Source: Candidatus Obscuribacterales bacterium
Lineage (GTDB): Bacteria; Cyanobacteriota; Vampirovibrionia; Obscuribacterales; Obscuribacteraceae
Assembly (NCBI GenBank): GCA_965228855.1
Contig: CBDDIJ010000002.1
Location: 704,001 to 768,000 of the forward strand
DNA length: 64,000 bases
Reading direction: 5' to 3'
How positions within the stretch are numbered: position 1 is the first letter of the stretch; the number at the start of each line of letters is the position of its first letter. Positions 1 through 64,000 of this stretch are shown here, one piece after another. The notes beneath the pieces are model-generated. The model was not told where the DNA came from. It saw nothing but the letters and a program-made list of their open reading frames with translations, and ran no database searches. Position numbers and translations under genes: made by a program.

Positions 1-1284
1 GAGAAATTTTGGCAGCTTCTGATTGCGCATCAGTTGCCGTTGAATGGGTCGACAAGACAATCACACATATGATTAAAAGTGATAAGTTCTTTGGCATTCT
101 GTCATCATACTGCGTGTGCTGTAGATTCGGCAGATTATCGATCATTCGCCACTATATTTTGGCGCCATTTATACTAGATCTGACAGTAAGTCCCGGAAAT
201 TGTCTTCTACGTCTATGCCTGTAATTGACGGATGAAAAGCCAAGCGGCTGGAAGTCCCAATACTGCTGCGCTGGCTTCCCATGGGTCTAGAGGAATTCCA
301 AAGTAGATTTTTACTCCAATGGAAACCACTGTAAATAGCTCACCGACAGAAACCTTTGAAAGCGCCAAAATCACTGGGATTTGGCCTACCCCAAAATATA
401 AATCAGCGAGCTGTCGCCGAAAACACCTTGAGGCGAAACTCTCGAAAGGGTCGCTTGGTAGCACTTTCGAGAGTTTTACCTCAAAGTGTGAAACATAATT
501 TTTATTATGCGACGCGCTGAAAAGCCAATGGTTGCCTAATTTTCGTCAAGACTTAAGGCCTCCGGAAACAATATCTTCAGTTCATTCGAACATCAGGGTG
601 CGACTCTGTAGATGTCGAAGTTCCTGGCACCTGCGGAGGCTTCAATTAGCTGTCAGTGCCGGGCTCTGAGAAGTCCGCGCCGATCTTCCCACTCCTTGTT
701 CGCGTCAGCGGCTTGATTGACGAAGGCGTCCAAGTTCGCTTTTCGTTTCAAATAGAGCGCGCGCGTTTGACCGTAACCGTAGCTGTCTCTTATCACTATT
801 TCAACGTCCTCAAATCCTGCCTGCCAACCCCGGGATTGTATCGAAAAGATATCCGAAGAGCATGCGCCTGTCAGCAAAAACGATTTCTTAATCAGATCTA
901 GCGCGAGCTCTGAAAATTTGTCGTTGTCAATCGCCGCAAGCCTCGAAACGGTCAGAATTCCGAGTTCTAACCCAAATTCTGAAGAAATTGTCTAGGCGGT
1001 TCAATTTCGGCTTGAAAACGCCGTGTGGGCGCCGAAATTGAGAGCGGTTTCAGTTACATAAAGGCGGATTGGTTTGAAACGGCATGGGGCGACTGAATAG
1101 GTTGACGCTGCTTCTTTCATTCAATTGCTATTCAAGGACCAATACCTCTCGGACATTCGTATCACGTAAGCGTTTCCACTCCCAACCTTCCCGGCATTGT
1201 GCACGGAAGACGAGTAACGCTTGCGCCGAGAGTACCTTGATAGCTGGTTCTCCCCCTGTTGTCACCACCGGCAAGGACATATCT

Positions 1285-1890
1285 ATGGCGAACACACGCA
1301 AGAAAAAGAATCCTAACCAAGCGGGTATCAACCTGCTCTTCGCCCTGGGCTCCAGTCTCGCCCTGGCTCTGATTTTGGGACCACTGCTGTTCTCTGACAA
1401 GAGCACCGTGGGCACCCCTGTCATGTCCACCAACGGTTCGATGATTTCCGACACCATCGGTCGCCTCTCTTCGGCGGACTCGTCCAGCCAGAGGATCAGC
1501 GCCGCGCGCTGGCTCTCGACCCAGGCGTCCGCCAATCCGGAAAGCGTAATTCGGTCGCTCGGCGACTCACTTACGAATGATCCGGACCCGGTCGTCAGAG
1601 CGCAAGCAGCTTCGTCGCTCGGCACTCTCGCGCGGACCGCCCGCGAGAAGCCCACTTCGAATGCATCGCAGGAAAAGCTGATCGCTGAAGTCCTTCAGCG
1701 TCAGTACAGCAAGGAAGCGAGCGACTCCGTTCGCCGCTGTATCATCGGCGCCGCCGCCGAGCTCGATATCGACGACGCCAACGGTCTCGTCGAAAAGGGC
1801 ATCTCGGACAATGATCCCTCTGTGAAGGAAGAAGCACTGCGCGCCCGCGTCGAACGGGAGCAGCGAGCTCAGCTGAAGAAGCTGGGTTAA
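1285..1890 (+). CDS. Membrane-anchored HEAT-repeat protein
   Basis: ATG after AAGGA; N-terminal hydrophobic helix; HEAT-like motifs DPDPVVRAQAASSLG, DSVRRCIIGAA, DNDPSVKEEAL. Confidence 0.8.
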   Translation: MANTRKKKNPNQAGINLLFALGSSLALALILGPLLFSDKSTVGTPVMSTNGSMISDTIGRLSSADSSSQRISAARWLSTQASANPESVIRSLGDSLTNDPDPVVRAQAASSLGTLARTAREKPTSNASQEKLIAEVLQRQYSKEASDSVRRCIIGAAAELDIDDANGLVEKGISDNDPSVKEEALRARVEREQRAQLKKLG

Positions 1891-1978
1891 CGGACCACAA
1901 GCTTCTTGCGGAGACCGCAGCAATTTAGGCTGCGGAAGACTTACTCGCAGTGAACTCAGAAATCTAAGAGGTACGAAG

Positions 1979-2194
1979 ATGACCTGTAACTTTTGCCAGA
2001 AGATGCCCCTTCCGGCCAGCGCCCGTGCGGGCAATTGCTCCAGCTGCTCTGCCAAGACGCCGACGACCGCTCACACTCTCTGCACGACCTGCGCCAAGGC
2101 GCAGTCGCGCTGCAACCGTTGCGGTCGCAGCATGACTGCCAACCCCATGCTGCAGAACGCGTGCGACACCGACAGCTGCGCCTGCATCTTCTAA
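1979..2194 (+). CDS. Small Cys-rich zinc-binding protein (CRIPT-like Cys spacing)
   Basis: RBS GAGG; 71 aa with four CxxC pairs plus a C-terminal C-x4-CxC; followed by a terminator. Confidence 0.8.
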   Translation: MTCNFCQKMPLPASARAGNCSSCSAKTPTTAHTLCTTCAKAQSRCNRCGRSMTANPMLQNACDTDSCACIF

Positions 2195-2259
2195 GCTGAG
2201 CCGGTACTGCCGAGATAGGTAGTCTGGCACCAACAGTCCATCTTCATGCAGAATATCCA

Positions 2260-2315
2260 GGCCGCGTGGCGGATGACGGGGCACCGACCCCTCATCCAGC
2301 CACGCGCCTCTTTCC
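2260..2315 (+). terminator. Intrinsic terminator
   Basis: Stem GCGTGGC-GGATGA...TCATCC-GCCACGC followed by CTCTTTC. Confidence 0.6.
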
Positions 2316-2324
2316 CCGGATCGC

Positions 2325-2749
2325 CTACTATATCCCGGCGTATTAGCAAAATCGAGCAAACCCTGATGCGGTGTTGACTAAGAGCGATAATGCCTACGTT
2401 AGTCTTCACAAAACGCGGGCTTTTGGCTACGCTGCATTGCCGAAATTTGGAGAATCCGTCTATGCACCATAGCCAAGCGGCAGGAAAATTACGAGGTATA
2501 GCCCCAAAGGTCCCATCATTGCTACGTTTCAAGGATAAGGCTTATACTGTCTTTTCTAGTAGCAAAATCAGCGACAGGAAAATTACGAGGTTTAACCCAA
2601 GACACCCATCATTGCTAAGCTTCAGGGACGAAGCTTGTACTGTCTTTTCTAGTAGCAAAATCAGCGGCAGGAAAATTACGAGGTTTAACCCCAAGACACC
2701 CATCATTGCTAAGCTTCAGGGACGAAGCTTGTACTGTCTTTCCTAGTAG
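2325..2749 (+). repeat. Dispersed tripartite element, copy 1 (long arm, core 2423-2476, short arm x3)
   Basis: CTACTATA at 2325; 54-bp dyad core; 93-94-bp tandem units ending CTAGTAG at 2562, 2655 and 2749. Confidence 0.9.
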
Positions 2750-2767
2750 CAGATCGAGAAAGAACGA

Positions 2768-2794
2768 ACCTGGCGGGAGAGTCTCCCGCCAGGT
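2768..2794 (-). terminator. Terminator of sigma factor gene
   Basis: Perfect inverted repeat ACCTGGCGGGAGA-G-TCTCCCGCCAGGT just past the stop codon. Confidence 0.7.
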
Positions 2795-2805
2795 CAGAGA
2801 AATCA

Positions 2806-3639
2806 TCAGCGAACCGCCTGAACACCGGCGACGCGGCCGAGCTTCTGCAGCGCCTTCGCCTCGATCTGGCGGATGCGTTCGCGCGTGAGCTTGAACTGCT
2901 GAGCCAGGTCTTCGAGCGTCTGCGGGTCACCGTCGAGACCGAAGCGGCCGGAGACGATGATGCGCTCGCGCTCGTTCAGCACATCGAGAGACGCCCGAAT
3001 CGCCTTGGCGGTGTCGTCGGACTCGAGACGCTCATGGAAACGCTCGAACGAGCCGTCTTCCATGAGATCCCCAAGTTCCGTCTCACCACTCTCGCCGACG
3101 CGAGTGTTGAGCGACACCTCAATGAGCGCATACTCGGAAAGCTCCCGGATGTCCTTGACGCTCACCTTCATGAGCGCGGCCAGACGTTCCTCCGTCGGCG
3201 CTTCCTGGCTGTCGGCAAGCACCCGGAGCGCCTTCTTCAGACCCGCCAGCAGCTTGCGCTTCGTCGCAGGAATGCGAACGGTCGAGCTGTTGTCGCACGC
3301 ATAGTCCTTGATCGCAGCGCGGACCCAGAACCAGGCGTAGGTCGAGAAGCGAGTGCCGGCGGACAGGTCGAACTTCTCCGCGGCGCGAAGCAGTCCGAGA
3401 TTGCCCTCCTGAATCAGGTCGTCGAGCGGCACGCCGTAGCCCAGAAACTTGCGCGCAACCGGCACCACCATCTTCAGGTGAGCGGTGACGAGCTTGTCGC
3501 GTGCACGAGCGCCGGCGGCACCGCCAGACTGCATACGCGTGACCAACTCCTGCTCCTCTTCGCGGGCAAGAAGCGGGGCGGCGTATGCGCTCCGGAGATA
3601 GCCGTCGAGGTACGACGAAAACGGGTCATTCATAGCCAC
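2806..3639 (-). CDS. Sigma-70 family factor (RpoD/RpoH-like, regions 1.2-4, no region 1.1)
   Basis: DDLIQEGNLGLLRAAEKFD, RFSTYA.W, TRERIRQIEAKALQKL. Confidence 0.95.
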   Translation of the reverse strand: MAMNDPFSSYLDGYLRSAYAAPLLAREEEQELVTRMQSGGAAGARARDKLVTAHLKMVVPVARKFLGYGVPLDDLIQEGNLGLLRAAEKFDLSAGTRFSTYAWFWVRAAIKDYACDNSSTVRIPATKRKLLAGLKKALRVLADSQEAPTEERLAALMKVSVKDIRELSEYALIEVSLNTRVGESGETELGDLMEDGSFERFHERLESDDTAKAIRASLDVLNERERIIVSGRFGLDGDPQTLEDLAQQFKLTRERIRQIEAKALQKLGRVAGVQAVR

Positions 3640-4140
3640 AATTCCTTTCGCAGCAGCGCACCGACCTGAATGAGTCGATACGGAGTTGAAGATTTCGGAA
3701 CCGATGCCTCAAACCGTTCGCCACCACATTCGGTGCCGAACTTTTCCGGAGACAGAGCGCATCATCGAAACCTGACCAACGGACCCAACTGTTTCGCAAT
3801 TCGCAAAAGAAAAACGCGCGATTTAGTTGCAGAACAGAGAATTTAGGTCAGTTGATACCAGGCAACGAGGAATGAAATCGATATCTCCTAAATAACACTT
3901 GAGATCTATATAAAGCACGCTTAACAACTGGATTTACACTTGATTACGTTTCGTACGGCAATCCAAACACTTGCGAGACTCAGCCATTCACGACTTTTCA
4001 AGGCGCAGAAGCAGCACTCACGCAACCTGCGCCAACCCAAGCGGAATCGAGCGTTCGCGCAGTTCGCACAACACAAACATCACTCGCAAATGTTCAGGCT
4101 CTAAACGCCTGTGAGTCAAAATTTCGCCAGAACAGTCCAC

Positions 4141-5337
4141 TTATTGAAGCATTGCCAGCGCAGAAGCGGCGAGCATCGCCGCACCGATTGGGAGCGCGTC
4201 TTCGTTCACATCAAATGTTGCGGTGTGCAAGAAGCGCTCAGAGCCGGGGATTTGCACACCCAGGCAAATAAAGCACGACGGATATTTGTCCGAAAGGAAG
4301 CTGAAGTCCTCGGCACCCATTTTCATCGTAGCCTCGATTATCGCCTCACGGCCGATCATTTCAGTCGCGACTTTCTCGACTATCTCGACGGCTTCCGGAT
4401 GATTTACGACCGCCGGATTCTCGGTAATGTAGTGCAACTCATACGAGCCGCCCATCACCTCCGCGATACGACACGCGTTCTCGAGTTCAGCGCGGACAAC
4501 TTTGTGCGTATCCGCGTGAAAGTAACGCACCGTTCCAGTGAGTTCCACCGAATCGGCGACGATGTTGTTTTTAAACGTATTGCTTCTGATACCACCAATG
4601 GTGACCACTGCCGGGTCCAGGGCCGAAATTCTGCGGGACACGATTGTCTGAATCGCCTGCACAACTTGGCTGGCAACGACAATCGCGTCGACTCCAAGCT
4701 CAGGCCAGGCGGCATGGCAGCCGCGCCCCTGCAACTTTATATTGAAACTGTCACAAGCGGCCAGCAACGGACCAGACTTCAATGCGATCTTGCCGGTTTC
4801 CAATTCAGGAAAAACGTGAAGCGCCACAACTCGCTTGGCGCCTTCGAAGGCGCCGTCGTTGATCATCAAACTAGCACCGCTGAGACCGTCCTTGTTGGTC
4901 GACTCCTCTGCCGGCTGAAATGCGATCCGGATTCGCCCGTTTTTCGGCGGGTCCATGGCAAGCATCTGAGCTGCACCGAGCCCGCATGCGGTATGAACAT
5001 CATGTCCGCAAGCATGCATTACACCTTTGTTCTTCGAACAATACGATTTCTCGTTTGTCTCTTCGATTGGCAGAGCATCCATGTCCGCGCGAATGACGAC
5101 CATGTCGCCCGAGCCTTCGCCGATGTCCACAATAACTCCGGTGCCACCGACGCCTGATTTCGGTTTCAAACCAAACTTTTTCAAAGTCTCGACGACAAAT
5201 TCGGCGGTTTTGTTTTCCTCGAAACTCAGCTCGGGATTGGCGTGAATGTGGCGCCTGTAGCTGAGAAGGTCGTCTTGAATGGCTTTGGCTCGTTCAAGGA
5301 TCGCAGCACTGGAAATCTGTCTGGTCAAACTGGTCAT
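4141..5337 (-). CDS. M20 family amidohydrolase
   Basis: HANPELSFEE, RADMDALP, MHACGHDVH, FQPAEE, MGAEDF. Confidence 0.95.
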   Translation of the reverse strand: MTSLTRQISSAAILERAKAIQDDLLSYRRHIHANPELSFEENKTAEFVVETLKKFGLKPKSGVGGTGVIVDIGEGSGDMVVIRADMDALPIEETNEKSYCSKNKGVMHACGHDVHTACGLGAAQMLAMDPPKNGRIRIAFQPAEESTNKDGLSGASLMINDGAFEGAKRVVALHVFPELETGKIALKSGPLLAACDSFNIKLQGRGCHAAWPELGVDAIVVASQVVQAIQTIVSRRISALDPAVVTIGGIRSNTFKNNIVADSVELTGTVRYFHADTHKVVRAELENACRIAEVMGGSYELHYITENPAVVNHPEAVEIVEKVATEMIGREAIIEATMKMGAEDFSFLSDKYPSCFICLGVQIPGSERFLHTATFDVNEDALPIGAAMLAASALAMLQ

Positions 5338-5545
5338 GTGTTTTCACCCGCGGAACGGCACGATGCAGTGCCGCTTCATGGCGCTGCAAGTCGCCCATTT
5401 TAAACTTTTGCGCATCACTTGTCACCTCATGCGCTCTAAGGTTCCAAACCGGAGAAAAACGAAGCGCCGCTCCAGCACTCAACCTTGGTCACCCAGGTTG
5501 AATTGAAACGACGCTTCGCTCTCTTCTTCTTTTTAAACTGGCAAT

Positions 5546-5737
5546 CTAACTGGCAACAGGGAGCTCTGCCATCTTGTACGAGGAGGATTTAACGGATTCC
5601 TGCCTCGTCCAGATTCCGGCTGAACTGCTAGCGGGCTCGGCTTTTCGCCGCTCGTATTCCAATCGAACATGAAGGGGGTGTTGTTTCACGTAGTCGGAAA
5701 TTCTAGTAAATGAATCGAACTCAACTTTTGCAATCAT
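5546..5737 (-). CDS. Small hypothetical protein
   Basis: 63-aa ORF with ATG; no recognisable motif. Confidence 0.3.
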   Translation of the reverse strand: MIAKVEFDSFTRISDYVKQHPLHVRLEYERRKAEPASSSAGIWTRQESVKSSSYKMAELPVAS

Positions 5738-5876
5738 CTTTGCTCATCTCCGTGGGGTGTTCGAAGCTTGGGCTGTGATGCGATAGTACGATTTCACCGC
5801 CTCTCCGGATATGGAACAAACCGCACAGCATTCTGCGCAAACCCGCAAGGACATGTCTAAAATAGCAAGGACATGT

Positions 5877-6326
5877 CTACTATATTCAAGCGTATTCGCA
5901 AATCCCGGCAAACGCTGACGAAACATGGCTTTTGGACCTACTCACCCGGTCGCCTCGTTCCAAAATCAGCGCTTCGTAACTACTACTATATCCCATCGTA
6001 TTCGCAAATCCCAGCAGATCTAGGCTACATATGACTTTTGGACCTGCACACCCCGTAGCCTCGTTCCAAAATCAGCGATTTGGCTACGCTGGAATGACGG
6101 ATCTGGCGAAAAGTGGCAATCGTACGTAGCCAAATCCAGATCAGGTCAGAGTACCAGATACCCAAAACCCCTGCAGGAAGCCTGCCTTGAGCATAAGGAT
6201 CTCACGACACCTTATAATAGCAAGGATACAGCGTAGCCAAATCCAGATCGAGCCGAGCGCCAGATACCTTAAACCCCTGCGGTGAGCCTGTCTTGAGCAT
6301 AGAGGTATCACGATATTTTATAGTAA
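5877..6326 (+). repeat. Dispersed tripartite element, copy 2 (long arm x2, core 6080-6133, short arm x2)
   Basis: CTACTATA at 5877 and 5983; dyad core; boxes TATAATAG ending 6220 and TATAGTAA ending 6326. Confidence 0.9.
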
Positions 6327-6340
6327 CAAACTTGGGGAGA

Positions 6341-6368
6341 CAGAGGGTTGGACGGTGCCAACCCTCTG
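6341..6368 (-). terminator. Terminator-like hairpin
   Basis: CAGAGGGTTGG-N6-CCAACCCTCTG directly after the stop at 6381. Confidence 0.65.
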
Positions 6369-6380
6369 AGCAAGCAGGTT

Positions 6381-7358
6381 CTAGTTGCCGCCGAGATTCT
6401 TCTGGAGGAAGTTCTGCATCGCAGCCTCGTCGGCGAAGCCGTCAAGTTTGTCGATGACCTTTCCGTCCTTCACGACCGCGATGGCGGGACACTCCTTCGA
6501 GCCCAGCCAGGCGCAGGCGTTGGGCGCCTTGTCCTTCTGGAGGCGAACGAAGCGTGCCTTGTTCGAAAACGTCCCCGCCAGCTTTTCGTAAACCGGAATT
6601 TCCGTGGCACAGTTGACGCATCCACCGGAAACCAGCACAACGACGGTTCCACACTGGCTGCCGACGGTGAGCGGGAAGTCCGAGTCATCGACGACGGTGA
6701 CACCATCGGCAGTGCTCGCCACCTGATGCCGCGTGTCCGTGCTCACCGACTGAACCTCACTGGACGTCATCGCCATGTGATGATGACTGTGTCCGGCGAA
6801 CGCCGCAGGCCACACTGTCATGATCAGCATGACCAGCGACATCATGAAGTGCGCGCCGTCCTGTCCAAAAGAAAGCCACGAGGGCTTCTTGAAGTCGAGA
6901 CTGAGCCGGTAGACGTAGTACGAACCGAACCAGGTCCAGTAGGCGGCGAAGGCGAGCGTCACCAGCCAGTGCTGGATCGGCTGCGCGAACATCCAGTACA
7001 TGCCGAACAGCATGGCGGCGTGCGCGAAGTCGTACCACTGCTTGTTGTACGCGAGCTTGCGACCATAGGTGAAAGCGCGCACCAGATACCAGAGCGTGCC
7101 GATTGTGAACAGCGAGGTCCACACGAACACCGGCACCGGCAGCCACGCAGGCGTGAGGCACGCGGACATGCCGAGCAGACAGGCACCGTGCCAGAATTCG
7201 TTTTCGCCGTCGTAGTAGCCGTTGGCCGTCCGCAGATAGCCGGGGCTCACGAGACGAAACAGATAGAAGAGAGTGCCGCCGAAGAACAACAGCGACAAAG
7301 CGACAGAGACCCAGTCGAAACTCATCGATTGAGTCATCATGTGGTGGTCATGATGCAT
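6381..7358 (-). CDS. His/Met-rich multi-pass membrane protein (DUF5134-like) fused to a thioredoxin domain
   Basis: RBS GGAGA; MHHDHHMM start; TM helices with H..M motifs; C-terminal CVNC thioredoxin fold. Confidence 0.8.
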   Translation of the reverse strand: MHHDHHMMTQSMSFDWVSVALSLLFFGGTLFYLFRLVSPGYLRTANGYYDGENEFWHGACLLGMSACLTPAWLPVPVFVWTSLFTIGTLWYLVRAFTYGRKLAYNKQWYDFAHAAMLFGMYWMFAQPIQHWLVTLAFAAYWTWFGSYYVYRLSLDFKKPSWLSFGQDGAHFMMSLVMLIMTVWPAAFAGHSHHHMAMTSSEVQSVSTDTRHQVASTADGVTVVDDSDFPLTVGSQCGTVVVLVSGGCVNCATEIPVYEKLAGTFSNKARFVRLQKDKAPNACAWLGSKECPAIAVVKDGKVIDKLDGFADEAAMQNFLQKNLGGN

Positions 7359-7758
7359 AGCAAATCTCCATGCGTTTATTGTGAAACCGAGAGAAGCTCC
7401 GCTCCGAATCGACACTCGCGAACTCAGCACGCAAGCAACACCACCGACGAACAACACTCGCTCGCACAAAGTCACGAGAGAGAGTTATCAGAGTCAGCAG
7501 GAGAACGTGCGGTAAGTCGAATGTGTTTCCAGAACGAGAAGTTTGAAAGTCACATTAGCCTACAAATATGAGCCGGCAGAATTGAACTTGAGAACCTCAA
7601 TATCGGCACAAAACCACGGCAATCGCCCCAAAATCCACCAACCTCGCCTAGCGCAGCCAATAATCCCCTTCCCGGGGATACGCTAAGGCCCTCTTCACAG
7701 GGATGAGATGAAGAGGGCCTCAGCAGTGAGCAGCAATGTCGAAGAACCGCCTGCGCGG

Positions 7759-8385
7759 TTACTTCCGAAGTCTTCTCATTCGCGCCAGGTCATTACGCGC
7801 GATTATGATTTGCGAATCGTCTTCCGAATAGGTGTTCTGATACGTGGTTACAGAGCGCAAGTACATCGCCTCTGCCGTCTCGTAATCGCCAAGCATCTCG
7901 TGAACTCGTCCAAGTTTATGCACCACGAAAGCGGCTTGTTCGCTAATTTTGCCGTACGCTTTTTCTTGAATAGCCAAAGCTGGCTCCAGATGCGCTTTTG
8001 CCTCTGTAAACTGATCCAGTTTGTAATTCACAAAAGCCAGTTCGATGAGAACAGGCGCAACTGCTGGATGCTTTTCACCGTAAGATTTCTGGGCAAACAC
8101 AAGAGCCTTTTCCAGTGTTTCAGCCGCTTTCACAACATTATCGTTTCGCAAATAATGGCGAACAAGTTTGTTGTAAACCTCGATTACCGACTCCTTGCTG
8201 GACTTGTCGTTTTGCAATTCGCTCAGACGGCTAATGATGCCTGCTTCAACTTCCGCATCAGCAACAGCTCCGACCGGGATCGTCGTCGTCATCGTGATGC
8301 CGATTTCTCCCGGAGAGAAATCCTCCATCTCGCTTGCGATCGTAGAACTAAAAGTGTTCGTCACGGTGTATCGAGTTTCGGTCAT
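7759..8385 (-). CDS. Tetratricopeptide repeat protein
   Basis: Kinesin-light-chain-like TPRs (YGEKHPAVA, LEPALAIQEKAYG). Confidence 0.85.
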   Translation of the reverse strand: MTETRYTVTNTFSSTIASEMEDFSPGEIGITMTTTIPVGAVADAEVEAGIISRLSELQNDKSSKESVIEVYNKLVRHYLRNDNVVKAAETLEKALVFAQKSYGEKHPAVAPVLIELAFVNYKLDQFTEAKAHLEPALAIQEKAYGKISEQAAFVVHKLGRVHEMLGDYETAEAMYLRSVTTYQNTYSEDDSQIIIARNDLARMRRLRK

Positions 8386-8769
8386 CTTTGTTTCCCACCA
8401 TAAGCTAGTTGTGGAGCCGCTTTCCCAGTGGACTCGCGCCGCGCAATCGATGTTCCGACTGCTAACCGCTCGCGTTCTCCGTCGCAAGTGATATTCGGAG
8501 ATGCAAGGACGACTATCTTGAGATATCCAGCACGAGGATCCTGTGAACCACTTTAAGTTATCTAAAAGTGCTGTCAAGGGACGAGTCTTTTAACCTTCAA
8601 GGGTCAAACAGCAGGCGCTTCGGAAACAAGCACCAACACTGACTTTCCAAAGCTCGCTTTGCAACACCCGCCGGCAATATCAGAGGAATTTAAACTTGCG
8701 CGTTTCGGTTGCCACGGTTGAACAGTTTCTACTCGAACGACTGACCGCAATATCAGTCAAAGACCACAT

Positions 8770-9897
8770 CTACATCTGGCTGGCCGCAAAGTAAGGCGCA
8801 AGGTTCGAAAACGTCTCCACGTCTTTGATAATAGCTTGCGGAATCAGGCTTGGGGACTCTTGTTTGATGCTCGGCATCTTTTTGATGGCAGTGCCAATAG
8901 CGAGCAATTCGATAACGCCGCCGCCTAGATCGTAAACGTAAGTTTTCACACCAACAACGTCCTCAGCACCACAACCAGCCGCGTCTTCCTCAATCATTGA
9001 CAGGGCCTTGATTCTAGCCTGATAGATCAGGTACGTAAGTTCTTTCACCTCGCCTCGAACAAAGCTCTTCAGCATCGCTTTGACACCACCGGCGAAACCA
9101 ACAGAAAAAACCGATACGCCCAAAACCAGCTTCACAGGAACATAGCCGGCGTGAATCACGTTCCACATCTCTTCGTTCGTAAGGTCGCTTGTAATAGGCG
9201 CCTCCGTATACTCGGCGGGCAGACCGGGATGGTGCGAAGCGGTTCCAATCATCAGCATTTCTTGAATGCCTATTAAAGATGAAATCGTAGTTTGAATACC
9301 AAGCACCGCATTCGCTCCAGCTTCACGAGCTTCAGCGGTAATTCTCTCAAGAGCAAGGTGGCGTGTCTTGTTTAGCATATTCGAGTACTCGATTACTTCA
9401 CCACTTTTCAAACTGCGCAGCGCGCCCATGACACCACCGCCGACACCAATTGAGTAGGCGACGTTTCCGAACACAAACTGAACCGGATTGAACCCACAAT
9501 CCAGCTGGCAATACAATTCCTGGCCATTCGCCGACGTGGAGAAGACGTGGTCGTCCGCGTGCGGTTTGTATCCTTTATGATGGATGGTCGAGCCGATAGA
9601 AAGATATTCGATATTCGTGTCATGAAAAATCAGTTGGCTGGTTACGCCAGTGACACCCTCTCCGCCGTGCCGGCGAGCCTCTTCCACCATCCGCATATAA
9701 GACAGTTGCCGGCCCTCGCGAATGATGTGCGTCATCTCGTGCACCTCGCCGCCACCGATCGTCTTCAGACTCGACGCCACACTGCCGACGACACCAAGCG
9801 CAAAAACGCTGTTCCCGACAACAAGATTCCCAGGCTCGAAGCCCTTTTCCCGAAGACAATAAAGTTCGTTTCCTGACAATCCAGTGATAATCGGCAT
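8770..9897 (-). CDS. Heavy-metal-binding YbjQ-like domain protein (three repeats)
   Basis: Three units S..E.....GF.P...V.G.SV...G....GE.......R..A..R...EA...GA..V.G. Confidence 0.85.
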   Translation of the reverse strand: MPIITGLSGNELYCLREKGFEPGNLVVGNSVFALGVVGSVASSLKTIGGGEVHEMTHIIREGRQLSYMRMVEEARRHGGEGVTGVTSQLIFHDTNIEYLSIGSTIHHKGYKPHADDHVFSTSANGQELYCQLDCGFNPVQFVFGNVAYSIGVGGGVMGALRSLKSGEVIEYSNMLNKTRHLALERITAEAREAGANAVLGIQTTISSLIGIQEMLMIGTASHHPGLPAEYTEAPITSDLTNEEMWNVIHAGYVPVKLVLGVSVFSVGFAGGVKAMLKSFVRGEVKELTYLIYQARIKALSMIEEDAAGCGAEDVVGVKTYVYDLGGGVIELLAIGTAIKKMPSIKQESPSLIPQAIIKDVETFSNLAPYFAASQM

Positions 9898-9941
9898 AGT
9901 TAACCTCCTGACGGTTCGGTCAGAAGATCCTACGCCCTTGA

Positions 9942-11693
9942 CTAATCGTTGGCGAGCGTGACGCCGGAACCGCTCGTCGACGCTTGCGACTTGGCGCGCT
10001 CCGCTTCACCGAGCAGGCTGCCCAGATCCGGGGCATCATCAGGGTGACTGGCAACCCCAATGGCGGCAAAGACAGGCGAGCCACCGGCGGACTCAAGTCC
10101 GGACTCGGACAGCTGTTTCACGAGCCGCTCTGCGATTCGTGCCGCCTTTTCGGCGCGGACTCCAAGCAAAATGACAGCGAAATCGGTTTCCTCATAATGG
10201 GCAAATATGTTGCGCGAACTCGTCAGCTTGTCGACCTTATACGCGAGCTCCTGCACCTGTTCTACGGTCAATTGCGGTTTAGCCCTGGAAGGTCCGGCCT
10301 TCATTTCGATCAGCAAAACCGACAGCGGCATCGTCGAACACTTTATCTGAACACCAAGGAGAAACAGAAAAGCGGCGTAAGAGAAGATTCCCGTCTTTTC
10401 CGCAATCATTCCCTGCCGCACAGACTCGATGAGCCCGGAGTTGATGTCCTTGGGCTGCAAGAACGCATTGATGTGTTCCGCCGGCTCGCACAGTTCAATT
10501 ACCTTCAACCGCAACAGGTTTGAAACAATCGGCACCCACTGGCTACGCGGCAAATCCAGCTCGTTGACGATATCTTCAAGCACCTCGCGACCGTCGACTT
10601 CAACATAGAAATCCTTGAGTTTAGCCATGTCGAGCGGATCGCCCTTAGCCATGATCGCTTCAAATTCTGCCTCGGTCAAATCTTCATTCGTCTGCTCGAA
10701 AACCGACGACATGCGAACGCCCTGCTTCATGAGCGAATTGGTGTGATCGAGCAACAAACAGCCTTCGAGTATCAGTGACTCAAGACTTCTATTAATGGTT
10801 TTCTCGTCGGTCTTGAGCTTGGGCTCAAACATAAAATCGCCCTCGCTCCAGCAAACAACCTGGAGGAAGCAATCATCGCCGACGCCCTTCGTTCCCTCGG
10901 CGTGAACAGGCGTGCCGTTTAAGAAAAAGATGTCCGCGTAGACGCTGGCATGGCGCTGAATTTTCAACCTGCCTGACATGGCGCCCATGCCGATTGACTG
11001 CAAAAGATTCGTGATATGAACCAGCTTCAGATTCCCTTTGAGCATCTCCTCTTTGGGAAGGAGAGCAAGCGTATCATCGATGGGCAGGTTCGTAAAAGTC
11101 TGATGAGAAGCGGGTTCCTGACTCTTCACTTTGGTGTAGCTCTTCTTGCTCAGAGCACCGGCCGATTGTTTGACTGGTATTGCTGCACCAGCGGGTGGAG
11201 AAGGCGCCGAATTATACGAAGGAGTTGCTGGGGTCAATGTTGAAGAACTGATACCCGCTTGACCCGAGTGTGGAACCGGCTTGGGCTTTGGTGCCATCTT
11301 GGATGAGGAGCCTGAAAACGGCACGGGTGGTGGCGGCGTGCTCGGTCTATTTCCGCCGAACGCTGGCATGCTGCTCGACGCTCCACCATGATTTTTCGCC
11401 GACGCTTCGCGAATCAATTCTCGAATAATTACAGGATCATCTGTAGCCAAATACCAGAGTTCTACAGCTTCTTTGCCGTCACCGGAAAACATCCTCCACT
11501 CGCATCCCTCGTCGATAGAACCACCGCGTTCAATCGAGAGCGCAAAATTCCGGTCGTCAGGCAGGGTCCACCCAAGATAGAACTTTACGCCCGGCTCGCG
11601 GGACGCGTCGTCCATAATCCCTTCAAGGTCTTCCGGAGCCGGCTCTTTGGGAAGAATTTTAAATCGTTGCGAATCCGTGGACTGTTCAAGCAT
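9942..11693 (-). CDS. DUF4388-domain protein with degenerate GGDEF-like C-terminus
   Basis: GNLKLVHITNLLQSI...SGRL; HYEETDFAVIL; IGVASHPDD. Confidence 0.8.
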   Translation of the reverse strand: MLEQSTDSQRFKILPKEPAPEDLEGIMDDASREPGVKFYLGWTLPDDRNFALSIERGGSIDEGCEWRMFSGDGKEAVELWYLATDDPVIIRELIREASAKNHGGASSSMPAFGGNRPSTPPPPVPFSGSSSKMAPKPKPVPHSGQAGISSSTLTPATPSYNSAPSPPAGAAIPVKQSAGALSKKSYTKVKSQEPASHQTFTNLPIDDTLALLPKEEMLKGNLKLVHITNLLQSIGMGAMSGRLKIQRHASVYADIFFLNGTPVHAEGTKGVGDDCFLQVVCWSEGDFMFEPKLKTDEKTINRSLESLILEGCLLLDHTNSLMKQGVRMSSVFEQTNEDLTEAEFEAIMAKGDPLDMAKLKDFYVEVDGREVLEDIVNELDLPRSQWVPIVSNLLRLKVIELCEPAEHINAFLQPKDINSGLIESVRQGMIAEKTGIFSYAAFLFLLGVQIKCSTMPLSVLLIEMKAGPSRAKPQLTVEQVQELAYKVDKLTSSRNIFAHYEETDFAVILLGVRAEKAARIAERLVKQLSESGLESAGGSPVFAAIGVASHPDDAPDLGSLLGEAERAKSQASTSGSGVTLAND

Positions 11694-11913
11694 TTAGTTG
11701 CTGATAATTGTTATGTGTCTCTGCCGAAATTTACTCTTAAAACATTGTACCCAGCCAAACTTCGATCATCTTTCCGATCACAAATAGCCCGAAAGTTCTC
11801 GATGGTGAATTTTTACCGGCAAGGCTGCCTACACCGCTCTGACAGCCTTATACAGATGTTTGCCGTCGCCAGTCGGCCACATGGAATTTCTTTGGAAACC
11901 GTTTCAGATTGTC

Positions 11914-12579
11914 TCAATAATCCAAATCGACGAGTTCTTGCTCGGTGAATAGATAGACATCCGGATCCGAAAACGCATAGCCAGCCGATGACTCGTGCAC
12001 TTTGGAATCCGTCACTCCGGCATCAACGTAGAGGGAGGAAACTGGGACAGTCACGGTCCCTCGAGACAACGACTGAAGCTCAAAAGATTCCCCGGATCGA
12101 AACAAAGCTGTTGACCAGCACCCACTCTCATTCTTCCTGTGAACCTCTACAATCATCTCTCGCTGGTGAACAATAAGATACTCTTTCAGGCTCTCGAGAT
12201 AGCGGTAATTCGTCAGCTTCTCACGTCTATCGATGGCGGCCGTCGATGGCGATAAAACTTCGGCGATAAGAACCGGAGCCTCAATTACATCGCCTTCGGC
12301 GCCAAGGTCTTCGCAAGCGACCATGACGTCCGGGTAGTAAAACGCCTTTACTTGCTTGATGAACACCTTCACCGCTTCCACATACGGTCTACAGGGTCTG
12401 TTCCGAAGCGACTCGTGCAGAAGTGCAAAAAAGTTTCCTACGATGATGTTATGTCGGCGGGTTGCTCCTGCCATCGCAAACATCTGCCCATCCACGTACT
12501 CATGCCGCGATGGAGATGACGCTTCCAGTTTCAAATAATCATCGATAAGTATGTATGACGCCTTTTTCTCAAGTGACAT
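11914..12579 (-). CDS. Uma2 family endonuclease
   Basis: RHEYVDGQMFAMAGA..H, YYPDVMVAC, EVLSPST, LKEYLIV. Confidence 0.92.
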   Translation of the reverse strand: MSLEKKASYILIDDYLKLEASSPSRHEYVDGQMFAMAGATRRHNIIVGNFFALLHESLRNRPCRPYVEAVKVFIKQVKAFYYPDVMVACEDLGAEGDVIEAPVLIAEVLSPSTAAIDRREKLTNYRYLESLKEYLIVHQREMIVEVHRKNESGCWSTALFRSGESFELQSLSRGTVTVPVSSLYVDAGVTDSKVHESSAGYAFSDPDVYLFTEQELVDLDY

Positions 12580-12607
12580 CGCCCTTTCTCCAGCAACGAA
12601 TTCGATT

Positions 12608-12712
12608 CTACTACGCCAAAAGCTAGCCGGGAAGCTGTTTTAAACACCCTGAATCGCGTAGATCTTCGAAACTCGGATACGTTCGTCAAGGGTTTACTCA
12701 TGCATCTAGTAA
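12608..12712. repeat. Possible core-less remnant of the tripartite element
   Basis: CTACTAC at 12608 and TCTAGTAA ending 12712; right arm keeps GTA at +16-18; adjacent to the 3' hairpin of the 12790 gene. Confidence 0.4.
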
Positions 12713-12789
12713 AACAAGGCAACCGACGAATCGGCAGTATCCATAAGGGATACCACCGACTCGCCTGGTTGGGTGAAAACCAATTTCCG

Positions 12790-14004
12790 CTACGGGTAGT
12801 CGTATACCAGCGGCGGGCCGTAGAGACGGAATTTCGGCTGTTCAGCCGTCGGAAGCGGTTTTTCCAGAGCCTCCGCAGGGATTATCTCCAGCTGCGGCTG
12901 CGATGGTGTCTCAGAACGCACTATCCGTCCGCCTTTCGCGTAGTCGATTCGGACAACAGCACCGCCGTCGTCCAGAATCTTGTTTATGCTTTCTTCTCCC
13001 GGATACAGGATAGATTCAGGACGAGAGCCGTCCTTATTCATCTGGATGACACGAATCAACTCTCCGCCTGTGCCGCTACCAAAAGCGCGCTCTTCCACCT
13101 TGCGCAAAACCCCGTCGTTGTCGCGACGAAATTGCGTATAGGTTCGCTTCTCGTCTTTCGCCAGAAATGCGATGACGAGCCGATTGAAGTGCATATCGAC
13201 TTTCTGCAGCAGACGTCCATTCGCATCCGAATAGCCGGCAACGCGGCTGTACGGATCGAATGCGTATTCGAGAACAGTTGTCATTCCATCGTCGGCGAAG
13301 ACGTATCCTCTCTCGCCGATTTTGGTGCGAAACATCGTCGCCTGTTTCTTGCCATCCGGCGCATAGAGCGTGATTCCGAGTTCGAGCTCGTCCATCGTCA
13401 CGCTAATGCCGGCAAGCTGAGTTCCATCCCGCCGGTAGATTTTTTCGGAAACAAACTCTTTGAGACGTCCAAAGTTGCGCAAACGTTCGATAGTTTGCCC
13501 ATCTTCGAAGTAATAAGTTTGAGTGTAACGACCGTCGCGTTCGCCGCGACCGGAGCGTTCGAGCGTTCCGTCGCCTCGGTAAACATCATGCGTCACGAAT
13601 GTGATGCCGTCCTTGGCATAGGTGGCATGCGACTGCACCATACCGATGTCACCATTGATGGTGGCAAAGGTTCTGGTGCGCTCTGAAACGGTTCCATCAG
13701 GGCGGAACTTAATTTCCTCCTTTTGGCCGTCACGAAACTCGAGGTGGCGGGCGACTCTAACATCGTCGACCCAGCAATCATAACCTGCACGAATATTCGT
13801 GCTCTGTTCCGGCAGCAGAGCCGTTCTCGACAAACGACCAGGATAGGGATTCCCGTCGATGCCTGAGCATGGCTCGCGATTCGTCACCGGCGGATTCGAA
13901 GTTTTCCAGTCACGCTCAATCGAATCTTCCTTTGCGAAAAGAAAACCAATCGAGCCGGCTGAAACAATCAATAGTGCTAATAGTGTTATCACGTGCTTGC
14001 GCAT
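12790..14004 (-). CDS. Secreted/anchored beta-hairpin repeat protein (MORN/YwqK-like), paralog 1
   Basis: Signal peptide; repeated (Y/F)xxDG motifs; Pro-rich C-terminus. Confidence 0.8.
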   Translation of the reverse strand: MRKHVITLLALLIVSAGSIGFLFAKEDSIERDWKTSNPPVTNREPCSGIDGNPYPGRLSRTALLPEQSTNIRAGYDCWVDDVRVARHLEFRDGQKEEIKFRPDGTVSERTRTFATINGDIGMVQSHATYAKDGITFVTHDVYRGDGTLERSGRGERDGRYTQTYYFEDGQTIERLRNFGRLKEFVSEKIYRRDGTQLAGISVTMDELELGITLYAPDGKKQATMFRTKIGERGYVFADDGMTTVLEYAFDPYSRVAGYSDANGRLLQKVDMHFNRLVIAFLAKDEKRTYTQFRRDNDGVLRKVEERAFGSGTGGELIRVIQMNKDGSRPESILYPGEESINKILDDGGAVVRIDYAKGGRIVRSETPSQPQLEIIPAEALEKPLPTAEQPKFRLYGPPLVYDYP

Positions 14005-14066
14005 GGATAAGCTCCATCAGATACAACCCGCCTGCCTGGCGGATCTAGGCTTCTAGTTGCGGCACA

Positions 14067-14453
14067 TCACTGGGTGACTTTGATGTGCAGTGTGGCGTCG
14101 ATTTGCTCGTTAACGCCGTTGACTTTCTTGTTGGCGAGAACATGAATGTCAGCCTCACCGTATTTCACCGTGTAAAAACAAGCGACGGTCTTGATCGAAC
14201 CGCGCTCGTCCTTTTCGCTCGTCCAAAGCAGTGGTCCAGGGTCGATAGGATCAACGCTCAAACCGACAAAGGGACCGACGTTATCGGGCCGCGTCAGACA
14301 GAGCATTTCGCTAGCGCCGAGAGTCATCTCAGCAGGGAGTTCTGCAACGCTAACGAAATGCACCGGGATCGGGCGAATCATCGCGGACGCGACAGCGGAG
14401 AGACCAGTGACGAACAGGGCTCCGAGCGCAACAGCAGTCGACAGTTTATTCAT
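14067..14453 (-). CDS. Secreted hypothetical protein
   Basis: Signal peptide MNKLSTAVALGALF...; RBS GGAG. Confidence 0.75.
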   Translation of the reverse strand: MNKLSTAVALGALFVTGLSAVASAMIRPIPVHFVSVAELPAEMTLGASEMLCLTRPDNVGPFVGLSVDPIDPGPLLWTSEKDERGSIKTVACFYTVKYGEADIHVLANKKVNGVNEQIDATLHIKVTQ

Positions 14454-15212
14454 TTCATTCTCCAGCTTTGCTGTTCAGTTCCAAACCCGCAAGTTGTGGT
14501 TAAACTCAATCGCTCCAATCGATTTCGTTTTCACCAAACAGCTGCAGCCGTTCGCTACAACTCGCGGTCACATTCCAGCCATTCAACTGAACGGTGGAAC
14601 GCTTTCGAGAACAGCCGGGAAAGGCTGTTTTCGAAATGAGTTTGGTAACCGTTGCAACTAAAACTCGAGCGCGGTCCGATACAGCTGTAATTGAAACAGT
14701 GAAGTGAACTGACATTAGCGCATGAATACTGAGGTTGGCGATTTAGGATCTCAAAGCTCTTCAAAAAGACAAGAATTAAACACTAAACAGATTTGGCTTT
14801 TTCTCAAAATCAGACTGGTTGGAACGGGCTTCGCGGTAAAACCCTGGAATACGTTACACACCAACGCCTTGCGGGGATCCAGCCGTAAACTCAACTCGAC
14901 AATTGGCTAGCACTAGTAGATTAATTTCACACCATTTCTATATAACCAACCTCGCGCGGCTATCTCAAGGTTGGCAACTACAATCCAATGCCATTCCCCC
15001 AAAACACCCTTACCAATCAATCAGAGAAACGAGACCACGAACTAGAACGTATTCTTCCAACATTGACAGCAGTTTAGTAGCGAAACTACACTCGGATCAG
15101 GTAACCGCCAAAAACGCTTAGTTGGAATCCGCAGAGATTGGCACCGCATTGCGCAGCTAGCGCATGCATCGCTGTGTTTAGAAACCCCTTTTTCCCAGCA
15201 GGTTAAACCCTG

Positions 15213-16223
15213 ATGTTGCAGTTTTTTGGCTTCAAAAAAGACCGAGAGAAGAAACCCGTCACTCCAAGAAATGCCACCGCGGCACTGCCAGTTGCTGCCG
15301 ACAATCAAACAGGCAATGCCAACGCTATAAAGCTACCAACCACCTCGCTGCTTCCGCTATTCATAGGAAGTCCGTCGTCTTGCGATATCGACGTACCCGA
15401 GGAGAAGGAGCGGTTGCTCAAAATTATCGCGAAGTCTAAGTTTGCCGACCTGCCTGCAACGGTTTTCGACGAGAATTGGCTGGCTCAAATTCCCGCCGAT
15501 TGGATTATCCCGCCTCTGGAGCCGTTCTTCGATTATCTTCCCATAGAGGCACATCAAATAGAGATGCTGAGGGAACTTCGATGGCTGCTAGCAGTTAAGT
15601 GCACGGAACGCTACGATCGCCCTCTTTCCGCCTACCAATTCCTTCAGTTTCTCGCGGGTGAAATCATTCTGCACCATGACGCCATCTGCCTGGACGCTAG
15701 CTCCGGACGCACCTATACACGTTCCGAGGTGGACCGTATGCTTCAACGCGACGGCTCTTCTGCCCGAACTTTTACTGAATCCGAAACTCCGTCGTTGCGA
15801 CCTTTTCTAAGTGTGACTGCGACGCGCTACGGAGATAGAGTGTGGATGACCGGTCATGGTCTGGTGCGGTTTAGCTTGCCGGAATTCGAGATTAACTGCG
15901 TTGAACCGGATCTGGCAGACTCAACTGTTTATCTTTTGAACGGTTTAGCCCAGGCGTTAATCGAACGGACGATAGACGCACGTGAAAGAAACGTATCGGA
16001 AATTTCTTTGAACGAGCCATTGCTTATAAGCACCGAAGAGATAGTCAACGGAAACAGGGGCGACATGCCTTTTACCGCGTGCCTGCCTCGAACGGAATCG
16101 CTTAGATGGAAACTGGTCACGCGCGAAAGCGGACGGCGACTGAATCCGGACTATGAGAATCCGAAGGAGACAAACGCTGTTCTTCGTCGAATTCTAGGGA
16201 ATCTGAGCCTTCTAAAAATCTAG
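15213..16223 (+). CDS. Hypothetical protein
   Basis: 336-aa ORF; W..T.G..RF.LPE.E motif. Confidence 0.7.
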   Translation: MLQFFGFKKDREKKPVTPRNATAALPVAADNQTGNANAIKLPTTSLLPLFIGSPSSCDIDVPEEKERLLKIIAKSKFADLPATVFDENWLAQIPADWIIPPLEPFFDYLPIEAHQIEMLRELRWLLAVKCTERYDRPLSAYQFLQFLAGEIILHHDAICLDASSGRTYTRSEVDRMLQRDGSSARTFTESETPSLRPFLSVTATRYGDRVWMTGHGLVRFSLPEFEINCVEPDLADSTVYLLNGLAQALIERTIDARERNVSEISLNEPLLISTEEIVNGNRGDMPFTACLPRTESLRWKLVTRESGRRLNPDYENPKETNAVLRRILGNLSLLKI

Positions 16224-17683
16224 TTTTGGGCAAGGACCTTGGCCAACTTTCGAATGCCTTTGCGAATCTCATCCTCATTCAGACTGCCGATTCCCATGAT
16301 GAACTCTGTTTTTCGATTTTTCGTCAGGTAGAAACCTCGGCTGCTGGTCAATCCAATCCCCGCACGAGAAGCGCGATTCAGGATCTCTGACTCGCTCAGA
16401 TTCACGCGGAACTCAACGAGAACGAAAACACCATTCTTATTCGGACCGATAGTGACCTTATTGCCAAAGTGCCTTTTAAGCTCTTCCACCAAAACAGTTC
16501 GACGGCTTTTGTAGAGATTGCGGAGGCGCTTCACGTGGCGCTCCAGGTGACCTTCGTTTATAAAATCAACCACAGCTGCTTGCACAGGCGGCGACAATTG
16601 TTCGCTCATCAATGCACGCGCCTGTTTGTAGGCAGACACCAATTGCGGTGGCACAATCAAATAGCCCAGCGCAAGTGATGGAAACATGAGTTGGTTTAAA
16701 GTGCCTAGATACACAACGCGCTGGTCCTTGTCGAGCGTCATCAGTGCTGGAATCGGGCGGCTTGTTCCATGATATTCGCTGTCGTAATCGTCTTCGAGAA
16801 TCAGAGTGTTGTTGGTTTTCGCCCACTCCAATAACTCCAATCGCCTGGAAAGTGGGAGCGCACCGCCGGTTGGAAACTGCCGCGTGGGCGTGACATAAGC
16901 CATATCGACTCCGTCGTTTGACGACGGCAGCAAGTCCGTTCTCAAACCGAACTCATCGACAGCAACTGGCGTAATCCTGGCGCCAAGGGCCCTCATTATG
17001 GTTGGTGGAAAACCAGGATCTTCGACGACGACATTGCTTCCCTCACCAAGATGCATTCGCGCGACGAGATCGAGCCCCTGGTTCAAACCGAACACGGGAA
17101 TAATTTGCGACGGATCACAATCAACGCCTCGAAATCGCTTAACCAGTCCAGCGAGGGCCTGTCTCAATTCAAGCGATCCCTGCGAATCGGAATTGGTATC
17201 AAGCATGGTGACACTCGCGCCTCTAGCATGCCGCCCGATCGCTCGTGCCCATTCGGTAAGTGGAAACTGATCCAGCGCCGGTCTCCAGCAATAGAACGAA
17301 ATCTCCGGCTCCTTAGTTGAGGTCTCCAATGCAGGCATTTGAGAAACAAACCGTCCGTATTCAGACAGCGAGTAGTTTGCGCCCTTGCGCGTTTTAGCCG
17401 GCGAAATCTTCAAACTTGCCAGCGGAGCATCGCCCAGCTGCGGCGATATGTACGTACCCGAACTTCGACGCGTCTCGACATAACCCTCCTGGGCCAGCTG
17501 AAACAGACAGGTCTCAATCGTCGGTCGCGAAACACCGAGCAGACTAGCGAAGTCTCTTGCGGGCGGCAATTTATCGCCAGCCTTTAGCGATCCGTTGATA
17601 ATCATTTTTGTAAGCGCATCGTACAACTGCCGATGCATCGGCGTCTCCGATTCGCGCCGCAAAACTATATTCTCAACTTTCAT
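16220..17683 (-). CDS. MocR/GabR family PLP-dependent GntR regulator
   Basis: N-terminal GntR HTH (KLPPAR..A..LGVSR); YVTP..QFPTG, ILEDDYDSEY. Confidence 0.93.
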   Translation of the reverse strand: MKVENIVLRRESETPMHRQLYDALTKMIINGSLKAGDKLPPARDFASLLGVSRPTIETCLFQLAQEGYVETRRSSGTYISPQLGDAPLASLKISPAKTRKGANYSLSEYGRFVSQMPALETSTKEPEISFYCWRPALDQFPLTEWARAIGRHARGASVTMLDTNSDSQGSLELRQALAGLVKRFRGVDCDPSQIIPVFGLNQGLDLVARMHLGEGSNVVVEDPGFPPTIMRALGARITPVAVDEFGLRTDLLPSSNDGVDMAYVTPTRQFPTGGALPLSRRLELLEWAKTNNTLILEDDYDSEYHGTSRPIPALMTLDKDQRVVYLGTLNQLMFPSLALGYLIVPPQLVSAYKQARALMSEQLSPPVQAAVVDFINEGHLERHVKRLRNLYKSRRTVLVEELKRHFGNKVTIGPNKNGVFVLVEFRVNLSESEILNRASRAGIGLTSSRGFYLTKNRKTEFIMGIGSLNEDEIRKGIRKLAKVLAQN

Positions 17684-17709
17684 CCCGCTATCATACACCA
17701 AAAGACCCT

Positions 17710-18197
17710 CTACTATCTCTTGTCACACCCTTGTGGTTTCGAAACGGTCTGCCAGCAAGACTCTCCCCACCTACCCCACCGCATCGAAGACTTTTGTCTA
17801 CGAGCCATTGCCGGAATTTCAAAAATGCGTCATACCCACAGCGACAAGCATGGACTAAACCGCTTTCGACTACCTCGAAGACCTCTACTATCTCTTGTCG
17901 CGCCCTTGTGGTTTCGAAACGGTCTGCCAGCAAGACTCTCGTCACCTTGCCCCATTGCTTCGAAACTTTTGTCTACGAGCCGTTGCCGGATTTCGGCAAA
18001 TGCGTCATACCCACAGCGACAAGGCAAAAAGATCCTCTACTATCTCTTGTCGCGCCCTTATGGTTTCGAAACGGTCTGCCAGCAAGACTCTCCCCACCTA
18101 CCCCACCGCATCGAAGACTTTTGTCTACGAGCCATTGCCGGAATTCGACAAATGCGTCATACCCACAGCGACAAGCATGGACTAAACCGCTTTCGAC
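17710..18197 (-). repeat. Dispersed tripartite element, copy 3 (short arm + core, tandem x3)
   Basis: CTACTATC at 17710, 17885 and 18037, each 84 bp before a core at 17794, 17969 and 18121. Confidence 0.9.
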
Positions 18198-18391
18198 CAA
18201 TTCAACACTTCCGAAACGCGCACTGGCAGAGACTTCCAGTCACACCTACTACATCATGTCATTCGGGAAAAGGTTTTTAAAAAAAAGGAAAAGGCGGGAA
18301 GATGGGCTCGGTTAGAAGTCCATATCCCGCCTCGGTCCTCGGTTTAGTCGAGGAAATAATCACGGTGCAGCGGTTGAGTCGGGTCGACCGC

Positions 18392-19165
18392 CTACTTCGC
18401 GAAATCGGTGACGCCGGACTTCTTCAGAACTTCCGAGTCGATGAAGAAATTGCCGTTCGTGTCCTTCGCCGGCTGGGTCAGGATCCAGTAGGCCGCGTCG
18501 GCAACGATTGCCGGCAAGCGGCATCCCTTCACGGTGTCGTCACCGCCCAGCAAATTGCGAACCGCAGCGGTCGCGATGGCTGTTTCGGGCCAAAGAGAGT
18601 TGACTCCAACACCCTTGTCGGCAAACTCTTCGGCCATGCCCAGCGTGCACATGCTCATGCCGTACTTCGCCATGGTGTACGCGACGTGGTTCTTGAACCA
18701 CTTCTTGTCCATGTTGAGCGGCGGCGACATGTTGAGGATGTGCGGATTAGTCGCCTTCAGCAAATGCGGCAACGCCAGGCGAGACATAAGGAATGTCCCG
18801 CCGACGTTGATTTCATGCATCAGCCGATAACGCTTCAGGTCGGTTGCGAGCGTGCCCGTCAAGCTGATCGCCGAGGCGTTGTTGACGAGAACATCGATGC
18901 CACCAAAGTCGGTGACAACTTTCGTGATCGCAGCTGCGACCTGGTCTTCGAAACGGATGTCGCACTGAATCGCCAGAGCTTGGCCACCAGCCTTTTTCAC
19001 ATCATCTGCCGCGGTGTGAATCGTACCGGGCAGCTTCGGATTGGCATCGGCAGTCTTGGCGAGTATGGCGACTTTGGCACCGTCTTGAGCGGCGCGAACA
19101 GCGATGGCGTGACCGATTCCGCGGGACGCTCCCGTGATAACGATCACTTTGTCTTTCAGAGACAT
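18392..19165 (-). CDS. SDR family oxidoreductase (HSDL2-like); probably extends to 18344 past an amber codon
   Basis: TGASRGIG, NNAS, YTMAKYGMS, NSLWP. Confidence 0.92.
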   Translation of the reverse strand: MSLKDKVIVITGASRGIGHAIAVRAAQDGAKVAILAKTADANPKLPGTIHTAADDVKKAGGQALAIQCDIRFEDQVAAAITKVVTDFGGIDVLVNNASAISLTGTLATDLKRYRLMHEINVGGTFLMSRLALPHLLKATNPHILNMSPPLNMDKKWFKNHVAYTMAKYGMSMCTLGMAEEFADKGVGVNSLWPETAIATAAVRNLLGGDDTVKGCRLPAIVADAAYWILTQPAKDTNGNFFIDSEVLKKSGVTDFAK

Positions 19166-19315
19166 ACTTGAACCTCGAGTCAGTCATCTGCAATAAACAG
19201 TCGGCTCGGTTGCAGCACACGCCACAAAAGAGCCTCGCCCGCCGGCAGCACGACGCCGCCGGCGGACACAGGCAGTCAAATCGACGGGTACTTGCGCACC
19301 CGAATAAGCGCGAGC

Positions 19316-19747
19316 TTACTTGTAGTAAAGCTCGCCGTGAACGATCTCGCGACCGTTCAGGTCTTCGTCACCTTCGAGAACGCGTTCGGCGCGTGCCACC
19401 AGATCCAGTGCCATCGTGGTGAGGGCGTTCTGGCTGGCGATGCGGGCCGTCGCCATCGCTTCGAAGTTGGTGAACACGAGCCCGGCGGAGCGAGCGAGGA
19501 ACTCCTCGACCGTCGCCTGCAGCCCTTCGGACCCCGCGTCCTTCAGCTCCACACCGACCTGCTTGGTGGCGCGTTCGGCAAGCTCGCGAGCCTGCGCGGC
19601 GAGAATGGCGCAGAAGATGCGCGTCGAGTGGTTGAGCGAGGAGTACGGCCACTTGTCCGACTGCGCGTTGGCGATGACGACAGCGGCGCGTTCGGTCACT
19701 TGAACGGCCAGCTTGATGCGACCGTTGATTTGGGTGATTTCGTTCAT
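19316..19747 (-). CDS. Hypothetical alpha-helical protein
   Basis: RBS GGAG; strong GC3 codon bias. Confidence 0.75.
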   Translation of the reverse strand: MNEITQINGRIKLAVQVTERAAVVIANAQSDKWPYSSLNHSTRIFCAILAAQARELAERATKQVGVELKDAGSEGLQATVEEFLARSAGLVFTNFEAMATARIASQNALTTMALDLVARAERVLEGDEDLNGREIVHGELYYK

Positions 19748-19803
19748 GAGAACTCCAGTCAATTACGTTGTCTGTGCTTGCGAATTTGCAGTAATGAAAC
19801 AGA

Positions 19804-20934
19804 TTACGCCGCGCCCTTGTAACCCAGCTTTTCGCGAACCGCCACCACATCCAGTGACGGGTCTTCGTTGAGCATTTGCGCGACTTGCGCTGCCACCTCG
19901 GGCAAGCGAAAACTAATAGGACCAGCGCCATCGATCAAAACCTCCGGCTTGGCACCGGGATCGTTTTGATTCTCTGCATACTCGCCCGATTTCAACCCGA
20001 CCGCGATGACATGCGGGAAGATCGCCGGCTCGGCGATCGACATCATGTCTTTGTGGTCGAGAAAAACAGCATCAGCCTCACTTTGCACCACCCAGCCGTC
20101 GAAGCGATAATTCGAGTGAACTCCACCGAAATCGCTCCCGTCTTTGAAGAAACGGCTGACTCGGAAGAGAACTTGACCAGCTCCGGGAACATTGATGCTG
20201 ACCTGTTTCCGGTTGTTCCACAGATTGGGCGCCAGGTGATCGCTCATCTCCCGACTGATGAGGTGTCCGTTGAGGAAAACCTCCATCGCCCAGTCGCTCG
20301 ATTCCTGAGCGGCGGCATCAGCGGCGCACCACAGGTTGTACGTCGTGGTACCGCCTTGAACCGCGCGCAGCTCGGTCGTCTCACCCGGATGCGTGGACCA
20401 GGATGCGTGAATCGCGGCGCCACTACCGGCGGAGGCACCAGCCAGAACGATGTGACCAGGCTTGCCTGCGCCGGTTTCCTGCGCAAGACTGTGCGACTCC
20501 CAACCGGTTCCGTCCATGGCGTGAGTGTAGCCGCCAAACGAAAGATTGGCTACCGAAGCCAATCCTCGTTCACGACAGATTGCCACCGCCGTGCGGTACG
20601 CCTCGGTCCAACCGGGCTTAACCTGCGCGCCATGCGCGAACTCCGTTCTGACGAGCCGGACTTGATCATTGTATGCACGCACTAGAACAACCGGAAGGTC
20701 CGGGTTCACGCCGAGCAGACTTTGCAAAACCAGCGAGCCATGATTGAGGTCATCGCGAGCAACAATGCCAAGTTCATTGGCATTGCGCTCCATGGTCAGA
20801 TATGGCGAATCGTCAGTCCCGGTCGCGACGTGGCACGTGTCCACGTCCAACGCAGCGATGATCTTCCCCGCCGCCTGCAGGGAAGACCGTGAGAAGCCTG
20901 TATCGATGATGATTACGGCAGTTTTGTCTCTCAC
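19804..20934 (-). CDS. Divergent subtilisin-like (S8) protease
   Basis: IIDTG, NHGS, NLSFG, ISFRLPEVA (aligns to TSxAxPxVA); GTG start after AGGAGG. Confidence 0.7.
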   Translation of the reverse strand: MRDKTAVIIIDTGFSRSSLQAAGKIIAALDVDTCHVATGTDDSPYLTMERNANELGIVARDDLNHGSLVLQSLLGVNPDLPVVLVRAYNDQVRLVRTEFAHGAQVKPGWTEAYRTAVAICRERGLASVANLSFGGYTHAMDGTGWESHSLAQETGAGKPGHIVLAGASAGSGAAIHASWSTHPGETTELRAVQGGTTTYNLWCAADAAAQESSDWAMEVFLNGHLISREMSDHLAPNLWNNRKQVSINVPGAGQVLFRVSRFFKDGSDFGGVHSNYRFDGWVVQSEADAVFLDHKDMMSIAEPAIFPHVIAVGLKSGEYAENQNDPGAKPEVLIDGAGPISFRLPEVAAQVAQMLNEDPSLDVVAVREKLGYKGAA

Positions 20935-20985
20935 AAGACCTCCTACTCCTGTTTACAGGAAAGTTAGAGAGACCGGCAGCCCGCC

Positions 20986-22758
20986 TCACTTCGTGATGAC
21001 GAACTTGTCGATCTCTTTACCGCTCATGTCGATTTGCCTGAGCGTTGCTGTACCCCCATCGATGTCGCAAACCGTGAAGGAATGCCGATCGCCGATGAGT
21101 TTGTGGGTAAACGGTTTCCACTCTTCCGTCCGCCAGTGGATGCCGGAAGGATCGAGCTTGGCGCCGCCAGCGCCCGTGGTGACGTAGATGACGCCATTGG
21201 GCTTGGTGACGGTTTCGCCATCGTAGGTTTTGTCGAGAGCGAATTCGCCGCCAACATAACCGTCCTTGTCGATCACCGAACCGTCAGGCTGCACGTCCAC
21301 CTTGAACTTCAGCGGGAAGCTGCGCTCGTAGTAGTGGCAGTGACCGTTGAAAACAACGTCCACACCGTACTGCTGAAACATCTCGGCGAGGAGTCGCATA
21401 CGCTTCTCCTGACCGTGTTTCGGGTTAGACGAAAAACCGGGTTGATGGAAGTTGACGAACTTCCACTTGTACGACTGCGCACCGGCAAGCTCCTGCTCAA
21501 CCCAGTCGCGAAGCGCCTTGAGCGTCCAGTCCATGTAAGCGTTCGCATCCAGCACCAGCCAGAAAACGTCGCCGTTCGGGAACGAGTAGTTGCCCATGCG
21601 CGGAAACCGCTCACCTGCCACTGCGAGAAACCGCTTGATGCGGTCCTCGGTACCGCGAAGCTCGGGAATGTTCTTCGAAGCGCGCGGGTCGACGAGCGGA
21701 CCATTGAGCGGCAGCGACCAGTACATGAAGTGCGCGTGCAGGTCGGGGTAGACGTCGATGAGCGGCGTCAGGAACCACTCCGTCTTGCCGACGCAATGAT
21801 TGCCCAAGGAGGTGAACGTGAGGACCTCCGAGAGGAGCGGCGCGCCGACTCCCGGTTCAACCACACGTGAGTTGTAGACAGGCAGAAAGCGCCTCAAATA
21901 CTCCGAAGCGCGACCGTGCATGTAGACGACGTCACCGGTAATGCAGAGCAGGTCCGGCTTGAAGTCGGTGTAAATCCGGTGCGCAATTCGAGTCGATTCG
22001 ACCGAACCGTTACCGGTGTCACCGACAATCACAATTCGATGAGGCGTGTCCTTCGGCAGGCGAGCTCGCGCCTCGGCTTCGAAAAGGACCTTGCCGCCCT
22101 GTGTCACCCAGTACTTGAACTTCTCGCCAGGCTTGAGGCCACTCACGGTGTAGGCGAGCCGGCGATGCGGTGGAACACCCTCCAGACAGACCGCCGACGC
22201 AACCGGCTCCGAGACGGCGAGTTGCCGGTCGGAGAAGGCGCCGACAGTGAAGCCATGCTGGTCGGGGTGCGGGAAAAACAGGATCTCGACGCAGTCGAGC
22301 CGCGTCTCATCCTTGCCGATCTGCACCATCGGCGGGACCATGAAGGGACCCTCCGGTCGCGTCCAGACCGGGGCAGGAACCGGCGGTTCGGTATCGGCCT
22401 CGTTTTTCTCCGGCTTGTCGGGCGAATCGTGATACACGACATCACCACCGGCAGTGCTCGACTTGGCGGAACGCGAGACACCGTCACCGGAACGCCTCGG
22501 GCGCGGACGACCATCGGGGAAGTGCGTAGCGGTGCCGGACGGCTCACGCCACGTCGAAAAATCAGGACAGCCGCAGGTTTCATGGCCGGAGCCATCCGAC
22601 CTGCGAGAATTATCTGTGGAAGGATCGCGGGTGCTGCCGCCTCCGTCGGAACCAGTCTTGGAACCGGTTCCGGATTTCCGAGTCTTTCTCCAGACCCAGA
22701 ACAGGAAAGCAGCGTTGCCCACGAGAAGCAAGATGTAGAGGGCGATGCTTTTGCCCAT
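20986..22758 (-). CDS. Membrane-anchored purple-acid-phosphatase-like metallophosphoesterase
   Basis: GDTG, GDVVY, GNH, FHQP, GHCHYYER. Confidence 0.9.
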   Translation of the reverse strand: MGKSIALYILLLVGNAAFLFWVWRKTRKSGTGSKTGSDGGGSTRDPSTDNSRRSDGSGHETCGCPDFSTWREPSGTATHFPDGRPRPRRSGDGVSRSAKSSTAGGDVVYHDSPDKPEKNEADTEPPVPAPVWTRPEGPFMVPPMVQIGKDETRLDCVEILFFPHPDQHGFTVGAFSDRQLAVSEPVASAVCLEGVPPHRRLAYTVSGLKPGEKFKYWVTQGGKVLFEAEARARLPKDTPHRIVIVGDTGNGSVESTRIAHRIYTDFKPDLLCITGDVVYMHGRASEYLRRFLPVYNSRVVEPGVGAPLLSEVLTFTSLGNHCVGKTEWFLTPLIDVYPDLHAHFMYWSLPLNGPLVDPRASKNIPELRGTEDRIKRFLAVAGERFPRMGNYSFPNGDVFWLVLDANAYMDWTLKALRDWVEQELAGAQSYKWKFVNFHQPGFSSNPKHGQEKRMRLLAEMFQQYGVDVVFNGHCHYYERSFPLKFKVDVQPDGSVIDKDGYVGGEFALDKTYDGETVTKPNGVIYVTTGAGGAKLDPSGIHWRTEEWKPFTHKLIGDRHSFTVCDIDGGTATLRQIDMSGKEIDKFVITK

Positions 22759-22876
22759 AGCGTATTTCTCCTCGTCAGCAAAGCGGCACGACATGAGTCG
22801 TTGCCGTCTCATGCATGCGGTTAGTGAGAGTGAGGCGCCGATTCGGGGAGCCACCACCAGCGGTGACAACTCCAAG

Positions 22877-24241
22877 CTACGAGATGGATGCCTGCACTTT
22901 GACTTCGAGCGAAGTAATCGTCTGGCCTTCCTTGTCGAGAACCGTCAAGGTATAGCCGGACAGCGAGATTGAGTCGCCGATTTTGGGCGTGCGCCCGAAC
23001 TTCTCGACGAACGTGCCGGCGAGCGTGATGTTGTAGCCGTCGAATTCGAGCACTCTGGTCGAAACCTTGCTGAACTCGAACAGCGTCACACCACCGGCGA
23101 CTTTCCAGGTGTTCTCCCCGGTTTTGACAATGTCGCGCTGCGGCTTGTCGTACTCGTCCCAGATGTCGCCGACCAGCTGTTCCAGCAGGTCTTCGAGGCA
23201 GACTATGCCGATAGTATTGCCGAACTCGTCGGCAACCATCACCATCGAAAGCCGCTTGGCGCGCATGTCTTCCAGAAGAGTACTGGTCTTCATCGTGTCT
23301 GGCACGAAGTGGGCCTGACGAAGCAGATGAGACAGATTGAACGACTCCTGCAGCGCGGTCGGGACCGCTTTGGCACCACCTCCGGAGGCAGCGTACCGGC
23401 TGAACCAGACATCGAAGAGGTCCTTCGTGCCCAGGATACCGACGACTTTGTTATCGAGCGAATCGAAGACCGGCAACTTGCCGTGCTTCGTCTCCACGAC
23501 AACACGCATCACCTGAGCGAGCGTGAAGTCGTTTCGGAGGTATTGGACCTGTGTCTTCGGACGCATCACGTCGCGCACGGTAAGCGCACGAAGTTCGAGC
23601 GCGCTGACCAGTAGGTCCGATTCCTGCTTGCCGAGAGTCCCTGCCTTAGCGCTTTCCTCCACCATGATTTGGAATTCACGCGCGGAAGGATGACGCTGTT
23701 CTTCCTTCTCGTTCTCGAATCCCATGATGCGAATCGCAAGATTCGACAAGAAGTTCATGACCGAGAGGAAAGGGCTGGTCAGTTTGCAGAACAAGCGGAA
23801 CGGCAATCCGAGCCGCAGCAACGTCTTCTCCGGAAAACGAATCCCGATGAACTTCGGGACCTGCTCTCCGATGATGATATGCGCACCGCTCAGCAAGGCG
23901 AACGTGACCACCAAACCGACCAGATGCGGCACATGCGCGTGCTCGAAACCTGGTATCGCATTCAGTGCCATCTCCAGCGCCGCCGAGACAGCCTTCTCAC
24001 CCATCGCGCCTACGACGAGGCTGGCGAGCGTGATGCCCAGCTGGGCGCCGGCGATACTGTTTTCGATGTCCTTCTGCAGCGCAGCCAACATGGGCGCACC
24101 GTAGGCACCGGACTTGACCATTTCTTGAACGCGACTCTTGCGAAGCCGAATAACAGCGAACTCGGCAGCCACGAACAGACCGTTGGCGATGATGAACAGC
24201 GCCACAATGCCAAGCCACATGAAAATAGAGCCCGTGCTCAT
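22877..24241 (-). CDS. Hemolysin/CNNM family protein (DUF21-CBS-CorC)
   Basis: FVAAEFA, AQLGIT, GEQVPK, DEFG..GIV.LEDLLE.LVGDIWDEYD. Confidence 0.93.
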   Translation of the reverse strand: MSTGSIFMWLGIVALFIIANGLFVAAEFAVIRLRKSRVQEMVKSGAYGAPMLAALQKDIENSIAGAQLGITLASLVVGAMGEKAVSAALEMALNAIPGFEHAHVPHLVGLVVTFALLSGAHIIIGEQVPKFIGIRFPEKTLLRLGLPFRLFCKLTSPFLSVMNFLSNLAIRIMGFENEKEEQRHPSAREFQIMVEESAKAGTLGKQESDLLVSALELRALTVRDVMRPKTQVQYLRNDFTLAQVMRVVVETKHGKLPVFDSLDNKVVGILGTKDLFDVWFSRYAASGGGAKAVPTALQESFNLSHLLRQAHFVPDTMKTSTLLEDMRAKRLSMVMVADEFGNTIGIVCLEDLLEQLVGDIWDEYDKPQRDIVKTGENTWKVAGGVTLFEFSKVSTRVLEFDGYNITLAGTFVEKFGRTPKIGDSISLSGYTLTVLDKEGQTITSLEVKVQASIS

Positions 24242-24618
24242 GTAGTCTCCAAGGTGTTACTCGGGCGTGGCAGGCGGTTTTACATCAACCGGACATCCAC
24301 TCCCGTCAACATGAAGAACGCTCGATCGCCGTCACTGCTCGCTGGAAGCATAAGAGATTGAGGTATTCGTAAAAGTAATCAGTTCTCTGAGTAGAGATTC
24401 AGTCCAGTGTTTGGAAAAAAATAGGCCAGGTAAATCTAATAGCTCTCTAGCGGCTATATCAACAGCTACGTAGAATCTGATCATAAGTGCTTTATAAGAA
24501 AACGCCGAGACGTAACAACCTCACGCAGTTAGTACTAACTTTTTCTGTGTTAATGCTAATCTGACTACTCTTCTCGGCAAGCAGATCGGCTGAGAGGAAG
24601 TCATTTATCAGGAGACCT

Positions 24619-25578
24619 ATGTCGAGCTCAATCGCACAGCCACTGGGAAGAATCAGACTCGTCCATGCACCGGAGTACAACACCGACTTAGCCTTATTTG
24701 GTGTAGATAAACCGTTTGCGCTGGATCGCGGCGAATTGGTTTTGAAACAGCTGGCAAATGATTTCGATCAGAAGATACCGGTGTTGCGACCCGAGCCGAT
24801 TTCCGACGATCACATTCTTCTTGTCCACACGAAGGAATACCTGGATCAGCTTGCTGAAACCCAAACTTGGCTGAATATATTCGAATTTAAGAATGAAGAA
24901 TACAAGGCAGACACTGCCAAGAAACCGCTCCCGGAGCTCCTCGACGATATTCGCCTCAAGTGCGGCGGGACACGGCTGGCCTGCGAACTCGCATTGGAAA
25001 CCGGTATGGCAGCCAATCTAGGAGGCGGCTACCATCACGCTTATCCGGATCACGGCAGCGGCTTTTGCGTACTTCACGACATAGCAATTGCTATTAGAGA
25101 CCTGCAACGCAAACTTCTTGTGGAGCGCGTTCTCGTCATCGATCTTGACTTTCATCAAGGCGACGGAACCGCTGTAATTTTTCAAAATGATCCGACAGTT
25201 TTCACCCTCTCTGTCCACTCAAAAGAGGGATGGCCAGACGAAAAACAGGTATCGTCCTTAGATGTGGAAATTGCCGAGCACGAAACGCACGAGTATTTGA
25301 AACGCACGAAGGAAGCCGTTCTTCAATCGTTGAACGATTTCTCGCCAGACCTCGTTATCTTTGTAGCTGGTTCGGATCCTTACGAAAAGGACGTCCTGCC
25401 TGGAACTCGGTTCATAAAACTATCGCTGGAAACTTTACTGGAGCGCGATAAATTTGTCATTAATACAATGGCTGACCGCCAAATCCCGCTTGCCATGGTC
25501 TTCTCCGGCGGCTACGGACCTGATGTTTGGGAAGTACATTACGGCGCAGTTAAACACCTGCTAATCAGAAGCATGTAA
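24619..25578 (+). CDS. Histone deacetylase family protein
   Basis: GGGYHHA, GFC, DLDFHQGDGT, GSDP, GGY. Confidence 0.95.
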   Translation: MSSSIAQPLGRIRLVHAPEYNTDLALFGVDKPFALDRGELVLKQLANDFDQKIPVLRPEPISDDHILLVHTKEYLDQLAETQTWLNIFEFKNEEYKADTAKKPLPELLDDIRLKCGGTRLACELALETGMAANLGGGYHHAYPDHGSGFCVLHDIAIAIRDLQRKLLVERVLVIDLDFHQGDGTAVIFQNDPTVFTLSVHSKEGWPDEKQVSSLDVEIAEHETHEYLKRTKEAVLQSLNDFSPDLVIFVAGSDPYEKDVLPGTRFIKLSLETLLERDKFVINTMADRQIPLAMVFSGGYGPDVWEVHYGAVKHLLIRSM

Positions 25579-26194
25579 GCGCAGCTTGCTGAGCCACTTT
25601 ACACACGCACTGCAATTAACAGCAGTTTATTTAAGAAGACAACGAGAAGAGATTTATTGTCAAGCAGACATAAAACCTCACCCATAAAACCAAAGCACTG
25701 GTTGTAAGGAGACGCTCTGTTTTGATAGCTTCTCTATATACGTTTTTGTAACACAACTCAAAGGTCATCGGACGGGATAAGTAATTAGATAGCGAAATTC
25801 GAGAAGACATCGCGAAGGTTTTCGTGAATCGACTCAAACCGCTCTCCACCCCGTTCATCCCCGAAGAGCACTTGAAGCGAGATCGCACCGCCTCATCGGT
25901 GAATACTCGTGCGTGTGTTTTATTCAGCGTTCGCAAGCAAATCAGCCGATGTCGGTTGCACTCTCGAACGTCTTGAAACGCACCGGACGGCACTCGCTCC
26001 GAATGCCGCTTTCCAAGCCTCTTCACAGCAAGATAGTCGTACGGAGTTGGAAAACTCTTTGCGATGTGACGTACAGAATCGAAACGTTCTCGTTGATCCG
26101 CGTTCGCAAAGATCAGCGCTCTCTTGCTTTCCTCTCGATAGAAAAGCTGGCACCAGGACTTAGTTTTGAGGCAGCCAGCGAGGAAAGGTTCTCT

Positions 26195-27757
26195 ATGTCT
26201 GGAGAAAATAAAAGGCGACTGACGACCCCGAAGTCGCGAGTAAAAGTTCACTTACTTGGGTCCGCCGGCGATGTCACCGGCTCGCTTATCTTGTTCGAGG
26301 TCTCCTCAGAGCAAGCTGTCATCAGGTTCTTGCTCGAAGTGGGCTTGCACCAGGATGACGACAACATCAACCGCTGCCATCGGTTGCCGAAAGGTTTGAA
26401 AGCGAAGGACATCAACTTCGCAATCATCTCGCACGCCCACATCGATCACTCGGGATACCTGCCGAAGCTCATCAAAGACGGCTTCACAGGCCCCGTGTAC
26501 ACGCATGCGGCGACGAAGGATCTTCTGCGCTTCCTGCTGCCGGACTCCGGAAATCTGCAAGAGCGTGCGGCGGAACGCGAGAATGAGCGAAACGGTTTCA
26601 AAACCGAATCAGGCAATGCACGCGCCACCAAAGGCGGTGCCGGGAATAGACGCAGCGCCAGAAGCACCACGTCCGGTGGCGCCACCAACGTCCGCGTCTA
26701 CCCCCTGTACACCGCTGCTCAAGCTCGTCGCAGCCTGGACTCCATCAAGACGCTTCAGTACGATCGCCTCTACAAACTGGCCGAAGGCGTCTCGTGCAAA
26801 TTCACCGAGGCGTCGCACATCCTCGGAGCGGCAGTCGTCACGCTGGTTCTCGGCAGCGGCAAATCGAAGAAGACGGTTTGCTTCACCGGCAACGTCGGAC
26901 GCAACGGCATGCCGTTCCTCAAGGACCTGACGCCGGTTCTGGAGGCGGACTACATCATCACCGAGTCTACCTACGGCAACAAGCTGCACGCTCAGCGTGA
27001 CCGCTTGGCTGTCCTGGCCGGCATCGTCAACGACGCCTACAAGCGCGCCAAGCGACGCGACCCGAAAGAAGGTTGCGGCGTAATCGTGCTGCCGGCGTTC
27101 GCGGTCGGTCGCGTGCAAACCGTAGTCTATGACCTGGCGCGCGCGATGGAGAAAGGCATGATTCCGAACATCCCGGTCTTCCTCGACAGCCCGATGGCAG
27201 TCGAGGCGACCAAGGTGCACCGGAAGCACACCAATCTCTACAACGACGAAGCGAAGAAGCTCGTCGCGCGCGGCATCGATCCATTCAGGACGCCGCAGTA
27301 CGTGGAGTGCAAAGGCTGGGCCCAGTCGCGCGCTCTGGACAAGCCGGCAAGCGAACCGATCATCCTGATCGGCTCGAGCGGCATGGCTGCGGGTGGTCGC
27401 ATCCTCGGTCACATCGAGAAACGTCTCGATCGCGCCGAGAACACCATCGTCTTCGTCGGCTACCAGGGAACTGGTGCGCTCGGTTACACCCTCGTCAACG
27501 AGAAGCCGAGCGAGGTCACGATTCACGACAAGGTCGTGAAGGTGCGCGCCAAGATCGAGTACATGTCCGATTATTCCGGACACGCGGACTACGCTGAAAT
27601 CATCGACTGGCTGAAGAAATTCCGCCGCAAACCCAAGAAGGTTTTCCTCGTGCACGGTGACTCCGAAGCGCTGACCGCGTTCAAAGGACACATCGGCGAG
27701 GCACTGCCCGACTGGAATGTCGTGATTCCGCAACCGCGAAACTGCTTCGAACTGTAA
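26195..27757 (+). CDS. MBL-fold beta-CASP ribonuclease family protein
   Basis: SHAHIDHSG, HILG, ESTYG, PAFAVGR, SGM..GGR, SGHAD, LVHG. Confidence 0.93.
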   Translation: MSGENKRRLTTPKSRVKVHLLGSAGDVTGSLILFEVSSEQAVIRFLLEVGLHQDDDNINRCHRLPKGLKAKDINFAIISHAHIDHSGYLPKLIKDGFTGPVYTHAATKDLLRFLLPDSGNLQERAAERENERNGFKTESGNARATKGGAGNRRSARSTTSGGATNVRVYPLYTAAQARRSLDSIKTLQYDRLYKLAEGVSCKFTEASHILGAAVVTLVLGSGKSKKTVCFTGNVGRNGMPFLKDLTPVLEADYIITESTYGNKLHAQRDRLAVLAGIVNDAYKRAKRRDPKEGCGVIVLPAFAVGRVQTVVYDLARAMEKGMIPNIPVFLDSPMAVEATKVHRKHTNLYNDEAKKLVARGIDPFRTPQYVECKGWAQSRALDKPASEPIILIGSSGMAAGGRILGHIEKRLDRAENTIVFVGYQGTGALGYTLVNEKPSEVTIHDKVVKVRAKIEYMSDYSGHADYAEIIDWLKKFRRKPKKVFLVHGDSEALTAFKGHIGEALPDWNVVIPQPRNCFEL

Positions 27758-27764
27758 CAAGGAA

Positions 27765-27799
27765 GGGGAGTTGGCCTGGCAAGCCAACCCCCCTTTTTT
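27765..27799 (+). terminator. Intrinsic terminator
   Basis: GGGGAGTTGGC-N7-GCCAACCCCCC followed by TTTTTT. Confidence 0.8.
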
Positions 27800-27817
27800 C
27801 CTCTTTCCTCCAGCTTC

Positions 27818-27968
27818 CTACTATACTAGCCAGTATCGATTCCTGCCCGCAAATCCATCACCGGCGGAGGCTTCGAGGATCTCCCTCCGCTGCAAGTACT
27901 CCCAAAAACCCGTTTTGTCGCTCTACCGTAGACGGAATTTTGGAAATGCGTCATAGCCAGATAGACAC
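27818..27968 (+). repeat. Dispersed element, copy 4 (long arm + core 27915-27968)
   Basis: CTACTATA 97 bp before TTGTCGC...AGACG-N14-CGTCA...TAGACAC. Confidence 0.85.
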
Positions 27969-28213
27969 GAAGCTATCTTTGACTGGCAACACCACACGGC
28001 GGACTAAATGAACGGAAAACATCGGACGCTCCTGACGGAACGGTTCGAGCCATGATATCGCATATGGTGCCAGACCGAATTGCGAAGTCCGACGCAAAAT
28101 GCGACAAGCAGATAGCGCGCCTGGATGTTTTGATATTGAAACTGCAACTCAAAAAACTCTTGACGCGTGTTCGACGAAGCGCCTTCGTTTATATAGATAC
28201 GTCCGAAGCAACC

Positions 28214-28357
28214 TCAGGCGCGACCCTTCTTAAACACCGCGCCGCCAATCGCCATCACGATCCAACCGAGAAGTGGAACGGTCGGCATAAACCCAAAAAC
28301 GTTGCCGCACCAAATAACGGCACCGGCCACGAATATGATTGCGCCCAGAATCTGCAT
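28214..28357 (-). CDS. 47-aa two-helix membrane microprotein (not in the ORF track)
   Basis: RBS GAGG; MQILGAIIFVAGAVIWCGNVFGFMPTVPLLGWIVMAIGGAVFKKGRA. Confidence 0.7.
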   Translation of the reverse strand: MQILGAIIFVAGAVIWCGNVFGFMPTVPLLGWIVMAIGGAVFKKGRA

Positions 28358-28502
28358 AACTCAACCTCGGAAGTTTGGGGCGGTCTCCACTGGTCATAAC
28401 TTACCCGAAGGGCGACCACGCGAACCGCTAATCCGTCAACGAGTTTCGACACCAAATTAGGTAGAAACATTCAGGGTAACACTATGGGATAGAAACAATT
28501 GT

Positions 28503-28774
28503 TTGGCTATCCTGCAATGCCGAATTTTGCAGATTCCGGCAATGCACCGTAGACAACCGACACGGACAAAAGTGCACAAAAGCTCCTAACGACTGCCTGG
28601 ACGTGGTTTCGAGCGAAGATATTTATCATATCGCATAGTAGGAAGAATCGTGCCGAATTTTGCAGATTCCGGCAATGTACCGTAGACAACCGACAAAGTC
28701 AAATGTGCTCAAAGGCTCCTAACGACCACCCGGACGTGGTTTCGAGCGAAGAAACTTATCATATCATATAGTAG
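28503..28774 (+). repeat. Dispersed element, copy 5 (core 28503-28556 + short arm, then partial core + short arm)
   Basis: Boxes end 28641 and 28774, each 85 bp after TAGACAA. Confidence 0.9.
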
Positions 28775-28781
28775 CGCACAT

Positions 28782-28820
28782 AAAAAAAGGGGAGCAGGAA
28801 TCGGTTAGGATTCCTGCCCC
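28782..28820 (-). terminator. Intrinsic terminator
   Basis: GGGGCAGGAATC...GATTCCTGCTCCCC plus T7 on the minus strand. Confidence 0.8.
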
Positions 28821-28832
28821 TCTGATGAAAAG

Positions 28833-30053
28833 CTAGTCGACGTCACCTTCCTCGACTTCCGGCTGAGCCTTGATCTTGGACTCAGGCGGGTCGAGGCACT
28901 CGAACGTCGGCTTCACGAACATGGCAGGCGGCATCGCGATTCGCTCCGCGCCAGGCGCGAAGGTCTTCGTCGAATCAACCTGATTGCTCGAGTTGTAGTG
29001 CTTGATAGACATGACGCTTCCGTCCGGGTGAAGTTCAGCGTCATCGCGCTCGTACGACCAGGCGTTGTTGACGAATGAGATCACCCGATTCGGCGTCTTG
29101 CCATCAGGAGCGATACCAATCAATCGCTTCACTTCATAGATGTACGAGCCGGAGGCGCCTTTGAACTCCTCGATTTTGACGAGACGGAAAGTCGCGTCGC
29201 AAAGAGTCTTACCGCCGGTTATCGCGAAGTACTGCTTGAAGGCAGGCTTCTTGTCGGCGCCGAACTGGATGACGGTCATGCCATCGGTGCCATATTCGAC
29301 GTCGTACTTTGCGGTACCGTCCTTCTCGAAGTAATTCACCTCGATGGAGTAGGAATTCACCTTGAACTCCATGCGGGACGTGACGCCATCCTCGTAGAAG
29401 AACTTGCCGGAACGCGAACCATCGGTCTCATCGACGATCTCGGACAGCACCGTGCCATCCGCCGCATAGCGAGTGGTTTTCAGCGCATATTCGGAAACCT
29501 TTTCAGTCTTCTCGATCAGCTTGCCGTCATCGTTGAAGCTATCCTCACGCTCCAGCTTGCTGTTGTCGTCGAAGACGAGCGTGCGCTGAATGCTGCCATC
29601 CTTCGCGTTGAAGTACAGGGTCTGGTAGCCTCCGTTGGAAAGCCGACCGCCGTTGCGCTCCAGCGAACCATCCTCGCGAAAGACCTGATGGCTCTTGTAG
29701 GACGTGCCGTTGTCCGCGTAAGTCACCAGGCTGCGAAGCTGACGCTTCGACTCCCCAGCGCCAAGCGGATAGAAGGCGCGTGTTTCGATCTTCGCACCAT
29801 CCGGACGATAGGTCGTGAACGACGTGACGCCCGACCGATACTCGATCTGCATCATCTTCCTCGTGACCTTATCGTCCGCGAAATAAACATACCGAATCTC
29901 TTCACCCGCTTGCGGCGGAAGTTCGACCCGGTTCCCCGATGGAGCGGGGAAGTCCCTGGCAATATCGCCGCTGTTGTTCCCACCGCTCAAGGCGAAGAGA
30001 ACAAGCGCGATTGCGACCACCGCCAGCAAAACAAATCCGAGTTTCCTTTTCAT
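28833..30053 (-). CDS. Secreted/anchored beta-hairpin repeat protein, paralog 2
   Basis: N-terminal TM; YRPDG, FREDG, YAADG, YEDG repeats. Confidence 0.85.
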   Translation of the reverse strand: MKRKLGFVLLAVVAIALVLFALSGGNNSGDIARDFPAPSGNRVELPPQAGEEIRYVYFADDKVTRKMMQIEYRSGVTSFTTYRPDGAKIETRAFYPLGAGESKRQLRSLVTYADNGTSYKSHQVFREDGSLERNGGRLSNGGYQTLYFNAKDGSIQRTLVFDDNSKLEREDSFNDDGKLIEKTEKVSEYALKTTRYAADGTVLSEIVDETDGSRSGKFFYEDGVTSRMEFKVNSYSIEVNYFEKDGTAKYDVEYGTDGMTVIQFGADKKPAFKQYFAITGGKTLCDATFRLVKIEEFKGASGSYIYEVKRLIGIAPDGKTPNRVISFVNNAWSYERDDAELHPDGSVMSIKHYNSSNQVDSTKTFAPGAERIAMPPAMFVKPTFECLDPPESKIKAQPEVEEGDVD

Positions 30054-30190
30054 AGTTGAATCCTTGCGTAATTCGCAAACGGAAAATCCTCGACGAGCGA
30101 CCTTGCGAAAAGCCGCTCGCCGAGCTGGCGTTCAGTCAGTCCGGCCGTTTACATACCGGACCAACTCAACGCCACTGGGACAGAGTCCCG

Positions 30191-31720
30191 TTAAAAGTCG
30201 TAGCCCCCGTACCAGTTGTACGAAGGCTGCACCGGCGGCCCGACGACGTTTCGCACATCATCAAAACCGAGCGGCCTGGTCAGGTTAGTCGGAACGGTCT
30301 CCCGCTCGACACCGGTCACCTTCGTGTTCGTCGTCTCGCTCATGGCGTTGGGCGGGTAAACGTAGGTGTCATAGTTGTCGGTCGTGCCGTCCTCGCGAAC
30401 GTTCACAACCTTCAAGAACCGCCCGACGTCGTCGAGATAATCGACTCGTTCGAGCTTACCGGTCTTGTCGTTGAAGCGGAGACGACGGGAAACATAACCC
30501 GCGGCGTCGACTTCCTCGAGCTGCGTGAGCAAGTACTTGTCCTTGCCGTTCGCGTCCTTACCAACCACCTTCCAGGTCTGCCGATAGGCTACCTGAGGGG
30601 TTTTACCGTCGACGGCTTCGGGTTTCTTGACGCCGGCACCGTCGCGATAGACGGTCACTTCCATGCTGTTGTCGTAAGGCTGGAAGACGCGATAGTGGTC
30701 GATCGAGCCATTGTCCTTGAAGTATAGAACCTCGATTCGATACGACCGGTAGACGATGTACTTGAGCGAGCGACCATCAGCCTTGTAGAACTCGATGTCC
30801 TCGTAGCCGGTCTGGTGCTTGAAAGTGCGCCTGGAGCGGATGCCGTCGGAGCCGAAAGTGACAGTGACCTCGTCCCCGTTTTCGGACTTGCGCGTGAGGC
30901 TGTCGGACGGAACACCGCTGACGACACGCATGTAGACGACGTCGCCATCATTGTTGAATTGCTGGACGCGAGCGAGCGAACGCCCGTCCTTCAAATACTC
31001 CAACAGCTCGAACTCGCTCTTCGAACGCTGCCTGCCGAATGCTGCCATCGTGCCGTCTTCTCGGAAGAAGCTCGACCTGACAATGGTTTTGCCGTCGGCG
31101 GCGTATTCGATGGAACGCTTGACCTTGCCGAACTTCGTGGGCGGGTCGTAGATCTTTGCAGTGTAACCGGTCGAGAGGGCCTCCTCCGGCGTCTGCGCAG
31201 ACGGCAGCGGTGCGACACCACCAGTGGTATCGGAACCATTTGCCGGAGCAGCCGTTCCTGAGCTTGAAACAGCAGGCGCGGCTCCCGCGGCAGGCACATT
31301 GGATATTGCGTTCGAGCCAGAAGAAGACGGCGGAGCCGGCGATGCGTTCGGGTCGGCGCTGGTCACCGCGGTCGGCGCAGGAACAGTCGGCAACACCTCG
31401 TGCGGCGGAGCCACAGTCAAGCTCGGATCCGGATACCACTCGGTCAAAACCTTGATGGTTCCGTCTTCGCGATAGAGCGAAATCTGTTTACCACCGGCGG
31501 AATAGAAGATGGTGACACGCTTGAGAAGCTGTGTGCCCTTCCAATATTCGACCTCGCGGCGGTTTTCCTTCTGACCGTCGGCGCGCAGATACAGCTCGCT
31601 GTCGAGCTTCTGCGCAAAGTCGGCGCGGCTTTCCAGATTATCCTTCGAGCCACCGCAAGCGGTGACGAGCAGGAGAGCGAGCGCTACAAAACCTGTCTTG
31701 GTGAAAGTTTTTCGTGACAT
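30191..31720 (-). CDS. Lipoprotein with beta-hairpin repeats, paralog 3
   Basis: Lipobox VTAC; YREDG, YAADG, FREDG repeats; Pro/Ala/Ser insert. Confidence 0.85.
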   Translation of the reverse strand: MSRKTFTKTGFVALALLLVTACGGSKDNLESRADFAQKLDSELYLRADGQKENRREVEYWKGTQLLKRVTIFYSAGGKQISLYREDGTIKVLTEWYPDPSLTVAPPHEVLPTVPAPTAVTSADPNASPAPPSSSGSNAISNVPAAGAAPAVSSSGTAAPANGSDTTGGVAPLPSAQTPEEALSTGYTAKIYDPPTKFGKVKRSIEYAADGKTIVRSSFFREDGTMAAFGRQRSKSEFELLEYLKDGRSLARVQQFNNDGDVVYMRVVSGVPSDSLTRKSENGDEVTVTFGSDGIRSRRTFKHQTGYEDIEFYKADGRSLKYIVYRSYRIEVLYFKDNGSIDHYRVFQPYDNSMEVTVYRDGAGVKKPEAVDGKTPQVAYRQTWKVVGKDANGKDKYLLTQLEEVDAAGYVSRRLRFNDKTGKLERVDYLDDVGRFLKVVNVREDGTTDNYDTYVYPPNAMSETTNTKVTGVERETVPTNLTRPLGFDDVRNVVGPPVQPSYNWYGGYDF

Positions 31721-32029
31721 AAGACTTTTCCTCGCGATGCATTCCTTGCATCGAAGTCAAGGTGGTTTAGTAAAAAAAACTGGCTCAGGGCGTGCACCTT
31801 GGAAGTACACGTCGTGAAACAGCTTTCTTCACTTGAAAGAGAATGCCTGATGTTTCCACCAGGCAAGCCTGTCTGAATGACGGATGAGGTCGCAATTGAC
31901 TTCGCCCGTTAGCGGAAAAAGGCAGCGGCGCCACTCCAATCCAAAACGGGAGTGACGCCGCGCCTGAAACTACAGTCCAAACCGCGTCCGACCGGTCAAG
32001 CGAACCTGACCGGTCGTGTGCGGCTTATC

Positions 32030-34066
32030 TCAACCGACCGTGCCGCCTCGACAACCGGTGTCCTTCTGACCCGGCTGGCAGGGCGGTGGCAGGGTGTCAC
32101 CTGCAGCCGGAGCCGCAGAACCCTGCCCGTCATCCGCGGAACCCGTGGACGGCTCGGAAGCCGCCTCGGAGCCGTCGGTCAGCTCGACCTGGGCTTCCGG
32201 GTCCACGCTGTCGATGTTCTCGAAGCGCAGCCGGACGGCGTCCAGCATGGCCAGCGAATTCGCCTCCACGAAGCGAGCCGCCTTCATGGCGGGCACACCC
32301 GACTTCACCAGCCCCCAGTACGCCAGCGACGCAGCCGCAGCCACATACGTGGCATGGATGTCGCCGAGGTCGTCGGGCAGCGCGGCCGAGCCGTTCATCA
32401 GATTGTCGACCAGGCGGTCGACCTTCAGCTGACGGCGTTCGGTCCAGTTGATGATGTCGACCGTGGCGAGCCCACCGAGCGCCGCGAGCGGCGAACGGAT
32501 GAGAGCCTTTGCCACCACAGGAGCCACCGCCTTCAGGTCCTCGACCGGGATGCGGATCGCGACCTTCGACTTGGGGTTGTCGCTGCGCCAGGTGATGAAC
32601 TTGGGAACTTCGCCCACCGCCTGGTCGGCGAGCAGCCGGCACTGGGTCGCTTCGGCCGGGAAGCCGATTTCGTCGAGCGCCGCCGCCACGATGTACGCGC
32701 GGATGTAATCCGGCGGATGCGGCCAGAACTGGATCGTCTTCTGGTCGTTCTCCAGCTTGTTGATGCTGAAGTACGAGCCGGCGCGCAGAAGGCGCGGCGT
32801 CTTGAACACACCGTCACCCTTCGAGTTGAACGCCGAGAACGTCGAGATCATGTTGTACAGGTACGCCGGACCGGACAGCAGGATGCCGCCCGAGATGTCG
32901 GCGTCGACCTCACCGATGGTGTCTGCGAACAGTTTCACCATGATGTTGGAGGTCGGAACCTCCGTGCGATCGATGCGCACGGTGTCCTGCGAGAACTTGA
33001 TCTCCTGCTTTTCGCACGCCTCGGCAATCGCCTTGGCGACCACCATGGTGAGCTCGTCGCCGAGTCCCTCGACATCCGCGAAGATGTCGTGACGGAACTC
33101 GTGCATGTAGAGCACGAGCATCAGGGTGATAATCGAGCGCTCGTCATGCGGGACTTCGATGGCATGTGCGCCGACCGGACCACGCGTGCCAGGCAGGGTA
33201 GCCGGACCGTGCTCGCTGAAGCGGGCGACGAAAACGTTGCCGACATGGAACTTGGACGTCTTGAGCCGCTCCTTGACCTCGGCATCGAGCTTGATGCCGA
33301 AGTCCAGCCCTTCGAACAGGCGGAAGGCCTGCTCGACAGCGAAGACGACCGCTTCCAGCTGTTTGTAGTTGCCGGAGCGCAGCTGCCCGAAGGCGTCCGT
33401 CCAGATGCGCAGCACGCCAAGGATCTGCGCGAGCTGCTCGTCCAGCGACTGGATGGCATGCTGGAGCAGCTGACCCTCGGGAACGTTGGGGTTCTGGGCG
33501 ACGAGCACCGAGAACACACGCGGCAAGGTCTCGAGATAGAGCGTGCGCAGCTTCGTAAGCTGCTGCTCCAGGCTCTCGATCGCCGGCAGGTACCGCGGCT
33601 TGAGCGGCACAATTTCCGACTTGGCCCACGCCACTTTGTCGGCATGGTCGTCGAAGCGCTCCGCGACGATGGCGTCGTACTTGCCGGCATCCATCATGAG
33701 CCGAAGACCTTCGGCGGCGGAGAACAGGGTCGCATCCACGCCGGAGACACGGGCGCGGGGAAGTTGCGGGATCAGGCCTGCCGACTGCGACGAAATGCTT
33801 CCTTTATTCGGCAGACCCGGGATAAAACCCACATCGGTCACCTTCAGCGAGGCGTCCGTGGTGGGCTTGGCACCTTTGCCTTTGCCGCCTTTGTCAGCGG
33901 CAATCTTCTCGCCCAGGCGGGCGAGGGAACGGTTGACCGCCTCCTCGACCGTGGGGAAGTTGAAATTCTCATCCCCGTAGCCGGGGCAAATCACCATGTT
34001 GGGGCGGCAACCACCGGGCTTGTGCTCGTGCTTGTCGCGTTTGGTGATGTCGAGAACGATTGTCAT
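32030..34066 (-). CDS. Hypothetical HExxH zincin-like protein
   Basis: MHEFRHD, GEVDAD, HPPDYIR; RBS AAGGAG. Confidence 0.75.
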   Translation of the reverse strand: MTIVLDITKRDKHEHKPGGCRPNMVICPGYGDENFNFPTVEEAVNRSLARLGEKIAADKGGKGKGAKPTTDASLKVTDVGFIPGLPNKGSISSQSAGLIPQLPRARVSGVDATLFSAAEGLRLMMDAGKYDAIVAERFDDHADKVAWAKSEIVPLKPRYLPAIESLEQQLTKLRTLYLETLPRVFSVLVAQNPNVPEGQLLQHAIQSLDEQLAQILGVLRIWTDAFGQLRSGNYKQLEAVVFAVEQAFRLFEGLDFGIKLDAEVKERLKTSKFHVGNVFVARFSEHGPATLPGTRGPVGAHAIEVPHDERSIITLMLVLYMHEFRHDIFADVEGLGDELTMVVAKAIAEACEKQEIKFSQDTVRIDRTEVPTSNIMVKLFADTIGEVDADISGGILLSGPAYLYNMISTFSAFNSKGDGVFKTPRLLRAGSYFSINKLENDQKTIQFWPHPPDYIRAYIVAAALDEIGFPAEATQCRLLADQAVGEVPKFITWRSDNPKSKVAIRIPVEDLKAVAPVVAKALIRSPLAALGGLATVDIINWTERRQLKVDRLVDNLMNGSAALPDDLGDIHATYVAAAASLAYWGLVKSGVPAMKAARFVEANSLAMLDAVRLRFENIDSVDPEAQVELTDGSEAASEPSTGSADDGQGSAAPAAGDTLPPPCQPGQKDTGCRGGTVG

Positions 34067-34166
34067 ACTTATCGCTCCTTCATTTAGGTTTGACGGCGCC
34101 CGCAAGCGGAGACCGGCTGACAAAGCCGGTCTCGCGAGCACCTGATGACTGATCTGGATGAAATAC

Positions 34167-35585
34167 CTACTGCTGCCCCAGGCTGCCGAGCACGCGCGCG
34201 AGCTTGGCGGCGAGCACGTTGACCGGCGGAACAGAGCGGTACTCGGGAATGTCGAGCCGCAAGTACGGACCGACGGCAGTGGGCGTCACAACCGTGTCGC
34301 CTTCCTGCAAAGCATGTTTGACCGCGGCAGCCGTCACTCCGTCCTGCTCGATTGCGAAGCAAACGATCGAGGACACAAGAGGACGAGACAAAGTCGATTC
34401 GAGCACCCGCACTCCGGCAATGCTCGAAAGCGCCTTCACGATCTTGGTGCGTTCCGCTTCCACCAGGGCGAGCTGGTTGCGACGCCGCTCTGCGAACGAA
34501 TCGCCCTTGCCGCGCTGATAGAAGTACATGAACGCCGCATTCATAGCCGCAATTTCGGGAAGCGAAACAGCACCGCGTTTCAAAATCCACTCGGGCAGAC
34601 GCTCTTCGAAGCGCGGCTCGAACTGGAAGTGAGCGAGTGCCGCCTCCCGAGGGAAATCCGCTTCCTGCGTCTTCTCGATGAAGATCTGGACGAGCTCTTC
34701 ACTCATCGCAAAGGCCGATGCCGTCAGCAGACCGCCCAGCGCCTTGGAGGCACTGAACAGATACGCGTCGCAGTACGACAACGGGTCAGCGGTGGCTTCG
34801 GCATCGCGACGAGCCATGCCCTGCTCATCATCGACTACGAAGAAGAGGTTGTGGCCCCGCTTGCGCAGGTCGCGAACCAGAGCGGCCACCTCTTTCACGG
34901 GCAGCAACCGACCGGTTTCGCTCACGGTCGGCAACACGATGCATCCGCAAGTGCCGGCTCCGGAGGAGGACTTGACGACGGCTTCTTCCAGCGCGCCAAC
35001 GAGCTGGTCGTTGTCGAGACTGGAGAGATTGATCGACTTTTCCTCGACTTCCTTACCAACCGGATAGGCGAGCGTGGAGCCGCTCTCGAAGAACACCTTC
35101 GTCACAGGAGCGAATGAAGCGTTCTTCGCTTCCACGGCGTCGCCACCATCTTCGGTGACACGCACGAGGAATACCTTGCGAAGATAGTTCGGCAGCCCGC
35201 CTGCGATCCCACGGAAGTCGGGATGACGTCCGACGTGGAACAACATGCGAGTAGCGAGCGTGACCGACGAGCGACCGGAGGCATCAAGGATGACCGGAAC
35301 GTCGTCGGAGAGCGAGAGAACCTTACGCGTCCAGTAGCGCGCGTAGTCGGTTTCTTGCTCGTAATAATCGTTGAGAGCATCGACGTCGCCGGCGCCGACA
35401 AAGCGCAAGACGGAAGCGATGCTGTTCTTCGCCGGCGCGAACATCTCGGTCGTCGGCGAGGCGATGTTGGTGCCGGCCCACCAGTTGCGCCACTTCTGTT
35501 TCCAGGCCACACCGTGGACTGGAACCGGGGAGAGACTGGCAGCCGGAGCCACCAGACCTTGTCCAATCGGGTCGAATCTCTTCAT
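34167..35585 (-). CDS. Divergent PLP-dependent (fold type I, class V-like) enzyme
   Basis: TGRLLPV, VVDDEQG, DAYLFSASKALGG. Confidence 0.7.
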   Translation of the reverse strand: MKRFDPIGQGLVAPAASLSPVPVHGVAWKQKWRNWWAGTNIASPTTEMFAPAKNSIASVLRFVGAGDVDALNDYYEQETDYARYWTRKVLSLSDDVPVILDASGRSSVTLATRMLFHVGRHPDFRGIAGGLPNYLRKVFLVRVTEDGGDAVEAKNASFAPVTKVFFESGSTLAYPVGKEVEEKSINLSSLDNDQLVGALEEAVVKSSSGAGTCGCIVLPTVSETGRLLPVKEVAALVRDLRKRGHNLFFVVDDEQGMARRDAEATADPLSYCDAYLFSASKALGGLLTASAFAMSEELVQIFIEKTQEADFPREAALAHFQFEPRFEERLPEWILKRGAVSLPEIAAMNAAFMYFYQRGKGDSFAERRRNQLALVEAERTKIVKALSSIAGVRVLESTLSRPLVSSIVCFAIEQDGVTAAAVKHALQEGDTVVTPTAVGPYLRLDIPEYRSVPPVNVLAAKLARVLGSLGQQ

Positions 35586-35921
35586 ATAGACCTCACTGAA
35601 GTAAGGGTTGAAACGCTTCCAGCCGGAAGCCTCCTCAAATCGGAAATTCGAACGTGGCCGTAAGCACGGTCGTTCGACCACTTCGCAGTCGCGAAGTTAG
35701 GCTCCGCAAACAAATCACGGAGCCCTGGCAAACGCTGCCGAATTCTCAGCGCTTTCCAGGACCCCGAGAAAAAAACGGAAGCTGGAGCTGCATCGGCCAG
35801 GCGACTCGGTTTTCAAACCGAATCGACCGACCTTTGCAGCCCCAGCCCCGTTCAAAACATCACAGCACCATTAGTGGTGCCCAAGAGCCGAAACCCTCAG
35901 GCACCACTTCCGGTATCAGAC

Positions 35922-38240
35922 TCAGTCGAGGTAATATTCGTCGTGGGTGTACACGTCGACCTCGATAGCCTTGATCTTGGCGGCATTCGCGACCGCGAGC
36001 CGGTCGGCTTCCGCCTTCGTGAGCACACCGATCTCGACCGCCTGAGCGGCGACCTCGGCGTTGATCGCGCCGCGCGGCAGCGTGCGCGCCTTCTGGGCAG
36101 CGATGACCTTGTCGACCAGCGGCTGGGTTTCGCTGGTGAGGCGGAAAGCCTCGATCAGCTGACCGAGCCCGAGCTCGTCGCCGGCAGGCACGAACACACC
36201 GTCGGTGAGACGGTTGAACTGCTCGCCGTAGGTCTGGACGGTAGCCGCCGCCTTGCGGGCGAGAGCGTCGGACGGAGCGCGACCGAGCGGGTTGAGCCGC
36301 AGGGTAGCCGCACCGACTGTGCGCATCAGGAAGCCGAGGACGGGCACGTCGAAGTTGGCATAGATGCCCTCGAACGCCGTCTGCACTTCGCTCAGCGCCT
36401 GCGTCAGCGCGTAGCGCACGAGCGGCAGGTCTTCCTTGCAACGACCTTCAGCCTCGAAGCGCCGCAGCGCCGAGAAGCCGAGCAGCATCCAGGCCACCGC
36501 GTCGGCGTACCGACCGGTGAGCATCTGGCGCGCCTTGAGCTTGCCGCCGACCGTGAACATCGCCAGGTCGGTGAGCGTGCCGAAGTGGGCAGCCGCCCAG
36601 CCCAGGCGCCGGTAGTAGGACCGCGTCTCCGGAGCGACCCGGGGAACGCTGGTGGTCCAGCCGCGCGTCAGGCTCCGCACGCCGGTGCGCACGAGGCCCA
36701 GACCGAAGTGCGTCATCCAGCCCAGCAGGTTCCAGCGGAAGGCCGGAACGTCGCTGTCGTCGACCGCATGCACCACCTTGAGCGCGTAGGGATGGCAGCG
36801 GGTGGCGCCCTGACCGAAGATCATCAGGGTACGCGTGAGGATGTTGGCACCCTCGACGGTGATGCCGACCGGAGCACCGGTGTAGCCCTTGGCCAGGACG
36901 TTGCGCGGGCCCTGCATGACGGCGGAACCGGCCATGATGTCCATGGCGTCGATGCCGTTCTTGCGCGCGATCTCGGTCGTGTACGCCTTCAGGACCGCGG
37001 AGGTCACCGGCGGCTGCACGCCCGAGTCGACGGCCGAGCACACGAAGATGCGCGCCGCGTCCAGCATGTAGGTCATGGCCGCGATCGAAGCGACCTTTTC
37101 CTCGATGCCTTCCATCTGACCGATCTGGCGGTTGAACTGCGAACGCACCATCGAATAGGCGCCGGCCGCAGCGGCCGAGATCTTCAGGTTGCCGACCGCA
37201 CCAGCGGGAAGCGAGACGCAGCGACCGCCGGCGAGCTGCTCCATGAGCATCTTCCAGCCGCCGCCAGCGTACGCCGGACCGCCGATGATGTTGTCGAGCG
37301 GAACGACCACGTCGTCACCCTTGAGCGTGCCGTTCTCGAACGGCTCGCCGATCGGGATGTGGTGCGGACCGTTGACGAACCCGGGGGTGCCCTTGTGGAT
37401 CAGCACGCAGGTGATGCCGATATCGCCCTTGTTCTCCGCGGTCGACTTGCCCAGCAGGTTGTCGGGATCCGACAGCTGGATGGCGACGGTGCAGAGGTTG
37501 GCGATCGGCGCCAGCGTGATGTAGCGCTTCTCGAAGTTCATCTTGATCTTGACCTGACCGTCGGTGTCGCGGAAGACGACGCCTTCGGACTTCATGCTGG
37601 CGGCATCGGAGCCGGCAGTCTTTTCGGTCAGACCGAAACACGGGACGTATTCGCCCGACGCCAGCTTCGGCAGGTAAGCCTGCTTCTGCTCGTCGGTGCC
37701 GTAGTGGATGAGGAGCTCACCGGCGCCCAGCGAGTTCGGGATCATGACCCGCACGCCGACGGTGAACGAGTACGGCGTCAGGGTGTGCAGGATGGTCGAG
37801 ACGGCCAGGCGGGAGAAGCCCTTGCCACCGAACTCCTTGGGGATGATCAGCCCCATGAAGCCCTGCGCCTTGATGAAGTCGAAGACGTGCTCGGGGACAC
37901 GGCGCGTCTTGCCGACCTGGTGATGGTCGAACATGCGACACAGCTCGACGAGCGGTCCGTCGATGAAAGCCTGCTCTTCGGCCGTCAGCCCACCGTAGGG
38001 CTTGTCGAGCATCGAGCGAAAGTTGGGCTTACCGGCGAAGATATCGCCATCGAGCCAGACATCCCCGGCCTCGAGCGCCTGGCGCTCGGTCTCGGAGATT
38101 TGCGGAAGAACCTTCATCTTCTTCATCGTGTTCATGATGAAACGGAAGACGGGGTCACCACGGCGTCCCTTGCCGGAGTTTCCGCTGATCGAACCTTCCG
38201 CGGCGTTGCCCCGCGGATTTTTATCGTTTTTCAGACTCAT
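35922..38240 (-). CDS. fadE: Acyl-CoA dehydrogenase, FadE-type
   Basis: SETERQALEAG.VW, PNSLG.GELL..YGT, PCFGLTE..AGSDA, ITVEGANILTR. Confidence 0.9.
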   Translation of the reverse strand: MSLKNDKNPRGNAAEGSISGNSGKGRRGDPVFRFIMNTMKKMKVLPQISETERQALEAGDVWLDGDIFAGKPNFRSMLDKPYGGLTAEEQAFIDGPLVELCRMFDHHQVGKTRRVPEHVFDFIKAQGFMGLIIPKEFGGKGFSRLAVSTILHTLTPYSFTVGVRVMIPNSLGAGELLIHYGTDEQKQAYLPKLASGEYVPCFGLTEKTAGSDAASMKSEGVVFRDTDGQVKIKMNFEKRYITLAPIANLCTVAIQLSDPDNLLGKSTAENKGDIGITCVLIHKGTPGFVNGPHHIPIGEPFENGTLKGDDVVVPLDNIIGGPAYAGGGWKMLMEQLAGGRCVSLPAGAVGNLKISAAAAGAYSMVRSQFNRQIGQMEGIEEKVASIAAMTYMLDAARIFVCSAVDSGVQPPVTSAVLKAYTTEIARKNGIDAMDIMAGSAVMQGPRNVLAKGYTGAPVGITVEGANILTRTLMIFGQGATRCHPYALKVVHAVDDSDVPAFRWNLLGWMTHFGLGLVRTGVRSLTRGWTTSVPRVAPETRSYYRRLGWAAAHFGTLTDLAMFTVGGKLKARQMLTGRYADAVAWMLLGFSALRRFEAEGRCKEDLPLVRYALTQALSEVQTAFEGIYANFDVPVLGFLMRTVGAATLRLNPLGRAPSDALARKAAATVQTYGEQFNRLTDGVFVPAGDELGLGQLIEAFRLTSETQPLVDKVIAAQKARTLPRGAINAEVAAQAVEIGVLTKAEADRLAVANAAKIKAIEVDVYTHDEYYLD

Positions 38241-38398
38241 GATTATTGTCCTTGAACTCCAGTCCTCGCGGACCGAAGGGGAAGTGAATTGCAGCAAGAA
38301 GGGCTCAACGCGAGCCACGACAAAAACCGAATTCAGACGGATGCGGAGCGGGCGAGTGCCCGCTCCGCTCCGAGTAAACACTCAGCGGTGAGCCGAGA

Positions 38399-39415
38399 TT
38401 ACAGACCGACGGCGGCCCAGGCAGCCTTGAGGTCGGCTTCCAGGGTCGGGTGCAGCGCGCGGCAGTTCTCCAGCGACTTGGCGACGAACGCCTTGAAGTC
38501 GGCCTTCGAGGTGACGCGGTTGGCACCGCAGTTGGTGGCGTACCAGATCTCGAACGGACGCTCCCAGGCGTTGCCGCCGACGGCGCGCGCGAAGGTCGCG
38601 AACGCCTTGTTCGGGATGCCCGAGTTGATGTGCACGCCGCCGTTGTCGGACCAGCCGGTGTAGAGGTCCTTCATGTGGGCCGGCTGCGGGTCCTTGCCGG
38701 TCTTCGGGTCGTCGTACGCGGTGCCCGGGTTGAGCATGTCGCGCAGCGCGCGGCCGTTGACCTTCTTGGTCCACAGGCCCGGACCGACCAGCCAGCTGTC
38801 GTCGGCAGCGGAGAGCTTCGCGCGGTACTGACGGCAGAGCACGCCGACGACGTCGGAGAAGTGCTCGTTGAGCGCGCCGGACTGGCCCTGGTAGACGAGG
38901 GACGAGGTGTGCTCGGTGACGCCGTGCGCCATCTCGTGGCCGACGACGTCCTCGATGACGAACGTCTGGAACAGGTCGCCGTCACCGTCGCCGTACGTCA
39001 TCTGCGAACCGTTCCAGAACGCGTTGTTGTACTTGCGACCGTAGTGCACGGTGCCGACCAGCGCCATGCCGGCGTCGTCGATGGAGTTGCGCTTCACGAC
39101 CTGCGCCAGGAAGTCCTTGACGCCGCCGTGGAATTCGTAGGCGTTGTCGACGACCGCGTCGCCGGTGGCCTTGTCGCCTTCGAAGCGGGCCTTGGTGCCC
39201 GGCAGCGACTGACGGCCCTGGGCGTCGTAGATCTTGCGGTCGCCATTGCCGGCGCCGGCGAAGAGACCCGGGCGGCGAGCGACGAGCGACTGCCCCTTCT
39301 GGAACAGCTTCTGGGTCTCGACCAGGGTGAGAGCGTAGTTGAGGTTGTTCGGGTTACGGCGAGCGAGCTCGAGGAGCAGGTCCGCGTAGATGTACCCTTC
39401 GATGTGGTGACTCAT
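38399..39415 (-). CDS. M4 family metallopeptidase (protealysin-like)
   Basis: YNNAFWNG, HEMAH, GALNEHFSD, DNGGVHINSGIPN; no signal peptide. Confidence 0.93.
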   Translation of the reverse strand: MSHHIEGYIYADLLLELARRNPNNLNYALTLVETQKLFQKGQSLVARRPGLFAGAGNGDRKIYDAQGRQSLPGTKARFEGDKATGDAVVDNAYEFHGGVKDFLAQVVKRNSIDDAGMALVGTVHYGRKYNNAFWNGSQMTYGDGDGDLFQTFVIEDVVGHEMAHGVTEHTSSLVYQGQSGALNEHFSDVVGVLCRQYRAKLSAADDSWLVGPGLWTKKVNGRALRDMLNPGTAYDDPKTGKDPQPAHMKDLYTGWSDNGGVHINSGIPNKAFATFARAVGGNAWERPFEIWYATNCGANRVTSKADFKAFVAKSLENCRALHPTLEADLKAAWAAVGL

Positions 39416-40393
39416 TTGAATTACCTTTCAGGTTAGGAGAAGCACGACGGTGCTTCTGTCAGAGGTTGAATTTCGCAGGCGAAAACCCCGGTCATGCATT
39501 GACCCGGAGCCTGACTAAGAAAAGTCTCCCGAACCAAAACGTCAGTCAAGAAAACCTCGCGAAACACAAAACCTGCTCTTTCACCGAACTCAAAGACAGA
39601 GCCGGGAGAAGGGCGAGTTAGTTAAGTAATCGCGAAGTAGGAGGTTTTCTTCGACTAAACAATAAAGGTTAAGGATGCAGAAAGACCCTAGCTGTAAAGA
39701 CCGAAACTAAGCAACTCTCAGGCATTAGATGTGTATAAGCACTATATACATACTTGGCATTGCCGCGCCTCGTGAAAGACAGTTTATGAGAGGAGCCGGC
39801 TAACAGCTAGCAGAGCTAACGCCAATAGCGCGAGCCATGATCAGTCCAGCCAAAAGCCAACCCTGCGCCACCATATACAGTGCTTGACATTCAGGCTGCC
39901 AAGAACACGGTTTACGCGCGCGCGGAGCCAGAATTAGCTATGTCTGATTTGAATCTCAAGAGGAGTAGAAAGTACTGTTTACTCGCTATAACCTTTGCAT
40001 CTTTACGTGACAGGCCACTAAGAAACAGTTCCTCGATGTGCGCGAAAACCTGTTCTAGAGCTGATTTTAATCGGCGTGAACCTTAACGTGTTTCGTGACT
40101 AGTCAGTCATGATGCGCGTTTCGACAAAAGTGTTTTCCGGTCAGATGAGAGGAAGAACTGTTGTCGACTGGTTTTACAGGCAGACGCACTTCAACATGAG
40201 CGGCTCCTAATAACTGTCAAGACGAGAGTGAAGGTTAACAGTAGCTTACTTTCTTGCGACGAGAGAGAGACAATAAGTCTCGATCAGGATCAGTTCAGTA
40301 CGGCTGCTCGCTGCGGGCTCAACCTCGAAGCGCACCCCAGCCGGAAGAATGGATTACTGCAGACAAGAAAAAATATTCGGAGTAAGTAAGCAA

Positions 40394-43102
40394 ATGACTA
40401 AGCCTGACGATTCAATCGCAATTTCTCAGGCCGATTTCAGACTGCCCCGCCACGTCATCCCCAGCCGTTATGACATGACCCTGCGCCCCGACCTGAAGGA
40501 ATTCACCTTCACGGGCGACGAAGTCGTCGATATCGAGATTCTCGAAGCGACGAGTGAAATCAAGGTCAACGCCAAGAAGCTGGAGATCCCCAGCGCGTTC
40601 GTCGTCAAGGCTGACGGCACGCGCCTGAACGGCAAAGTCGAGATTGACGAGAAGACCGAGATCGCAACCATCACGTTCGCGGGCGTACTTGGGAAAGGCG
40701 CATGGAAACTCCATTGCACCTTCTCCGGTGTGCTCAACGACAAGCTCAAGGGTTTCTACCGCAGCTTCTGGACCGACGACCAGGGCGGCAAGCATGCAAT
40801 CGCTTGCACCCAGTTCGAAGCTACCGACGCGCGGCAGGCCTTCCCTTGCTTCGACGAACCCGAGTTCAAAGCCACTTTCAAGTGCGCGCTCGAGGTCGAT
40901 GAAAACCTGACCGCAATCTCCAACGGTCGCGTGCTCAAGGAAGAAGTGCTCGACGCCGGCATCCAGTATGTCAGCGTGCGCGCTTCGGACGCCAAGCCGG
41001 TCAGCAAGAAGCGCGTCGAATTCGCGGAAACGATGAAGATGTCCACGTACCTCGTGGCATTCATCGTCGGCGAGTTCAGAAGCTCCAAGCCGGTCAACGT
41101 CAACGGCAAGGAAGTCCGCATCTGGTGCGTTCCCGGCAAGGAACACCTGATGGACTTCGCTCTGAAAGCCGCGTCCTTCGGGCTCGACTGGTACGAGAAG
41201 TACTTCAACATCGCCTATCCGGGCGGCGACAAGGTCGACCACATCGCCATTCCCGACTTCGCGTCGGGCGCGATGGAAAACCTGGGCGCCATCACCTACC
41301 GCGAAACCGCGTTGCTCGTCGACGAGAAAACCGCTCCGCACTCCGCGCTCAAGCGCGTCGCCGAAGTCGTTCTCCACGAGCTCGCCCACATGTGGTTCGG
41401 CGACCTGGTCACGATGGGTTGGTGGAACGGACTGTGGTTGAACGAATCGTTCGCCACGTTCATGGAAAACCTCTGCCTGCATCACTGGAAGCCGGATTGG
41501 AACGTCTGGGAGGAATTCGCTCTCGGTCGCGCCGCCGCTGCCCGTCTCGATGCGCTCAAGTCCACCCACCCGATCGAGTGCCCCGTCCACCATCCGGACG
41601 AGATTGACGAACTGTTCGACCTGATCTCTTACGAGAAGGGCTGCTCAGTTCTCTATCAAATCCACCAGTTCATCGGCAAGGACGCGTTCCAGCACGGCAT
41701 CCGCGCTTACCTCAAGAAGCATTCGTTCGGCAACACCGAGACGCATGACCTCTGGGACGCGCTGGAATCCTCGTGCAAAGAGCTCGGTCTCAACCTGCCG
41801 GTCCGCGACATCATGGATGCCTGGGTGTTCACCCTCGGCCATCCGGTGATTGAAGTGAAGGAAGGCAGCGCCGAAGGCACCGTCGTCCTGCACCAGAAGC
41901 AGTTCACCTTCCTCCCCCGCGATGAAGAAGCCAAAGCCACGCTCTGGCCGATTCCCGTCACCATGCGAATCGCGAAGAAGGACGGTTCTTCCGAGGAAAA
42001 GAAACTCGTGCTCAAGGGCGAAGAGGAATCGGTTTATGTCGGCGAGAACTACGACCATGTCGTGGTCAATGCCGGCGGATCCGGTTTCTACCGTGTGGTC
42101 TACTCGCACGGGCTCAACGAGCGCCTGATCGGCGACGTACAAAGTTGCCTCTCGGTCGTGGAGCGCTTCAATCTCGTCAACGACAGCTGGGCTACGGTGC
42201 GCGCGCGCATCACGCCTGTCACCGACTACCTGGAAGTGGTCAAACTGTTCAGCGGTGAAGAAGACCCGAACGTCTGGTCCACCATCTGTGGTTCCATGTC
42301 GGCGCTCAACCGGCTCGTCTCCGGCTCGCACAGAACGGCTCTGCAAAAGGTCGTTCGCGAACTGATCGGACCTGCCGTCGAGAAGCTGGGCTGGGATCAG
42401 CGTCCAAGCGATTCGATCCAGACGCGCGAGCTGCGCGGCACTCTGATCAGCACGCTGGGCACCATCGGCGATGATGCCGCTGTGCAGAAGAAAGCGGCCG
42501 AATACTTCGACAAGTGGAAGAAGGACAAGGCATCCGTCGAAGCCAACGTCGTCCCGGCACTCGTGAGCATCCTGGCTTACACCGGCGACGAAAAGCGCTA
42601 CAACGAATTCGACCAGCTCTCCAAGGAAGCCACCACGCCACAGGACACGCTGCGCTTCATCAATGCGCTCGCGCGTTTCCGTGACGCCAAGCTCCTGGAG
42701 CGCACGATCGCCAAGTGCCTCTCCGACGAGGTCAAGACTCAGGACGCCCCGTATCTGTTCGCGAGCCTGCTCGCCAACGAAGATGCCGGTCCGGCGGCCT
42801 GGAAGTTCCTGACCGAGAAGTTCGACGACATGGTCGCCGCCTATCCGGAAAACGGAGTCGTGCGCATGTGCGGTGCCGCCGAGTACCTCGACAAAGAGGC
42901 GCTCGCCGACGAAGTCCGTACTTTCTTCTCGACGAAGAAGGTGAAATCGGGTGACATGGCTGTCGCTCAGATGCTCGAGCAGCTCGAAATCAACCTGCAA
43001 CTTCGCAAGGAGCAGGCCGCGCCTCTCGAGATGCACCTGGTGCCTGTCACCACTGACGGTGCCAAGCAGGAAGCAACCGCGGGCTCGAAGAAGTCCAAGT
43101 AA
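40394..43102 (+). CDS. M1 family aminopeptidase with ERAP1-like C-terminus
   Basis: TQFEATDAR.AFPCFDEP, GAMEN, HELAHMWFG...WLNE. Confidence 0.95.
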   Translation: MTKPDDSIAISQADFRLPRHVIPSRYDMTLRPDLKEFTFTGDEVVDIEILEATSEIKVNAKKLEIPSAFVVKADGTRLNGKVEIDEKTEIATITFAGVLGKGAWKLHCTFSGVLNDKLKGFYRSFWTDDQGGKHAIACTQFEATDARQAFPCFDEPEFKATFKCALEVDENLTAISNGRVLKEEVLDAGIQYVSVRASDAKPVSKKRVEFAETMKMSTYLVAFIVGEFRSSKPVNVNGKEVRIWCVPGKEHLMDFALKAASFGLDWYEKYFNIAYPGGDKVDHIAIPDFASGAMENLGAITYRETALLVDEKTAPHSALKRVAEVVLHELAHMWFGDLVTMGWWNGLWLNESFATFMENLCLHHWKPDWNVWEEFALGRAAAARLDALKSTHPIECPVHHPDEIDELFDLISYEKGCSVLYQIHQFIGKDAFQHGIRAYLKKHSFGNTETHDLWDALESSCKELGLNLPVRDIMDAWVFTLGHPVIEVKEGSAEGTVVLHQKQFTFLPRDEEAKATLWPIPVTMRIAKKDGSSEEKKLVLKGEEESVYVGENYDHVVVNAGGSGFYRVVYSHGLNERLIGDVQSCLSVVERFNLVNDSWATVRARITPVTDYLEVVKLFSGEEDPNVWSTICGSMSALNRLVSGSHRTALQKVVRELIGPAVEKLGWDQRPSDSIQTRELRGTLISTLGTIGDDAAVQKKAAEYFDKWKKDKASVEANVVPALVSILAYTGDEKRYNEFDQLSKEATTPQDTLRFINALARFRDAKLLERTIAKCLSDEVKTQDAPYLFASLLANEDAGPAAWKFLTEKFDDMVAAYPENGVVRMCGAAEYLDKEALADEVRTFFSTKKVKSGDMAVAQMLEQLEINLQLRKEQAAPLEMHLVPVTTDGAKQEATAGSKKSK

Positions 43103-43179
43103 TTCGGTAGGTGGGGCGAGCACGGTCCCCGGACCGGCTCTCCTCACCTCAGCCGAAGAGCCTGAAATTGCACGCTTTT

Positions 43180-43216
43180 GGGAGGGCGGTCCACTCGGAT
43201 CGCCCTCCTTCTTTTC
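43180..43216 (+). terminator. Intrinsic terminator
   Basis: GGAGGGCGGTCC-N4-GGATCGCCCTCC followed by TTCTTTT. Confidence 0.75.
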
Positions 43217-43292
43217 CGGTCGAAAAACTTAGGTTAGGTCTGTTGCGACCTTGGCATAAGAGGTTTGGACCCCAATCCGTACCGAGGGTTTA

Positions 43293-45902
43293 ATGCCTGC
43301 CCAACTGCAAGAAGCACAAAAACCAGCCACGACCAGACAGAAGTCTTTCCGACTTCCGGACTGCGCAGTTCCGAAGAGATACGAAATCCATCTCGCCCCG
43401 AACTTGGAAACATTCGAATTCGCCGGCCGCGAAACAATCGAGATTTTTGTCAGGGAAGAAACCGACCGAGTCGTTTTAAACGCCGTCGACATCACGTTCA
43501 ATGAAGTCTTAGCCGAGTCGATTGACGGAACACGTCTATACGGCAAAGTCGAAGTCGACTCAGAAACCGAGCTTGCCGCCATCATATTCGACGGAGCGCT
43601 CGGACGCGGAATCTGGCATCTCAAAATAACGTTCAAAGGCGAACTCTCTGATAAGCTCAGGGGTTTCTACCGCAGTATCTGGATCGACGATGACGGCAAG
43701 AAGCATGTTATCGCATCCACGCACTTCGAACCGACCCATGCTCGTCGCGCTTTCCCCTGCTTCGACGAGCCGGAGTTCAAGGCAACCTTCAAGGTTTTCC
43801 TCGAGGTCGATGAACAGTTTACAGCATTGTCGAATGGGAAGGCTTTGCGTGAGACGAAACTCCAGAACGGTACGAAGATTGTCGAATTTGCTGAAACCAT
43901 GCTGCTTTCGACATACCTCGTCGCCTTCGCAGTCGGCGAATTCGTCGGTTCTCCCCCTCAACGGGTAAACGGAACCGAGATTCGCATCTTCTGTGTACCA
44001 GGCAAGGAGCACCTCACGGCTTTCGCCGCCGACTGTGCTGCATTCGCGGTCAACTTCTACGAGCGCTATTTTGAGATACCATATCCTGCTGAAAAGATAG
44101 ACCACATCGCCATCCCCGACTTCCCAATCGGTGCGATGGAAAATCTCGGTTTAATCACATTCCGGGAAACCGCTTTACTGGTCGACGAAGAACAGTCTTC
44201 CCATGCCGGTCTCGTGCGCGTTGCCGAGATCATCATGCACGAACTTGCCCATATGTGGTTCGGCGACCTGGTCACGATGAAATGGTGGAACGGGCTCTGG
44301 CTCAAGGAATCGTTCGCCACTTTCATGGCAAACGCGTGCGTCGATGCCTACCGTCCGCAATGGAAAGTGTGGAACGACTTTGCGCTTTCGCGCGCCGATG
44401 CGATGGAAACAGACGCGTTGAAAACCACGCACGCCATAGAAAACCCTGTCAATCACCCCGACGAAGCAACCGAAATGTTCGATGTGATTTCGTATCAGAA
44501 AGGTTGCTCGGTGTTGTATCAATTGCATGAATTCATAGGAGTGGAGCCGTTCCGCATGGGTTGTGCACGCTACTTGAAACAGCACAGTTTTGGCAACACC
44601 GAAACTCATCACCTCTGGGATTCACTAGAGGAGGCCTGTCGTGAAGCCGGTTTGCAGATACCAGTGCGTCACGTCATGGACACCTGGGTATTCAGTTCCG
44701 GACATCCGGTCCTCACTGTTTCACCTGATGAACAGCCAGGCTGCATTGTTTTGCGACAGCAAATGTTTCGATTGGAGGAACAAGACGCATCCGGGTTCAA
44801 CTGGCCAGTTCCAGTCTCTATACGCGTCACGAAAGAAAACGGTTCGATTGAGACCAAGAAGTTTCTGATGAACAACCGAGAGGAGACCGTCTTCCTCGGA
44901 GAAGATACGCGCAGCTTCATTGTAAACGCGATGGGCAGCGGCTTCTACCGGGTGGTTTACGACGGTCGAATGATCGAATCGATAACCGACGACGTTGGAA
45001 AGTTGTCGGTAGTTGAACGGTTCAACTTGATAAACGACGCCTGGTCTATGTTGAAAACGGGACAGCAACCCGTTTCACAATTCTTGAAACTGGTTCGGTT
45101 GTATGAGAACGAAGCAGACTCGTCAGTCTGGCAAGTTCTCTACAACGCGCTCGAACATCTAAACGAACTGCTCGAGCCAGAAGACAAGCCACTCATGGCA
45201 AGTCTTATAGGAAAACTTTGCGCGCCGAATATATCGGCACTCGGCTGGGAACCGAAATCCGGCGAGAGTGTCGCCACGCGAAAGCTGCGCGCCATCGTTC
45301 TGAGACTGGCCGGAGTAGTCGGAGAAGACGAGGCTGTCAAAACTCGCGGGCGGGAGTCCTACGAGAAGTGGCGCTTAGACAATGACTCGCTCGATGCCGA
45401 GATGGTGCCAACCGTGATACACATCGTCGCCCAGGACGGTGACGAGAAACTTTTCGCAGACTTCCTGCACCTGTCGGAGACCGCCAGGACTCCTCAGGAC
45501 ACGATCCGCTACCTGTACGCCCTGGCGCGTTTTCGCAGAAAGGACTTGCTCGCAGAGACTGCGTCGCTATGCCTGTCTCCGAAAGTGCGCTCACAGGATG
45601 CACCATTCTTGTTCGCCGCGCTCATCCGCAATCCAGCCGCAGCCTCGGAAGCCTGGGAGTTTTTCAAAGCCAATTTCGAAGAAATGAAAGCTCGCTACCC
45701 GGACCTGGCAATGCACAAGCTGGTCAATGCTCTCAGCGTACTCGACACTCGGCAACTGGAGAGCGATGTGCGTAAGTTCTTCGCGAATAATCGCATCAAC
45801 GCCGGCGAGACCGCAGTCCGTCAGATGCTGGAGCAGCAGCGCATCAACGTGCGAATGCGCCACAAAGAAAAAGCCGCTTTGTCAGCGGCTCTCAGAACAT
45901 AA
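43293..45902 (+). CDS. M1 family aminopeptidase, tandem paralog
   Basis: GAMEN, HELAHMWFG...WLKE. Confidence 0.95.
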   Translation: MPAQLQEAQKPATTRQKSFRLPDCAVPKRYEIHLAPNLETFEFAGRETIEIFVREETDRVVLNAVDITFNEVLAESIDGTRLYGKVEVDSETELAAIIFDGALGRGIWHLKITFKGELSDKLRGFYRSIWIDDDGKKHVIASTHFEPTHARRAFPCFDEPEFKATFKVFLEVDEQFTALSNGKALRETKLQNGTKIVEFAETMLLSTYLVAFAVGEFVGSPPQRVNGTEIRIFCVPGKEHLTAFAADCAAFAVNFYERYFEIPYPAEKIDHIAIPDFPIGAMENLGLITFRETALLVDEEQSSHAGLVRVAEIIMHELAHMWFGDLVTMKWWNGLWLKESFATFMANACVDAYRPQWKVWNDFALSRADAMETDALKTTHAIENPVNHPDEATEMFDVISYQKGCSVLYQLHEFIGVEPFRMGCARYLKQHSFGNTETHHLWDSLEEACREAGLQIPVRHVMDTWVFSSGHPVLTVSPDEQPGCIVLRQQMFRLEEQDASGFNWPVPVSIRVTKENGSIETKKFLMNNREETVFLGEDTRSFIVNAMGSGFYRVVYDGRMIESITDDVGKLSVVERFNLINDAWSMLKTGQQPVSQFLKLVRLYENEADSSVWQVLYNALEHLNELLEPEDKPLMASLIGKLCAPNISALGWEPKSGESVATRKLRAIVLRLAGVVGEDEAVKTRGRESYEKWRLDNDSLDAEMVPTVIHIVAQDGDEKLFADFLHLSETARTPQDTIRYLYALARFRRKDLLAETASLCLSPKVRSQDAPFLFAALIRNPAAASEAWEFFKANFEEMKARYPDLAMHKLVNALSVLDTRQLESDVRKFFANNRINAGETAVRQMLEQQRINVRMRHKEKAALSAALRT

Positions 45903-45912
45903 TGGGGAAAAA

Positions 45913-45986
45913 CGGGACCGACGAGACTCGAACTCGCGACCTCCTACGTGACAGGCAGGCGCTCTAACCAACTGAGCTACGACCCC
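45913..45986 (-). tRNA. tRNA-Asp(GTC), CCA not encoded
   Basis: GGGGTCGTAGCTCAGTTGGTTAGAGCGCCTGCCT-GTC-ACGTAGGAGGTCGCGAGTTCGAGTCTCGTCGGTCCCG cloverleaf. Confidence 0.97.
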
Positions 45987-46399
45987 ATGCATGTGCTCGA
46001 GAACTGCAGTATAGCACAACAGTTCGGCGGAGCTTGAACGTGCTCTGCAATGCTTGTTAACAATTGCGCTCGAAATGCCCACACCGTCCGGATTTTGCAA
46101 AACGGAGGTCGGTTCAGTTTTAAACTTGAGAACTCAACCTTGAGAACCGAGTTTAAAACTAAACCGATTTCGACTTGACTGAAGTCGGTTTGGTTTCGAT
46201 TCGAAACTGTTAAATCTGAGAATCGTCTTCGGGTGTGAACCGGAGACCTGGTACGGTTTTGCTTTCGGATTGAAACCGCCGAGCGACTCGCTCGGTTTTT
46301 TTCTGTTGAGAGTTGGTCTGGTTTCCAACCGGCTCTCACTGTTTCGATAACCGGAGAACGGCACCGCAAGCCGTTCCCACCAACACAAGGAATATCACC

Positions 46400-46837
46400 A
46401 TGTTCCCATACGTCATGGCCGGTCTCGCTCTGCTCGCAGGCGGGATCATCTTCGTTGCTTTGCGCCGGGATCTCGGCAAGAAAACGGCGCCCAAGGGCAA
46501 GTGCGATCGCCCGGTGAAGGAGATCTCCGCGCTCGAATTGCGCGACCTCGTCACCAGCTCCGCCGACCCCGTCGTCGTCATGTTCCACTCGCCCAACTGC
46601 CCGGCCTGCCACACCCAGAAGCCCAACTTCCAGGAAGCGGCCGACGCGCACGAGGGCAACGCCCGTTTCGTCACCATCAACGTCCTGGACAACAAGTCCA
46701 CTGCGCGCCGCCTCGGCATCACGCGCATCCCGACCACGATGGTGTTCGTCAGGGACGACGTCAGCCCGCTGGCCAGCCGCGTCGGCGTGTTCGACCCGGC
46801 CGAAGTCAACGCGTTCATCAAGAACGCCGGCAAGTAG
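46400..46837 (+). CDS. Membrane-anchored thioredoxin
   Basis: N-terminal TM; CPAC; IPT cis-Pro motif. Confidence 0.9.
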   Translation: MFPYVMAGLALLAGGIIFVALRRDLGKKTAPKGKCDRPVKEISALELRDLVTSSADPVVVMFHSPNCPACHTQKPNFQEAADAHEGNARFVTINVLDNKSTARRLGITRIPTTMVFVRDDVSPLASRVGVFDPAEVNAFIKNAGK

Positions 46838-47027
46838 TTTTCCAGGTCATGCCTCGTGTCGCGGCGGAAAAACTCGTTGAAAACGAGTGCCGCCGCGGCG
46901 CGAGCGCATGCTCCTGTCACCGCGTCCGAGCTGCGTGCAAATAGCTGACACCACATCCGGTGCAGCCGCGCAACTCATTTTCCGGAGCGAAGTGACGCTG
47001 CAGAGCAGCCGCTAGCCGCTCCCACTC

Positions 47028-49202
47028 ATGAAAAGGACATTAGCCATGTTTTGGTTCTGGACAGTCCTGACCCTGGCGACTGGCTTACTCGCCGGCCTCT
47101 TCGGCTGGCACATCGGAGGCCACGCCGCCGCCCTCGCCTTCACTCTGGGCGGAATTCTCGCCGTAATCGGCGCACATGATTTGAGAAAGCACCGTCACAC
47201 GCTCCTGGCGGGGACGGCTTTCTTCGCGGTTCTCGGCTGGTATTTCGGCGGCTTCGCCTTTGCCGTGCTAACCGCACTTCTCGTATTCCCCGTGCAGCTG
47301 GCTATCTGGGAGTTTTCTCTCAAGAAGTCTGTGGCATTGCCGATGCTCCTCCTGGGCTCCGGCACGGCATGGTGGCTGGGGTGGCACCTCGACGGTTCTA
47401 TGACTGGGCTCGTGGCAGCGGCGCTGACCTTCTTCGCGATGGTCGGCATCGAAGACTACTTCCTGCAACGCAAGCACTCCGTGCGCCGCAACTTCCCGAT
47501 TCTGGGATGGTGCCGCTACGGTTTCGAACTCATCGGTGATGAGCTCCGCCAGTATTGGTTCATGTCCGATATCGAGGAGAAGCCCTACAACCGTGAGACA
47601 CGGCGGTTTATCTACCGCAGCGCCAAGGGCATCAACAACAACCTCGGTTTCGGCTCGAGCCGCGACTACCGCGCCGTGGGCGAGATTCACATCATGCCCA
47701 CCAACTTCCCGGTGAGCGAACGTCGCAACCGCGGCAATCGCCTCGCGCCGCTCGTGATCGGCAAACGGCGCCGCGTCCCCTACGAGTGCCCGTGGCCGAT
47801 CAACATCGCCCACATGAGCTGGGGCGCCCTGTCGGAAGAGGCTGTGATGGCGCTCTCCTCGGGTGCCAAGCTCGCCAACATCCACATGGGCACTGGCGAA
47901 GGCGGACTCACGCCTTTCCACCTCGACGGCGTCGTCCGTCGAGTGCCGTTCAAGCAGATGGCTGCCTACCACTGGCGGTCATTCCTGCATTCCGCCAGTC
48001 TGAAGTTTCTGGCAAAACCGGATATGCCGCAGGGACAGGTTGTTGGCGGCGGCCGGCTGATTCTCGAAATCGGTCCGGCTAAGTTCGGTTTCCGCAAAGC
48101 GCTGAAGGACGCCTTCCGCGGCATCGGCATCGACTTTGCGCCCAACAAGATGCTGGAAGACGACCTGCGCCGGCTGGCGAAGGCGTATTACTTGAACGGT
48201 CTGGATATGGAACTTCTGCGCGAACTCGCCGAGAAAGACGAGCTCGTGGCGCTGGATCTCGACAAGGTCAAGCGCGTGATGGAGAATCCGCAGATCGTGG
48301 GCGGCATGTTGAAACTGGCTCAGGGTGCCAAACCCGGTCAGGGCGGCAAGCTGCCGAAAGAGAAGATCACGCCGACGATTGCGCAATGGCGCGGCGTTCC
48401 GATGGGCAAGGACTGCTACAGCCCCAATGCCTGGGACGAGTTCAACGATGCCGAGACGCTGTTCATCATGATCCGCATGTTGCAGGATTTGACGGGCAAG
48501 CCCTGGGGTATCAAGATCGTCGCCGGTCAGGAAGCGGAAGTGCACAAGATGGCCAAGCTCTACAAGGAGCACAAGGACGGTCCGGACTTCATCGTCATCG
48601 ACGGCGGTGAAGGCGGAACCGGCGCGGCACCTGTGGATCTTGCCGACCATGTCGGTCTGCCGATTCTGCATGCCATTCCTGACGTCGACAACATTTTGCG
48701 CGAGCACGGTGTTCGCGACGAGGTCGTGCTGATCGCTGCCGGTCAGATGGCGAAGGCTTCCGACGTGGCGATCGCGATCGCGCTCGGAGCTGACGCCGTC
48801 GAAATCGGGCGTGCCAACATGATCGCCGAAGGTTGCATCATGGCGAAGCGCTGCCACACCAACCACTGCCCGGTCGGTGTCGCGACCCAGGACCCGCGTC
48901 TGCGGCGAGGTCTCGACCCGGCGGACAAATACGTGAAGGTGGCCAACTACAACATGGTGCTGCAGCGCGGACTGCTCGTCATCCTCAAAGCCGCCGGCGT
49001 GTCGAATCCCTGGGAGCTCACCAGGCACCACCTCAAAGTGGTGACCGGTCCGATGCGCGAAGTCTACATGGATCAGATTCACCCCTATCCAGACGGCTCC
49101 GACGGCAAGCGCAACCCGGTGCTCGGCGCCATTCCCACGGACGATCCGGAGCACAACGACCGCTTCGGTCCCAAACTCATCCAGCTCGAAGTGAAGCACT
49201 AA
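47028..49202 (+). CDS. FMN-binding glutamate synthase family protein with N-terminal TM region (start may be 47046)
   Basis: MSWGALS, TGEGG, KLAQGAKPG.GG.LP, DGGEGGTGAAP, GCIMA..CHTN.CP.GVATQD. Confidence 0.92.
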   Translation: MKRTLAMFWFWTVLTLATGLLAGLFGWHIGGHAAALAFTLGGILAVIGAHDLRKHRHTLLAGTAFFAVLGWYFGGFAFAVLTALLVFPVQLAIWEFSLKKSVALPMLLLGSGTAWWLGWHLDGSMTGLVAAALTFFAMVGIEDYFLQRKHSVRRNFPILGWCRYGFELIGDELRQYWFMSDIEEKPYNRETRRFIYRSAKGINNNLGFGSSRDYRAVGEIHIMPTNFPVSERRNRGNRLAPLVIGKRRRVPYECPWPINIAHMSWGALSEEAVMALSSGAKLANIHMGTGEGGLTPFHLDGVVRRVPFKQMAAYHWRSFLHSASLKFLAKPDMPQGQVVGGGRLILEIGPAKFGFRKALKDAFRGIGIDFAPNKMLEDDLRRLAKAYYLNGLDMELLRELAEKDELVALDLDKVKRVMENPQIVGGMLKLAQGAKPGQGGKLPKEKITPTIAQWRGVPMGKDCYSPNAWDEFNDAETLFIMIRMLQDLTGKPWGIKIVAGQEAEVHKMAKLYKEHKDGPDFIVIDGGEGGTGAAPVDLADHVGLPILHAIPDVDNILREHGVRDEVVLIAAGQMAKASDVAIAIALGADAVEIGRANMIAEGCIMAKRCHTNHCPVGVATQDPRLRRGLDPADKYVKVANYNMVLQRGLLVILKAAGVSNPWELTRHHLKVVTGPMREVYMDQIHPYPDGSDGKRNPVLGAIPTDDPEHNDRFGPKLIQLEVKH

Positions 49203-49444
49203 GAGCTGATGGTGGACGGAACAGATCGCACCGCGGGCGGTGCCGATTAAACGGTAACGACCGCTCAAGGTCAACGCGCAATCGTGCGCAATTCACAACA
49301 ACAAAGGCCAGGGACGGGAGTGCAGGTGATACCACTTGCCTCCCGCCCCTCGCGCCGCACAGCGTGACCGGTTTCAACCTAACGCTGCTGTAATTCTTCG
49401 GTTCGAGGGCTCACGCTCTCTCGCCTGAGATGGAAGGTAAATGT

Positions 49445-50137
49445 ATGAACTTCGACCTGAAACTCCTTCTCAAAGTCGGAGTCGGGCTCGCGCTGGCAAT
49501 CACCGCGTATCTCGTCGCCGGCTACTTTCTTAAGGGCATGATCAAACCGGAGGACTTGCTCAACTTCGTCAAGGACTCCGGTCCGTGGGCACCAGTGGTT
49601 TTTATCGGGCTGTTTATCTTCAGTCCCGGAATTCCCGCCTCGGCGCTCGCCATCGCCAGTGGTGCCATCTTCGGTCTGTGGACAGGCTATCTGTACACGA
49701 TGATCGGCGCTCTGCTCGCGATGATCCCGCCTTTCTGGTTCTCCCGCCTGCTCGGTCGAAAGCTGTTGAACAGACTGCTCTCGATGGTCGGCGGGTCAAT
49801 CGAAGGTAATGTCGAGAAGTTTCAACAGAATGTGGAAACGCACGGTTGGCGCTACATAGCGTTCACCCGGCTGATCCCGCTGTTTCCGTTCTCGCTGCTC
49901 AACCTCGTGTTCGGGCTCACGCGAATCGGCTTCTGGACTTATCTTGTCACAAGTTTCTTCTTCGTGATGCCGGCACTGTTCGCGTTCGTCTACATCGGCT
50001 ACGCCGGTGCAAACGCCGCAGACGGTGGCTCCGGATGGCTGTACGTCAAGGTCTTCGCGGCCCTGGGCAGCCTCATCTTGCTCGCGCTTCTGCCTCAGAT
50101 TGTCCGGTTCGTGAAAAACCGGAGAGGCCGAAAGTAA
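49445..50137 (+). CDS. TVP38/TMEM64 (DedA/VTT) family membrane protein
   Basis: SGAIFG, RLIPLFPFSLLN..FG. Confidence 0.9.
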   Translation: MNFDLKLLLKVGVGLALAITAYLVAGYFLKGMIKPEDLLNFVKDSGPWAPVVFIGLFIFSPGIPASALAIASGAIFGLWTGYLYTMIGALLAMIPPFWFSRLLGRKLLNRLLSMVGGSIEGNVEKFQQNVETHGWRYIAFTRLIPLFPFSLLNLVFGLTRIGFWTYLVTSFFFVMPALFAFVYIGYAGANAADGGSGWLYVKVFAALGSLILLALLPQIVRFVKNRRGRK

Positions 50138-50195
50138 GACCTTAAGCGACTCTCGCCTGGTCTAAAACAAGAATCGCAAACCAAGGACCAATTAG

Positions 50196-50720
50196 ATGAA
50201 CCTCAAAAACGCCTTCACAGGCAATCGCGTCGCGACCCATTACGGTCTCGTCGACGGCGACAAGTGGTCGGCTTCCGGCACGCTGGGACTTCTGTACCAG
50301 ACCCTGGCCGTACACTTCGCCGCGTTCGTCTGTCTGTTTACCGGCACCAACGCCATCACGGCGGCCGGACTTCCCGTGCAGGCGCTGCTCTCAGTTGCCT
50401 GCGTGCTCGGCTTCGTCGTGGGCGGCAAACTCCTCATCGGTCTCTGCGATGCTGGGTGCAAACGCCTGGTTGCAGCCATACCCTACAACTGGCTGCGCGG
50501 CGTCGCCACCCTGATCCTGATGCTGGCCTCGCTTGCCGTCGTCATGGCCTGGCCGGCGGCGTTCCTGTTCCTCCTCGCAAAAGCTGCCCCTTCCGTGGTC
50601 AGCTTTACCGGCTGGAACAGCGCTCTCATGGCAGGCTTCGGCGTTCTCTGCGCCGACGGCATCCTGGGCGGACTGACCGGAGTTTCGCTCCTGTCCGGCA
50701 AGCGTTCCAAGATCAACTAG
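50196..50720 (+). CDS. Hypothetical multi-pass membrane protein
   Basis: About 4 hydrophobic helices; RBS AAGGA. Confidence 0.75.
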   Translation: MNLKNAFTGNRVATHYGLVDGDKWSASGTLGLLYQTLAVHFAAFVCLFTGTNAITAAGLPVQALLSVACVLGFVVGGKLLIGLCDAGCKRLVAAIPYNWLRGVATLILMLASLAVVMAWPAAFLFLLAKAAPSVVSFTGWNSALMAGFGVLCADGILGGLTGVSLLSGKRSKIN

Positions 50721-50759
50721 AGTTTCGCTGCCGACGCGGCGAAACGTGAAATAGAAACT

Positions 50760-50802
50760 GCCCGGCGCGTCTCGTGAAAACGTGTATCGCGCCGGGCTTC
50801 TC
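50760..50802 (+). terminator. Terminator-like hairpin
   Basis: GCCCGGCGCG...CGCGCCGGGC followed by TTCTC. Confidence 0.6.
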
Positions 50803-50812
50803 AAAAGCCAGC

Positions 50813-51047
50813 CTACTATATACCGAGGTAGTACACAGCCTCCCGAATACCAGTCACAGCAATGTTTTCAGGATTTCTTATTTATAGTCCGCCCTGAAAT
50901 CGGTTGCTTTGGCTATCGTACGATGACGGTTTTGCCGAAATGCGTCATTGTGGCGTAGACAAAATCACCAAGCGGTTTACGTCTGATACCCAAATCACCT
51001 CGCCTGAAACCATTTCGCGCAAAACGTATTCCTAAGTTCTATAGTAG
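50813..51047 (+). repeat. Dispersed element, copy 6 (complete single unit, 235 bp; core 50909-50962)
   Basis: CTACTATA, 96 bp to the core start, core, 85 bp to the end of TATAGTAG. Confidence 0.92.
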
Positions 51048-51071
51048 ACAGATTTGGTATATACTCGAAGC

Positions 51072-53228
51072 ATGAGTGGACAACGAGAGCCTCGGAAACG
51101 CAAGACGGTTCACATTAGTGAACAGGTTGAGCTCGTTTGCGCCGAAGACCGCGACAAGCGTACGCCTTTGCTGTCCAGTTTAAACTCAGCCAGTCAACTC
51201 ACTGAAGAAGAGAAAAACGATCCGCTGGTCGGGACCGTTCTTGCGGCTAAATACGAGATCCACGCGCTCTGTGGGCGGGGCGGCATGGGCATCGTTTACA
51301 AGGCACAGCATTTCGATTTGAAGCGCTATGTCGCGGTGAAAGTTCTCCACAAGCACCTTTTGAGCCACCAGGGCATATCTGATCGTTTCCGACTCTCGGC
51401 TCAGGCGGCACACGCCCTGCGGCACCCCAACCTGGTTTCGGTGACCGACTTCGGCTATACGGAAGAGGGACAGTTCTTCCTCGCCATGGATTATGTGATG
51501 GGCGAAACCCTGACCAGGAAACTGAAACGGGAACAGGAGCTATCAATAGACTCCTTCTTCAAAATCTTTTCTCAAGTGCTCGCCGGTCTCAAGTTCTGCC
51601 ACCAGAAGGGAATTGTGCACCGCGACATCAAGCCAAGCAACATTCTGATCACAGACAAAGAGATTAAACCGGACAGCATAAAGCTAGTGGACTTCGGCAT
51701 CGCGAAAGTTCTTCCTGAAAGCGAATCTTCCATCGATCACCTGACTCAAACAGGCGAGTTGCTCGGAAGCCCGCTCTACATGAGCCCGGAGCAGTGCCGT
51801 GGCGCGGACATCGATGCGCGGACGGATCTCTACTCGCTCGGCTGCGTAATGTTCGAGTCGCTGAGCGGCAAACCACCGTTTCAAGGAAAAAGTGCGATTG
51901 AAACATTGATGATGCAATGTTCGCAACCAACCCCGACATTGTACGAAGCAACCGGCGATGCGCAGCTCACCGAGCAGCTCGACGCGTTTATCAAAAAAGC
52001 GATGAGCAAGGATCGCGAAGATCGCTTTCACAGCGCAGAGGAAATGGAAGCTGCGCTGATGAGCATACAGCGGTTTCTTCACCTGCCAAAAATTGCCCGA
52101 CAACGTTTGACTCAACCCCCCCAGACTGGTACTGGAACTCCCTCGATTCAAGCCGCTCCGAAACCGTCGAAGCAAAAGATCGGTTTGGTCAGCATTGCAT
52201 TCTTGACGCTCTTTGCTGGAACCGTTTTTGCTGTGGCAGGCAAAGACTCGATCGTGCGAACCTATCTGAGCGCGAACCATTCGGACAAGACCGAAGCCAG
52301 ACAACAAGCTCTGGATACAATCAAACTTGGTGTGGTGGAGCGAAAAGAAGGCAACTTGAGCGCATCGAGAAAGCGACTCGAACGGGCGGGTTTGGAAACG
52401 GCGAGGGTGTTCGGACCAAACAGCGTGGAGTATCTGAAAGCGCAAACGGAGCTCGCTGCCACGGACATCGCGCAGGTCGAAGCTAGTGGCAATCTGCTCG
52501 CCGACGGTAAGCCGAACCCACTGTACCGGTTGCCTGAAGCAATTCTTCAGCGGTCACTCGAAGGTCTGCAGCGCGTTCGAAAAACTTTGAAGGACGATGG
52601 CACGGACGCTAATGAGTTGGAAGCGCAAGCGACCTTCCACCTCGCTCACATTTACGTCCAGGAGGGTGCTTTCGACAAAGCGAGAAAGCTTTACGAAAAG
52701 GGCTTTGCCCTGGTTAACGCAAACGTCTCAATGGGCAAAACCAACGCCTCCGACTGGTTCTACCGTGACTATGCCGACTTCCTGTGGCGAACCGGGCGAG
52801 AGCGCGAAGCCGCGAAGCTGGAGATGACTTTTCATCTTGATCCATGGGAGGCAAAACTGGCTTCAGAAGCTCCTTTGACGACAACAGACTTGAACGGCTT
52901 CTGGTCTGAACATAACATAGTGGCTCAGTTTTACGAGAAAAACGGAAAGGTGTTTGGTTCACACTGTGTGGTAGCGAAAAATGGGACTCGCATTGATGGC
53001 ACCATTGACGACACCACTCCTACAATTGAGGGAACGATCGAGAATGGCATTTTCAGAGGCACGGTTAAAAGCACTTACGGCGCCCGGTTTCTCGTGAACA
53101 TAGTTCGCATCGACAAATATTTAGTTTGGAAATTGGTTAAAACCGAATCAGCGGGAGAGTCCTACTTGCCACCATCAGCGGTGATGACGGCAAGCCAAGC
53201 TCCCAGAAGCACAGGTGGTTCGAAGTAG
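51072..53228 (+). CDS. Transmembrane Ser/Thr protein kinase with TPR-like C-terminal region
   Basis: GRGGMG.VY, VAVK, HRDIKPSN, DFG, YMSPEQ; TM helix. Confidence 0.95.
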   Translation: MSGQREPRKRKTVHISEQVELVCAEDRDKRTPLLSSLNSASQLTEEEKNDPLVGTVLAAKYEIHALCGRGGMGIVYKAQHFDLKRYVAVKVLHKHLLSHQGISDRFRLSAQAAHALRHPNLVSVTDFGYTEEGQFFLAMDYVMGETLTRKLKREQELSIDSFFKIFSQVLAGLKFCHQKGIVHRDIKPSNILITDKEIKPDSIKLVDFGIAKVLPESESSIDHLTQTGELLGSPLYMSPEQCRGADIDARTDLYSLGCVMFESLSGKPPFQGKSAIETLMMQCSQPTPTLYEATGDAQLTEQLDAFIKKAMSKDREDRFHSAEEMEAALMSIQRFLHLPKIARQRLTQPPQTGTGTPSIQAAPKPSKQKIGLVSIAFLTLFAGTVFAVAGKDSIVRTYLSANHSDKTEARQQALDTIKLGVVERKEGNLSASRKRLERAGLETARVFGPNSVEYLKAQTELAATDIAQVEASGNLLADGKPNPLYRLPEAILQRSLEGLQRVRKTLKDDGTDANELEAQATFHLAHIYVQEGAFDKARKLYEKGFALVNANVSMGKTNASDWFYRDYADFLWRTGREREAAKLEMTFHLDPWEAKLASEAPLTTTDLNGFWSEHNIVAQFYEKNGKVFGSHCVVAKNGTRIDGTIDDTTPTIEGTIENGIFRGTVKSTYGARFLVNIVRIDKYLVWKLVKTESAGESYLPPSAVMTASQAPRSTGGSK

Positions 53229-53278
53229 ACGTTTCAAAGACATCAACAAGGCGATCCGGCGTCCTGAAAGGCAATTGA

Positions 53279-55984
53279 TTGAACGAGAGAAAAAACTTTT
53301 GCCTATTGGCTTCGCCGTCCGTCGGGCAACTTTGCCTGGCGATCGCGTGTCTGGTCGGCTTGATTGGCGCCTCTTTGTATTTTCACACGTCGGCTTGTTC
53401 GAAAAATCCAGCGGCGTTCACAGACCATGTTGTGACAATAGACCTTGACGGACTCAAGCCCAACGAGTTGGAGCAGGTCACGCTCGATTGGACCGGCTCA
53501 GAACAACCAGCGTCTGCAGTACTTGTGCATCGTCTCCCAGAGTCGAATTCCTTCGCGGGTCTGGTTCCACCTAATGGGAAATTGCGACTCACGCTTCCGG
53601 ATTCTGTAAGGTCCAAACTGAATTCGATTAAGGTGACTGAGCGGGGAAAACCAGCTATGCGCCTCGATCTAACGAAGCCAACCGACCATGTTTTAGAAAC
53701 TCACACCGGCAGACTAACACAACTCTGTCAGACCGAGACTATCTATCCGACCAGCGCAGTGGTTGCAAACCAGCTATGGCTGTGGTTTTCCCTTGCACTG
53801 CTTCTCGCCGCAGCCGCCCTGCTTCTCCGCCAAGACAAGCTCCGACGACTCGCTGCCGGAACACTGCTTAGTGAGGCAAGCCGCCCACCAAGCCACCGAA
53901 CGGGCTGGTTTATCCTTGGCTTTTCAATTACCGCAGTCGCGATCGCCACTCTAGAAATCAAACAGCCACTATTCTTCCTGCAAGATGATAACTACATCCA
54001 GTTTCTCCCAGTGATTCTCCAGGGCTGCAAAAGCGCATTCAGCGGCGACTTACCGTTGTACAATCCGCTGCAGCTCCTCGGTGCTCCAACCGCCAGCATC
54101 GGCACATATGCACTTACATATCCAGGCACTTACATCGCTTATTTTCTTGCCTGCCTAATAAAGGCGCCTGAAGCCACTCTCGACGCATTTGCGATCCTAC
54201 ATTTAGTTTCTGCATATGCCGTGATGTATCTACTCCTCATCGACTCACGAGTACGCGGTTCCTTGAGTGCGTGCGGAGCGTTTAGCTATGCGCTTTCCGG
54301 CTTTTTTCTTATCGCCGGACGTTCCTGGTACTACATGCTTCCCGTGGCAGCCTGGGCACCACTTATGGTGCTTATCACAAACCGGTTATTGCGTAAGCCC
54401 TGCGGTCTATCCTGGCTTATTATCACCGCTCTGGCCGTTGGCATGTTCTTCCATTCCGGCAATGCCCAGATGTGGTTTTACACCATAATGCTTTGTGCGA
54501 TAACGTTAATCGCAGGCTGCGGTTTAAAACTCATTGGAGTGAAACGATTAATAGCCGCTCTGCCTGCCGTGATCGCAGGACTTGGAATCGCGTTTCCACT
54601 TCTCTACTTCCAGTTTGTTGAAACCGAAAGCGTCTGGCGACATCACGATCCCGGCGATATCTCCGGTGTCTCGCTCCTCCACATGCTGCTTCCACTGGGA
54701 GAGATTTTTGCGCGAGAGGAAACATTTGCGCCCGGTCGAACGTTTCCAGCTGAGATGTGCCACTTCGGAATTATCTTCGGAGCCCCAGTTCTGACGGCAC
54801 TGTTCTTGCTAATTGCGCGCATCAGTTTCTTCAAAACCGATAAAGCGCTTTTGCAGCAGGTGTTTAAACGAAACATCTGGCTGATCGCGTTTCTAATAGC
54901 CTTGCTGCTCGCGTGGGGCAGCCAGGGCGTTCTCTGGGACGCTGTTTCCTGGCTCCCCGTACTCAACAAATTTACTCAATCCGGAAAGCTACTCGCGTTT
55001 GTCACCATATTCGGTGTCATCGTTTCTGCCGTTCTGCTGGAGCGCTTGTTTTTACTTACACGAGTCCGCAAACGCACAGAGCGATTCGTTTTCCTGTCGG
55101 CTATCCTCGCGCTCTTCGTTCATTTAAACAACTGCCAGCACAGCTTTTACGACTTTGCCGATGCGCCGGCTTATCCCGCGCTGCCCACAAGGCTCCGGGA
55201 GAGCTGTGTAATTAAAAACGATATCAACGAAGCTGGAAGAATTTTCGCAATTTCTCCGGAACGGTCGAGAGAAAGGGGCTTCACAAATTCGCTGGCGCAA
55301 AACTTTCCGACATACTACAACGTCATATCGTTGAGCGGAATGGATCTACTCGTGTCCACGAACGCTTTGACCCTGGGCGTTTTAAAACGCCTGTACCAGG
55401 ACGCTCCCGACGTCGCGAGCAACTATGGCGTCCGCTGGATCGTTGTGCACGACGGCATGGTTAGACCGTCTTACGGCAACTCACCATGGTTGTGGCGATA
55501 CGAACAAGCTGACTTTTTCCAGACTCGCATCGCAAACACTCTACTTTCGAAGTGCGTCAAAGTCGCTGAACTCGAGCATGTAACTTTGTACGAAAATCCT
55601 GATGCGACGCCGATTGTGTTCTCCAAAGAGAAACCGGGAGCGGGTCTGCCAACCAAAATTTCGACTCGCGGACTGACAGTCGACGTCAACACTCTACAAA
55701 GCGGAGAAACTGTTATCGCTGCATTCATCGCCCGTCCCTGGCTCGTTGCGCGTCTGGACGGAAAACCGATTCCAATCATCGCAGACGCCTACGAGCGAGT
55801 CTCGATCAAACTGCCAAACACAGGTGCCGAGTTGCGAGTTGAGTATGAGCCGCCTCTGCTTCCGGCACTGGCCAGCGGTTTAGCCCTATTACTAATCGGC
55901 TGTCTTAGTGCTTTTGGTACGCGAAAGTGGGCGAATGGGGATGTTCAAATCAGTCAAGCAAATAAACTTGATGCGCCTGCCTGA
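53279..55984 (+). CDS. YfhO-like polytopic membrane protein (possible GT-C glycosyltransferase)
   Basis: QDDN..QF.P, PLYNP....G.P; many TM helices; C-terminal W.A..DG...Y.P. Confidence 0.7.
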   Translation: MNERKNFCLLASPSVGQLCLAIACLVGLIGASLYFHTSACSKNPAAFTDHVVTIDLDGLKPNELEQVTLDWTGSEQPASAVLVHRLPESNSFAGLVPPNGKLRLTLPDSVRSKLNSIKVTERGKPAMRLDLTKPTDHVLETHTGRLTQLCQTETIYPTSAVVANQLWLWFSLALLLAAAALLLRQDKLRRLAAGTLLSEASRPPSHRTGWFILGFSITAVAIATLEIKQPLFFLQDDNYIQFLPVILQGCKSAFSGDLPLYNPLQLLGAPTASIGTYALTYPGTYIAYFLACLIKAPEATLDAFAILHLVSAYAVMYLLLIDSRVRGSLSACGAFSYALSGFFLIAGRSWYYMLPVAAWAPLMVLITNRLLRKPCGLSWLIITALAVGMFFHSGNAQMWFYTIMLCAITLIAGCGLKLIGVKRLIAALPAVIAGLGIAFPLLYFQFVETESVWRHHDPGDISGVSLLHMLLPLGEIFAREETFAPGRTFPAEMCHFGIIFGAPVLTALFLLIARISFFKTDKALLQQVFKRNIWLIAFLIALLLAWGSQGVLWDAVSWLPVLNKFTQSGKLLAFVTIFGVIVSAVLLERLFLLTRVRKRTERFVFLSAILALFVHLNNCQHSFYDFADAPAYPALPTRLRESCVIKNDINEAGRIFAISPERSRERGFTNSLAQNFPTYYNVISLSGMDLLVSTNALTLGVLKRLYQDAPDVASNYGVRWIVVHDGMVRPSYGNSPWLWRYEQADFFQTRIANTLLSKCVKVAELEHVTLYENPDATPIVFSKEKPGAGLPTKISTRGLTVDVNTLQSGETVIAAFIARPWLVARLDGKPIPIIADAYERVSIKLPNTGAELRVEYEPPLLPALASGLALLLIGCLSAFGTRKWANGDVQISQANKLDAPA

Positions 55985-56023
55985 GCCGCTCAACGACGAC
56001 CATACCTGAGAGGCTAGACTGAC

Positions 56024-56824
56024 CTACTTGATCGGCTGCATAAAGAGATCTTCGATATCGTCTTTCTTGATGTTACCATCCACCGAGAAGTATAAACTGG
56101 CTCTGTCTTTGGAACGATGATAGCCTTTGGGAATATCGAACAGTTTTGCATCGAGTGGAACATCTTTGATCTGGCGCGGTTCGATGATGACCTTCATAGG
56201 GCGCACACGCCCTTCTGAAGCTCGATTTCGCATTCTTTTCCTTCGGTGAATTTGCTTAGCGCCAATCGGCAAACCACGCTTAGGTGAGTAATCAACGGTC
56301 ATAAAACGGCACCACATCTGGTGCACCGCAACGGGGAGTTTCGCGGTGATGCAGGTGAACTCACCACCCTTGACGTCTTTTCCCCCAGCATCCTTTTCGC
56401 CTGTGAAACAGTCGAACTTCTTTCCTTTGCGATTGTTGGGAAGACTAACATCGGCTCCAGCCGAAACTTTAGCGAGCGGCATGGGCTGCATTCCTTCGCG
56501 CAACTCCTCGATGTAATCTTCGACCGGCATCACCAGAAAAACTTTGTTCTCAGGATTCATGAGTGTGGCTTTCGTCGGATTACTCACTAGCCAGAATGAA
56601 CTGCCAATCTGAGACTTGATGCGAAATCCGAGACTGCTGTAGGTGACCTCGGCCTTGCTTAGCATCTCTCCGTCGGACCAAACAGTGACCATAGTTTCGC
56701 TCGCCGGCGTTTTACCAGAAACTGCCGGGGTACCCTCCGCACGCGCATCAAGCGGCGCCAGGCTGTTTCCAACCAGAAGCGCAGCCATTGCACCAAGAAA
56801 TCGAGAACGCGCGCCGAGTTTCAT
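56024..56824 (-). CDS. Secreted hypothetical protein
   Basis: Signal peptide; C-terminal LFDIPKGY motif. Confidence 0.75.
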   Translation of the reverse strand: MKLGARSRFLGAMAALLVGNSLAPLDARAEGTPAVSGKTPASETMVTVWSDGEMLSKAEVTYSSLGFRIKSQIGSSFWLVSNPTKATLMNPENKVFLVMPVEDYIEELREGMQPMPLAKVSAGADVSLPNNRKGKKFDCFTGEKDAGGKDVKGGEFTCITAKLPVAVHQMWCRFMTVDYSPKRGLPIGAKQIHRRKRMRNRASEGRVRPMKVIIEPRQIKDVPLDAKLFDIPKGYHRSKDRASLYFSVDGNIKKDDIEDLFMQPIK

Positions 56825-57382
56825 TTACCACCGCCTGGCTCTGAGCCACCCATTTTAACCTGTCTTCTCCAGGGGTTTGAACGCGCAATGATTAGCGAGC
56901 GGCTGAGATGCTCTTCGGATCGAACTCTCTGCCAAAGTTCCAAAGCTACGGGGCTTCACGAGAAGGCGAGAAGGTTTGCCCAAAGCAAAACTCCGAAGCC
57001 AGCTGATTATGTGCTTGCGCGTCTCCCTAGACTGTTCTGAAAATGAGCCTCGCGATCAAATCTCCGCTAACTGGGCCAAGCTTTAAATAGACAATTTAAT
57101 CGTGATATCCCCAATATCAACACTCATGAGCTATTGTGAGGCTCCTTAACTGAAACTAAGGTCGACTTATCTTCTACCTTCCAGTCATACAGGAAATCTC
57201 TCAAAACCCAAAAGTGTTCAGCCCCTAGCTTTCTTCTCCGATTCGGTTTCTCCGAACGGCTGAACACCTGTGTGACCACCGCGACTCCCCGGAGCCGCAT
57301 GCCCTCGTGTTTTCGACTCGACGGGCGTTTCAGAACGTCTGTTTAACCGTGATGCCTGAAGGCTCACAAACAAGGAGAATTC

Positions 57383-58222
57383 ATGAACGACAAAACACCG
57401 TTCGCCCAACGCTTCGGACAGATTCAAGCGAATCTGGAAGAGGCTATAGGCGACAAACAGACTGCGTGGCTCGCCGCGCTGTCGATCGTGAGCGGCATGC
57501 CGCTGCTCATCGATTCGAAGACGTCCCAGGAGAAGCTCGCACGCGCCGTCGCCAGCGTGATAAGCGGCAGCTGCGAATCGCTCGGTTTCGGCTTTCAGAC
57601 GCTGAACTCGAACGTTCTCTACATGGGCAACCTGGACAACTGCTACTGTCTGCCCGCTGGCTGTCTGCGACTCGCCAGTCAAGCCGTTGGCAAGCCTGCG
57701 AACAAGAATGACAGCATCGTCGTTCTCATCGGTCACATCAGCCCACCGCACTCGCGCAAGTCGATGGCGTCGGCTGGACTGATCGACCAGTTCGCCTGCT
57801 TCTCGTCCGTCGACTTCGATGGCGAGCGCGTCTCCAGGGCTCCGGCTGCTGTGACGCTCGATGATGTTGCGGACATGCGCAAGTATGTCCGTGACAACGT
57901 CGTCCTCGACGACGAGGCGGTGCAGTTCATCCTCCGCATCAACAAGGCGGCAACACCGAGTCCGTCGGACGAAATTCCCGACGAGCTCAACGAATACGTC
58001 GCCGACGGTCCTGCACCGCGAACCTGGGTTCACCTGGCGGAACTGTCCCGTGTGGTCGCTGCTTCGCAGGGTCGCACGGTCGTCAGTCGCTCGGATGTTC
58101 TCGCGTTCGTCGAACCGGTGCTGTCGCATCGGTACCGCAACGACACCGTCTCGCCGTACAACCGCTTCGACCTGGGACGCCGCATCGCCGGCGCCGTCGT
58201 CTCGAAGCTCAAGGCCGCCTAG
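57383..58222 (+). CDS. Degenerate MoxR-like AAA+ protein
   Basis: MoxR lid motif GPAPR...GR..V...DV.....PVL.HR; Walker A absent. Confidence 0.75.
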   Translation: MNDKTPFAQRFGQIQANLEEAIGDKQTAWLAALSIVSGMPLLIDSKTSQEKLARAVASVISGSCESLGFGFQTLNSNVLYMGNLDNCYCLPAGCLRLASQAVGKPANKNDSIVVLIGHISPPHSRKSMASAGLIDQFACFSSVDFDGERVSRAPAAVTLDDVADMRKYVRDNVVLDDEAVQFILRINKAATPSPSDEIPDELNEYVADGPAPRTWVHLAELSRVVAASQGRTVVSRSDVLAFVEPVLSHRYRNDTVSPYNRFDLGRRIAGAVVSKLKAA

Positions 58223-58258
58223 CCAGTTGGCGACGCGGCAAACAGAAAGGAGTTCATC

Positions 58259-58588
58259 ATGAACAGCGTTTCTTTCATGTACCTGCTGCTGGCCGTCGTC
58301 GCCATCGTCAACGTCGTCTCGGCGTTGCTCTGGATTCGTCTGCTGATGCTCGTTCGAGCCGCCGACCAGATCCTGAGCTTCACCACCGCGTCGATGTACA
58401 CTCGCTACCTGTTCGGGCAGGTCATGTCCGGCAAGTGGTTTCGCACGCCGACCTCGCTTGTGCTCGGCAATCCCAAGCGCGACCCGGTCATCCGCAAGGT
58501 CATCGGTTCCGCTCAGTACCAGACCGTGCAGTTCCTGGCGTCGTTCGTCAAGGACCTGCCTGTCAACGTCGTGCCGTACTTCGTCTAA
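58259..58588 (+). CDS. Small membrane protein
   Basis: RBS AAGGAG; N-terminal TM. Confidence 0.75.
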   Translation: MNSVSFMYLLLAVVAIVNVVSALLWIRLLMLVRAADQILSFTTASMYTRYLFGQVMSGKWFRTPTSLVLGNPKRDPVIRKVIGSAQYQTVQFLASFVKDLPVNVVPYFV

Positions 58589-58675
58589 CAAGGCACGCGC
58601 CTCCAGGCTGAGGCAGCATCACCTGCTGCTTCGGCCGGAGCTCTGTTTTAACTCAGAACATCGAGGAGAAAGTAC

Positions 58676-58897
58676 ATGCTCACACTCGCATCACACAATC
58701 CCGGCGCCAGCCAGCCGTTCCGCACTGGTCGCGAACGCAGGGAACGCCGCGCCTCGCTCGGTCTCGTCTGCCACGATGGTGGTCGGGCGCCCGCGCGCGA
58801 GGAACTCTCGGTCGCCGAACAGTACCGTCTGGCTGCCGAGCGGCGCGCTAAAACCGCCAGCGACGAGTACGTCCAGGCACCCTGCGACGTCGAGTAA
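58676..58897 (+). CDS. Small hypothetical protein
   Basis: RBS GAGGAG; GC3 bias. Confidence 0.6.
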   Translation: MLTLASHNPGASQPFRTGRERRERRASLGLVCHDGGRAPAREELSVAEQYRLAAERRAKTASDEYVQAPCDVE

Positions 58898-58957
58898 TGC
58901 CGCGCTGAAAACGCGGACCATTCACCAACAACACCAGCTATCTCGAAGGTGATTACC

Positions 58958-59272
58958 ATGGCTACTCTCTCTGTCGTCTCGAACAACAGCGCCACCATGC
59001 CCGCTCCGCTCCTCACGCGCCGCGAGCTGCGCGACCGTCGCGAGCGCCTGGGCATCGTCGTGCACAGCGGCGGTCGCATGCTCCCCGTGCCGATGTCCGT
59101 GTTCGAACCGCAGCACACGGTCGACGCGCACGGGAAGCGGCATGCTGTCACCCCCGTCTCCGAGTTCGTCAGTCCCGGTCTCCGTCCCGTCGGCCCCGCC
59201 GGCAGCGCGGCTCCGCGCGTGCACGTCCCCATGACGGCGCACGACAACTACATCATCGACCGCGAAGAGTAA
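58958..59272 (+). CDS. Small hypothetical protein
   Basis: RBS AAGGTG; GC3 bias. Confidence 0.65.
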   Translation: MATLSVVSNNSATMPAPLLTRRELRDRRERLGIVVHSGGRMLPVPMSVFEPQHTVDAHGKRHAVTPVSEFVSPGLRPVGPAGSAAPRVHVPMTAHDNYIIDREE

Positions 59273-59401
59273 TTCTCTTTCGCGCAAGAGTGAAACCGGC
59301 TACCGAGCCGTTTTGGCGGACGGCTCGGGTTCTTTTCTTCATCGCTGTTTCAACAGCTCAACTAGAACCACCGATGGTATCAGTCGGTGAGGAGGATTGA
59401 C

Positions 59402-60613
59402 ATGTTCACGAAAAACAAACTCGCCCTCGTGGCATTCATCGGCGTTGTGGTCCTGGCAATCGCCGCGGCCGCCGTCATCGCGTTCACCCCGAAGCCGGAC
59501 CTGACAAGCGACTTGTTTCCCGAGCGCTTCGGCAACGAACTCCAGCTTCCGCAGAAATCGGGAAGCATTCGCTCAGTCGAGATGTGGTCCGACCAGCGCA
59601 CTCCCAAGTTCGGTGTCGAGGACCACGCCGACGGCACTACCACCCACTACCGCTACCGTCCCGACGGCACGCTCGCGAGCGCGACGCTCTACGCCGCCGC
59701 CGATCAGTCCGGAAATCGCGCGGTGATTCGCGACTCGACGATGGCTGCCGACGGTTTCACATACGTCAAGGACATCACATACTTCGCGGACGGCTCGGTC
59801 TGGAAGGACTTCGTGCTTGCCGACGATGGAACGACGCATAGGATGTTCTACCATCCCAACGGCGTCCTCGCCAAGGATCAGGTGATGGAGTACGAGTGGC
59901 GAGTCTGGAAGCTCATGAGCGAAAAGGCTTTCTACGACGACGGCAAGAAAGCTCGCGTCTTCCTGATCACCCGCGGCAAATCGCTGGAAGACACCATATA
60001 CGGTGCCGGCGAAACACTGCAGGCTCATAAGAAGCACGACTACGTCGCGCGCACTTACACCGAAACCTGGTATCACGACGACGGCAAAACGCCTCTTCGC
60101 CTGGTCGAGCAAGACTCCGAAGGCACGAAGGCAACAGTGATGCGCATGGACGGCTCCGTGGCTGAAACCTACAGTTGGTGGGGCGAAGTGCAAAAGTCCG
60201 GAATCACGGTCAACATCTTCGACCGCGCCGGGAGCAAGCGCTACGAACAAACCTACTGGTGGGGCTACCAAACCAACAAGCTCGAGCTTCGCTCCGTCGA
60301 GGTCTTCGACCGCAACGGCAAACTGACGAACTTCGTCATGTACTACACCAGCGGTCCTGAAGCCGGCAAGGTTGAAGCAGACGCGACCTTCAGTTCCGAC
60401 CAGGGCTGGAGCGGTCCCCACATCCGGCGCGAATACCGCAAGGATGGAACGCTCGCAGTCGCGAAGCAAAACAAAAACACGAGCACCACGATTTCCGAGG
60501 AGAAGTTCACCGCGGAGCAGAACATACTCCCGACCATCAACTCGGAATGGGCGGTCTGGCATTCAGTCGAAACGCCACCGCAGATGGTGACCTACGTCCC
60601 ACCCAGAGACTGA
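59402..60613 (+). CDS. Secreted/anchored beta-hairpin repeat protein, paralog 4
   Basis: RBS GAGGAG; N-terminal TM; YRPDG, FADG, YDDG, YRKDG repeats. Confidence 0.85.
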   Translation: MFTKNKLALVAFIGVVVLAIAAAAVIAFTPKPDLTSDLFPERFGNELQLPQKSGSIRSVEMWSDQRTPKFGVEDHADGTTTHYRYRPDGTLASATLYAAADQSGNRAVIRDSTMAADGFTYVKDITYFADGSVWKDFVLADDGTTHRMFYHPNGVLAKDQVMEYEWRVWKLMSEKAFYDDGKKARVFLITRGKSLEDTIYGAGETLQAHKKHDYVARTYTETWYHDDGKTPLRLVEQDSEGTKATVMRMDGSVAETYSWWGEVQKSGITVNIFDRAGSKRYEQTYWWGYQTNKLELRSVEVFDRNGKLTNFVMYYTSGPEAGKVEADATFSSDQGWSGPHIRREYRKDGTLAVAKQNKNTSTTISEEKFTAEQNILPTINSEWAVWHSVETPPQMVTYVPPRD

Positions 60614-60716
60614 AACGACGATGACCGAAAAGCGTCCCGCCAGCGCTTCTCCAAATCTTCGTGAACGTCTCCGCCTCCCGAGGACCTCCCCAGGTCCTCG
60701 CTTTTACAAGCCACTT

Positions 60717-60942
60717 CTACTATATTCTTTCGTTACTCCGATATCCCAAAAGGCTACGTGGAAGCGGCTTTAAGCCGATGCCTCCCCACTCCTCCCTTCT
60801 TTCCTACTATATTCTTTCGTTACTTCAACATCCCAAAAGACTACATGGAAGAGGCTTTGCGCCGATGTCTTCCATCAAGGTCGCGTGGTTGTCTATGAGG
60901 CGTTGACAGTTTTCACAAAAAGCGGCAATGCCTGATAGACAA
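60717..60942 (-). repeat. Dispersed element, copy 7 (short arm x2 + core 60889-60942)
   Basis: CTACTATATTCTTTCGTTACT at 60717 and 60804; core 85 bp after the second box. Confidence 0.9.
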
Positions 60943-61136
60943 ACCCAGCACACCTTGGCGTCTCGGCGGCCTAACATCAGCCATTCCAACTCGTTAGATT
61001 GTTTCCCTCCACAAGGGAATTCCTCAAACAGCAACGCCTGCAATGGTTTGAACCGATTCGTTCACTTCTTGAAGGCTGAAATCGCAGCAAAACGGTTCCC
61101 CTGACAGCGGAACGGAATTAACGAGTTTCCGGCAAA

Positions 61137-61245
61137 CCCGTCATGCGTGGGGCGAGAGTTTCAAACTTGCGCGTCCCGTCATGTGTTGGGCGAGAGTTTC
61201 AAACTGCGCGTCCCATCATGCGGGGTTTCACACTTGCGCGTCCCG
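61137..61245. repeat. About 38-bp tandem repeat, x3 (third copy shortened)
   Basis: Unit CCCGTCATG-GT-GGGCGAGAGTTTCAAAC(T)TGCGCGT. Confidence 0.8.
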
Positions 61246-61676
61246 CCTTGCGCAGCTCTCGCCAACCCGATTGACCTTAAAAGGCGCTAAAAAGCAAAGT
61301 CCGGTTATCTCGAAGGAAAGCCCGATATTCCAAGGCCGCAGTCCCGCGAGCAACTCTGGACTACACTGCAGTTTCTCTTATCTTGACAATACTGAACTGG
61401 TCTTAACTTGTGATCTTGCAGCCTGAACAAACTAAAGTGAACTCAGCTTCTGACATCAACTTCACCGGTTTCTCACACCCACAGTCTTCCGCATCAACCC
61501 CGAATTTCCGCAGCAGTCTGTGCTCCGGAGAAGACCGTCAGCAGCGAGCGAAGGGCATTCCTAACCCATAATCCAGCAGAACGGATCATGAACGGATTGC
61601 CCGGATGGAACACGCGAAGCGCCTGAGTACAAGCGCGTGTTCTGCAACCCAAACTCAGGCAGATTGGATACACCTA

Positions 61677-62714
61677 ATGAAAAACACCATCGCAACCATC
61701 GAAGCCTCGAACTTCGATGAAACTGTGAAGGCAGAGCTCAAGGCGCTCGTCGAGATCACCAAGCTGGCCAAGGACACCGACTCCTCCAGCCAGGCGGCGA
61801 TGCACAAGTACAAAGCCGGCACCAACGAACGCCAGTACGCACGCCGTATCGCGGAGAAGATGACGAGCGAAAAGCGCACCGAGATGCAAGTTCATCAGTT
61901 CGCCTATCGCAACGCCTTCGCCAACGCCGTCTTCAGCGTGCATCAGGCTCGCAAGACGCTCGTCAAGGTCGGCGCCGACATCCGTGCTCTGGTCGCACGT
62001 CTCGAACCCGAGGCCAAGGACCCGAGCAATCGCAACGCTCTGATCGCGGTCATGGGCATCGCGTACGAAACCGACGGCATCAACCCTGACGCAGTTCTCA
62101 GCGAGCTGGACAACGTCAGCGACATCTCGCGCGAGCGCCTGCTGGAAGCTGTTCGCACCATCTTCGCGCACAAGAAAGCCGAGTCCGGCATGATGGCGGC
62201 GACGTCCTTCAGCTCCTACGAATTGCTGATCACCGACCCGACGGCCGAGCAGCAGGCTGTGCAAGACGCTCTCCAGCCCGCAATCGCCGTGCGCCAGGAG
62301 TTCGAAGATCACTGGAACTTCTACAGCTTCGCCAAAGCACGCTTCAACGTGCCGCAGTTCACGCAGCGCATGGAGCAGGCCGTTGCCGAAGGCGACGAAG
62401 CCAAGATCGAGAGCATTCGCGCCAGCCGCCGTGACGCCGAGGGAGCGGTCTTCGTCGCCGCTTCCAACTGGGTCAACGCTTACCCGCGGATGGTGAAGAT
62501 TCGCGAGAATCTCAAAGCCGCCATCCATCGCGCGGCGGACACAATCACGGAAACCAATTCGCTCGAATCGACCATCGCCATGAGCCATCTGATCGGCTGC
62601 TGGAAGTGGCACAGCGAATTGACCGGCTACATCGAGGGCAAGTTCCGCAAGGCGGACCTTGCGAGCGTCCTCGCCGGCCTCGACTTTGACACGAAGGAAT
62701 ACCTGCGCGGTTGA
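61677..62714 (+). CDS. Hypothetical alpha-helical protein
   Basis: Long ORF with strong GC3 bias; no motif recognised. Confidence 0.8.
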   Translation: MKNTIATIEASNFDETVKAELKALVEITKLAKDTDSSSQAAMHKYKAGTNERQYARRIAEKMTSEKRTEMQVHQFAYRNAFANAVFSVHQARKTLVKVGADIRALVARLEPEAKDPSNRNALIAVMGIAYETDGINPDAVLSELDNVSDISRERLLEAVRTIFAHKKAESGMMAATSFSSYELLITDPTAEQQAVQDALQPAIAVRQEFEDHWNFYSFAKARFNVPQFTQRMEQAVAEGDEAKIESIRASRRDAEGAVFVAASNWVNAYPRMVKIRENLKAAIHRAADTITETNSLESTIAMSHLIGCWKWHSELTGYIEGKFRKADLASVLAGLDFDTKEYLRG

Positions 62715-62795
62715 CGCATACGGTTTGCGGCGAGAGGGAGCATGCTCCTTCTCGCCTGCAGACTGCCTCTTCACACGAACGCATGAGCACATCCA

Positions 62796-63521
62796 ATGCG
62801 ATCAATAGTTCCCGAAACTGCTCGCAACATCGTTGCCATGGGCGGAGCCTTCGGCTACGACAACGATGCGGGTAAACGGTTTTTGAAACTGATGTTGCGG
62901 CTGACCGGCAAGCGCAAACCGCGCATTATGTTCGTCGGCACAGCATCAGGCGATCACGACTATGGGCGCGTCTGGTTCTACAGCCAGCTCGCCGGTCGAA
63001 ACTGCTACCCCTCGGTTCTGAAGCTCTTCGAGCCAGTTCCGAGCGACCTGACTTCACTCGTGCTTTCTCAGGATGCGATCTTTGTCGGCGGAGGCAACAG
63101 CACGGCGCTTCTCGGCGTCTGGCGCGCCTACGGCTTCGACAAAGCTCTCACCACCGCCTGGGAACATGGTGTCGTCTGTGGTGGCGCAAGCGCGGGTGGG
63201 ATTTGCTGGTTCGAACAAGGCATCTCTGCAAGTTCCTACACCGACAAGGTGGTGGCACTCCAGGGACTCGGTCTTGCGCACGGCAGTTTCAACCCTCACT
63301 ACGACACCGATCCGAAACGCCGTCCGGCTTACCACAAGCTCATCGAAACGGGCATCGCCCTCGATGGCATCGGCGTCGACGAAACCGCAGCCGTTCACAT
63401 CACCGGACGCGACAACGTTCGGGCTCTGAACGGCGACGGAAAATCGGCTTGCCATCGCGTTTTCCTCGATGGCGGCAAGGCAGTGGAAACGACGCTACCG
63501 GTCTCGGTCGTCCGTCGATGA
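62796..63521 (+). CDS. Peptidase E (S51) family protein
   Basis: TASGD, VGGGNS, GASAG, PHYD. Confidence 0.92.
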   Translation: MRSIVPETARNIVAMGGAFGYDNDAGKRFLKLMLRLTGKRKPRIMFVGTASGDHDYGRVWFYSQLAGRNCYPSVLKLFEPVPSDLTSLVLSQDAIFVGGGNSTALLGVWRAYGFDKALTTAWEHGVVCGGASAGGICWFEQGISASSYTDKVVALQGLGLAHGSFNPHYDTDPKRRPAYHKLIETGIALDGIGVDETAAVHITGRDNVRALNGDGKSACHRVFLDGGKAVETTLPVSVVRR

Positions 63522-63525
63522 AACA

Positions 63526-63580
63526 GAAGCGAGGCCAGCAAAGCGGTTTAAACCCGCCGAGCCGCCTCGCTTCCCCTTTT
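63526..63580 (+). terminator. Intrinsic terminator
   Basis: GAAGCGAGGC...GCCTCGCTTC followed by CCCTTTT. Confidence 0.7.
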
Positions 63581-63590
63581 CCCAATATAC

Positions 63591-63739
63591 CTACTATATT
63601 CTTTCGTATACATCAAGCCCCAAAACAGCGCCCCTGTAACAGTCTTCGACACCAGCCGTTTCGCCAACCCGCACAATATACGGGTTTGGCTACGAGAGAA
63701 TGACAGAATTTGCCAAAAGCGTCATTCTCTCATAGACAA
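63591..63739 (+). repeat. Dispersed element, copy 8 (long arm + core 63686-63739)
   Basis: CTACTATA 95 bp before TTGGCTA...TGACA-N14-CGTCA...TAGACAA. Confidence 0.9.
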
Positions 63740-63813
63740 CAGCTCAGACCTCGTCAATCGAGAATCCCACGATGACCGAGAAGCGCGCGCGTGTGCTCGG
63801 AAGGCAATTTCTG

Positions 63814-64000
63814 TCAGTCTTGTTTACCGGTGACCACCTCAATCTCTACTCCGGAAACCTCCTTTTTCAACCTGAAGTGCAACAACCACATGCCGGCAAA
63901 GAACACCGTCAGAAGCAGGCCAGCGCTTCCGGAATACTGCGCCGTGGTGTCCCACAATCCATGCAAGAAAGCCGTGAAAGCGAGCGCGAGAGTCGGGTAT
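63814..64000 (-). CDS. C-terminal end of a membrane protein, possibly a PrsW-family protease (partial)
   Basis: YPTLALAFTAFLHGLWD...KQD* open to the window edge. Confidence 0.55.
   Translation of the reverse strand, partial: YPTLALAFTAFLHGLWDTTAQYSGSAGLLLTVFFAGMWLLHFRLKKEVSGVEIEVVTGKQD

Follow-up and report, generated by a model that had tools for sequence, protein, structure and literature searches.

The window analysed here is a stretch of 64,000 nucleotides from a genome of the Obscuribacterales (G000; other G-numbers denote genomes compared with it), an uncultured, non-photosynthetic sister lineage of the cyanobacteria. Blocks of GC3-rich genes in it run towards a short palindromic box and end there, and the question is what this box does. 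In a preliminary description, it was taken for the insertion junction of acquired accessory transcription units, similar to scattered integron or pdif modules, or alternatively for a site handling positive supercoiling at 3' ends. The pattern proved real and genome-wide, except that some of the listed blocks and the composition of the leaders did not conform. The best explanation, which we hold tentatively and as not quite probable, is that the box is a palindromic site of 19 bp, old and shared across the family, placed after the last terminator of a second, origin-confined class of operons; it would likely be a protein-bound end-cap which stops read-through RNA polymerase and concentrates cutting and rejoining of DNA. 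The features of the window are as follows.

1285 to 2194, plus strand: GC3-rich block, HEAT-repeat protein and small Cys-rich ORF (GC3 0.73 and 0.86); ortholog in G001 and G006
2261 to 2308, plus strand: terminator-like stem-loop about 16 nt before the box, read from the sequence; inner stem also computed
2325 to 2475, plus strand: unit of box (2325-2343), phased arm and four-box palindrome (2424-2475), from motif matches
2476 to 2749, minus strand: opposite arm, three tandem 93-94 bp box copies (5' ends 2562, 2655, 2749); one-unit copy-number variant in run X4
2768 to 3633, minus strand: sigma-70 gene (2806-3633, GC3 0.80) and stem-loop (about 2768-2795)
5877 to 6326: double-ended element, boxes 5877 and 5983 (plus), palindrome 6081-6132, boxes 6220 and 6326 (minus)
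6339 to 7325, minus strand: membrane-thioredoxin fusion gene (6381-7325, GC3 0.82), stem-loop 6339-6370
12694 to 12759, minus strand: lone weak family-type box (12694-12712), 18 nt past stem-loop 12731-12759, without palindrome
17710 to 18173, plus strand: three tandem box-arm-palindrome units by the MocR start, facing no terminator
18392 to 24241, minus strand: GC3-rich block (SDR, two unknowns, metallophosphoesterase, CNNM) without facing box; boxed in G002
26330 to 27796, plus strand: beta-CASP nuclease gene (GC3 0.78) and stem-loop 27762-27796
27818 to 27967, plus strand: box, arm and palindrome (27916-27967); arm and linker differ in metagenome locus L078
28504 to 28774, minus strand: boxes 28774 and 28641 with arms, palindrome 28504-28555
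28788 to 39415, minus strand: GC3-rich block (M4 peptidase, FadE, four unknowns; GC3 0.73-0.93), terminal stem-loop 28788-28823; syntenic in G001, G002, G005 and G006
40394 to 50799, plus strand: GC3-rich run (M1 peptidase, thioredoxin-like, glutamate-synthase-like, VTT, unknown), stem-loop 50758-50799; broken by an M1 paralog (GC3 0.63) and tRNA-Asp; one extra 3' gene in G007 and G002
50813 to 51047: double-ended element, box 50813 (plus), palindrome 50910-50961, box 51047 (minus)
57383 to 60613, plus strand: GC3-rich block of five ORFs (GC3 0.74-0.89)
60717 to 60941, plus strand: truncated unit (box 60717), full unit (box 60804), palindrome 60890-60941
61677 to 63571, plus strand: GC3-rich block (unknown, S51 peptidase), stem-loop 63537-63571
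63591 to 63738, plus strand: box, arm and palindrome (63687-63738)

The seven boxes for which positions had been quoted were all found there, each with a stem-loop just upstream. Of the ten listed blocks, eight have a strong box facing their end and backed by a palindrome; the genes at 12790-14453 have the weak lone box and the block at 18392-24241 has none facing it. The listed blocks mostly have a GC3 of 0.69-0.93 compared with 0.52-0.63 for intervening genes, the exception being again 12790-14453 (0.58 and 0.62), the G002 ortholog of which has a GC3 of 0.73 and a box. The idea drawn from these genes, that loss of the box lowers GC3, was dropped since a lone box is present. Leaders are indeed long (median 636 vs 333 bp), but not AT-richer (GC 0.489 vs 0.479).

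The box consensus in G000 is TACTA-N7-(T/C)(A/C)GTA, a 19-bp palindrome with a 7-bp spacer and without a TTATGTTAA arm. In the window, CTACTAK was observed 18 times (expected 2.5) and the four-box palindrome 10 times (expected 0). For most of 41 genomes of the family, raw motif counts are no higher than those of a control with the pattern reversed; the evidence for the box is its position, not its abundance. On the side away from the genes, a phased arm of 140-170 bp and the four-box palindrome follow. This box-arm-palindrome unit is copied in G000 and G007: in nine of nine aligned pairs (17 were found), homology of paralogous units begins no more than 7 bp from where the box starts and extends to the far end of the palindrome, and all truncated copies restart at the box. 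Distances between box and palindrome form two classes that differ by about 11 bp; the A-tracts are phased and the 14-bp centre is fixed. Left and right palindrome spacers pair at 3.81 of 7 positions (2.87 when shuffled), fully in 5/99, and no covariation of box variants was found in the palindrome. The sequence of arm and palindrome is lineage-specific; no third palindrome type was found in G001, G002, G004 and G005 within the stretches read. The bare box is conserved in genera lacking the palindrome, and it follows terminators of the same gene class in other genera too.

In G000, 329 of 715 genes were GC3-rich, lying almost exclusively around oriC. This class has its own codon usage, with a GC3 about 0.2-0.35 higher across genera differing in base composition. 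It comprises a few hundred digestive or scavenging genes (peptidases, lipases, glycosidases), TCA enzymes and its own sigma factor and S1. 'High expression' alone fails to explain it because ribosomal-protein genes use host-type codons. Neither a leading-strand bias of the class nor a GC3 gradient away from the box was seen. For 80 of the 329 genes, deep GC3-poor paralogs exist. Membership is retained across genera by 117/130 and 29/34 orthologs, and in congeners as in other genera the blocks have remained GC3-rich. Neither stronger conservation nor more frequent exchange of the class than of other genes was supported: protein identity is 68% compared with 73% for other zone genes, and 62/192 vs 80/184 genes are without ortholog. 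To call these genes accessory was too strong, since the blocks are syntenic in relatives (G001, G002, G005, G006 and partly G012) and the only TyrRS in the gene calls belongs to the class; its homolog names suggest no outside donor.

An integrated jumbo phage or giant element is not supported by hallmark genes. Terminase, capsid, portal and polymerase genes were not found among the GC3-rich proteins, of which 316 were compared with Pfam (1e-5 or 1e-12) and 41 with PHROGs, a search which left out 18 proteins and in which many class proteins had no family; a few phage-like proteins do occur. An assembly artefact was rejected: the first 20 kb is reproduced without differences, class boundaries included, by contigs of run X1 (perhaps the source sample), the depth of which is flat. 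A free partner element was searched for in viral contigs, where the palindrome pattern had 0 matches; genome and metagenome contigs with matches were of this lineage only.

The boxes share the confinement of the genes. In the single-contig genome G065, 77/79 box matches lie within 2.32-3.06 Mb (dnaA at 2.83 Mb), and in G081, 20/20 lie within 1.42-3.03 Mb (dnaA at 2.58 Mb). No box was found near the skew switch at C3:1.556 Mb; dif itself was searched for at the terminus and not found.

Genome-wide, 105/168 GC3-rich blocks end at a box compared with 28/216 GC3-poor blocks. The claim that genes point towards the boxes was borne out by a genome-wide orientation test: of 203 outermost boxes, 151 have the 3' end of a gene directed towards them and 52 face a gene 5' end. 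In G000, stem and box occur together at 88/143 stem-bearing GC3-rich block ends, at 9/87 GC3-poor ends of the zone and at 1/292 ends outside (every third outside gene sampled). The distance from stem to box has its mode at 14 nt, with most values of 13-21 nt and a sharp lower edge. Strong stems are frequent in internal gaps of the blocks (73/146 vs 12/62 and 19/150), where TACTA is scarce (2/146 vs 9/62 and 13/150), i.e. boxes are kept out of the interior. The association is incomplete: the box is absent at 55/143 stem-bearing GC3-rich ends, 96/390 GC3-rich genes lie outside any boxed run, and in G065 a crude count gives a stem within 32 nt in only 10/33 gene-facing box orientations. No second site or motif was found at block 5' ends; the palindrome lies upstream of 41/373 GC3-rich gene starts, mostly at the end of the previous gene.

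A site dealing with transcription or supercoiling at 3' ends would fit the fixed spacing and the exclusion of boxes within blocks, and is part of the best explanation. A dimeric protein would bind TACTA-N7-TAGTA, and internal stem-loops would be read through unless a box follows. A leader-specific motif and a second NusG were searched for and not found, so no antiterminator was identified. The phased arm and palindrome would serve as a lineage-specific wrapping or helper-binding site. Candidate box binders are two Xer/TnpS-like proteins encoded in the zone, both catalytically altered (R>K, loop Lys absent, H>Q). They are the sister group of intact TnpS-like genes which adjoin KfrA-domain genes in mobile DNA and have their own site, TTGATAC-N6-GTATCAA. 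The candidate is not universal, being absent in G011 and represented in G013 and G022 only by intact copies in mobile DNA. Fifteen further recombinase matches elsewhere in the genome are not linked to the box.

The box is a real junction, and a weaker form of gene capture survives: gene content of blocks changes mainly at the box end, and host genes there are GC3-rich. The 3'-most block genes are without ortholog twice as often as the 5'-most; the p-values of 0.02 and 0.003 for this polarity are overstated because related genomes sharing the counted blocks were included. A gene pair at a block 3' end in G001 and G004 (GC3 0.73-0.77) matches genes outside the zone in G000 (62-68%), which have a GC3 of 0.60-0.62. 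In the proposed mechanism, a new unit would be planted just past another terminator and the old unit lost, operons would thereby lengthen or shorten at their 3' end, and annexed genes would drift to the codon usage of the class under strong expression. A broader reading, speculative and rather doubtful, sees a family-wide operon-building system: an origin-domain programme in which operons would annex genes promoter-distally, and in which a protein-bound end-cap able to move, with a domesticated and catalytically dead recombinase as its possible reader, would set where each operon stops. It would resemble an inverse integron distributed over a megabase.

An unlikely rival is a distributed recombination platform, with the box as tyrosine-recombinase core with 7-bp overlap, arm and palindrome as accessory sites, and promoterless genes inserted box-proximally, like an integron growing at its far end. 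The inverted arms around 7 bp, the homology of copied units beginning at the box, the Xer/TnpS-like genes of the zone, the 3'-polar turnover and the internal stems resembling former ends all agree with this, as does the palindrome at helically phased distances. The last is, in architecture only, that of cer/psi or rst (PMC13141974; 10.64898/2026.02.23.706985; PMC7157771); rst shares the core with a second inverted pair, but here hundreds of sites are dispersed without a transposon. Against it, box spacers are diverse (144 kinds among 238) and unmatched between the ends of 57 double-ended elements, and the Xer-like pair lacks catalytic residues. If two strains differ by a replaced arm, the 16 nt that precede the box are kept in 0/6 cases compared with 31/45 otherwise; the crossover is not in the box spacer because this linker changes together with the arm in the six cases. 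G000 and G007 are moreover collinear over 400 kb. IntI was not found (TIGR02249 gave no match at 1e-40 in G000 and nothing above the cut-off in 9 genomes, control genomes also being negative), and Y2 and serine resolvase families had 0 matches, the Y2 control also being negative.

As member of the integrons, pdif modules or REP elements, the box failed. With regard to integrons (intI, attI, attC; PMC8876359), the four-box palindrome recalls attC and arrays change at one end; here, in contrast, the change is promoter-distal, and the palindrome lies outside the block, pairs poorly and is not one per gene, stem and box occurring together in 2/96 internal gaps. A pdif module is bounded by two inverted sites, each of XerC arm, 6-bp spacer and conserved XerD arm. 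The short inverted core, phased accessory DNA and nearby Xer-like proteins are common to pdif, cer/psi (PMC13141974; 10.64898/2026.02.23.706985) and the box, but in the latter the spacer is 7 bp long, a conserved XerD arm is missing and each block has one site instead of two. A single G002 site resembles dif.

RNA-mediated capture is distinctly improbable. Terminated transcripts or unit RNAs would be copied by reverse transcription and the products joined where the 3' ends of transcripts lie, which would account for truncated units in head-to-tail order and for short new linkers. Breakpoints do lie about 5-9 nt past the stem, where a transcript would end, truncated copies restart at the box, and one of four reverse transcriptases in the genome, retron-like, is encoded 18 bp before a box. 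This neighbour is, however, one among about 200 sites, and the intron-type reverse transcriptase is a separate broken gene on C3. The junction reads linker then CTACTA, with no end of a group II intron (comparison was with the group IIC end motif); poly-A and target duplication were not seen, and non-coding gaps have no strand-biased base change.

Equally hard to credit is a selfish REP/BIME-like repeat that prefers the space after strong terminators, the box having no host function and the GC3 class being separate. The tandem and inverted arrays, the lineage-specific palindromes and the insertion of all IS110 copies in the palindrome speak for it. REP/BIME (PMC2817692) share extragenic palindromic mosaics of more than 100 copies, tandem and inverted, after genes, and the targeting by IS110. 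They differ in their RAYT and GTAG-led hairpin; here the palindrome is a rigid four-box site and the box is tied to one gene class, one domain and a fixed distance from the terminator. The Y1 (HUH) transposase PF01797 had 0 matches in this 95% complete genome (control positive in 6/14). The bare box in genera without palindrome and the sharp spacing edge also speak against such a repeat, as does the near absence of empty sites between strains (1/139).

Still less probable is an origin-domain organiser, i.e. a ram- or matS-like anchor or compaction site, placed behind terminators only to avoid polymerase traffic. The matS sites are palindromic and confined to one chromosome domain. In three genomes, dozens of palindromic sites lie in one domain of 0.7-1.6 Mb round dnaA, resembling RacA ram (25 regions at -412 to +200 kb; PMC4914108). 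Unlike these, the box is placed by terminators of one gene class, GC3-poor ends of the same zone rarely having it, and carries a copied arm; this arm and the polar turnover would be left unexplained.

Insertion of recently acquired whole units at the box, suggested by distinct codon usage, the deep paralogs and the few phage-like proteins, is scarcely tenable and, as far as recent events go, largely refuted: the blocks are old, their synteny and class are preserved, protein identity resembles that of other zone genes, a 5' second site and duplicated blocks ending at a box were not found, contig depth was flat, and no joint of an excised circle was seen in runs X1 or X4, one of them informative, the contigs being unable to show absence and two raw Hi-C runs having practically no coverage. 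Nor is the box the scar of whole, newly acquired units: what is copied between loci begins at the box and extends in the direction opposite to the genes. Long ago, the class may have come from a large mobile element.

The literature searched contains no description of this system or of two gene classes interleaved on one chromosome, one of them origin-confined with a single 3' mark. A bound end-cap, if true, would be a new way of setting operon ends and building operons, and the class points to a life stage or feeding programme of Obscuribacterales that has gone unrecognised. The box and the candidate proteins are defined targets for testing in a heterologous host. The palindrome is also the natural target of two IS110 elements: all 7/7 copies, of two kinds, are inserted within it.

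GC3 was at least 0.70 in 329 of 715 genes of the zone, the origin region round dnaA, compared with 15 of 4653 genes elsewhere in the source genome (G000; C2:1-77 kb, C1, C4 and C6 omitted from the count), and its distribution was bimodal solely round the origin. These GC3-rich zone genes are termed the class, and runs of them blocks. The genome comprises six contigs (C1-C6, 8.2 Mb) with the window at C2:704001-768000; on C2 the GC-skew switch at 793 kb coincides with dnaA. Genes were called with a codon-model script, small ORFs and start sites being approximate.

The heptamer of the box, a 19-bp site of the form TACTA-N7-(T/C)(A/C)GTA, has 18 occurrences in the window where 2.5 would be expected, and the four-box palindrome has ten where none would be. 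Box, phased arm and palindrome form a unit running away from the genes. The whole genome holds about 214-226 palindromes; C2:66 kb-1.15 Mb contains 176 of 214, and 181 of 214 are boxed on at least one side, compared with 1.3% at random positions. The block orientation and terminator-to-box spacing noted in the preliminary description were borne out: a gene end is directed at 151 of the 203 outermost boxes genome-wide, and the distance from the terminator-like stem-loop (stem) to the box peaks at 14 nt. In a palindrome-independent test, stem plus box was found at 88 of 143 stem-bearing GC3-rich block ends, in 2 of 96 internal block gaps, at 9 of 87 GC3-poor ends inside the zone and at 1 of 292 ends outside it, the last sample being every third gene. 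Half of the internal gaps have a strong stem and almost none has TACTA. The palindrome behaves as a pair of protein-binding sites with fixed spacing would, and unlike an attC hairpin.

Of the ten window blocks said to end at a box, eight do so at a strong box that faces them and is backed by a palindrome. Block 12790-14453, listed as GC-rich, is not GC-rich and has a lone box only, and block 18392-24241 has no facing box. The long AT-richer 5' leaders ascribed to the blocks are indeed long (about twice other leaders); they are not AT-richer. Further features of the window are:

171, family-type box-like site
423-489, inverted repeat of 26 bp preceding the first block
45912-45987, minus strand, tRNA-Asp within a GC3-rich run, adjoining a GC3-poorer M1 paralog

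This M1 paralog is located elsewhere in compared genomes G002 and G006.

Capture of whole blocks at the box, as had been proposed, is contradicted for recent events by the relatives and by the side on which the mobile piece lies. The window blocks are GC3-rich and syntenic in four compared genomes (G001, G002, G005, G006) and partly so in G012, while the palindrome of the source genome is present in only 3 of 41 genomes. In congener DNA, 117 of 130 GC3-rich genes with an ortholog in the source genome pair with a GC3-rich zone gene. The zone also bounds the class in G065, from another genus with a background of 0.35-0.45, where class assignments match those of the source genome in 29 of 34 and 60 of 61 zone orthologs. 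By these comparisons, the blocks are old. Relatives without the palindrome carry the symmetric box motif after terminators of the same genes (13/33 vs 3/30 in one count, 16/69 vs 5/76 in another), and box matches cluster round dnaA in the single-contig genomes G065 (77 of 79) and G081 (20 of 20); the box, on the pattern matches, is likewise old. In most family genomes, raw box counts were no higher than those of the reversed-pattern control; with a stricter pattern, 3 of 14 family genomes showed enrichment and other families stayed at background level. The layout recurs in G012, there with a different palindrome in 22 copies.

Between the source genome and G007, most arms were inherited in place, and the source genome had an empty site at just 1 of the 139 anchored positions. 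Related arms at distant loci form 17 pairs; in nine aligned pairs, homology runs from at most 7 bp from the box to the far side of the palindrome, in one of them spanning both arms. Copies that are truncated or in tandem begin anew at the box. Arms differ between strains in 9 of 78 boxed pairs (<60% identity), where the stem and first 5-9 nt are retained and the linker is altered. Since arm homology starts at the box and no duplicated gene block ending at a box was found, the mobile piece is the side away from the genes. All seven IS110 copies are inserted in the palindrome, as two elements with near-identical copies at two fixed positions; both are natural repeat-targeting IS110 systems:

C2:774711, 858572 and 1120781, three copies of one element
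C2:197223 and 987926, C5:861234 and 1461428, four copies of the other

In G007, palindrome-only repeats of 72-73 bp are arrayed at loci L007 (C3:64199-65800) and L005-L006 (C3:39549), and one such array flanks both sides of a strain-specific PLD-HTH gene.

Gene turnover in relatives was polar: orthologs in the source genome were missing for 25 of 48 3'-most block genes, compared with 13 of 48 5'-most and 13 of 64 middle genes, and the neighbour was retained across 12 of 59 3' ends vs 32 of 70 5' ends; these counts are not independent, because related genomes share blocks. G007 and G002 have one extra gene after window 50196-50720, and in G001 and G004 the last two genes of a block have GC3-poor matches in the source genome that lie outside the zone. 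Genes may be gained in a 3'-polar manner.

The box may well be a protein-bound operon end-cap doubling as a rearrangement hot spot, a reading we hold tentatively. A bound protein would stop the operon at the box, and DNA would be rearranged at the same place. A stop signal would keep just such a fixed minimum distance from the stem and would be excluded from the interior of blocks; the copied unit and polar turnover show DNA rejoining at the box. A capture platform driven by a recombinase is unlikely: the architecture fits, whereas the breakpoint position and the altered enzymes of the zone do not. Neither Y1, Y2 or serine transposases/resolvases nor IntI were found. Two Xer-like genes in the zone (C2:369829-370713 and 923144-924055, Xer/TnpS-like), retained across the genus, fall in a group that comprises 23-24 of the 98 homologs and is altered at three catalytic positions (R>K, no loop Lys, H>Q). 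Intact sister genes, which have a site of their own, lie in mobile DNA close to KfrA-domain genes. Other altered copies were seen in G012 and G058, G016 has a further decayed tandem pair 20 kb from dnaA, and none was seen in G011, G013 or G022. The altered pair is no more than a lead to candidate proteins for the box. Less likely still are RNA-mediated capture, a repeat that is purely selfish, and a domain anchor.

In mode of working, the system comes closest to a BIME-type mosaic at operon ends (REP/BIME, PMC2817692), and in appearance it resembles a core-plus-accessory site (cer/psi, 10.64898/2026.02.23.706985; rst, PMC7157771). By a defining test of each family, the system belongs neither to these three nor to integrons (PMC8876359) or pdif (PMC13141974); with ram (PMC4914108) it has in common palindromic sites clustered in one domain. 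It is real and family-wide, and apparently undescribed: no description was found in the literature searched, whose coverage left out most subscription papers.

The class was scanned for families with 316 proteins, 86 of them via G007 orthologs. Named proteins were mostly peptidases, glycosidases, lipases, beta-oxidation and TCA enzymes, transporters, MoxR clusters, S1, Pth and TyrRS; a few were phage-like, and no terminase, capsid, polymerase or recombinase was among them. Deep GC3-poor paralogs exist for 80 of 329 class genes. The sole TyrRS called (C2:318832-320064) is GC3-rich, with no GC3-poor paralog in the called gene set, and ribosomal-protein genes carry host-type codons. Among the class proteins, three are complete M17 (PepA-type) aminopeptidases and two have the M17 N-terminal domain only; cer/psi sites use PepA as an accessory factor. 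M17-type class genes are located at:

L008:17088-18398, region of G007 (locus L007)
C2:553266, 1010043 and 1060062, source genome

A single 1162-aa ORF (C2:949022-952510), also present in G007, fuses aconitase and malate dehydrogenase and adjoins a second citrate synthase. Four 210-aa proteins (C2:936211, 937052, 271058 and 272399), of a kind present in 25 of the order's 61 genomes, match a phage 'virion structural protein' family; adjoining them is a protein of 465 aa that also has a phage match. The stop codon of a retron-like reverse transcriptase gene (C2:944459-945628) lies 18 bp before a box.

The first 65 kb of C2 (1-65000) have 66% GC and foreign codon usage, and in C4 a stretch of about 55 kb at 29% GC adjoins 65% GC DNA; most of C4, like C2:1-65 kb, is GC-rich with a codon pattern unlike the rest, and both are possibly contamination or mobile DNA. 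One contig recorded in an Acidobacteria assembly (L043, L044), which matches the zone at 84-97%, has probably been misbinned. About 21 tRNA genes are arrayed at C3:724518-727973, and a five-tRNA cluster lies near the terminus (C3:1529761-1530653).

Follow-up and report, generated by a model that had tools for sequence, protein, structure and literature searches.

Paired palindromes dispersed near a bacterial replication origin and a candidate PLD–HTH nuclease that may copy them

The window, a stretch of 64,000 nt from Candidatus Obscuribacterales bacterium (GCA_965228855.1, CBDDIJ010000002.1, positions 704,001–768,000, forward strand), belongs to an 8.2-Mb genome of the Obscuribacteraceae (G000; relatives are coded G002, G005, G007, G012 and so on), whose host is a non-photosynthetic relative of cyanobacteria. 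It contains a repeat in which a core and a short box are joined by an arm (Table 1). All ten cores listed in an earlier note start where that note placed them, are each 54 bp long and differ from its consensus at 0–4 positions; the partial core ending at 28689 is present, and locus 5 is the clean two-armed unit that it described. The cores at 27915 and 28503 belong together as the left and right halves of a composite around a 115-aa ORF, which may not be a gene because an intact ORF was not recovered in the G007 copy. The G007 counterpart of locus 5 differs in its left arm and in its right half-site, with a 224-aa gene outside the left box. Locus 1 sits downstream of a sigma-70-family gene.

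Table 1. Repeat loci and associated features, numbered from the first nucleotide of the window
Feature	Coordinates	Strand	Description
Locus 1	2325..2749		Left box 2325, core, triplicated right arm (boxes ending 2562, 2655, 2749)
Locus 1 core	2423..2476		54 bp
Locus 2	5877..6326		Doubled left arm (boxes 5877, 5983), core, doubled right arm (boxes ending 6220, 6326)
Locus 2 core	6080..6133		54 bp
Locus 3	17710..18174	+	Three tandem box–arm–core units, boxes 17710, 17885, 18037; periods 175, 152 bp
Locus 3 core a	17794..17847		54 bp
Locus 3 core b	17969..18022		54 bp
Locus 3 core c	18121..18174		54 bp
Terminator-like hairpin and T-run of beta-CASP gene	27761..27799	+	About 18 nt ahead of box 27818
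Box CTACTATA-N7-GTA	27818..27835	+	Bare, without core, at orthologous site of G002 and G005
Locus 4, composite	27818..28774		Box–arm–core, cargo, core–arm–box; right end partly duplicated
Locus 4 left-half core	27915..27968		54 bp
115-aa ORF between locus 4 cores	28052..28399	+	No NCBIfam or Pfam match
Locus 4 right-half core	28503..28556		54 bp
Partial duplicate	28651..28774	-	Core from about position 16, right arm and box; missing in G007
Locus 5, two-armed	50813..51047		235-bp unit, box–arm–core–arm–box
Locus 5 core	50909..50962		54 bp
Locus 6, one-armed	60717..60942	+	Doubled arm (boxes 60717, 60804), core 60889–60942
Locus 7, one-armed	63591..63739	+	Box 63591, 95-bp arm, core 63686–63739

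The genome-wide matrix scan that the earlier note proposed, trained on eight window cores with a threshold of 30 bits, found 186 cores at 146 loci in the whole of G000; the reversed genome, used as a control, gave no match above 15 bits. Only one of the 146 loci lies within an ORF. We found that 121 of them fall in an origin domain, 1.05 Mb of high GC around dnaA that makes up 12.8% of the genome. The previously stated density of about one locus per 8 kb is true of this domain but false for the rest of the genome. Each 54-bp core consists of two 17-bp GKC-N11-GMC dyads with centres 33 bp apart, and its ends read TTGKCTA...TAGMCAA. Hairpin covariation was absent at the degenerate box positions of the core (observed versus expected, 0.55 versus 0.55 and 0.47 versus 0.54), left–right pairing was in mild excess solely in the N8 and centre segments, and neither core nor arm gave covariation indicative of a hairpin or RNA structure. 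The five invariant half-site columns had changed at about 1 in 460 orthologous sites, compared with 12.5% at four-fold sites. These results support the earlier reading of the cores as protein-bound, and probably double-stranded, sites under constraint. A search with Rfam covariance models returned a single tRNA in the window, one chance match (E 0.84) beside locus 5 and no family for the repeat, and the statement that it does not match attC, dif or REP was upheld.

The box, taken at first to be 8 bp long, is real but extends to CTACTATA-N7-GTA, itself a 17-bp near-dyad. Box–core distances step at 74, 85, 96 and 107 bp, that is, in helical steps. Among the 197 boxed arms (of 292 arms at the 146 loci), 7 measured 73–75 bp, 85 measured 83–87 bp, 84 measured 93–99 bp, 14 measured 105–110 bp and 7 measured 128–134 bp, and none measured 76–82, 88–92 or 100–104 bp. 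The arms of 95–98 and 84–87 bp described previously are thus both classes of this ladder, but these two lengths alone are not the rule. The arm classes also led us to reject a strictly polar element: 22 of the 146 loci combined a long and a short arm, 10 had two long arms, 7 had two short arms, 81 had one box and 7 had none. An arm with its half-core could be common to distant loci as a module while the partner arms were unrelated. The evidence does not favour a single polar tripartite unit with accessory arms: the box is separable, arms and half-cores are modular and a candidate cognate enzyme is encoded outside the window.

The gene for this candidate enzyme, which lacks annotation, is located at C2:103,074–103,847 of G000, inserted between two cores in an arm–core–gene–core–arm unit. 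It encodes a 255-aa fusion of a phospholipase-D-type (PLD) nuclease part, a CxxC part and an Xre helix-turn-helix (HTH) part. Residues H107, K109, D114, G121, S122 and N124 (HxKxxxxD and GSxN) are invariant in 32 sequences, an alignment that excludes a degenerate copy at 918k, and PF13091 matched five of six proteins, one of them over the cut-off. The predicted model (pLDDT 93.5) has a fold like that of NucT, Nuc, Zucchini and PLD3, with Foldseek matches to NucT, Nuc and Zucchini at E ~1e-6; TrmBL2, a chromatin protein with an HTH/PLD fold, was also among the fold matches. Because both the motif and the predicted PLD fold are present, we place the candidate enzyme among the PLD-superfamily nucleases (Nuc/BfiI type). 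The HTH part resembles control proteins of restriction–modification systems. G000 has five paralogs, each inside or at the edge of the origin domain. The fusion gene has a pN/pS of 0.07–0.19, and the family comprises at least 150 clusters at 50% identity, with up to 10 matches per genome and differing specificities. We found no match on plasmids or viral contigs, no enzyme at E 1e-40 in 300 other genomes of the phylum sample, and no methyltransferase in the G000 loci listed. In contigs from 4 of 24 listed sequencing runs the gene was at the same locus without an excision joint, although contigs cannot reveal rare circles. Matches to tyrosine recombinases (PF00589) numbered 17 in G000, 2 of them in the origin domain. 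The HUH Y1 transposase (PF01797) was present in two of nine genomes and absent from G000, G007, G041, G013 and G012; a RAYT/IS200 transposase was rejected as the maker of the repeat, as G000 has none. Our literature search found no description of this repeat and enzyme system.

The distribution of the box differs from that of the enzyme. Boxes lay near dnaA in G041 (23/26), G012 (21/22), G065 (8/13) and G078 (6/7), and this clustering was absent in G067; the fusion gene was not found in G065, G078 or G067. Because congeners carry the box bare and boxes cluster near dnaA in genera without the enzyme, the box is, judged by its distribution, an older host landmark separable from the core. Some boxes are not ancestral, since four more distant relatives examined lack the box at the sigma-gene locus. 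Positions +21/+22 of the box flank had changed in 32 of 78 cases, compared with 12.5% for neutral sites. However, variable flanks also accompany the box where the enzyme is missing: in genus g35, to which G065 belongs, 26–27% had changed (10 non-independent pairs). Box-edge duplications need not, therefore, come from the PLD–HTH enzyme, and we dropped box-edge hypermutation as a mark of its cutting. That the box is a sigma-70 −10 element is unlikely, given the missing −35, an unfit column profile and boxes that face terminators. Across genomes the box, a conserved motif, gathers in a single chromosome domain, as a domain site would, and the topoisomerase or nucleoid-organizing role suggested for the whole element may apply to it. 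Whatever the enzyme does, an origin domain of about 1 Mb with high GC3, marked by a 17-bp box between convergent terminators, is a separate family-wide feature, of which a literature search found no description.

This setting bears on one alternative, a domesticated chromosome organizer, in which the PLD–HTH protein would bind cores, bridge them to a box-bound host protein and shape or process the origin domain; copies would have spread long ago or through repair, with the sites now held by host selection. Near-zero change at the invariant columns, which poorly fits a purely selfish element, is consistent with this, as are origin clustering in G000, G041 and G012, the high-GC3 origin domain found in G041 and G065 as well as G000, the resemblance to TrmBL2 and a protein tree that mostly tracks the host lineage. 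By contrast, of 104 family genomes only about 30 have a full-length gene (as read from the match table), and it was not found in the three named above, specificity varies by paralog and the catalytic residues are invariant. G000 and G007 also differ at three of six paralog loci (among those seen, three common to both, two only in G000 and one only in G007). We consider this alternative unlikely.

We found that paralogs in G000 and other genera are often flanked by a core of their own, alike in shape and different in sequence. Two G000 paralogs have their own dispersed cores (44 and 8 copies), and the three other cores tested were all dispersed (5 copies in G041, 58 in G013 and 2–4 in three g48 genomes), each confined to its own genome or genus. 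A tandem-dyad score of at least 20 was reached at 23 of 59 fusion-gene loci (19 after four simple repeats were removed by eye, and including two pairs of near-duplicates), compared with 0 of 15 helicase–PLD loci and 3 of 150 random genes; the remaining 36 of 59 scored lower in a test that also misses known cores. In metagenomes, tandem dyads occurred at 7 of 26 loci with an HTH (one a simple repeat) versus 1 of 54 PLD-only loci. Protein and core similarity co-varied (Mantel r 0.25, p 2e-4; n=32 hand-picked loci, three near-identical pairs among them), with a core similarity of 0.63 at 50–95% protein identity compared with 0.42. For the GTCAA sub-family, G007, which has its paralog, exceeded G000, which does not, in copy number at 8/8 paired loci, and imperfect copies made up 3/46 in G007 versus 10/24 in G000 (with a consensus from G007 and non-independent arrays). 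G006 (740 contigs) has main-type cores and no close ortholog of the gene.

The cores might instead be operators of a self-repressing selfish nuclease or regulator gene, dispersed by another agent, either a separate recombinase or host repair at the box, which would block replication or transcription between convergent terminators. Some cores do lie 150–220 bp upstream of several genes, the HTH is of the control-protein kind, the box and its variable flanks occur without the enzyme, and junctions bear 4–12 nt of filler. However, many cores lie 0–130 bp past the stop codon of the gene, array size and conservation track the presence of the cognate gene, and a route for family-by-family dispersal is not evident. 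Cores also favour convergent gaps (67/145 versus 81/441) and avoid divergent ones (14 versus 112 in the same sets), a preference that led us to reject a regulon of operators. We regard operators dispersed by another agent as distinctly improbable.

Comparison with G007, which is collinear with G000 across 400 kb, placed 32 of 49 alignment breaks at cores, compared with 20% expected for intergenic positions. The repeat is thus recombination-prone, in line with its earlier description as a site-specific recombination site. Between close relatives core loci swap, duplicate and hold cargo genes. In 41 of 59 arrays the duplication starts no more than 5 nt from the box, and for 12 of 64 the end falls at core end +50 to +58. 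A core is present in G007 at all 57 G000 loci compared, which makes most copies old and fixed. Of 61 orthologous loci only one was a clean empty site, and it lacked both a target duplication and an adjacent box. Genes other than PLD–HTH occupy the same between-core position as cargo. The two cores that flank cargo differ and are not copies of one another, which led us to reject core duplication as a target duplication. Two IS110 elements, whose copies are 99% identical and recent, occupy seven cores; as they interrupt these cores, we rejected them as makers of the repeat, and they parasitize core loci. If the repeat were an old MITE made by a conventional DDE, HUH or IS110 transposase, its boxes would be terminal inverted repeats and the PLD–HTH gene mere cargo; this would account for two-armed copies bounded by inverted boxes, for other cargo in the same position and for IS110 at cores. 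Yet 81 loci have one box and so lack a pair of terminal inverted repeats, at 27818 the box is older than the core, the one clean empty site shows no target duplication, IS110 arrived recently and breaks cores, G000 has no Y1 transposase and each paralog has its own core type; such an origin is very improbable.

We therefore lean towards a reading in which the roughly 190 paired 17-bp palindromes bind the PLD–HTH nuclease, which would nick and rejoin DNA and so copy the sites, sometimes with itself and neighbouring genes, beside an older host box near the origin. Most likely the system is of the REPIN/RAYT kind but driven by a histidine nick-join enzyme in place of an HUH transposase; binding and catalysis by the enzyme are inferred. 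Counting against this reading are the lone clean empty site, the near-zero change at invariant columns, the variable box flanks in the genus of G065, the 36 low-scoring fusion loci, the main-type cores of G006, the cargo-flanking cores that are not copies of one another and the tyrosine recombinases of G000. In a possible mechanism, two HTH dimers would sit on the dyads, three helical turns apart, and the phased arm would bend the DNA and carry the nuclease to the box. By analogy with BfiI, for which a phosphohistidine–DNA intermediate and transesterification are described (excerpt of PMC2475615), a composite dimer active site could form a 5′-phosphohistidine link and free a 3′-OH. Strand displacement and rejoining would then yield copies that start at the box edge and in many cases stop where the core ends, and a host protein on the box might steer insertion. 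A bolder claim, which we hold tentatively and would put at slightly under even, is that repeat and enzyme form a new mobile-DNA class. Here a transposase of the histidine nick-join type (PLD nuclease plus swappable HTH reader) would use strand displacement to duplicate its paired-dyad sites, itself and cargo genes and would home in helical phase on an undescribed landmark protein of the origin domain, with hundreds of specificities in one bacterial family.

Known transposases and recombinases fall into the DDE, DEDD, tyrosine, serine and HUH catalytic classes. PLD nucleases form covalent histidine–DNA links and rejoin DNA in vitro (excerpt of PMC2475615), and our literature search turned up no mobile element based on one. 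Should this family move DNA via a PLD nuclease, it would add a chemistry to mobile DNA. Genomes already offer about 25 matched protein–site pairs, so that specificity and mechanism can be tested directly, and with a protein of only 255 aa they could give compact site-specific nick and join tools.

Three of our comparisons draw on excerpts of the cited papers. REPIN–RAYT systems comprise extragenic palindromic repeats in tens to hundreds, together with an enzyme gene on the chromosome that goes with one repeat type (bioRxiv 10.1101/2021.07.10.451892). The present repeats are likewise many, extragenic, palindromic and tied to a cognate enzyme gene, mostly congruent with lineage, without a match on plasmids or viral contigs, conserved in step with the enzyme and targeted by IS110-family elements. 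Unlike REPIN–RAYT as covered there, the enzyme is PLD+CxxC+Xre HTH and not HUH/Y1, the repeats behave as double-stranded sites and not hairpins, copies keep helical phase with a host box and are restricted to the origin domain, and the gene, single-copy and non-moving in REPIN–RAYT, has five copies in G000 and is gained and lost at repeat loci. Origins of the pMV158 family have a conserved short nick site 84 bp from a replicon-specific iterated bind site, and the DNA that separates nic from bind has an A/T tract and is bent (PMC1851628). The box–core geometry is similar, and the nick 9-mer shares TACTA with the box, perhaps by chance; in contrast, we identified no HUH Rep here, the core has two dyads and not direct repeats, and the host box also exists without the enzyme. 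The type IIS nucleases BfiI and BmrI carry a single-motif PLD domain N-terminal to a DNA-binding domain (PMC2475615), and the engineered BmrI198-C.BclI, a PLD cutter joined to a controller protein, cuts near the operator (PMC2094064). The candidate enzyme also joins a PLD nuclease domain to a DNA-binding domain; unlike these, it represents a natural family of at least 150 clusters flanked by matched 50-bp sites of their own. Its closest PLD-domain relatives are Mokosh MkoC and helicase–PLD proteins (PADLOC MkoC E 2e-9; ~930-aa proteins), from which the fusion differs in having an HTH and no helicase, and the helicase–PLD loci had no flanking cores (0/15). A four-box dyad, cargo between sites, half-site mosaics, IS110-family targeting and a length of about 240 bp with phased arms are features of integron attC and lambda attP-type sites that recur here. 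Unlike these sites, the repeat has no RYYYAAC/GTTRRRY ends, hairpin covariation, array or adjacent tyrosine recombinase, and G000 and G007 are collinear across 400 kb. For the box, the likeness is to parS, matS and ram, which mark chromosome domains: it too is a short conserved near-palindrome in one chromosome domain across a family, although it has another sequence and lies between convergent terminators.

All ten cores of the earlier note, and its partial core too, are present at the positions claimed, and the whole-genome matrix scan that it had proposed found the repeat well beyond the window. The window spans C2:704,001-768,000 of G000, the genome under study; its sigma factor shares 99% identity with a Ca. 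Obscuribacterales record, which places the host among non-photosynthetic relatives of the cyanobacteria. Using a matrix built from eight window cores, we detected 186 cores scoring over 30 bits, spread over 146 loci of G000; the reversed genome gave no match above 15 bits. The stretch of contig C2 from 77 to 1,130 kb, which includes dnaA (793 kb) and the GC-skew minimum, makes up 12.8% of the genome but holds 121 of the 146 loci. Core loci are extragenic, with only one of the 146 within an open reading frame, and they prefer convergent gaps (67/145 versus 81/441). A terminator-like hairpin precedes 54/183 outer boxes, compared with 22/300 random windows. A one-mismatch core pattern matched 51 cores in the close relative G007 and two in G006, and was absent from the other 38 of the 40 relatives.

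The core consists of two 17-bp dyads, one per half and each of the form G[TG]C-N11-G[AC]C, which stand 33 bp apart with a T-run/A-run in between. We observed no left–right covariation at degenerate box positions of the core (0.55 versus 0.55 expected, and 0.47 versus 0.54), and a mild covariation excess in N8 and the core centre. The box beside the core reads CTACTATA-N7-GTA; the A and T runs that come after it are phased. Box–core distances had been described as 84–87 and 95–98 bp; our histogram confirmed fixed classes at 85 and 96 bp and added two more at 74 and 107 bp, with the gaps between classes empty. The unit had also been described as polar, which it is not, because 81/146 loci have a single box and two-box loci show every length combination.

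Three of the strain-specific insertions that distinguish G000 from G007 code for related proteins of about 255 amino acids, each with a phospholipase-D (PLD)-like domain, a CxxC motif and an Xre helix-turn-helix (HTH). G000 carries five such genes, and the 103-kb gene is arranged as arm–core–gene–core–arm with cores of the window's own family. Residues H107, K109 and D114 and the GSxN motif are invariant in 32 sequences (the degenerate 918-kb copy excluded), copies common to genomes have pN/pS of 0.07–0.19, and the predicted structure (pLDDT 93.5) is similar to NucT, PLD3, Nuc, Zucchini and TrmBL2. PLD–HTH matches occurred in 56/104 family genomes, about 30 being full-length by reading of the match table and the remainder, for the most part, PLD domains within long helicase-like proteins. 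Of the 150 best clusters (50% identity), nearly all were full-length, and no match came from 300 further genomes of the phylum sample or from the plasmids and viral contigs searched. Closest to the nuclease domain is a large family of 145-aa PLD proteins that stand alone (P0058–P0120), some of them named from Saccharibacteria.

The 1,043-kb and 67-kb genes have their own cores, of the same shape and different sequence, in 44 and 8 copies. In a search covering dyad spacings of 32–35 bp only, a tandem-dyad score of at least 20 was reached at 23/59 fusion loci (19 after four simple repeats were dropped by eye), compared with 0/15 helicase–PLD loci and 3/150 random genes, and at 7/26 metagenome loci with an HTH versus 1/54 with PLD only. 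The score was not reached at 36/59 fusion loci, and the counts are lower bounds because it misses some true cores. Gene-adjacent cores were dispersed in G041 (5 copies), G013 (58) and three genomes of genus g48 (2–4 each), and were absent from the remaining genomes of each five-genome search. Protein and core similarity co-varied (r = 0.25, p = 2e-4) over 32 chosen loci, which include three near-identical pairs and kin that are not independent. One paralog is present in G007 and missing from G000, and its cognate cores form the GTCAA sub-family. These cores were more numerous in G007 at 8/8 paired loci, and imperfect copies numbered 3/46 in G007 versus 10/24 in G000, although three of the ten differ at the central base and may be polymorphism. 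We consider it very probable that the PLD–HTH family binds the cores.

Features of the window, G000 and its relatives
Feature	Position	Observation
IS110-family type A	G000 C2:775,9xx, 859,8xx, 1,122,0xx	Inserts in outer box of core
IS110-family type B	G000 C2:197,2xx, 988,9xx; C5:862,2xx, 1,461,4xx	Inserts in inner box of core
PLD–HTH genes	G000 C2: 67, 103, 918, 1,002, 1,043 kb
Degenerate PLD–HTH paralog	G000 C2:917,966-918,766	No HxK motif; open frame and HTH retained; different cargo element at this site in G007
CTGCAA core family	G000 C2:145,609-1,489,995; C5:885,502-1,605,321	44 copies; tandem arrays, period 102-103 bp
Nested CTGCAA cores	G000 C2:218,879; 318,183	Within main-family elements
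GTCAA arrays	G007 C3:39,550-456,521	73-bp period; 19-bp spacer, often with TCTAG ~13 bp before core, in phase with 74/85/96 ladder
Composite element	G007 C3:330,552-331,322	Around 158-aa membrane-protein-like gene, which we take to be DUF421-like
Stand-alone 17-bp boxes	L327-L366 (G078, G065, G016, G013, G041, G012)	Between convergent terminators near dnaA
High-GC3 domains	G000 C2:0-1,130,000; G041 C1:2.4-3.0 Mb; G065 C1:1.7-3.1 Mb	Centred on the origin, with sharp edges
GC3 maximum	G000 C2:0-200 kb	0.76; away from dnaA
Contig start	G000 C2:0-77,000	63% GC; like C4, could be integrated or mis-binned DNA (estimated contamination, 5.8%)
Contig C4 (182 kb)	G000 C4	One half 45% GC, other half 64%
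tRNA cluster	G000 C3:700,000-800,000	One 100-kb bin with 20 tRNA genes
Aminopeptidase N paralogs	Window 40349-45902	Two in tandem, then tRNA at 45913-45986
Beta-CASP nuclease	Window 25913-27757	302 bits against Cas14 (type VII) model, cut-off of 800 not reached; paralogs in most relatives

The comparison with G007 covered 700 kb of this relative, about 95% identical and 12.5% apart at four-fold sites. Alignment breaks fell within 250 bp of a core in 32/49 cases, versus 20% for intergenic positions. At copy 6 of the window, a two-armed 235-bp unit, the left arm and right half-site are swapped relative to G007, with a gene absent from G000. Of 114 half-sites compared, 13 differ at three or more positions; of 114 arms, 22 fall below 75% identity, in some cases because of indels or tandem copies. 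Tandem duplications start at most 5 nt from the box in 41/59 arrays and terminate at the core end in 12/64, and their junctions often carry 4–12 nt of filler. Distant loci may have a box, arm and half-core in common, with identity up to 90% (14/17,848 pairs at 0.62 or above, about one expected); their partner arms are unrelated in the four testable cases. Of 25 close pairs of one-armed loci, 14 face inward and so enclose DNA, and three face outward; several inward-facing pairs hold open reading frames of 115–697 aa, and some hold nothing but another core family.

That the PLD–HTH family also catalyses the spread of cores is, in our judgement, somewhat favoured. Two observations from this comparison count against such spread. 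Empty sites are rare: each of the 57 G000 loci that could be mapped has a counterpart core in G007, and only 4/61 G007 loci have none in G000, comprising one clean empty site (with no target duplication), one locus where a paralog cassette has taken its place and two decayed. Cores are also conserved in place, with about 1/460 sites changed in five invariant columns while arms diverge by about 11%, a pattern that points to a benefit for the host or to repair biased by the enzyme.

Two IS110-family elements in G000, in three and four copies, have every copy within a core. Along part of their sequence the two elements are about 70% alike. Each has a fixed insertion position, and they are likely a case of natural RNA-guided targeting of this repeat.

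In the relatives, the box pattern YTACTATA-N7-GT was no more frequent than its reversed control. It clusters near dnaA in G041 (23/26), G012 (21/22), G065 (8/13) and G078 (6/7), in intervals picked post hoc, and showed no clustering in G067. A profile search found no full-length fusion gene in G065, G078 or G067. Of 40 such boxes that we read, most form a TACTA-N7-TAGTA-like dyad with terminator-like hairpins on one or both sides, and one had a core nearby; G041, G012 and G111 have boxes near other core types. The site orthologous to the box at window position 27818 is a bare box in G002 and G005 and a variant in G006, with no box at eight more distant loci, and the sigma locus lacks a box in four relatives. 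Rapid change of the bases next to the box is seen in G000/G007 and in genus g35 as well; the footprint therefore belongs to the host site, a third point against enzyme-driven spread. The box is a host landmark. GC3 in the G000 origin stretch is 0.62–0.76 versus about 0.54 elsewhere, and such a domain recurs in G041 (0.52–0.59 versus 0.38–0.43) and G065 (0.51–0.62 versus 0.45–0.50; ten 15-kb samples each). GC-biased conversion could be its source (accessible part of PMC4450053).

In a search of paper listings and abstract openings, which extended to neither subscription journals nor ISfinder, we found no account of this repeat, of the fusion family or of the box. In the mechanism that we propose, two HTH dimers would occupy the two dyads, the phased arm would deliver the nuclease to the box, and a PLD dimer would nick via a phosphohistidine before strand rejoining. 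BfiI carries out this nicking and rejoining chemistry (PMC2475615), and a PLD–controller fusion cuts near its operator (PMC2094064), according to the accessible parts of both sources. The layout resembles the pMV158 origin, in which 84 bp separate a conserved nick site from a binding site that is replicon-specific (PMC1851628, accessible part), and the population pattern resembles that of REPIN–RAYT systems (10.1101/2021.07.10.451892, accessible part). Although it works alike, our system differs from REPIN–RAYT in the defining features: it has no hairpin and no Y1 enzyme, none being found in G000. Set against known transposase chemistries, attC, attP and parS/matS/ram, we rate the repeat and its PLD–HTH family as a categorically new system with a putative catalytic step.
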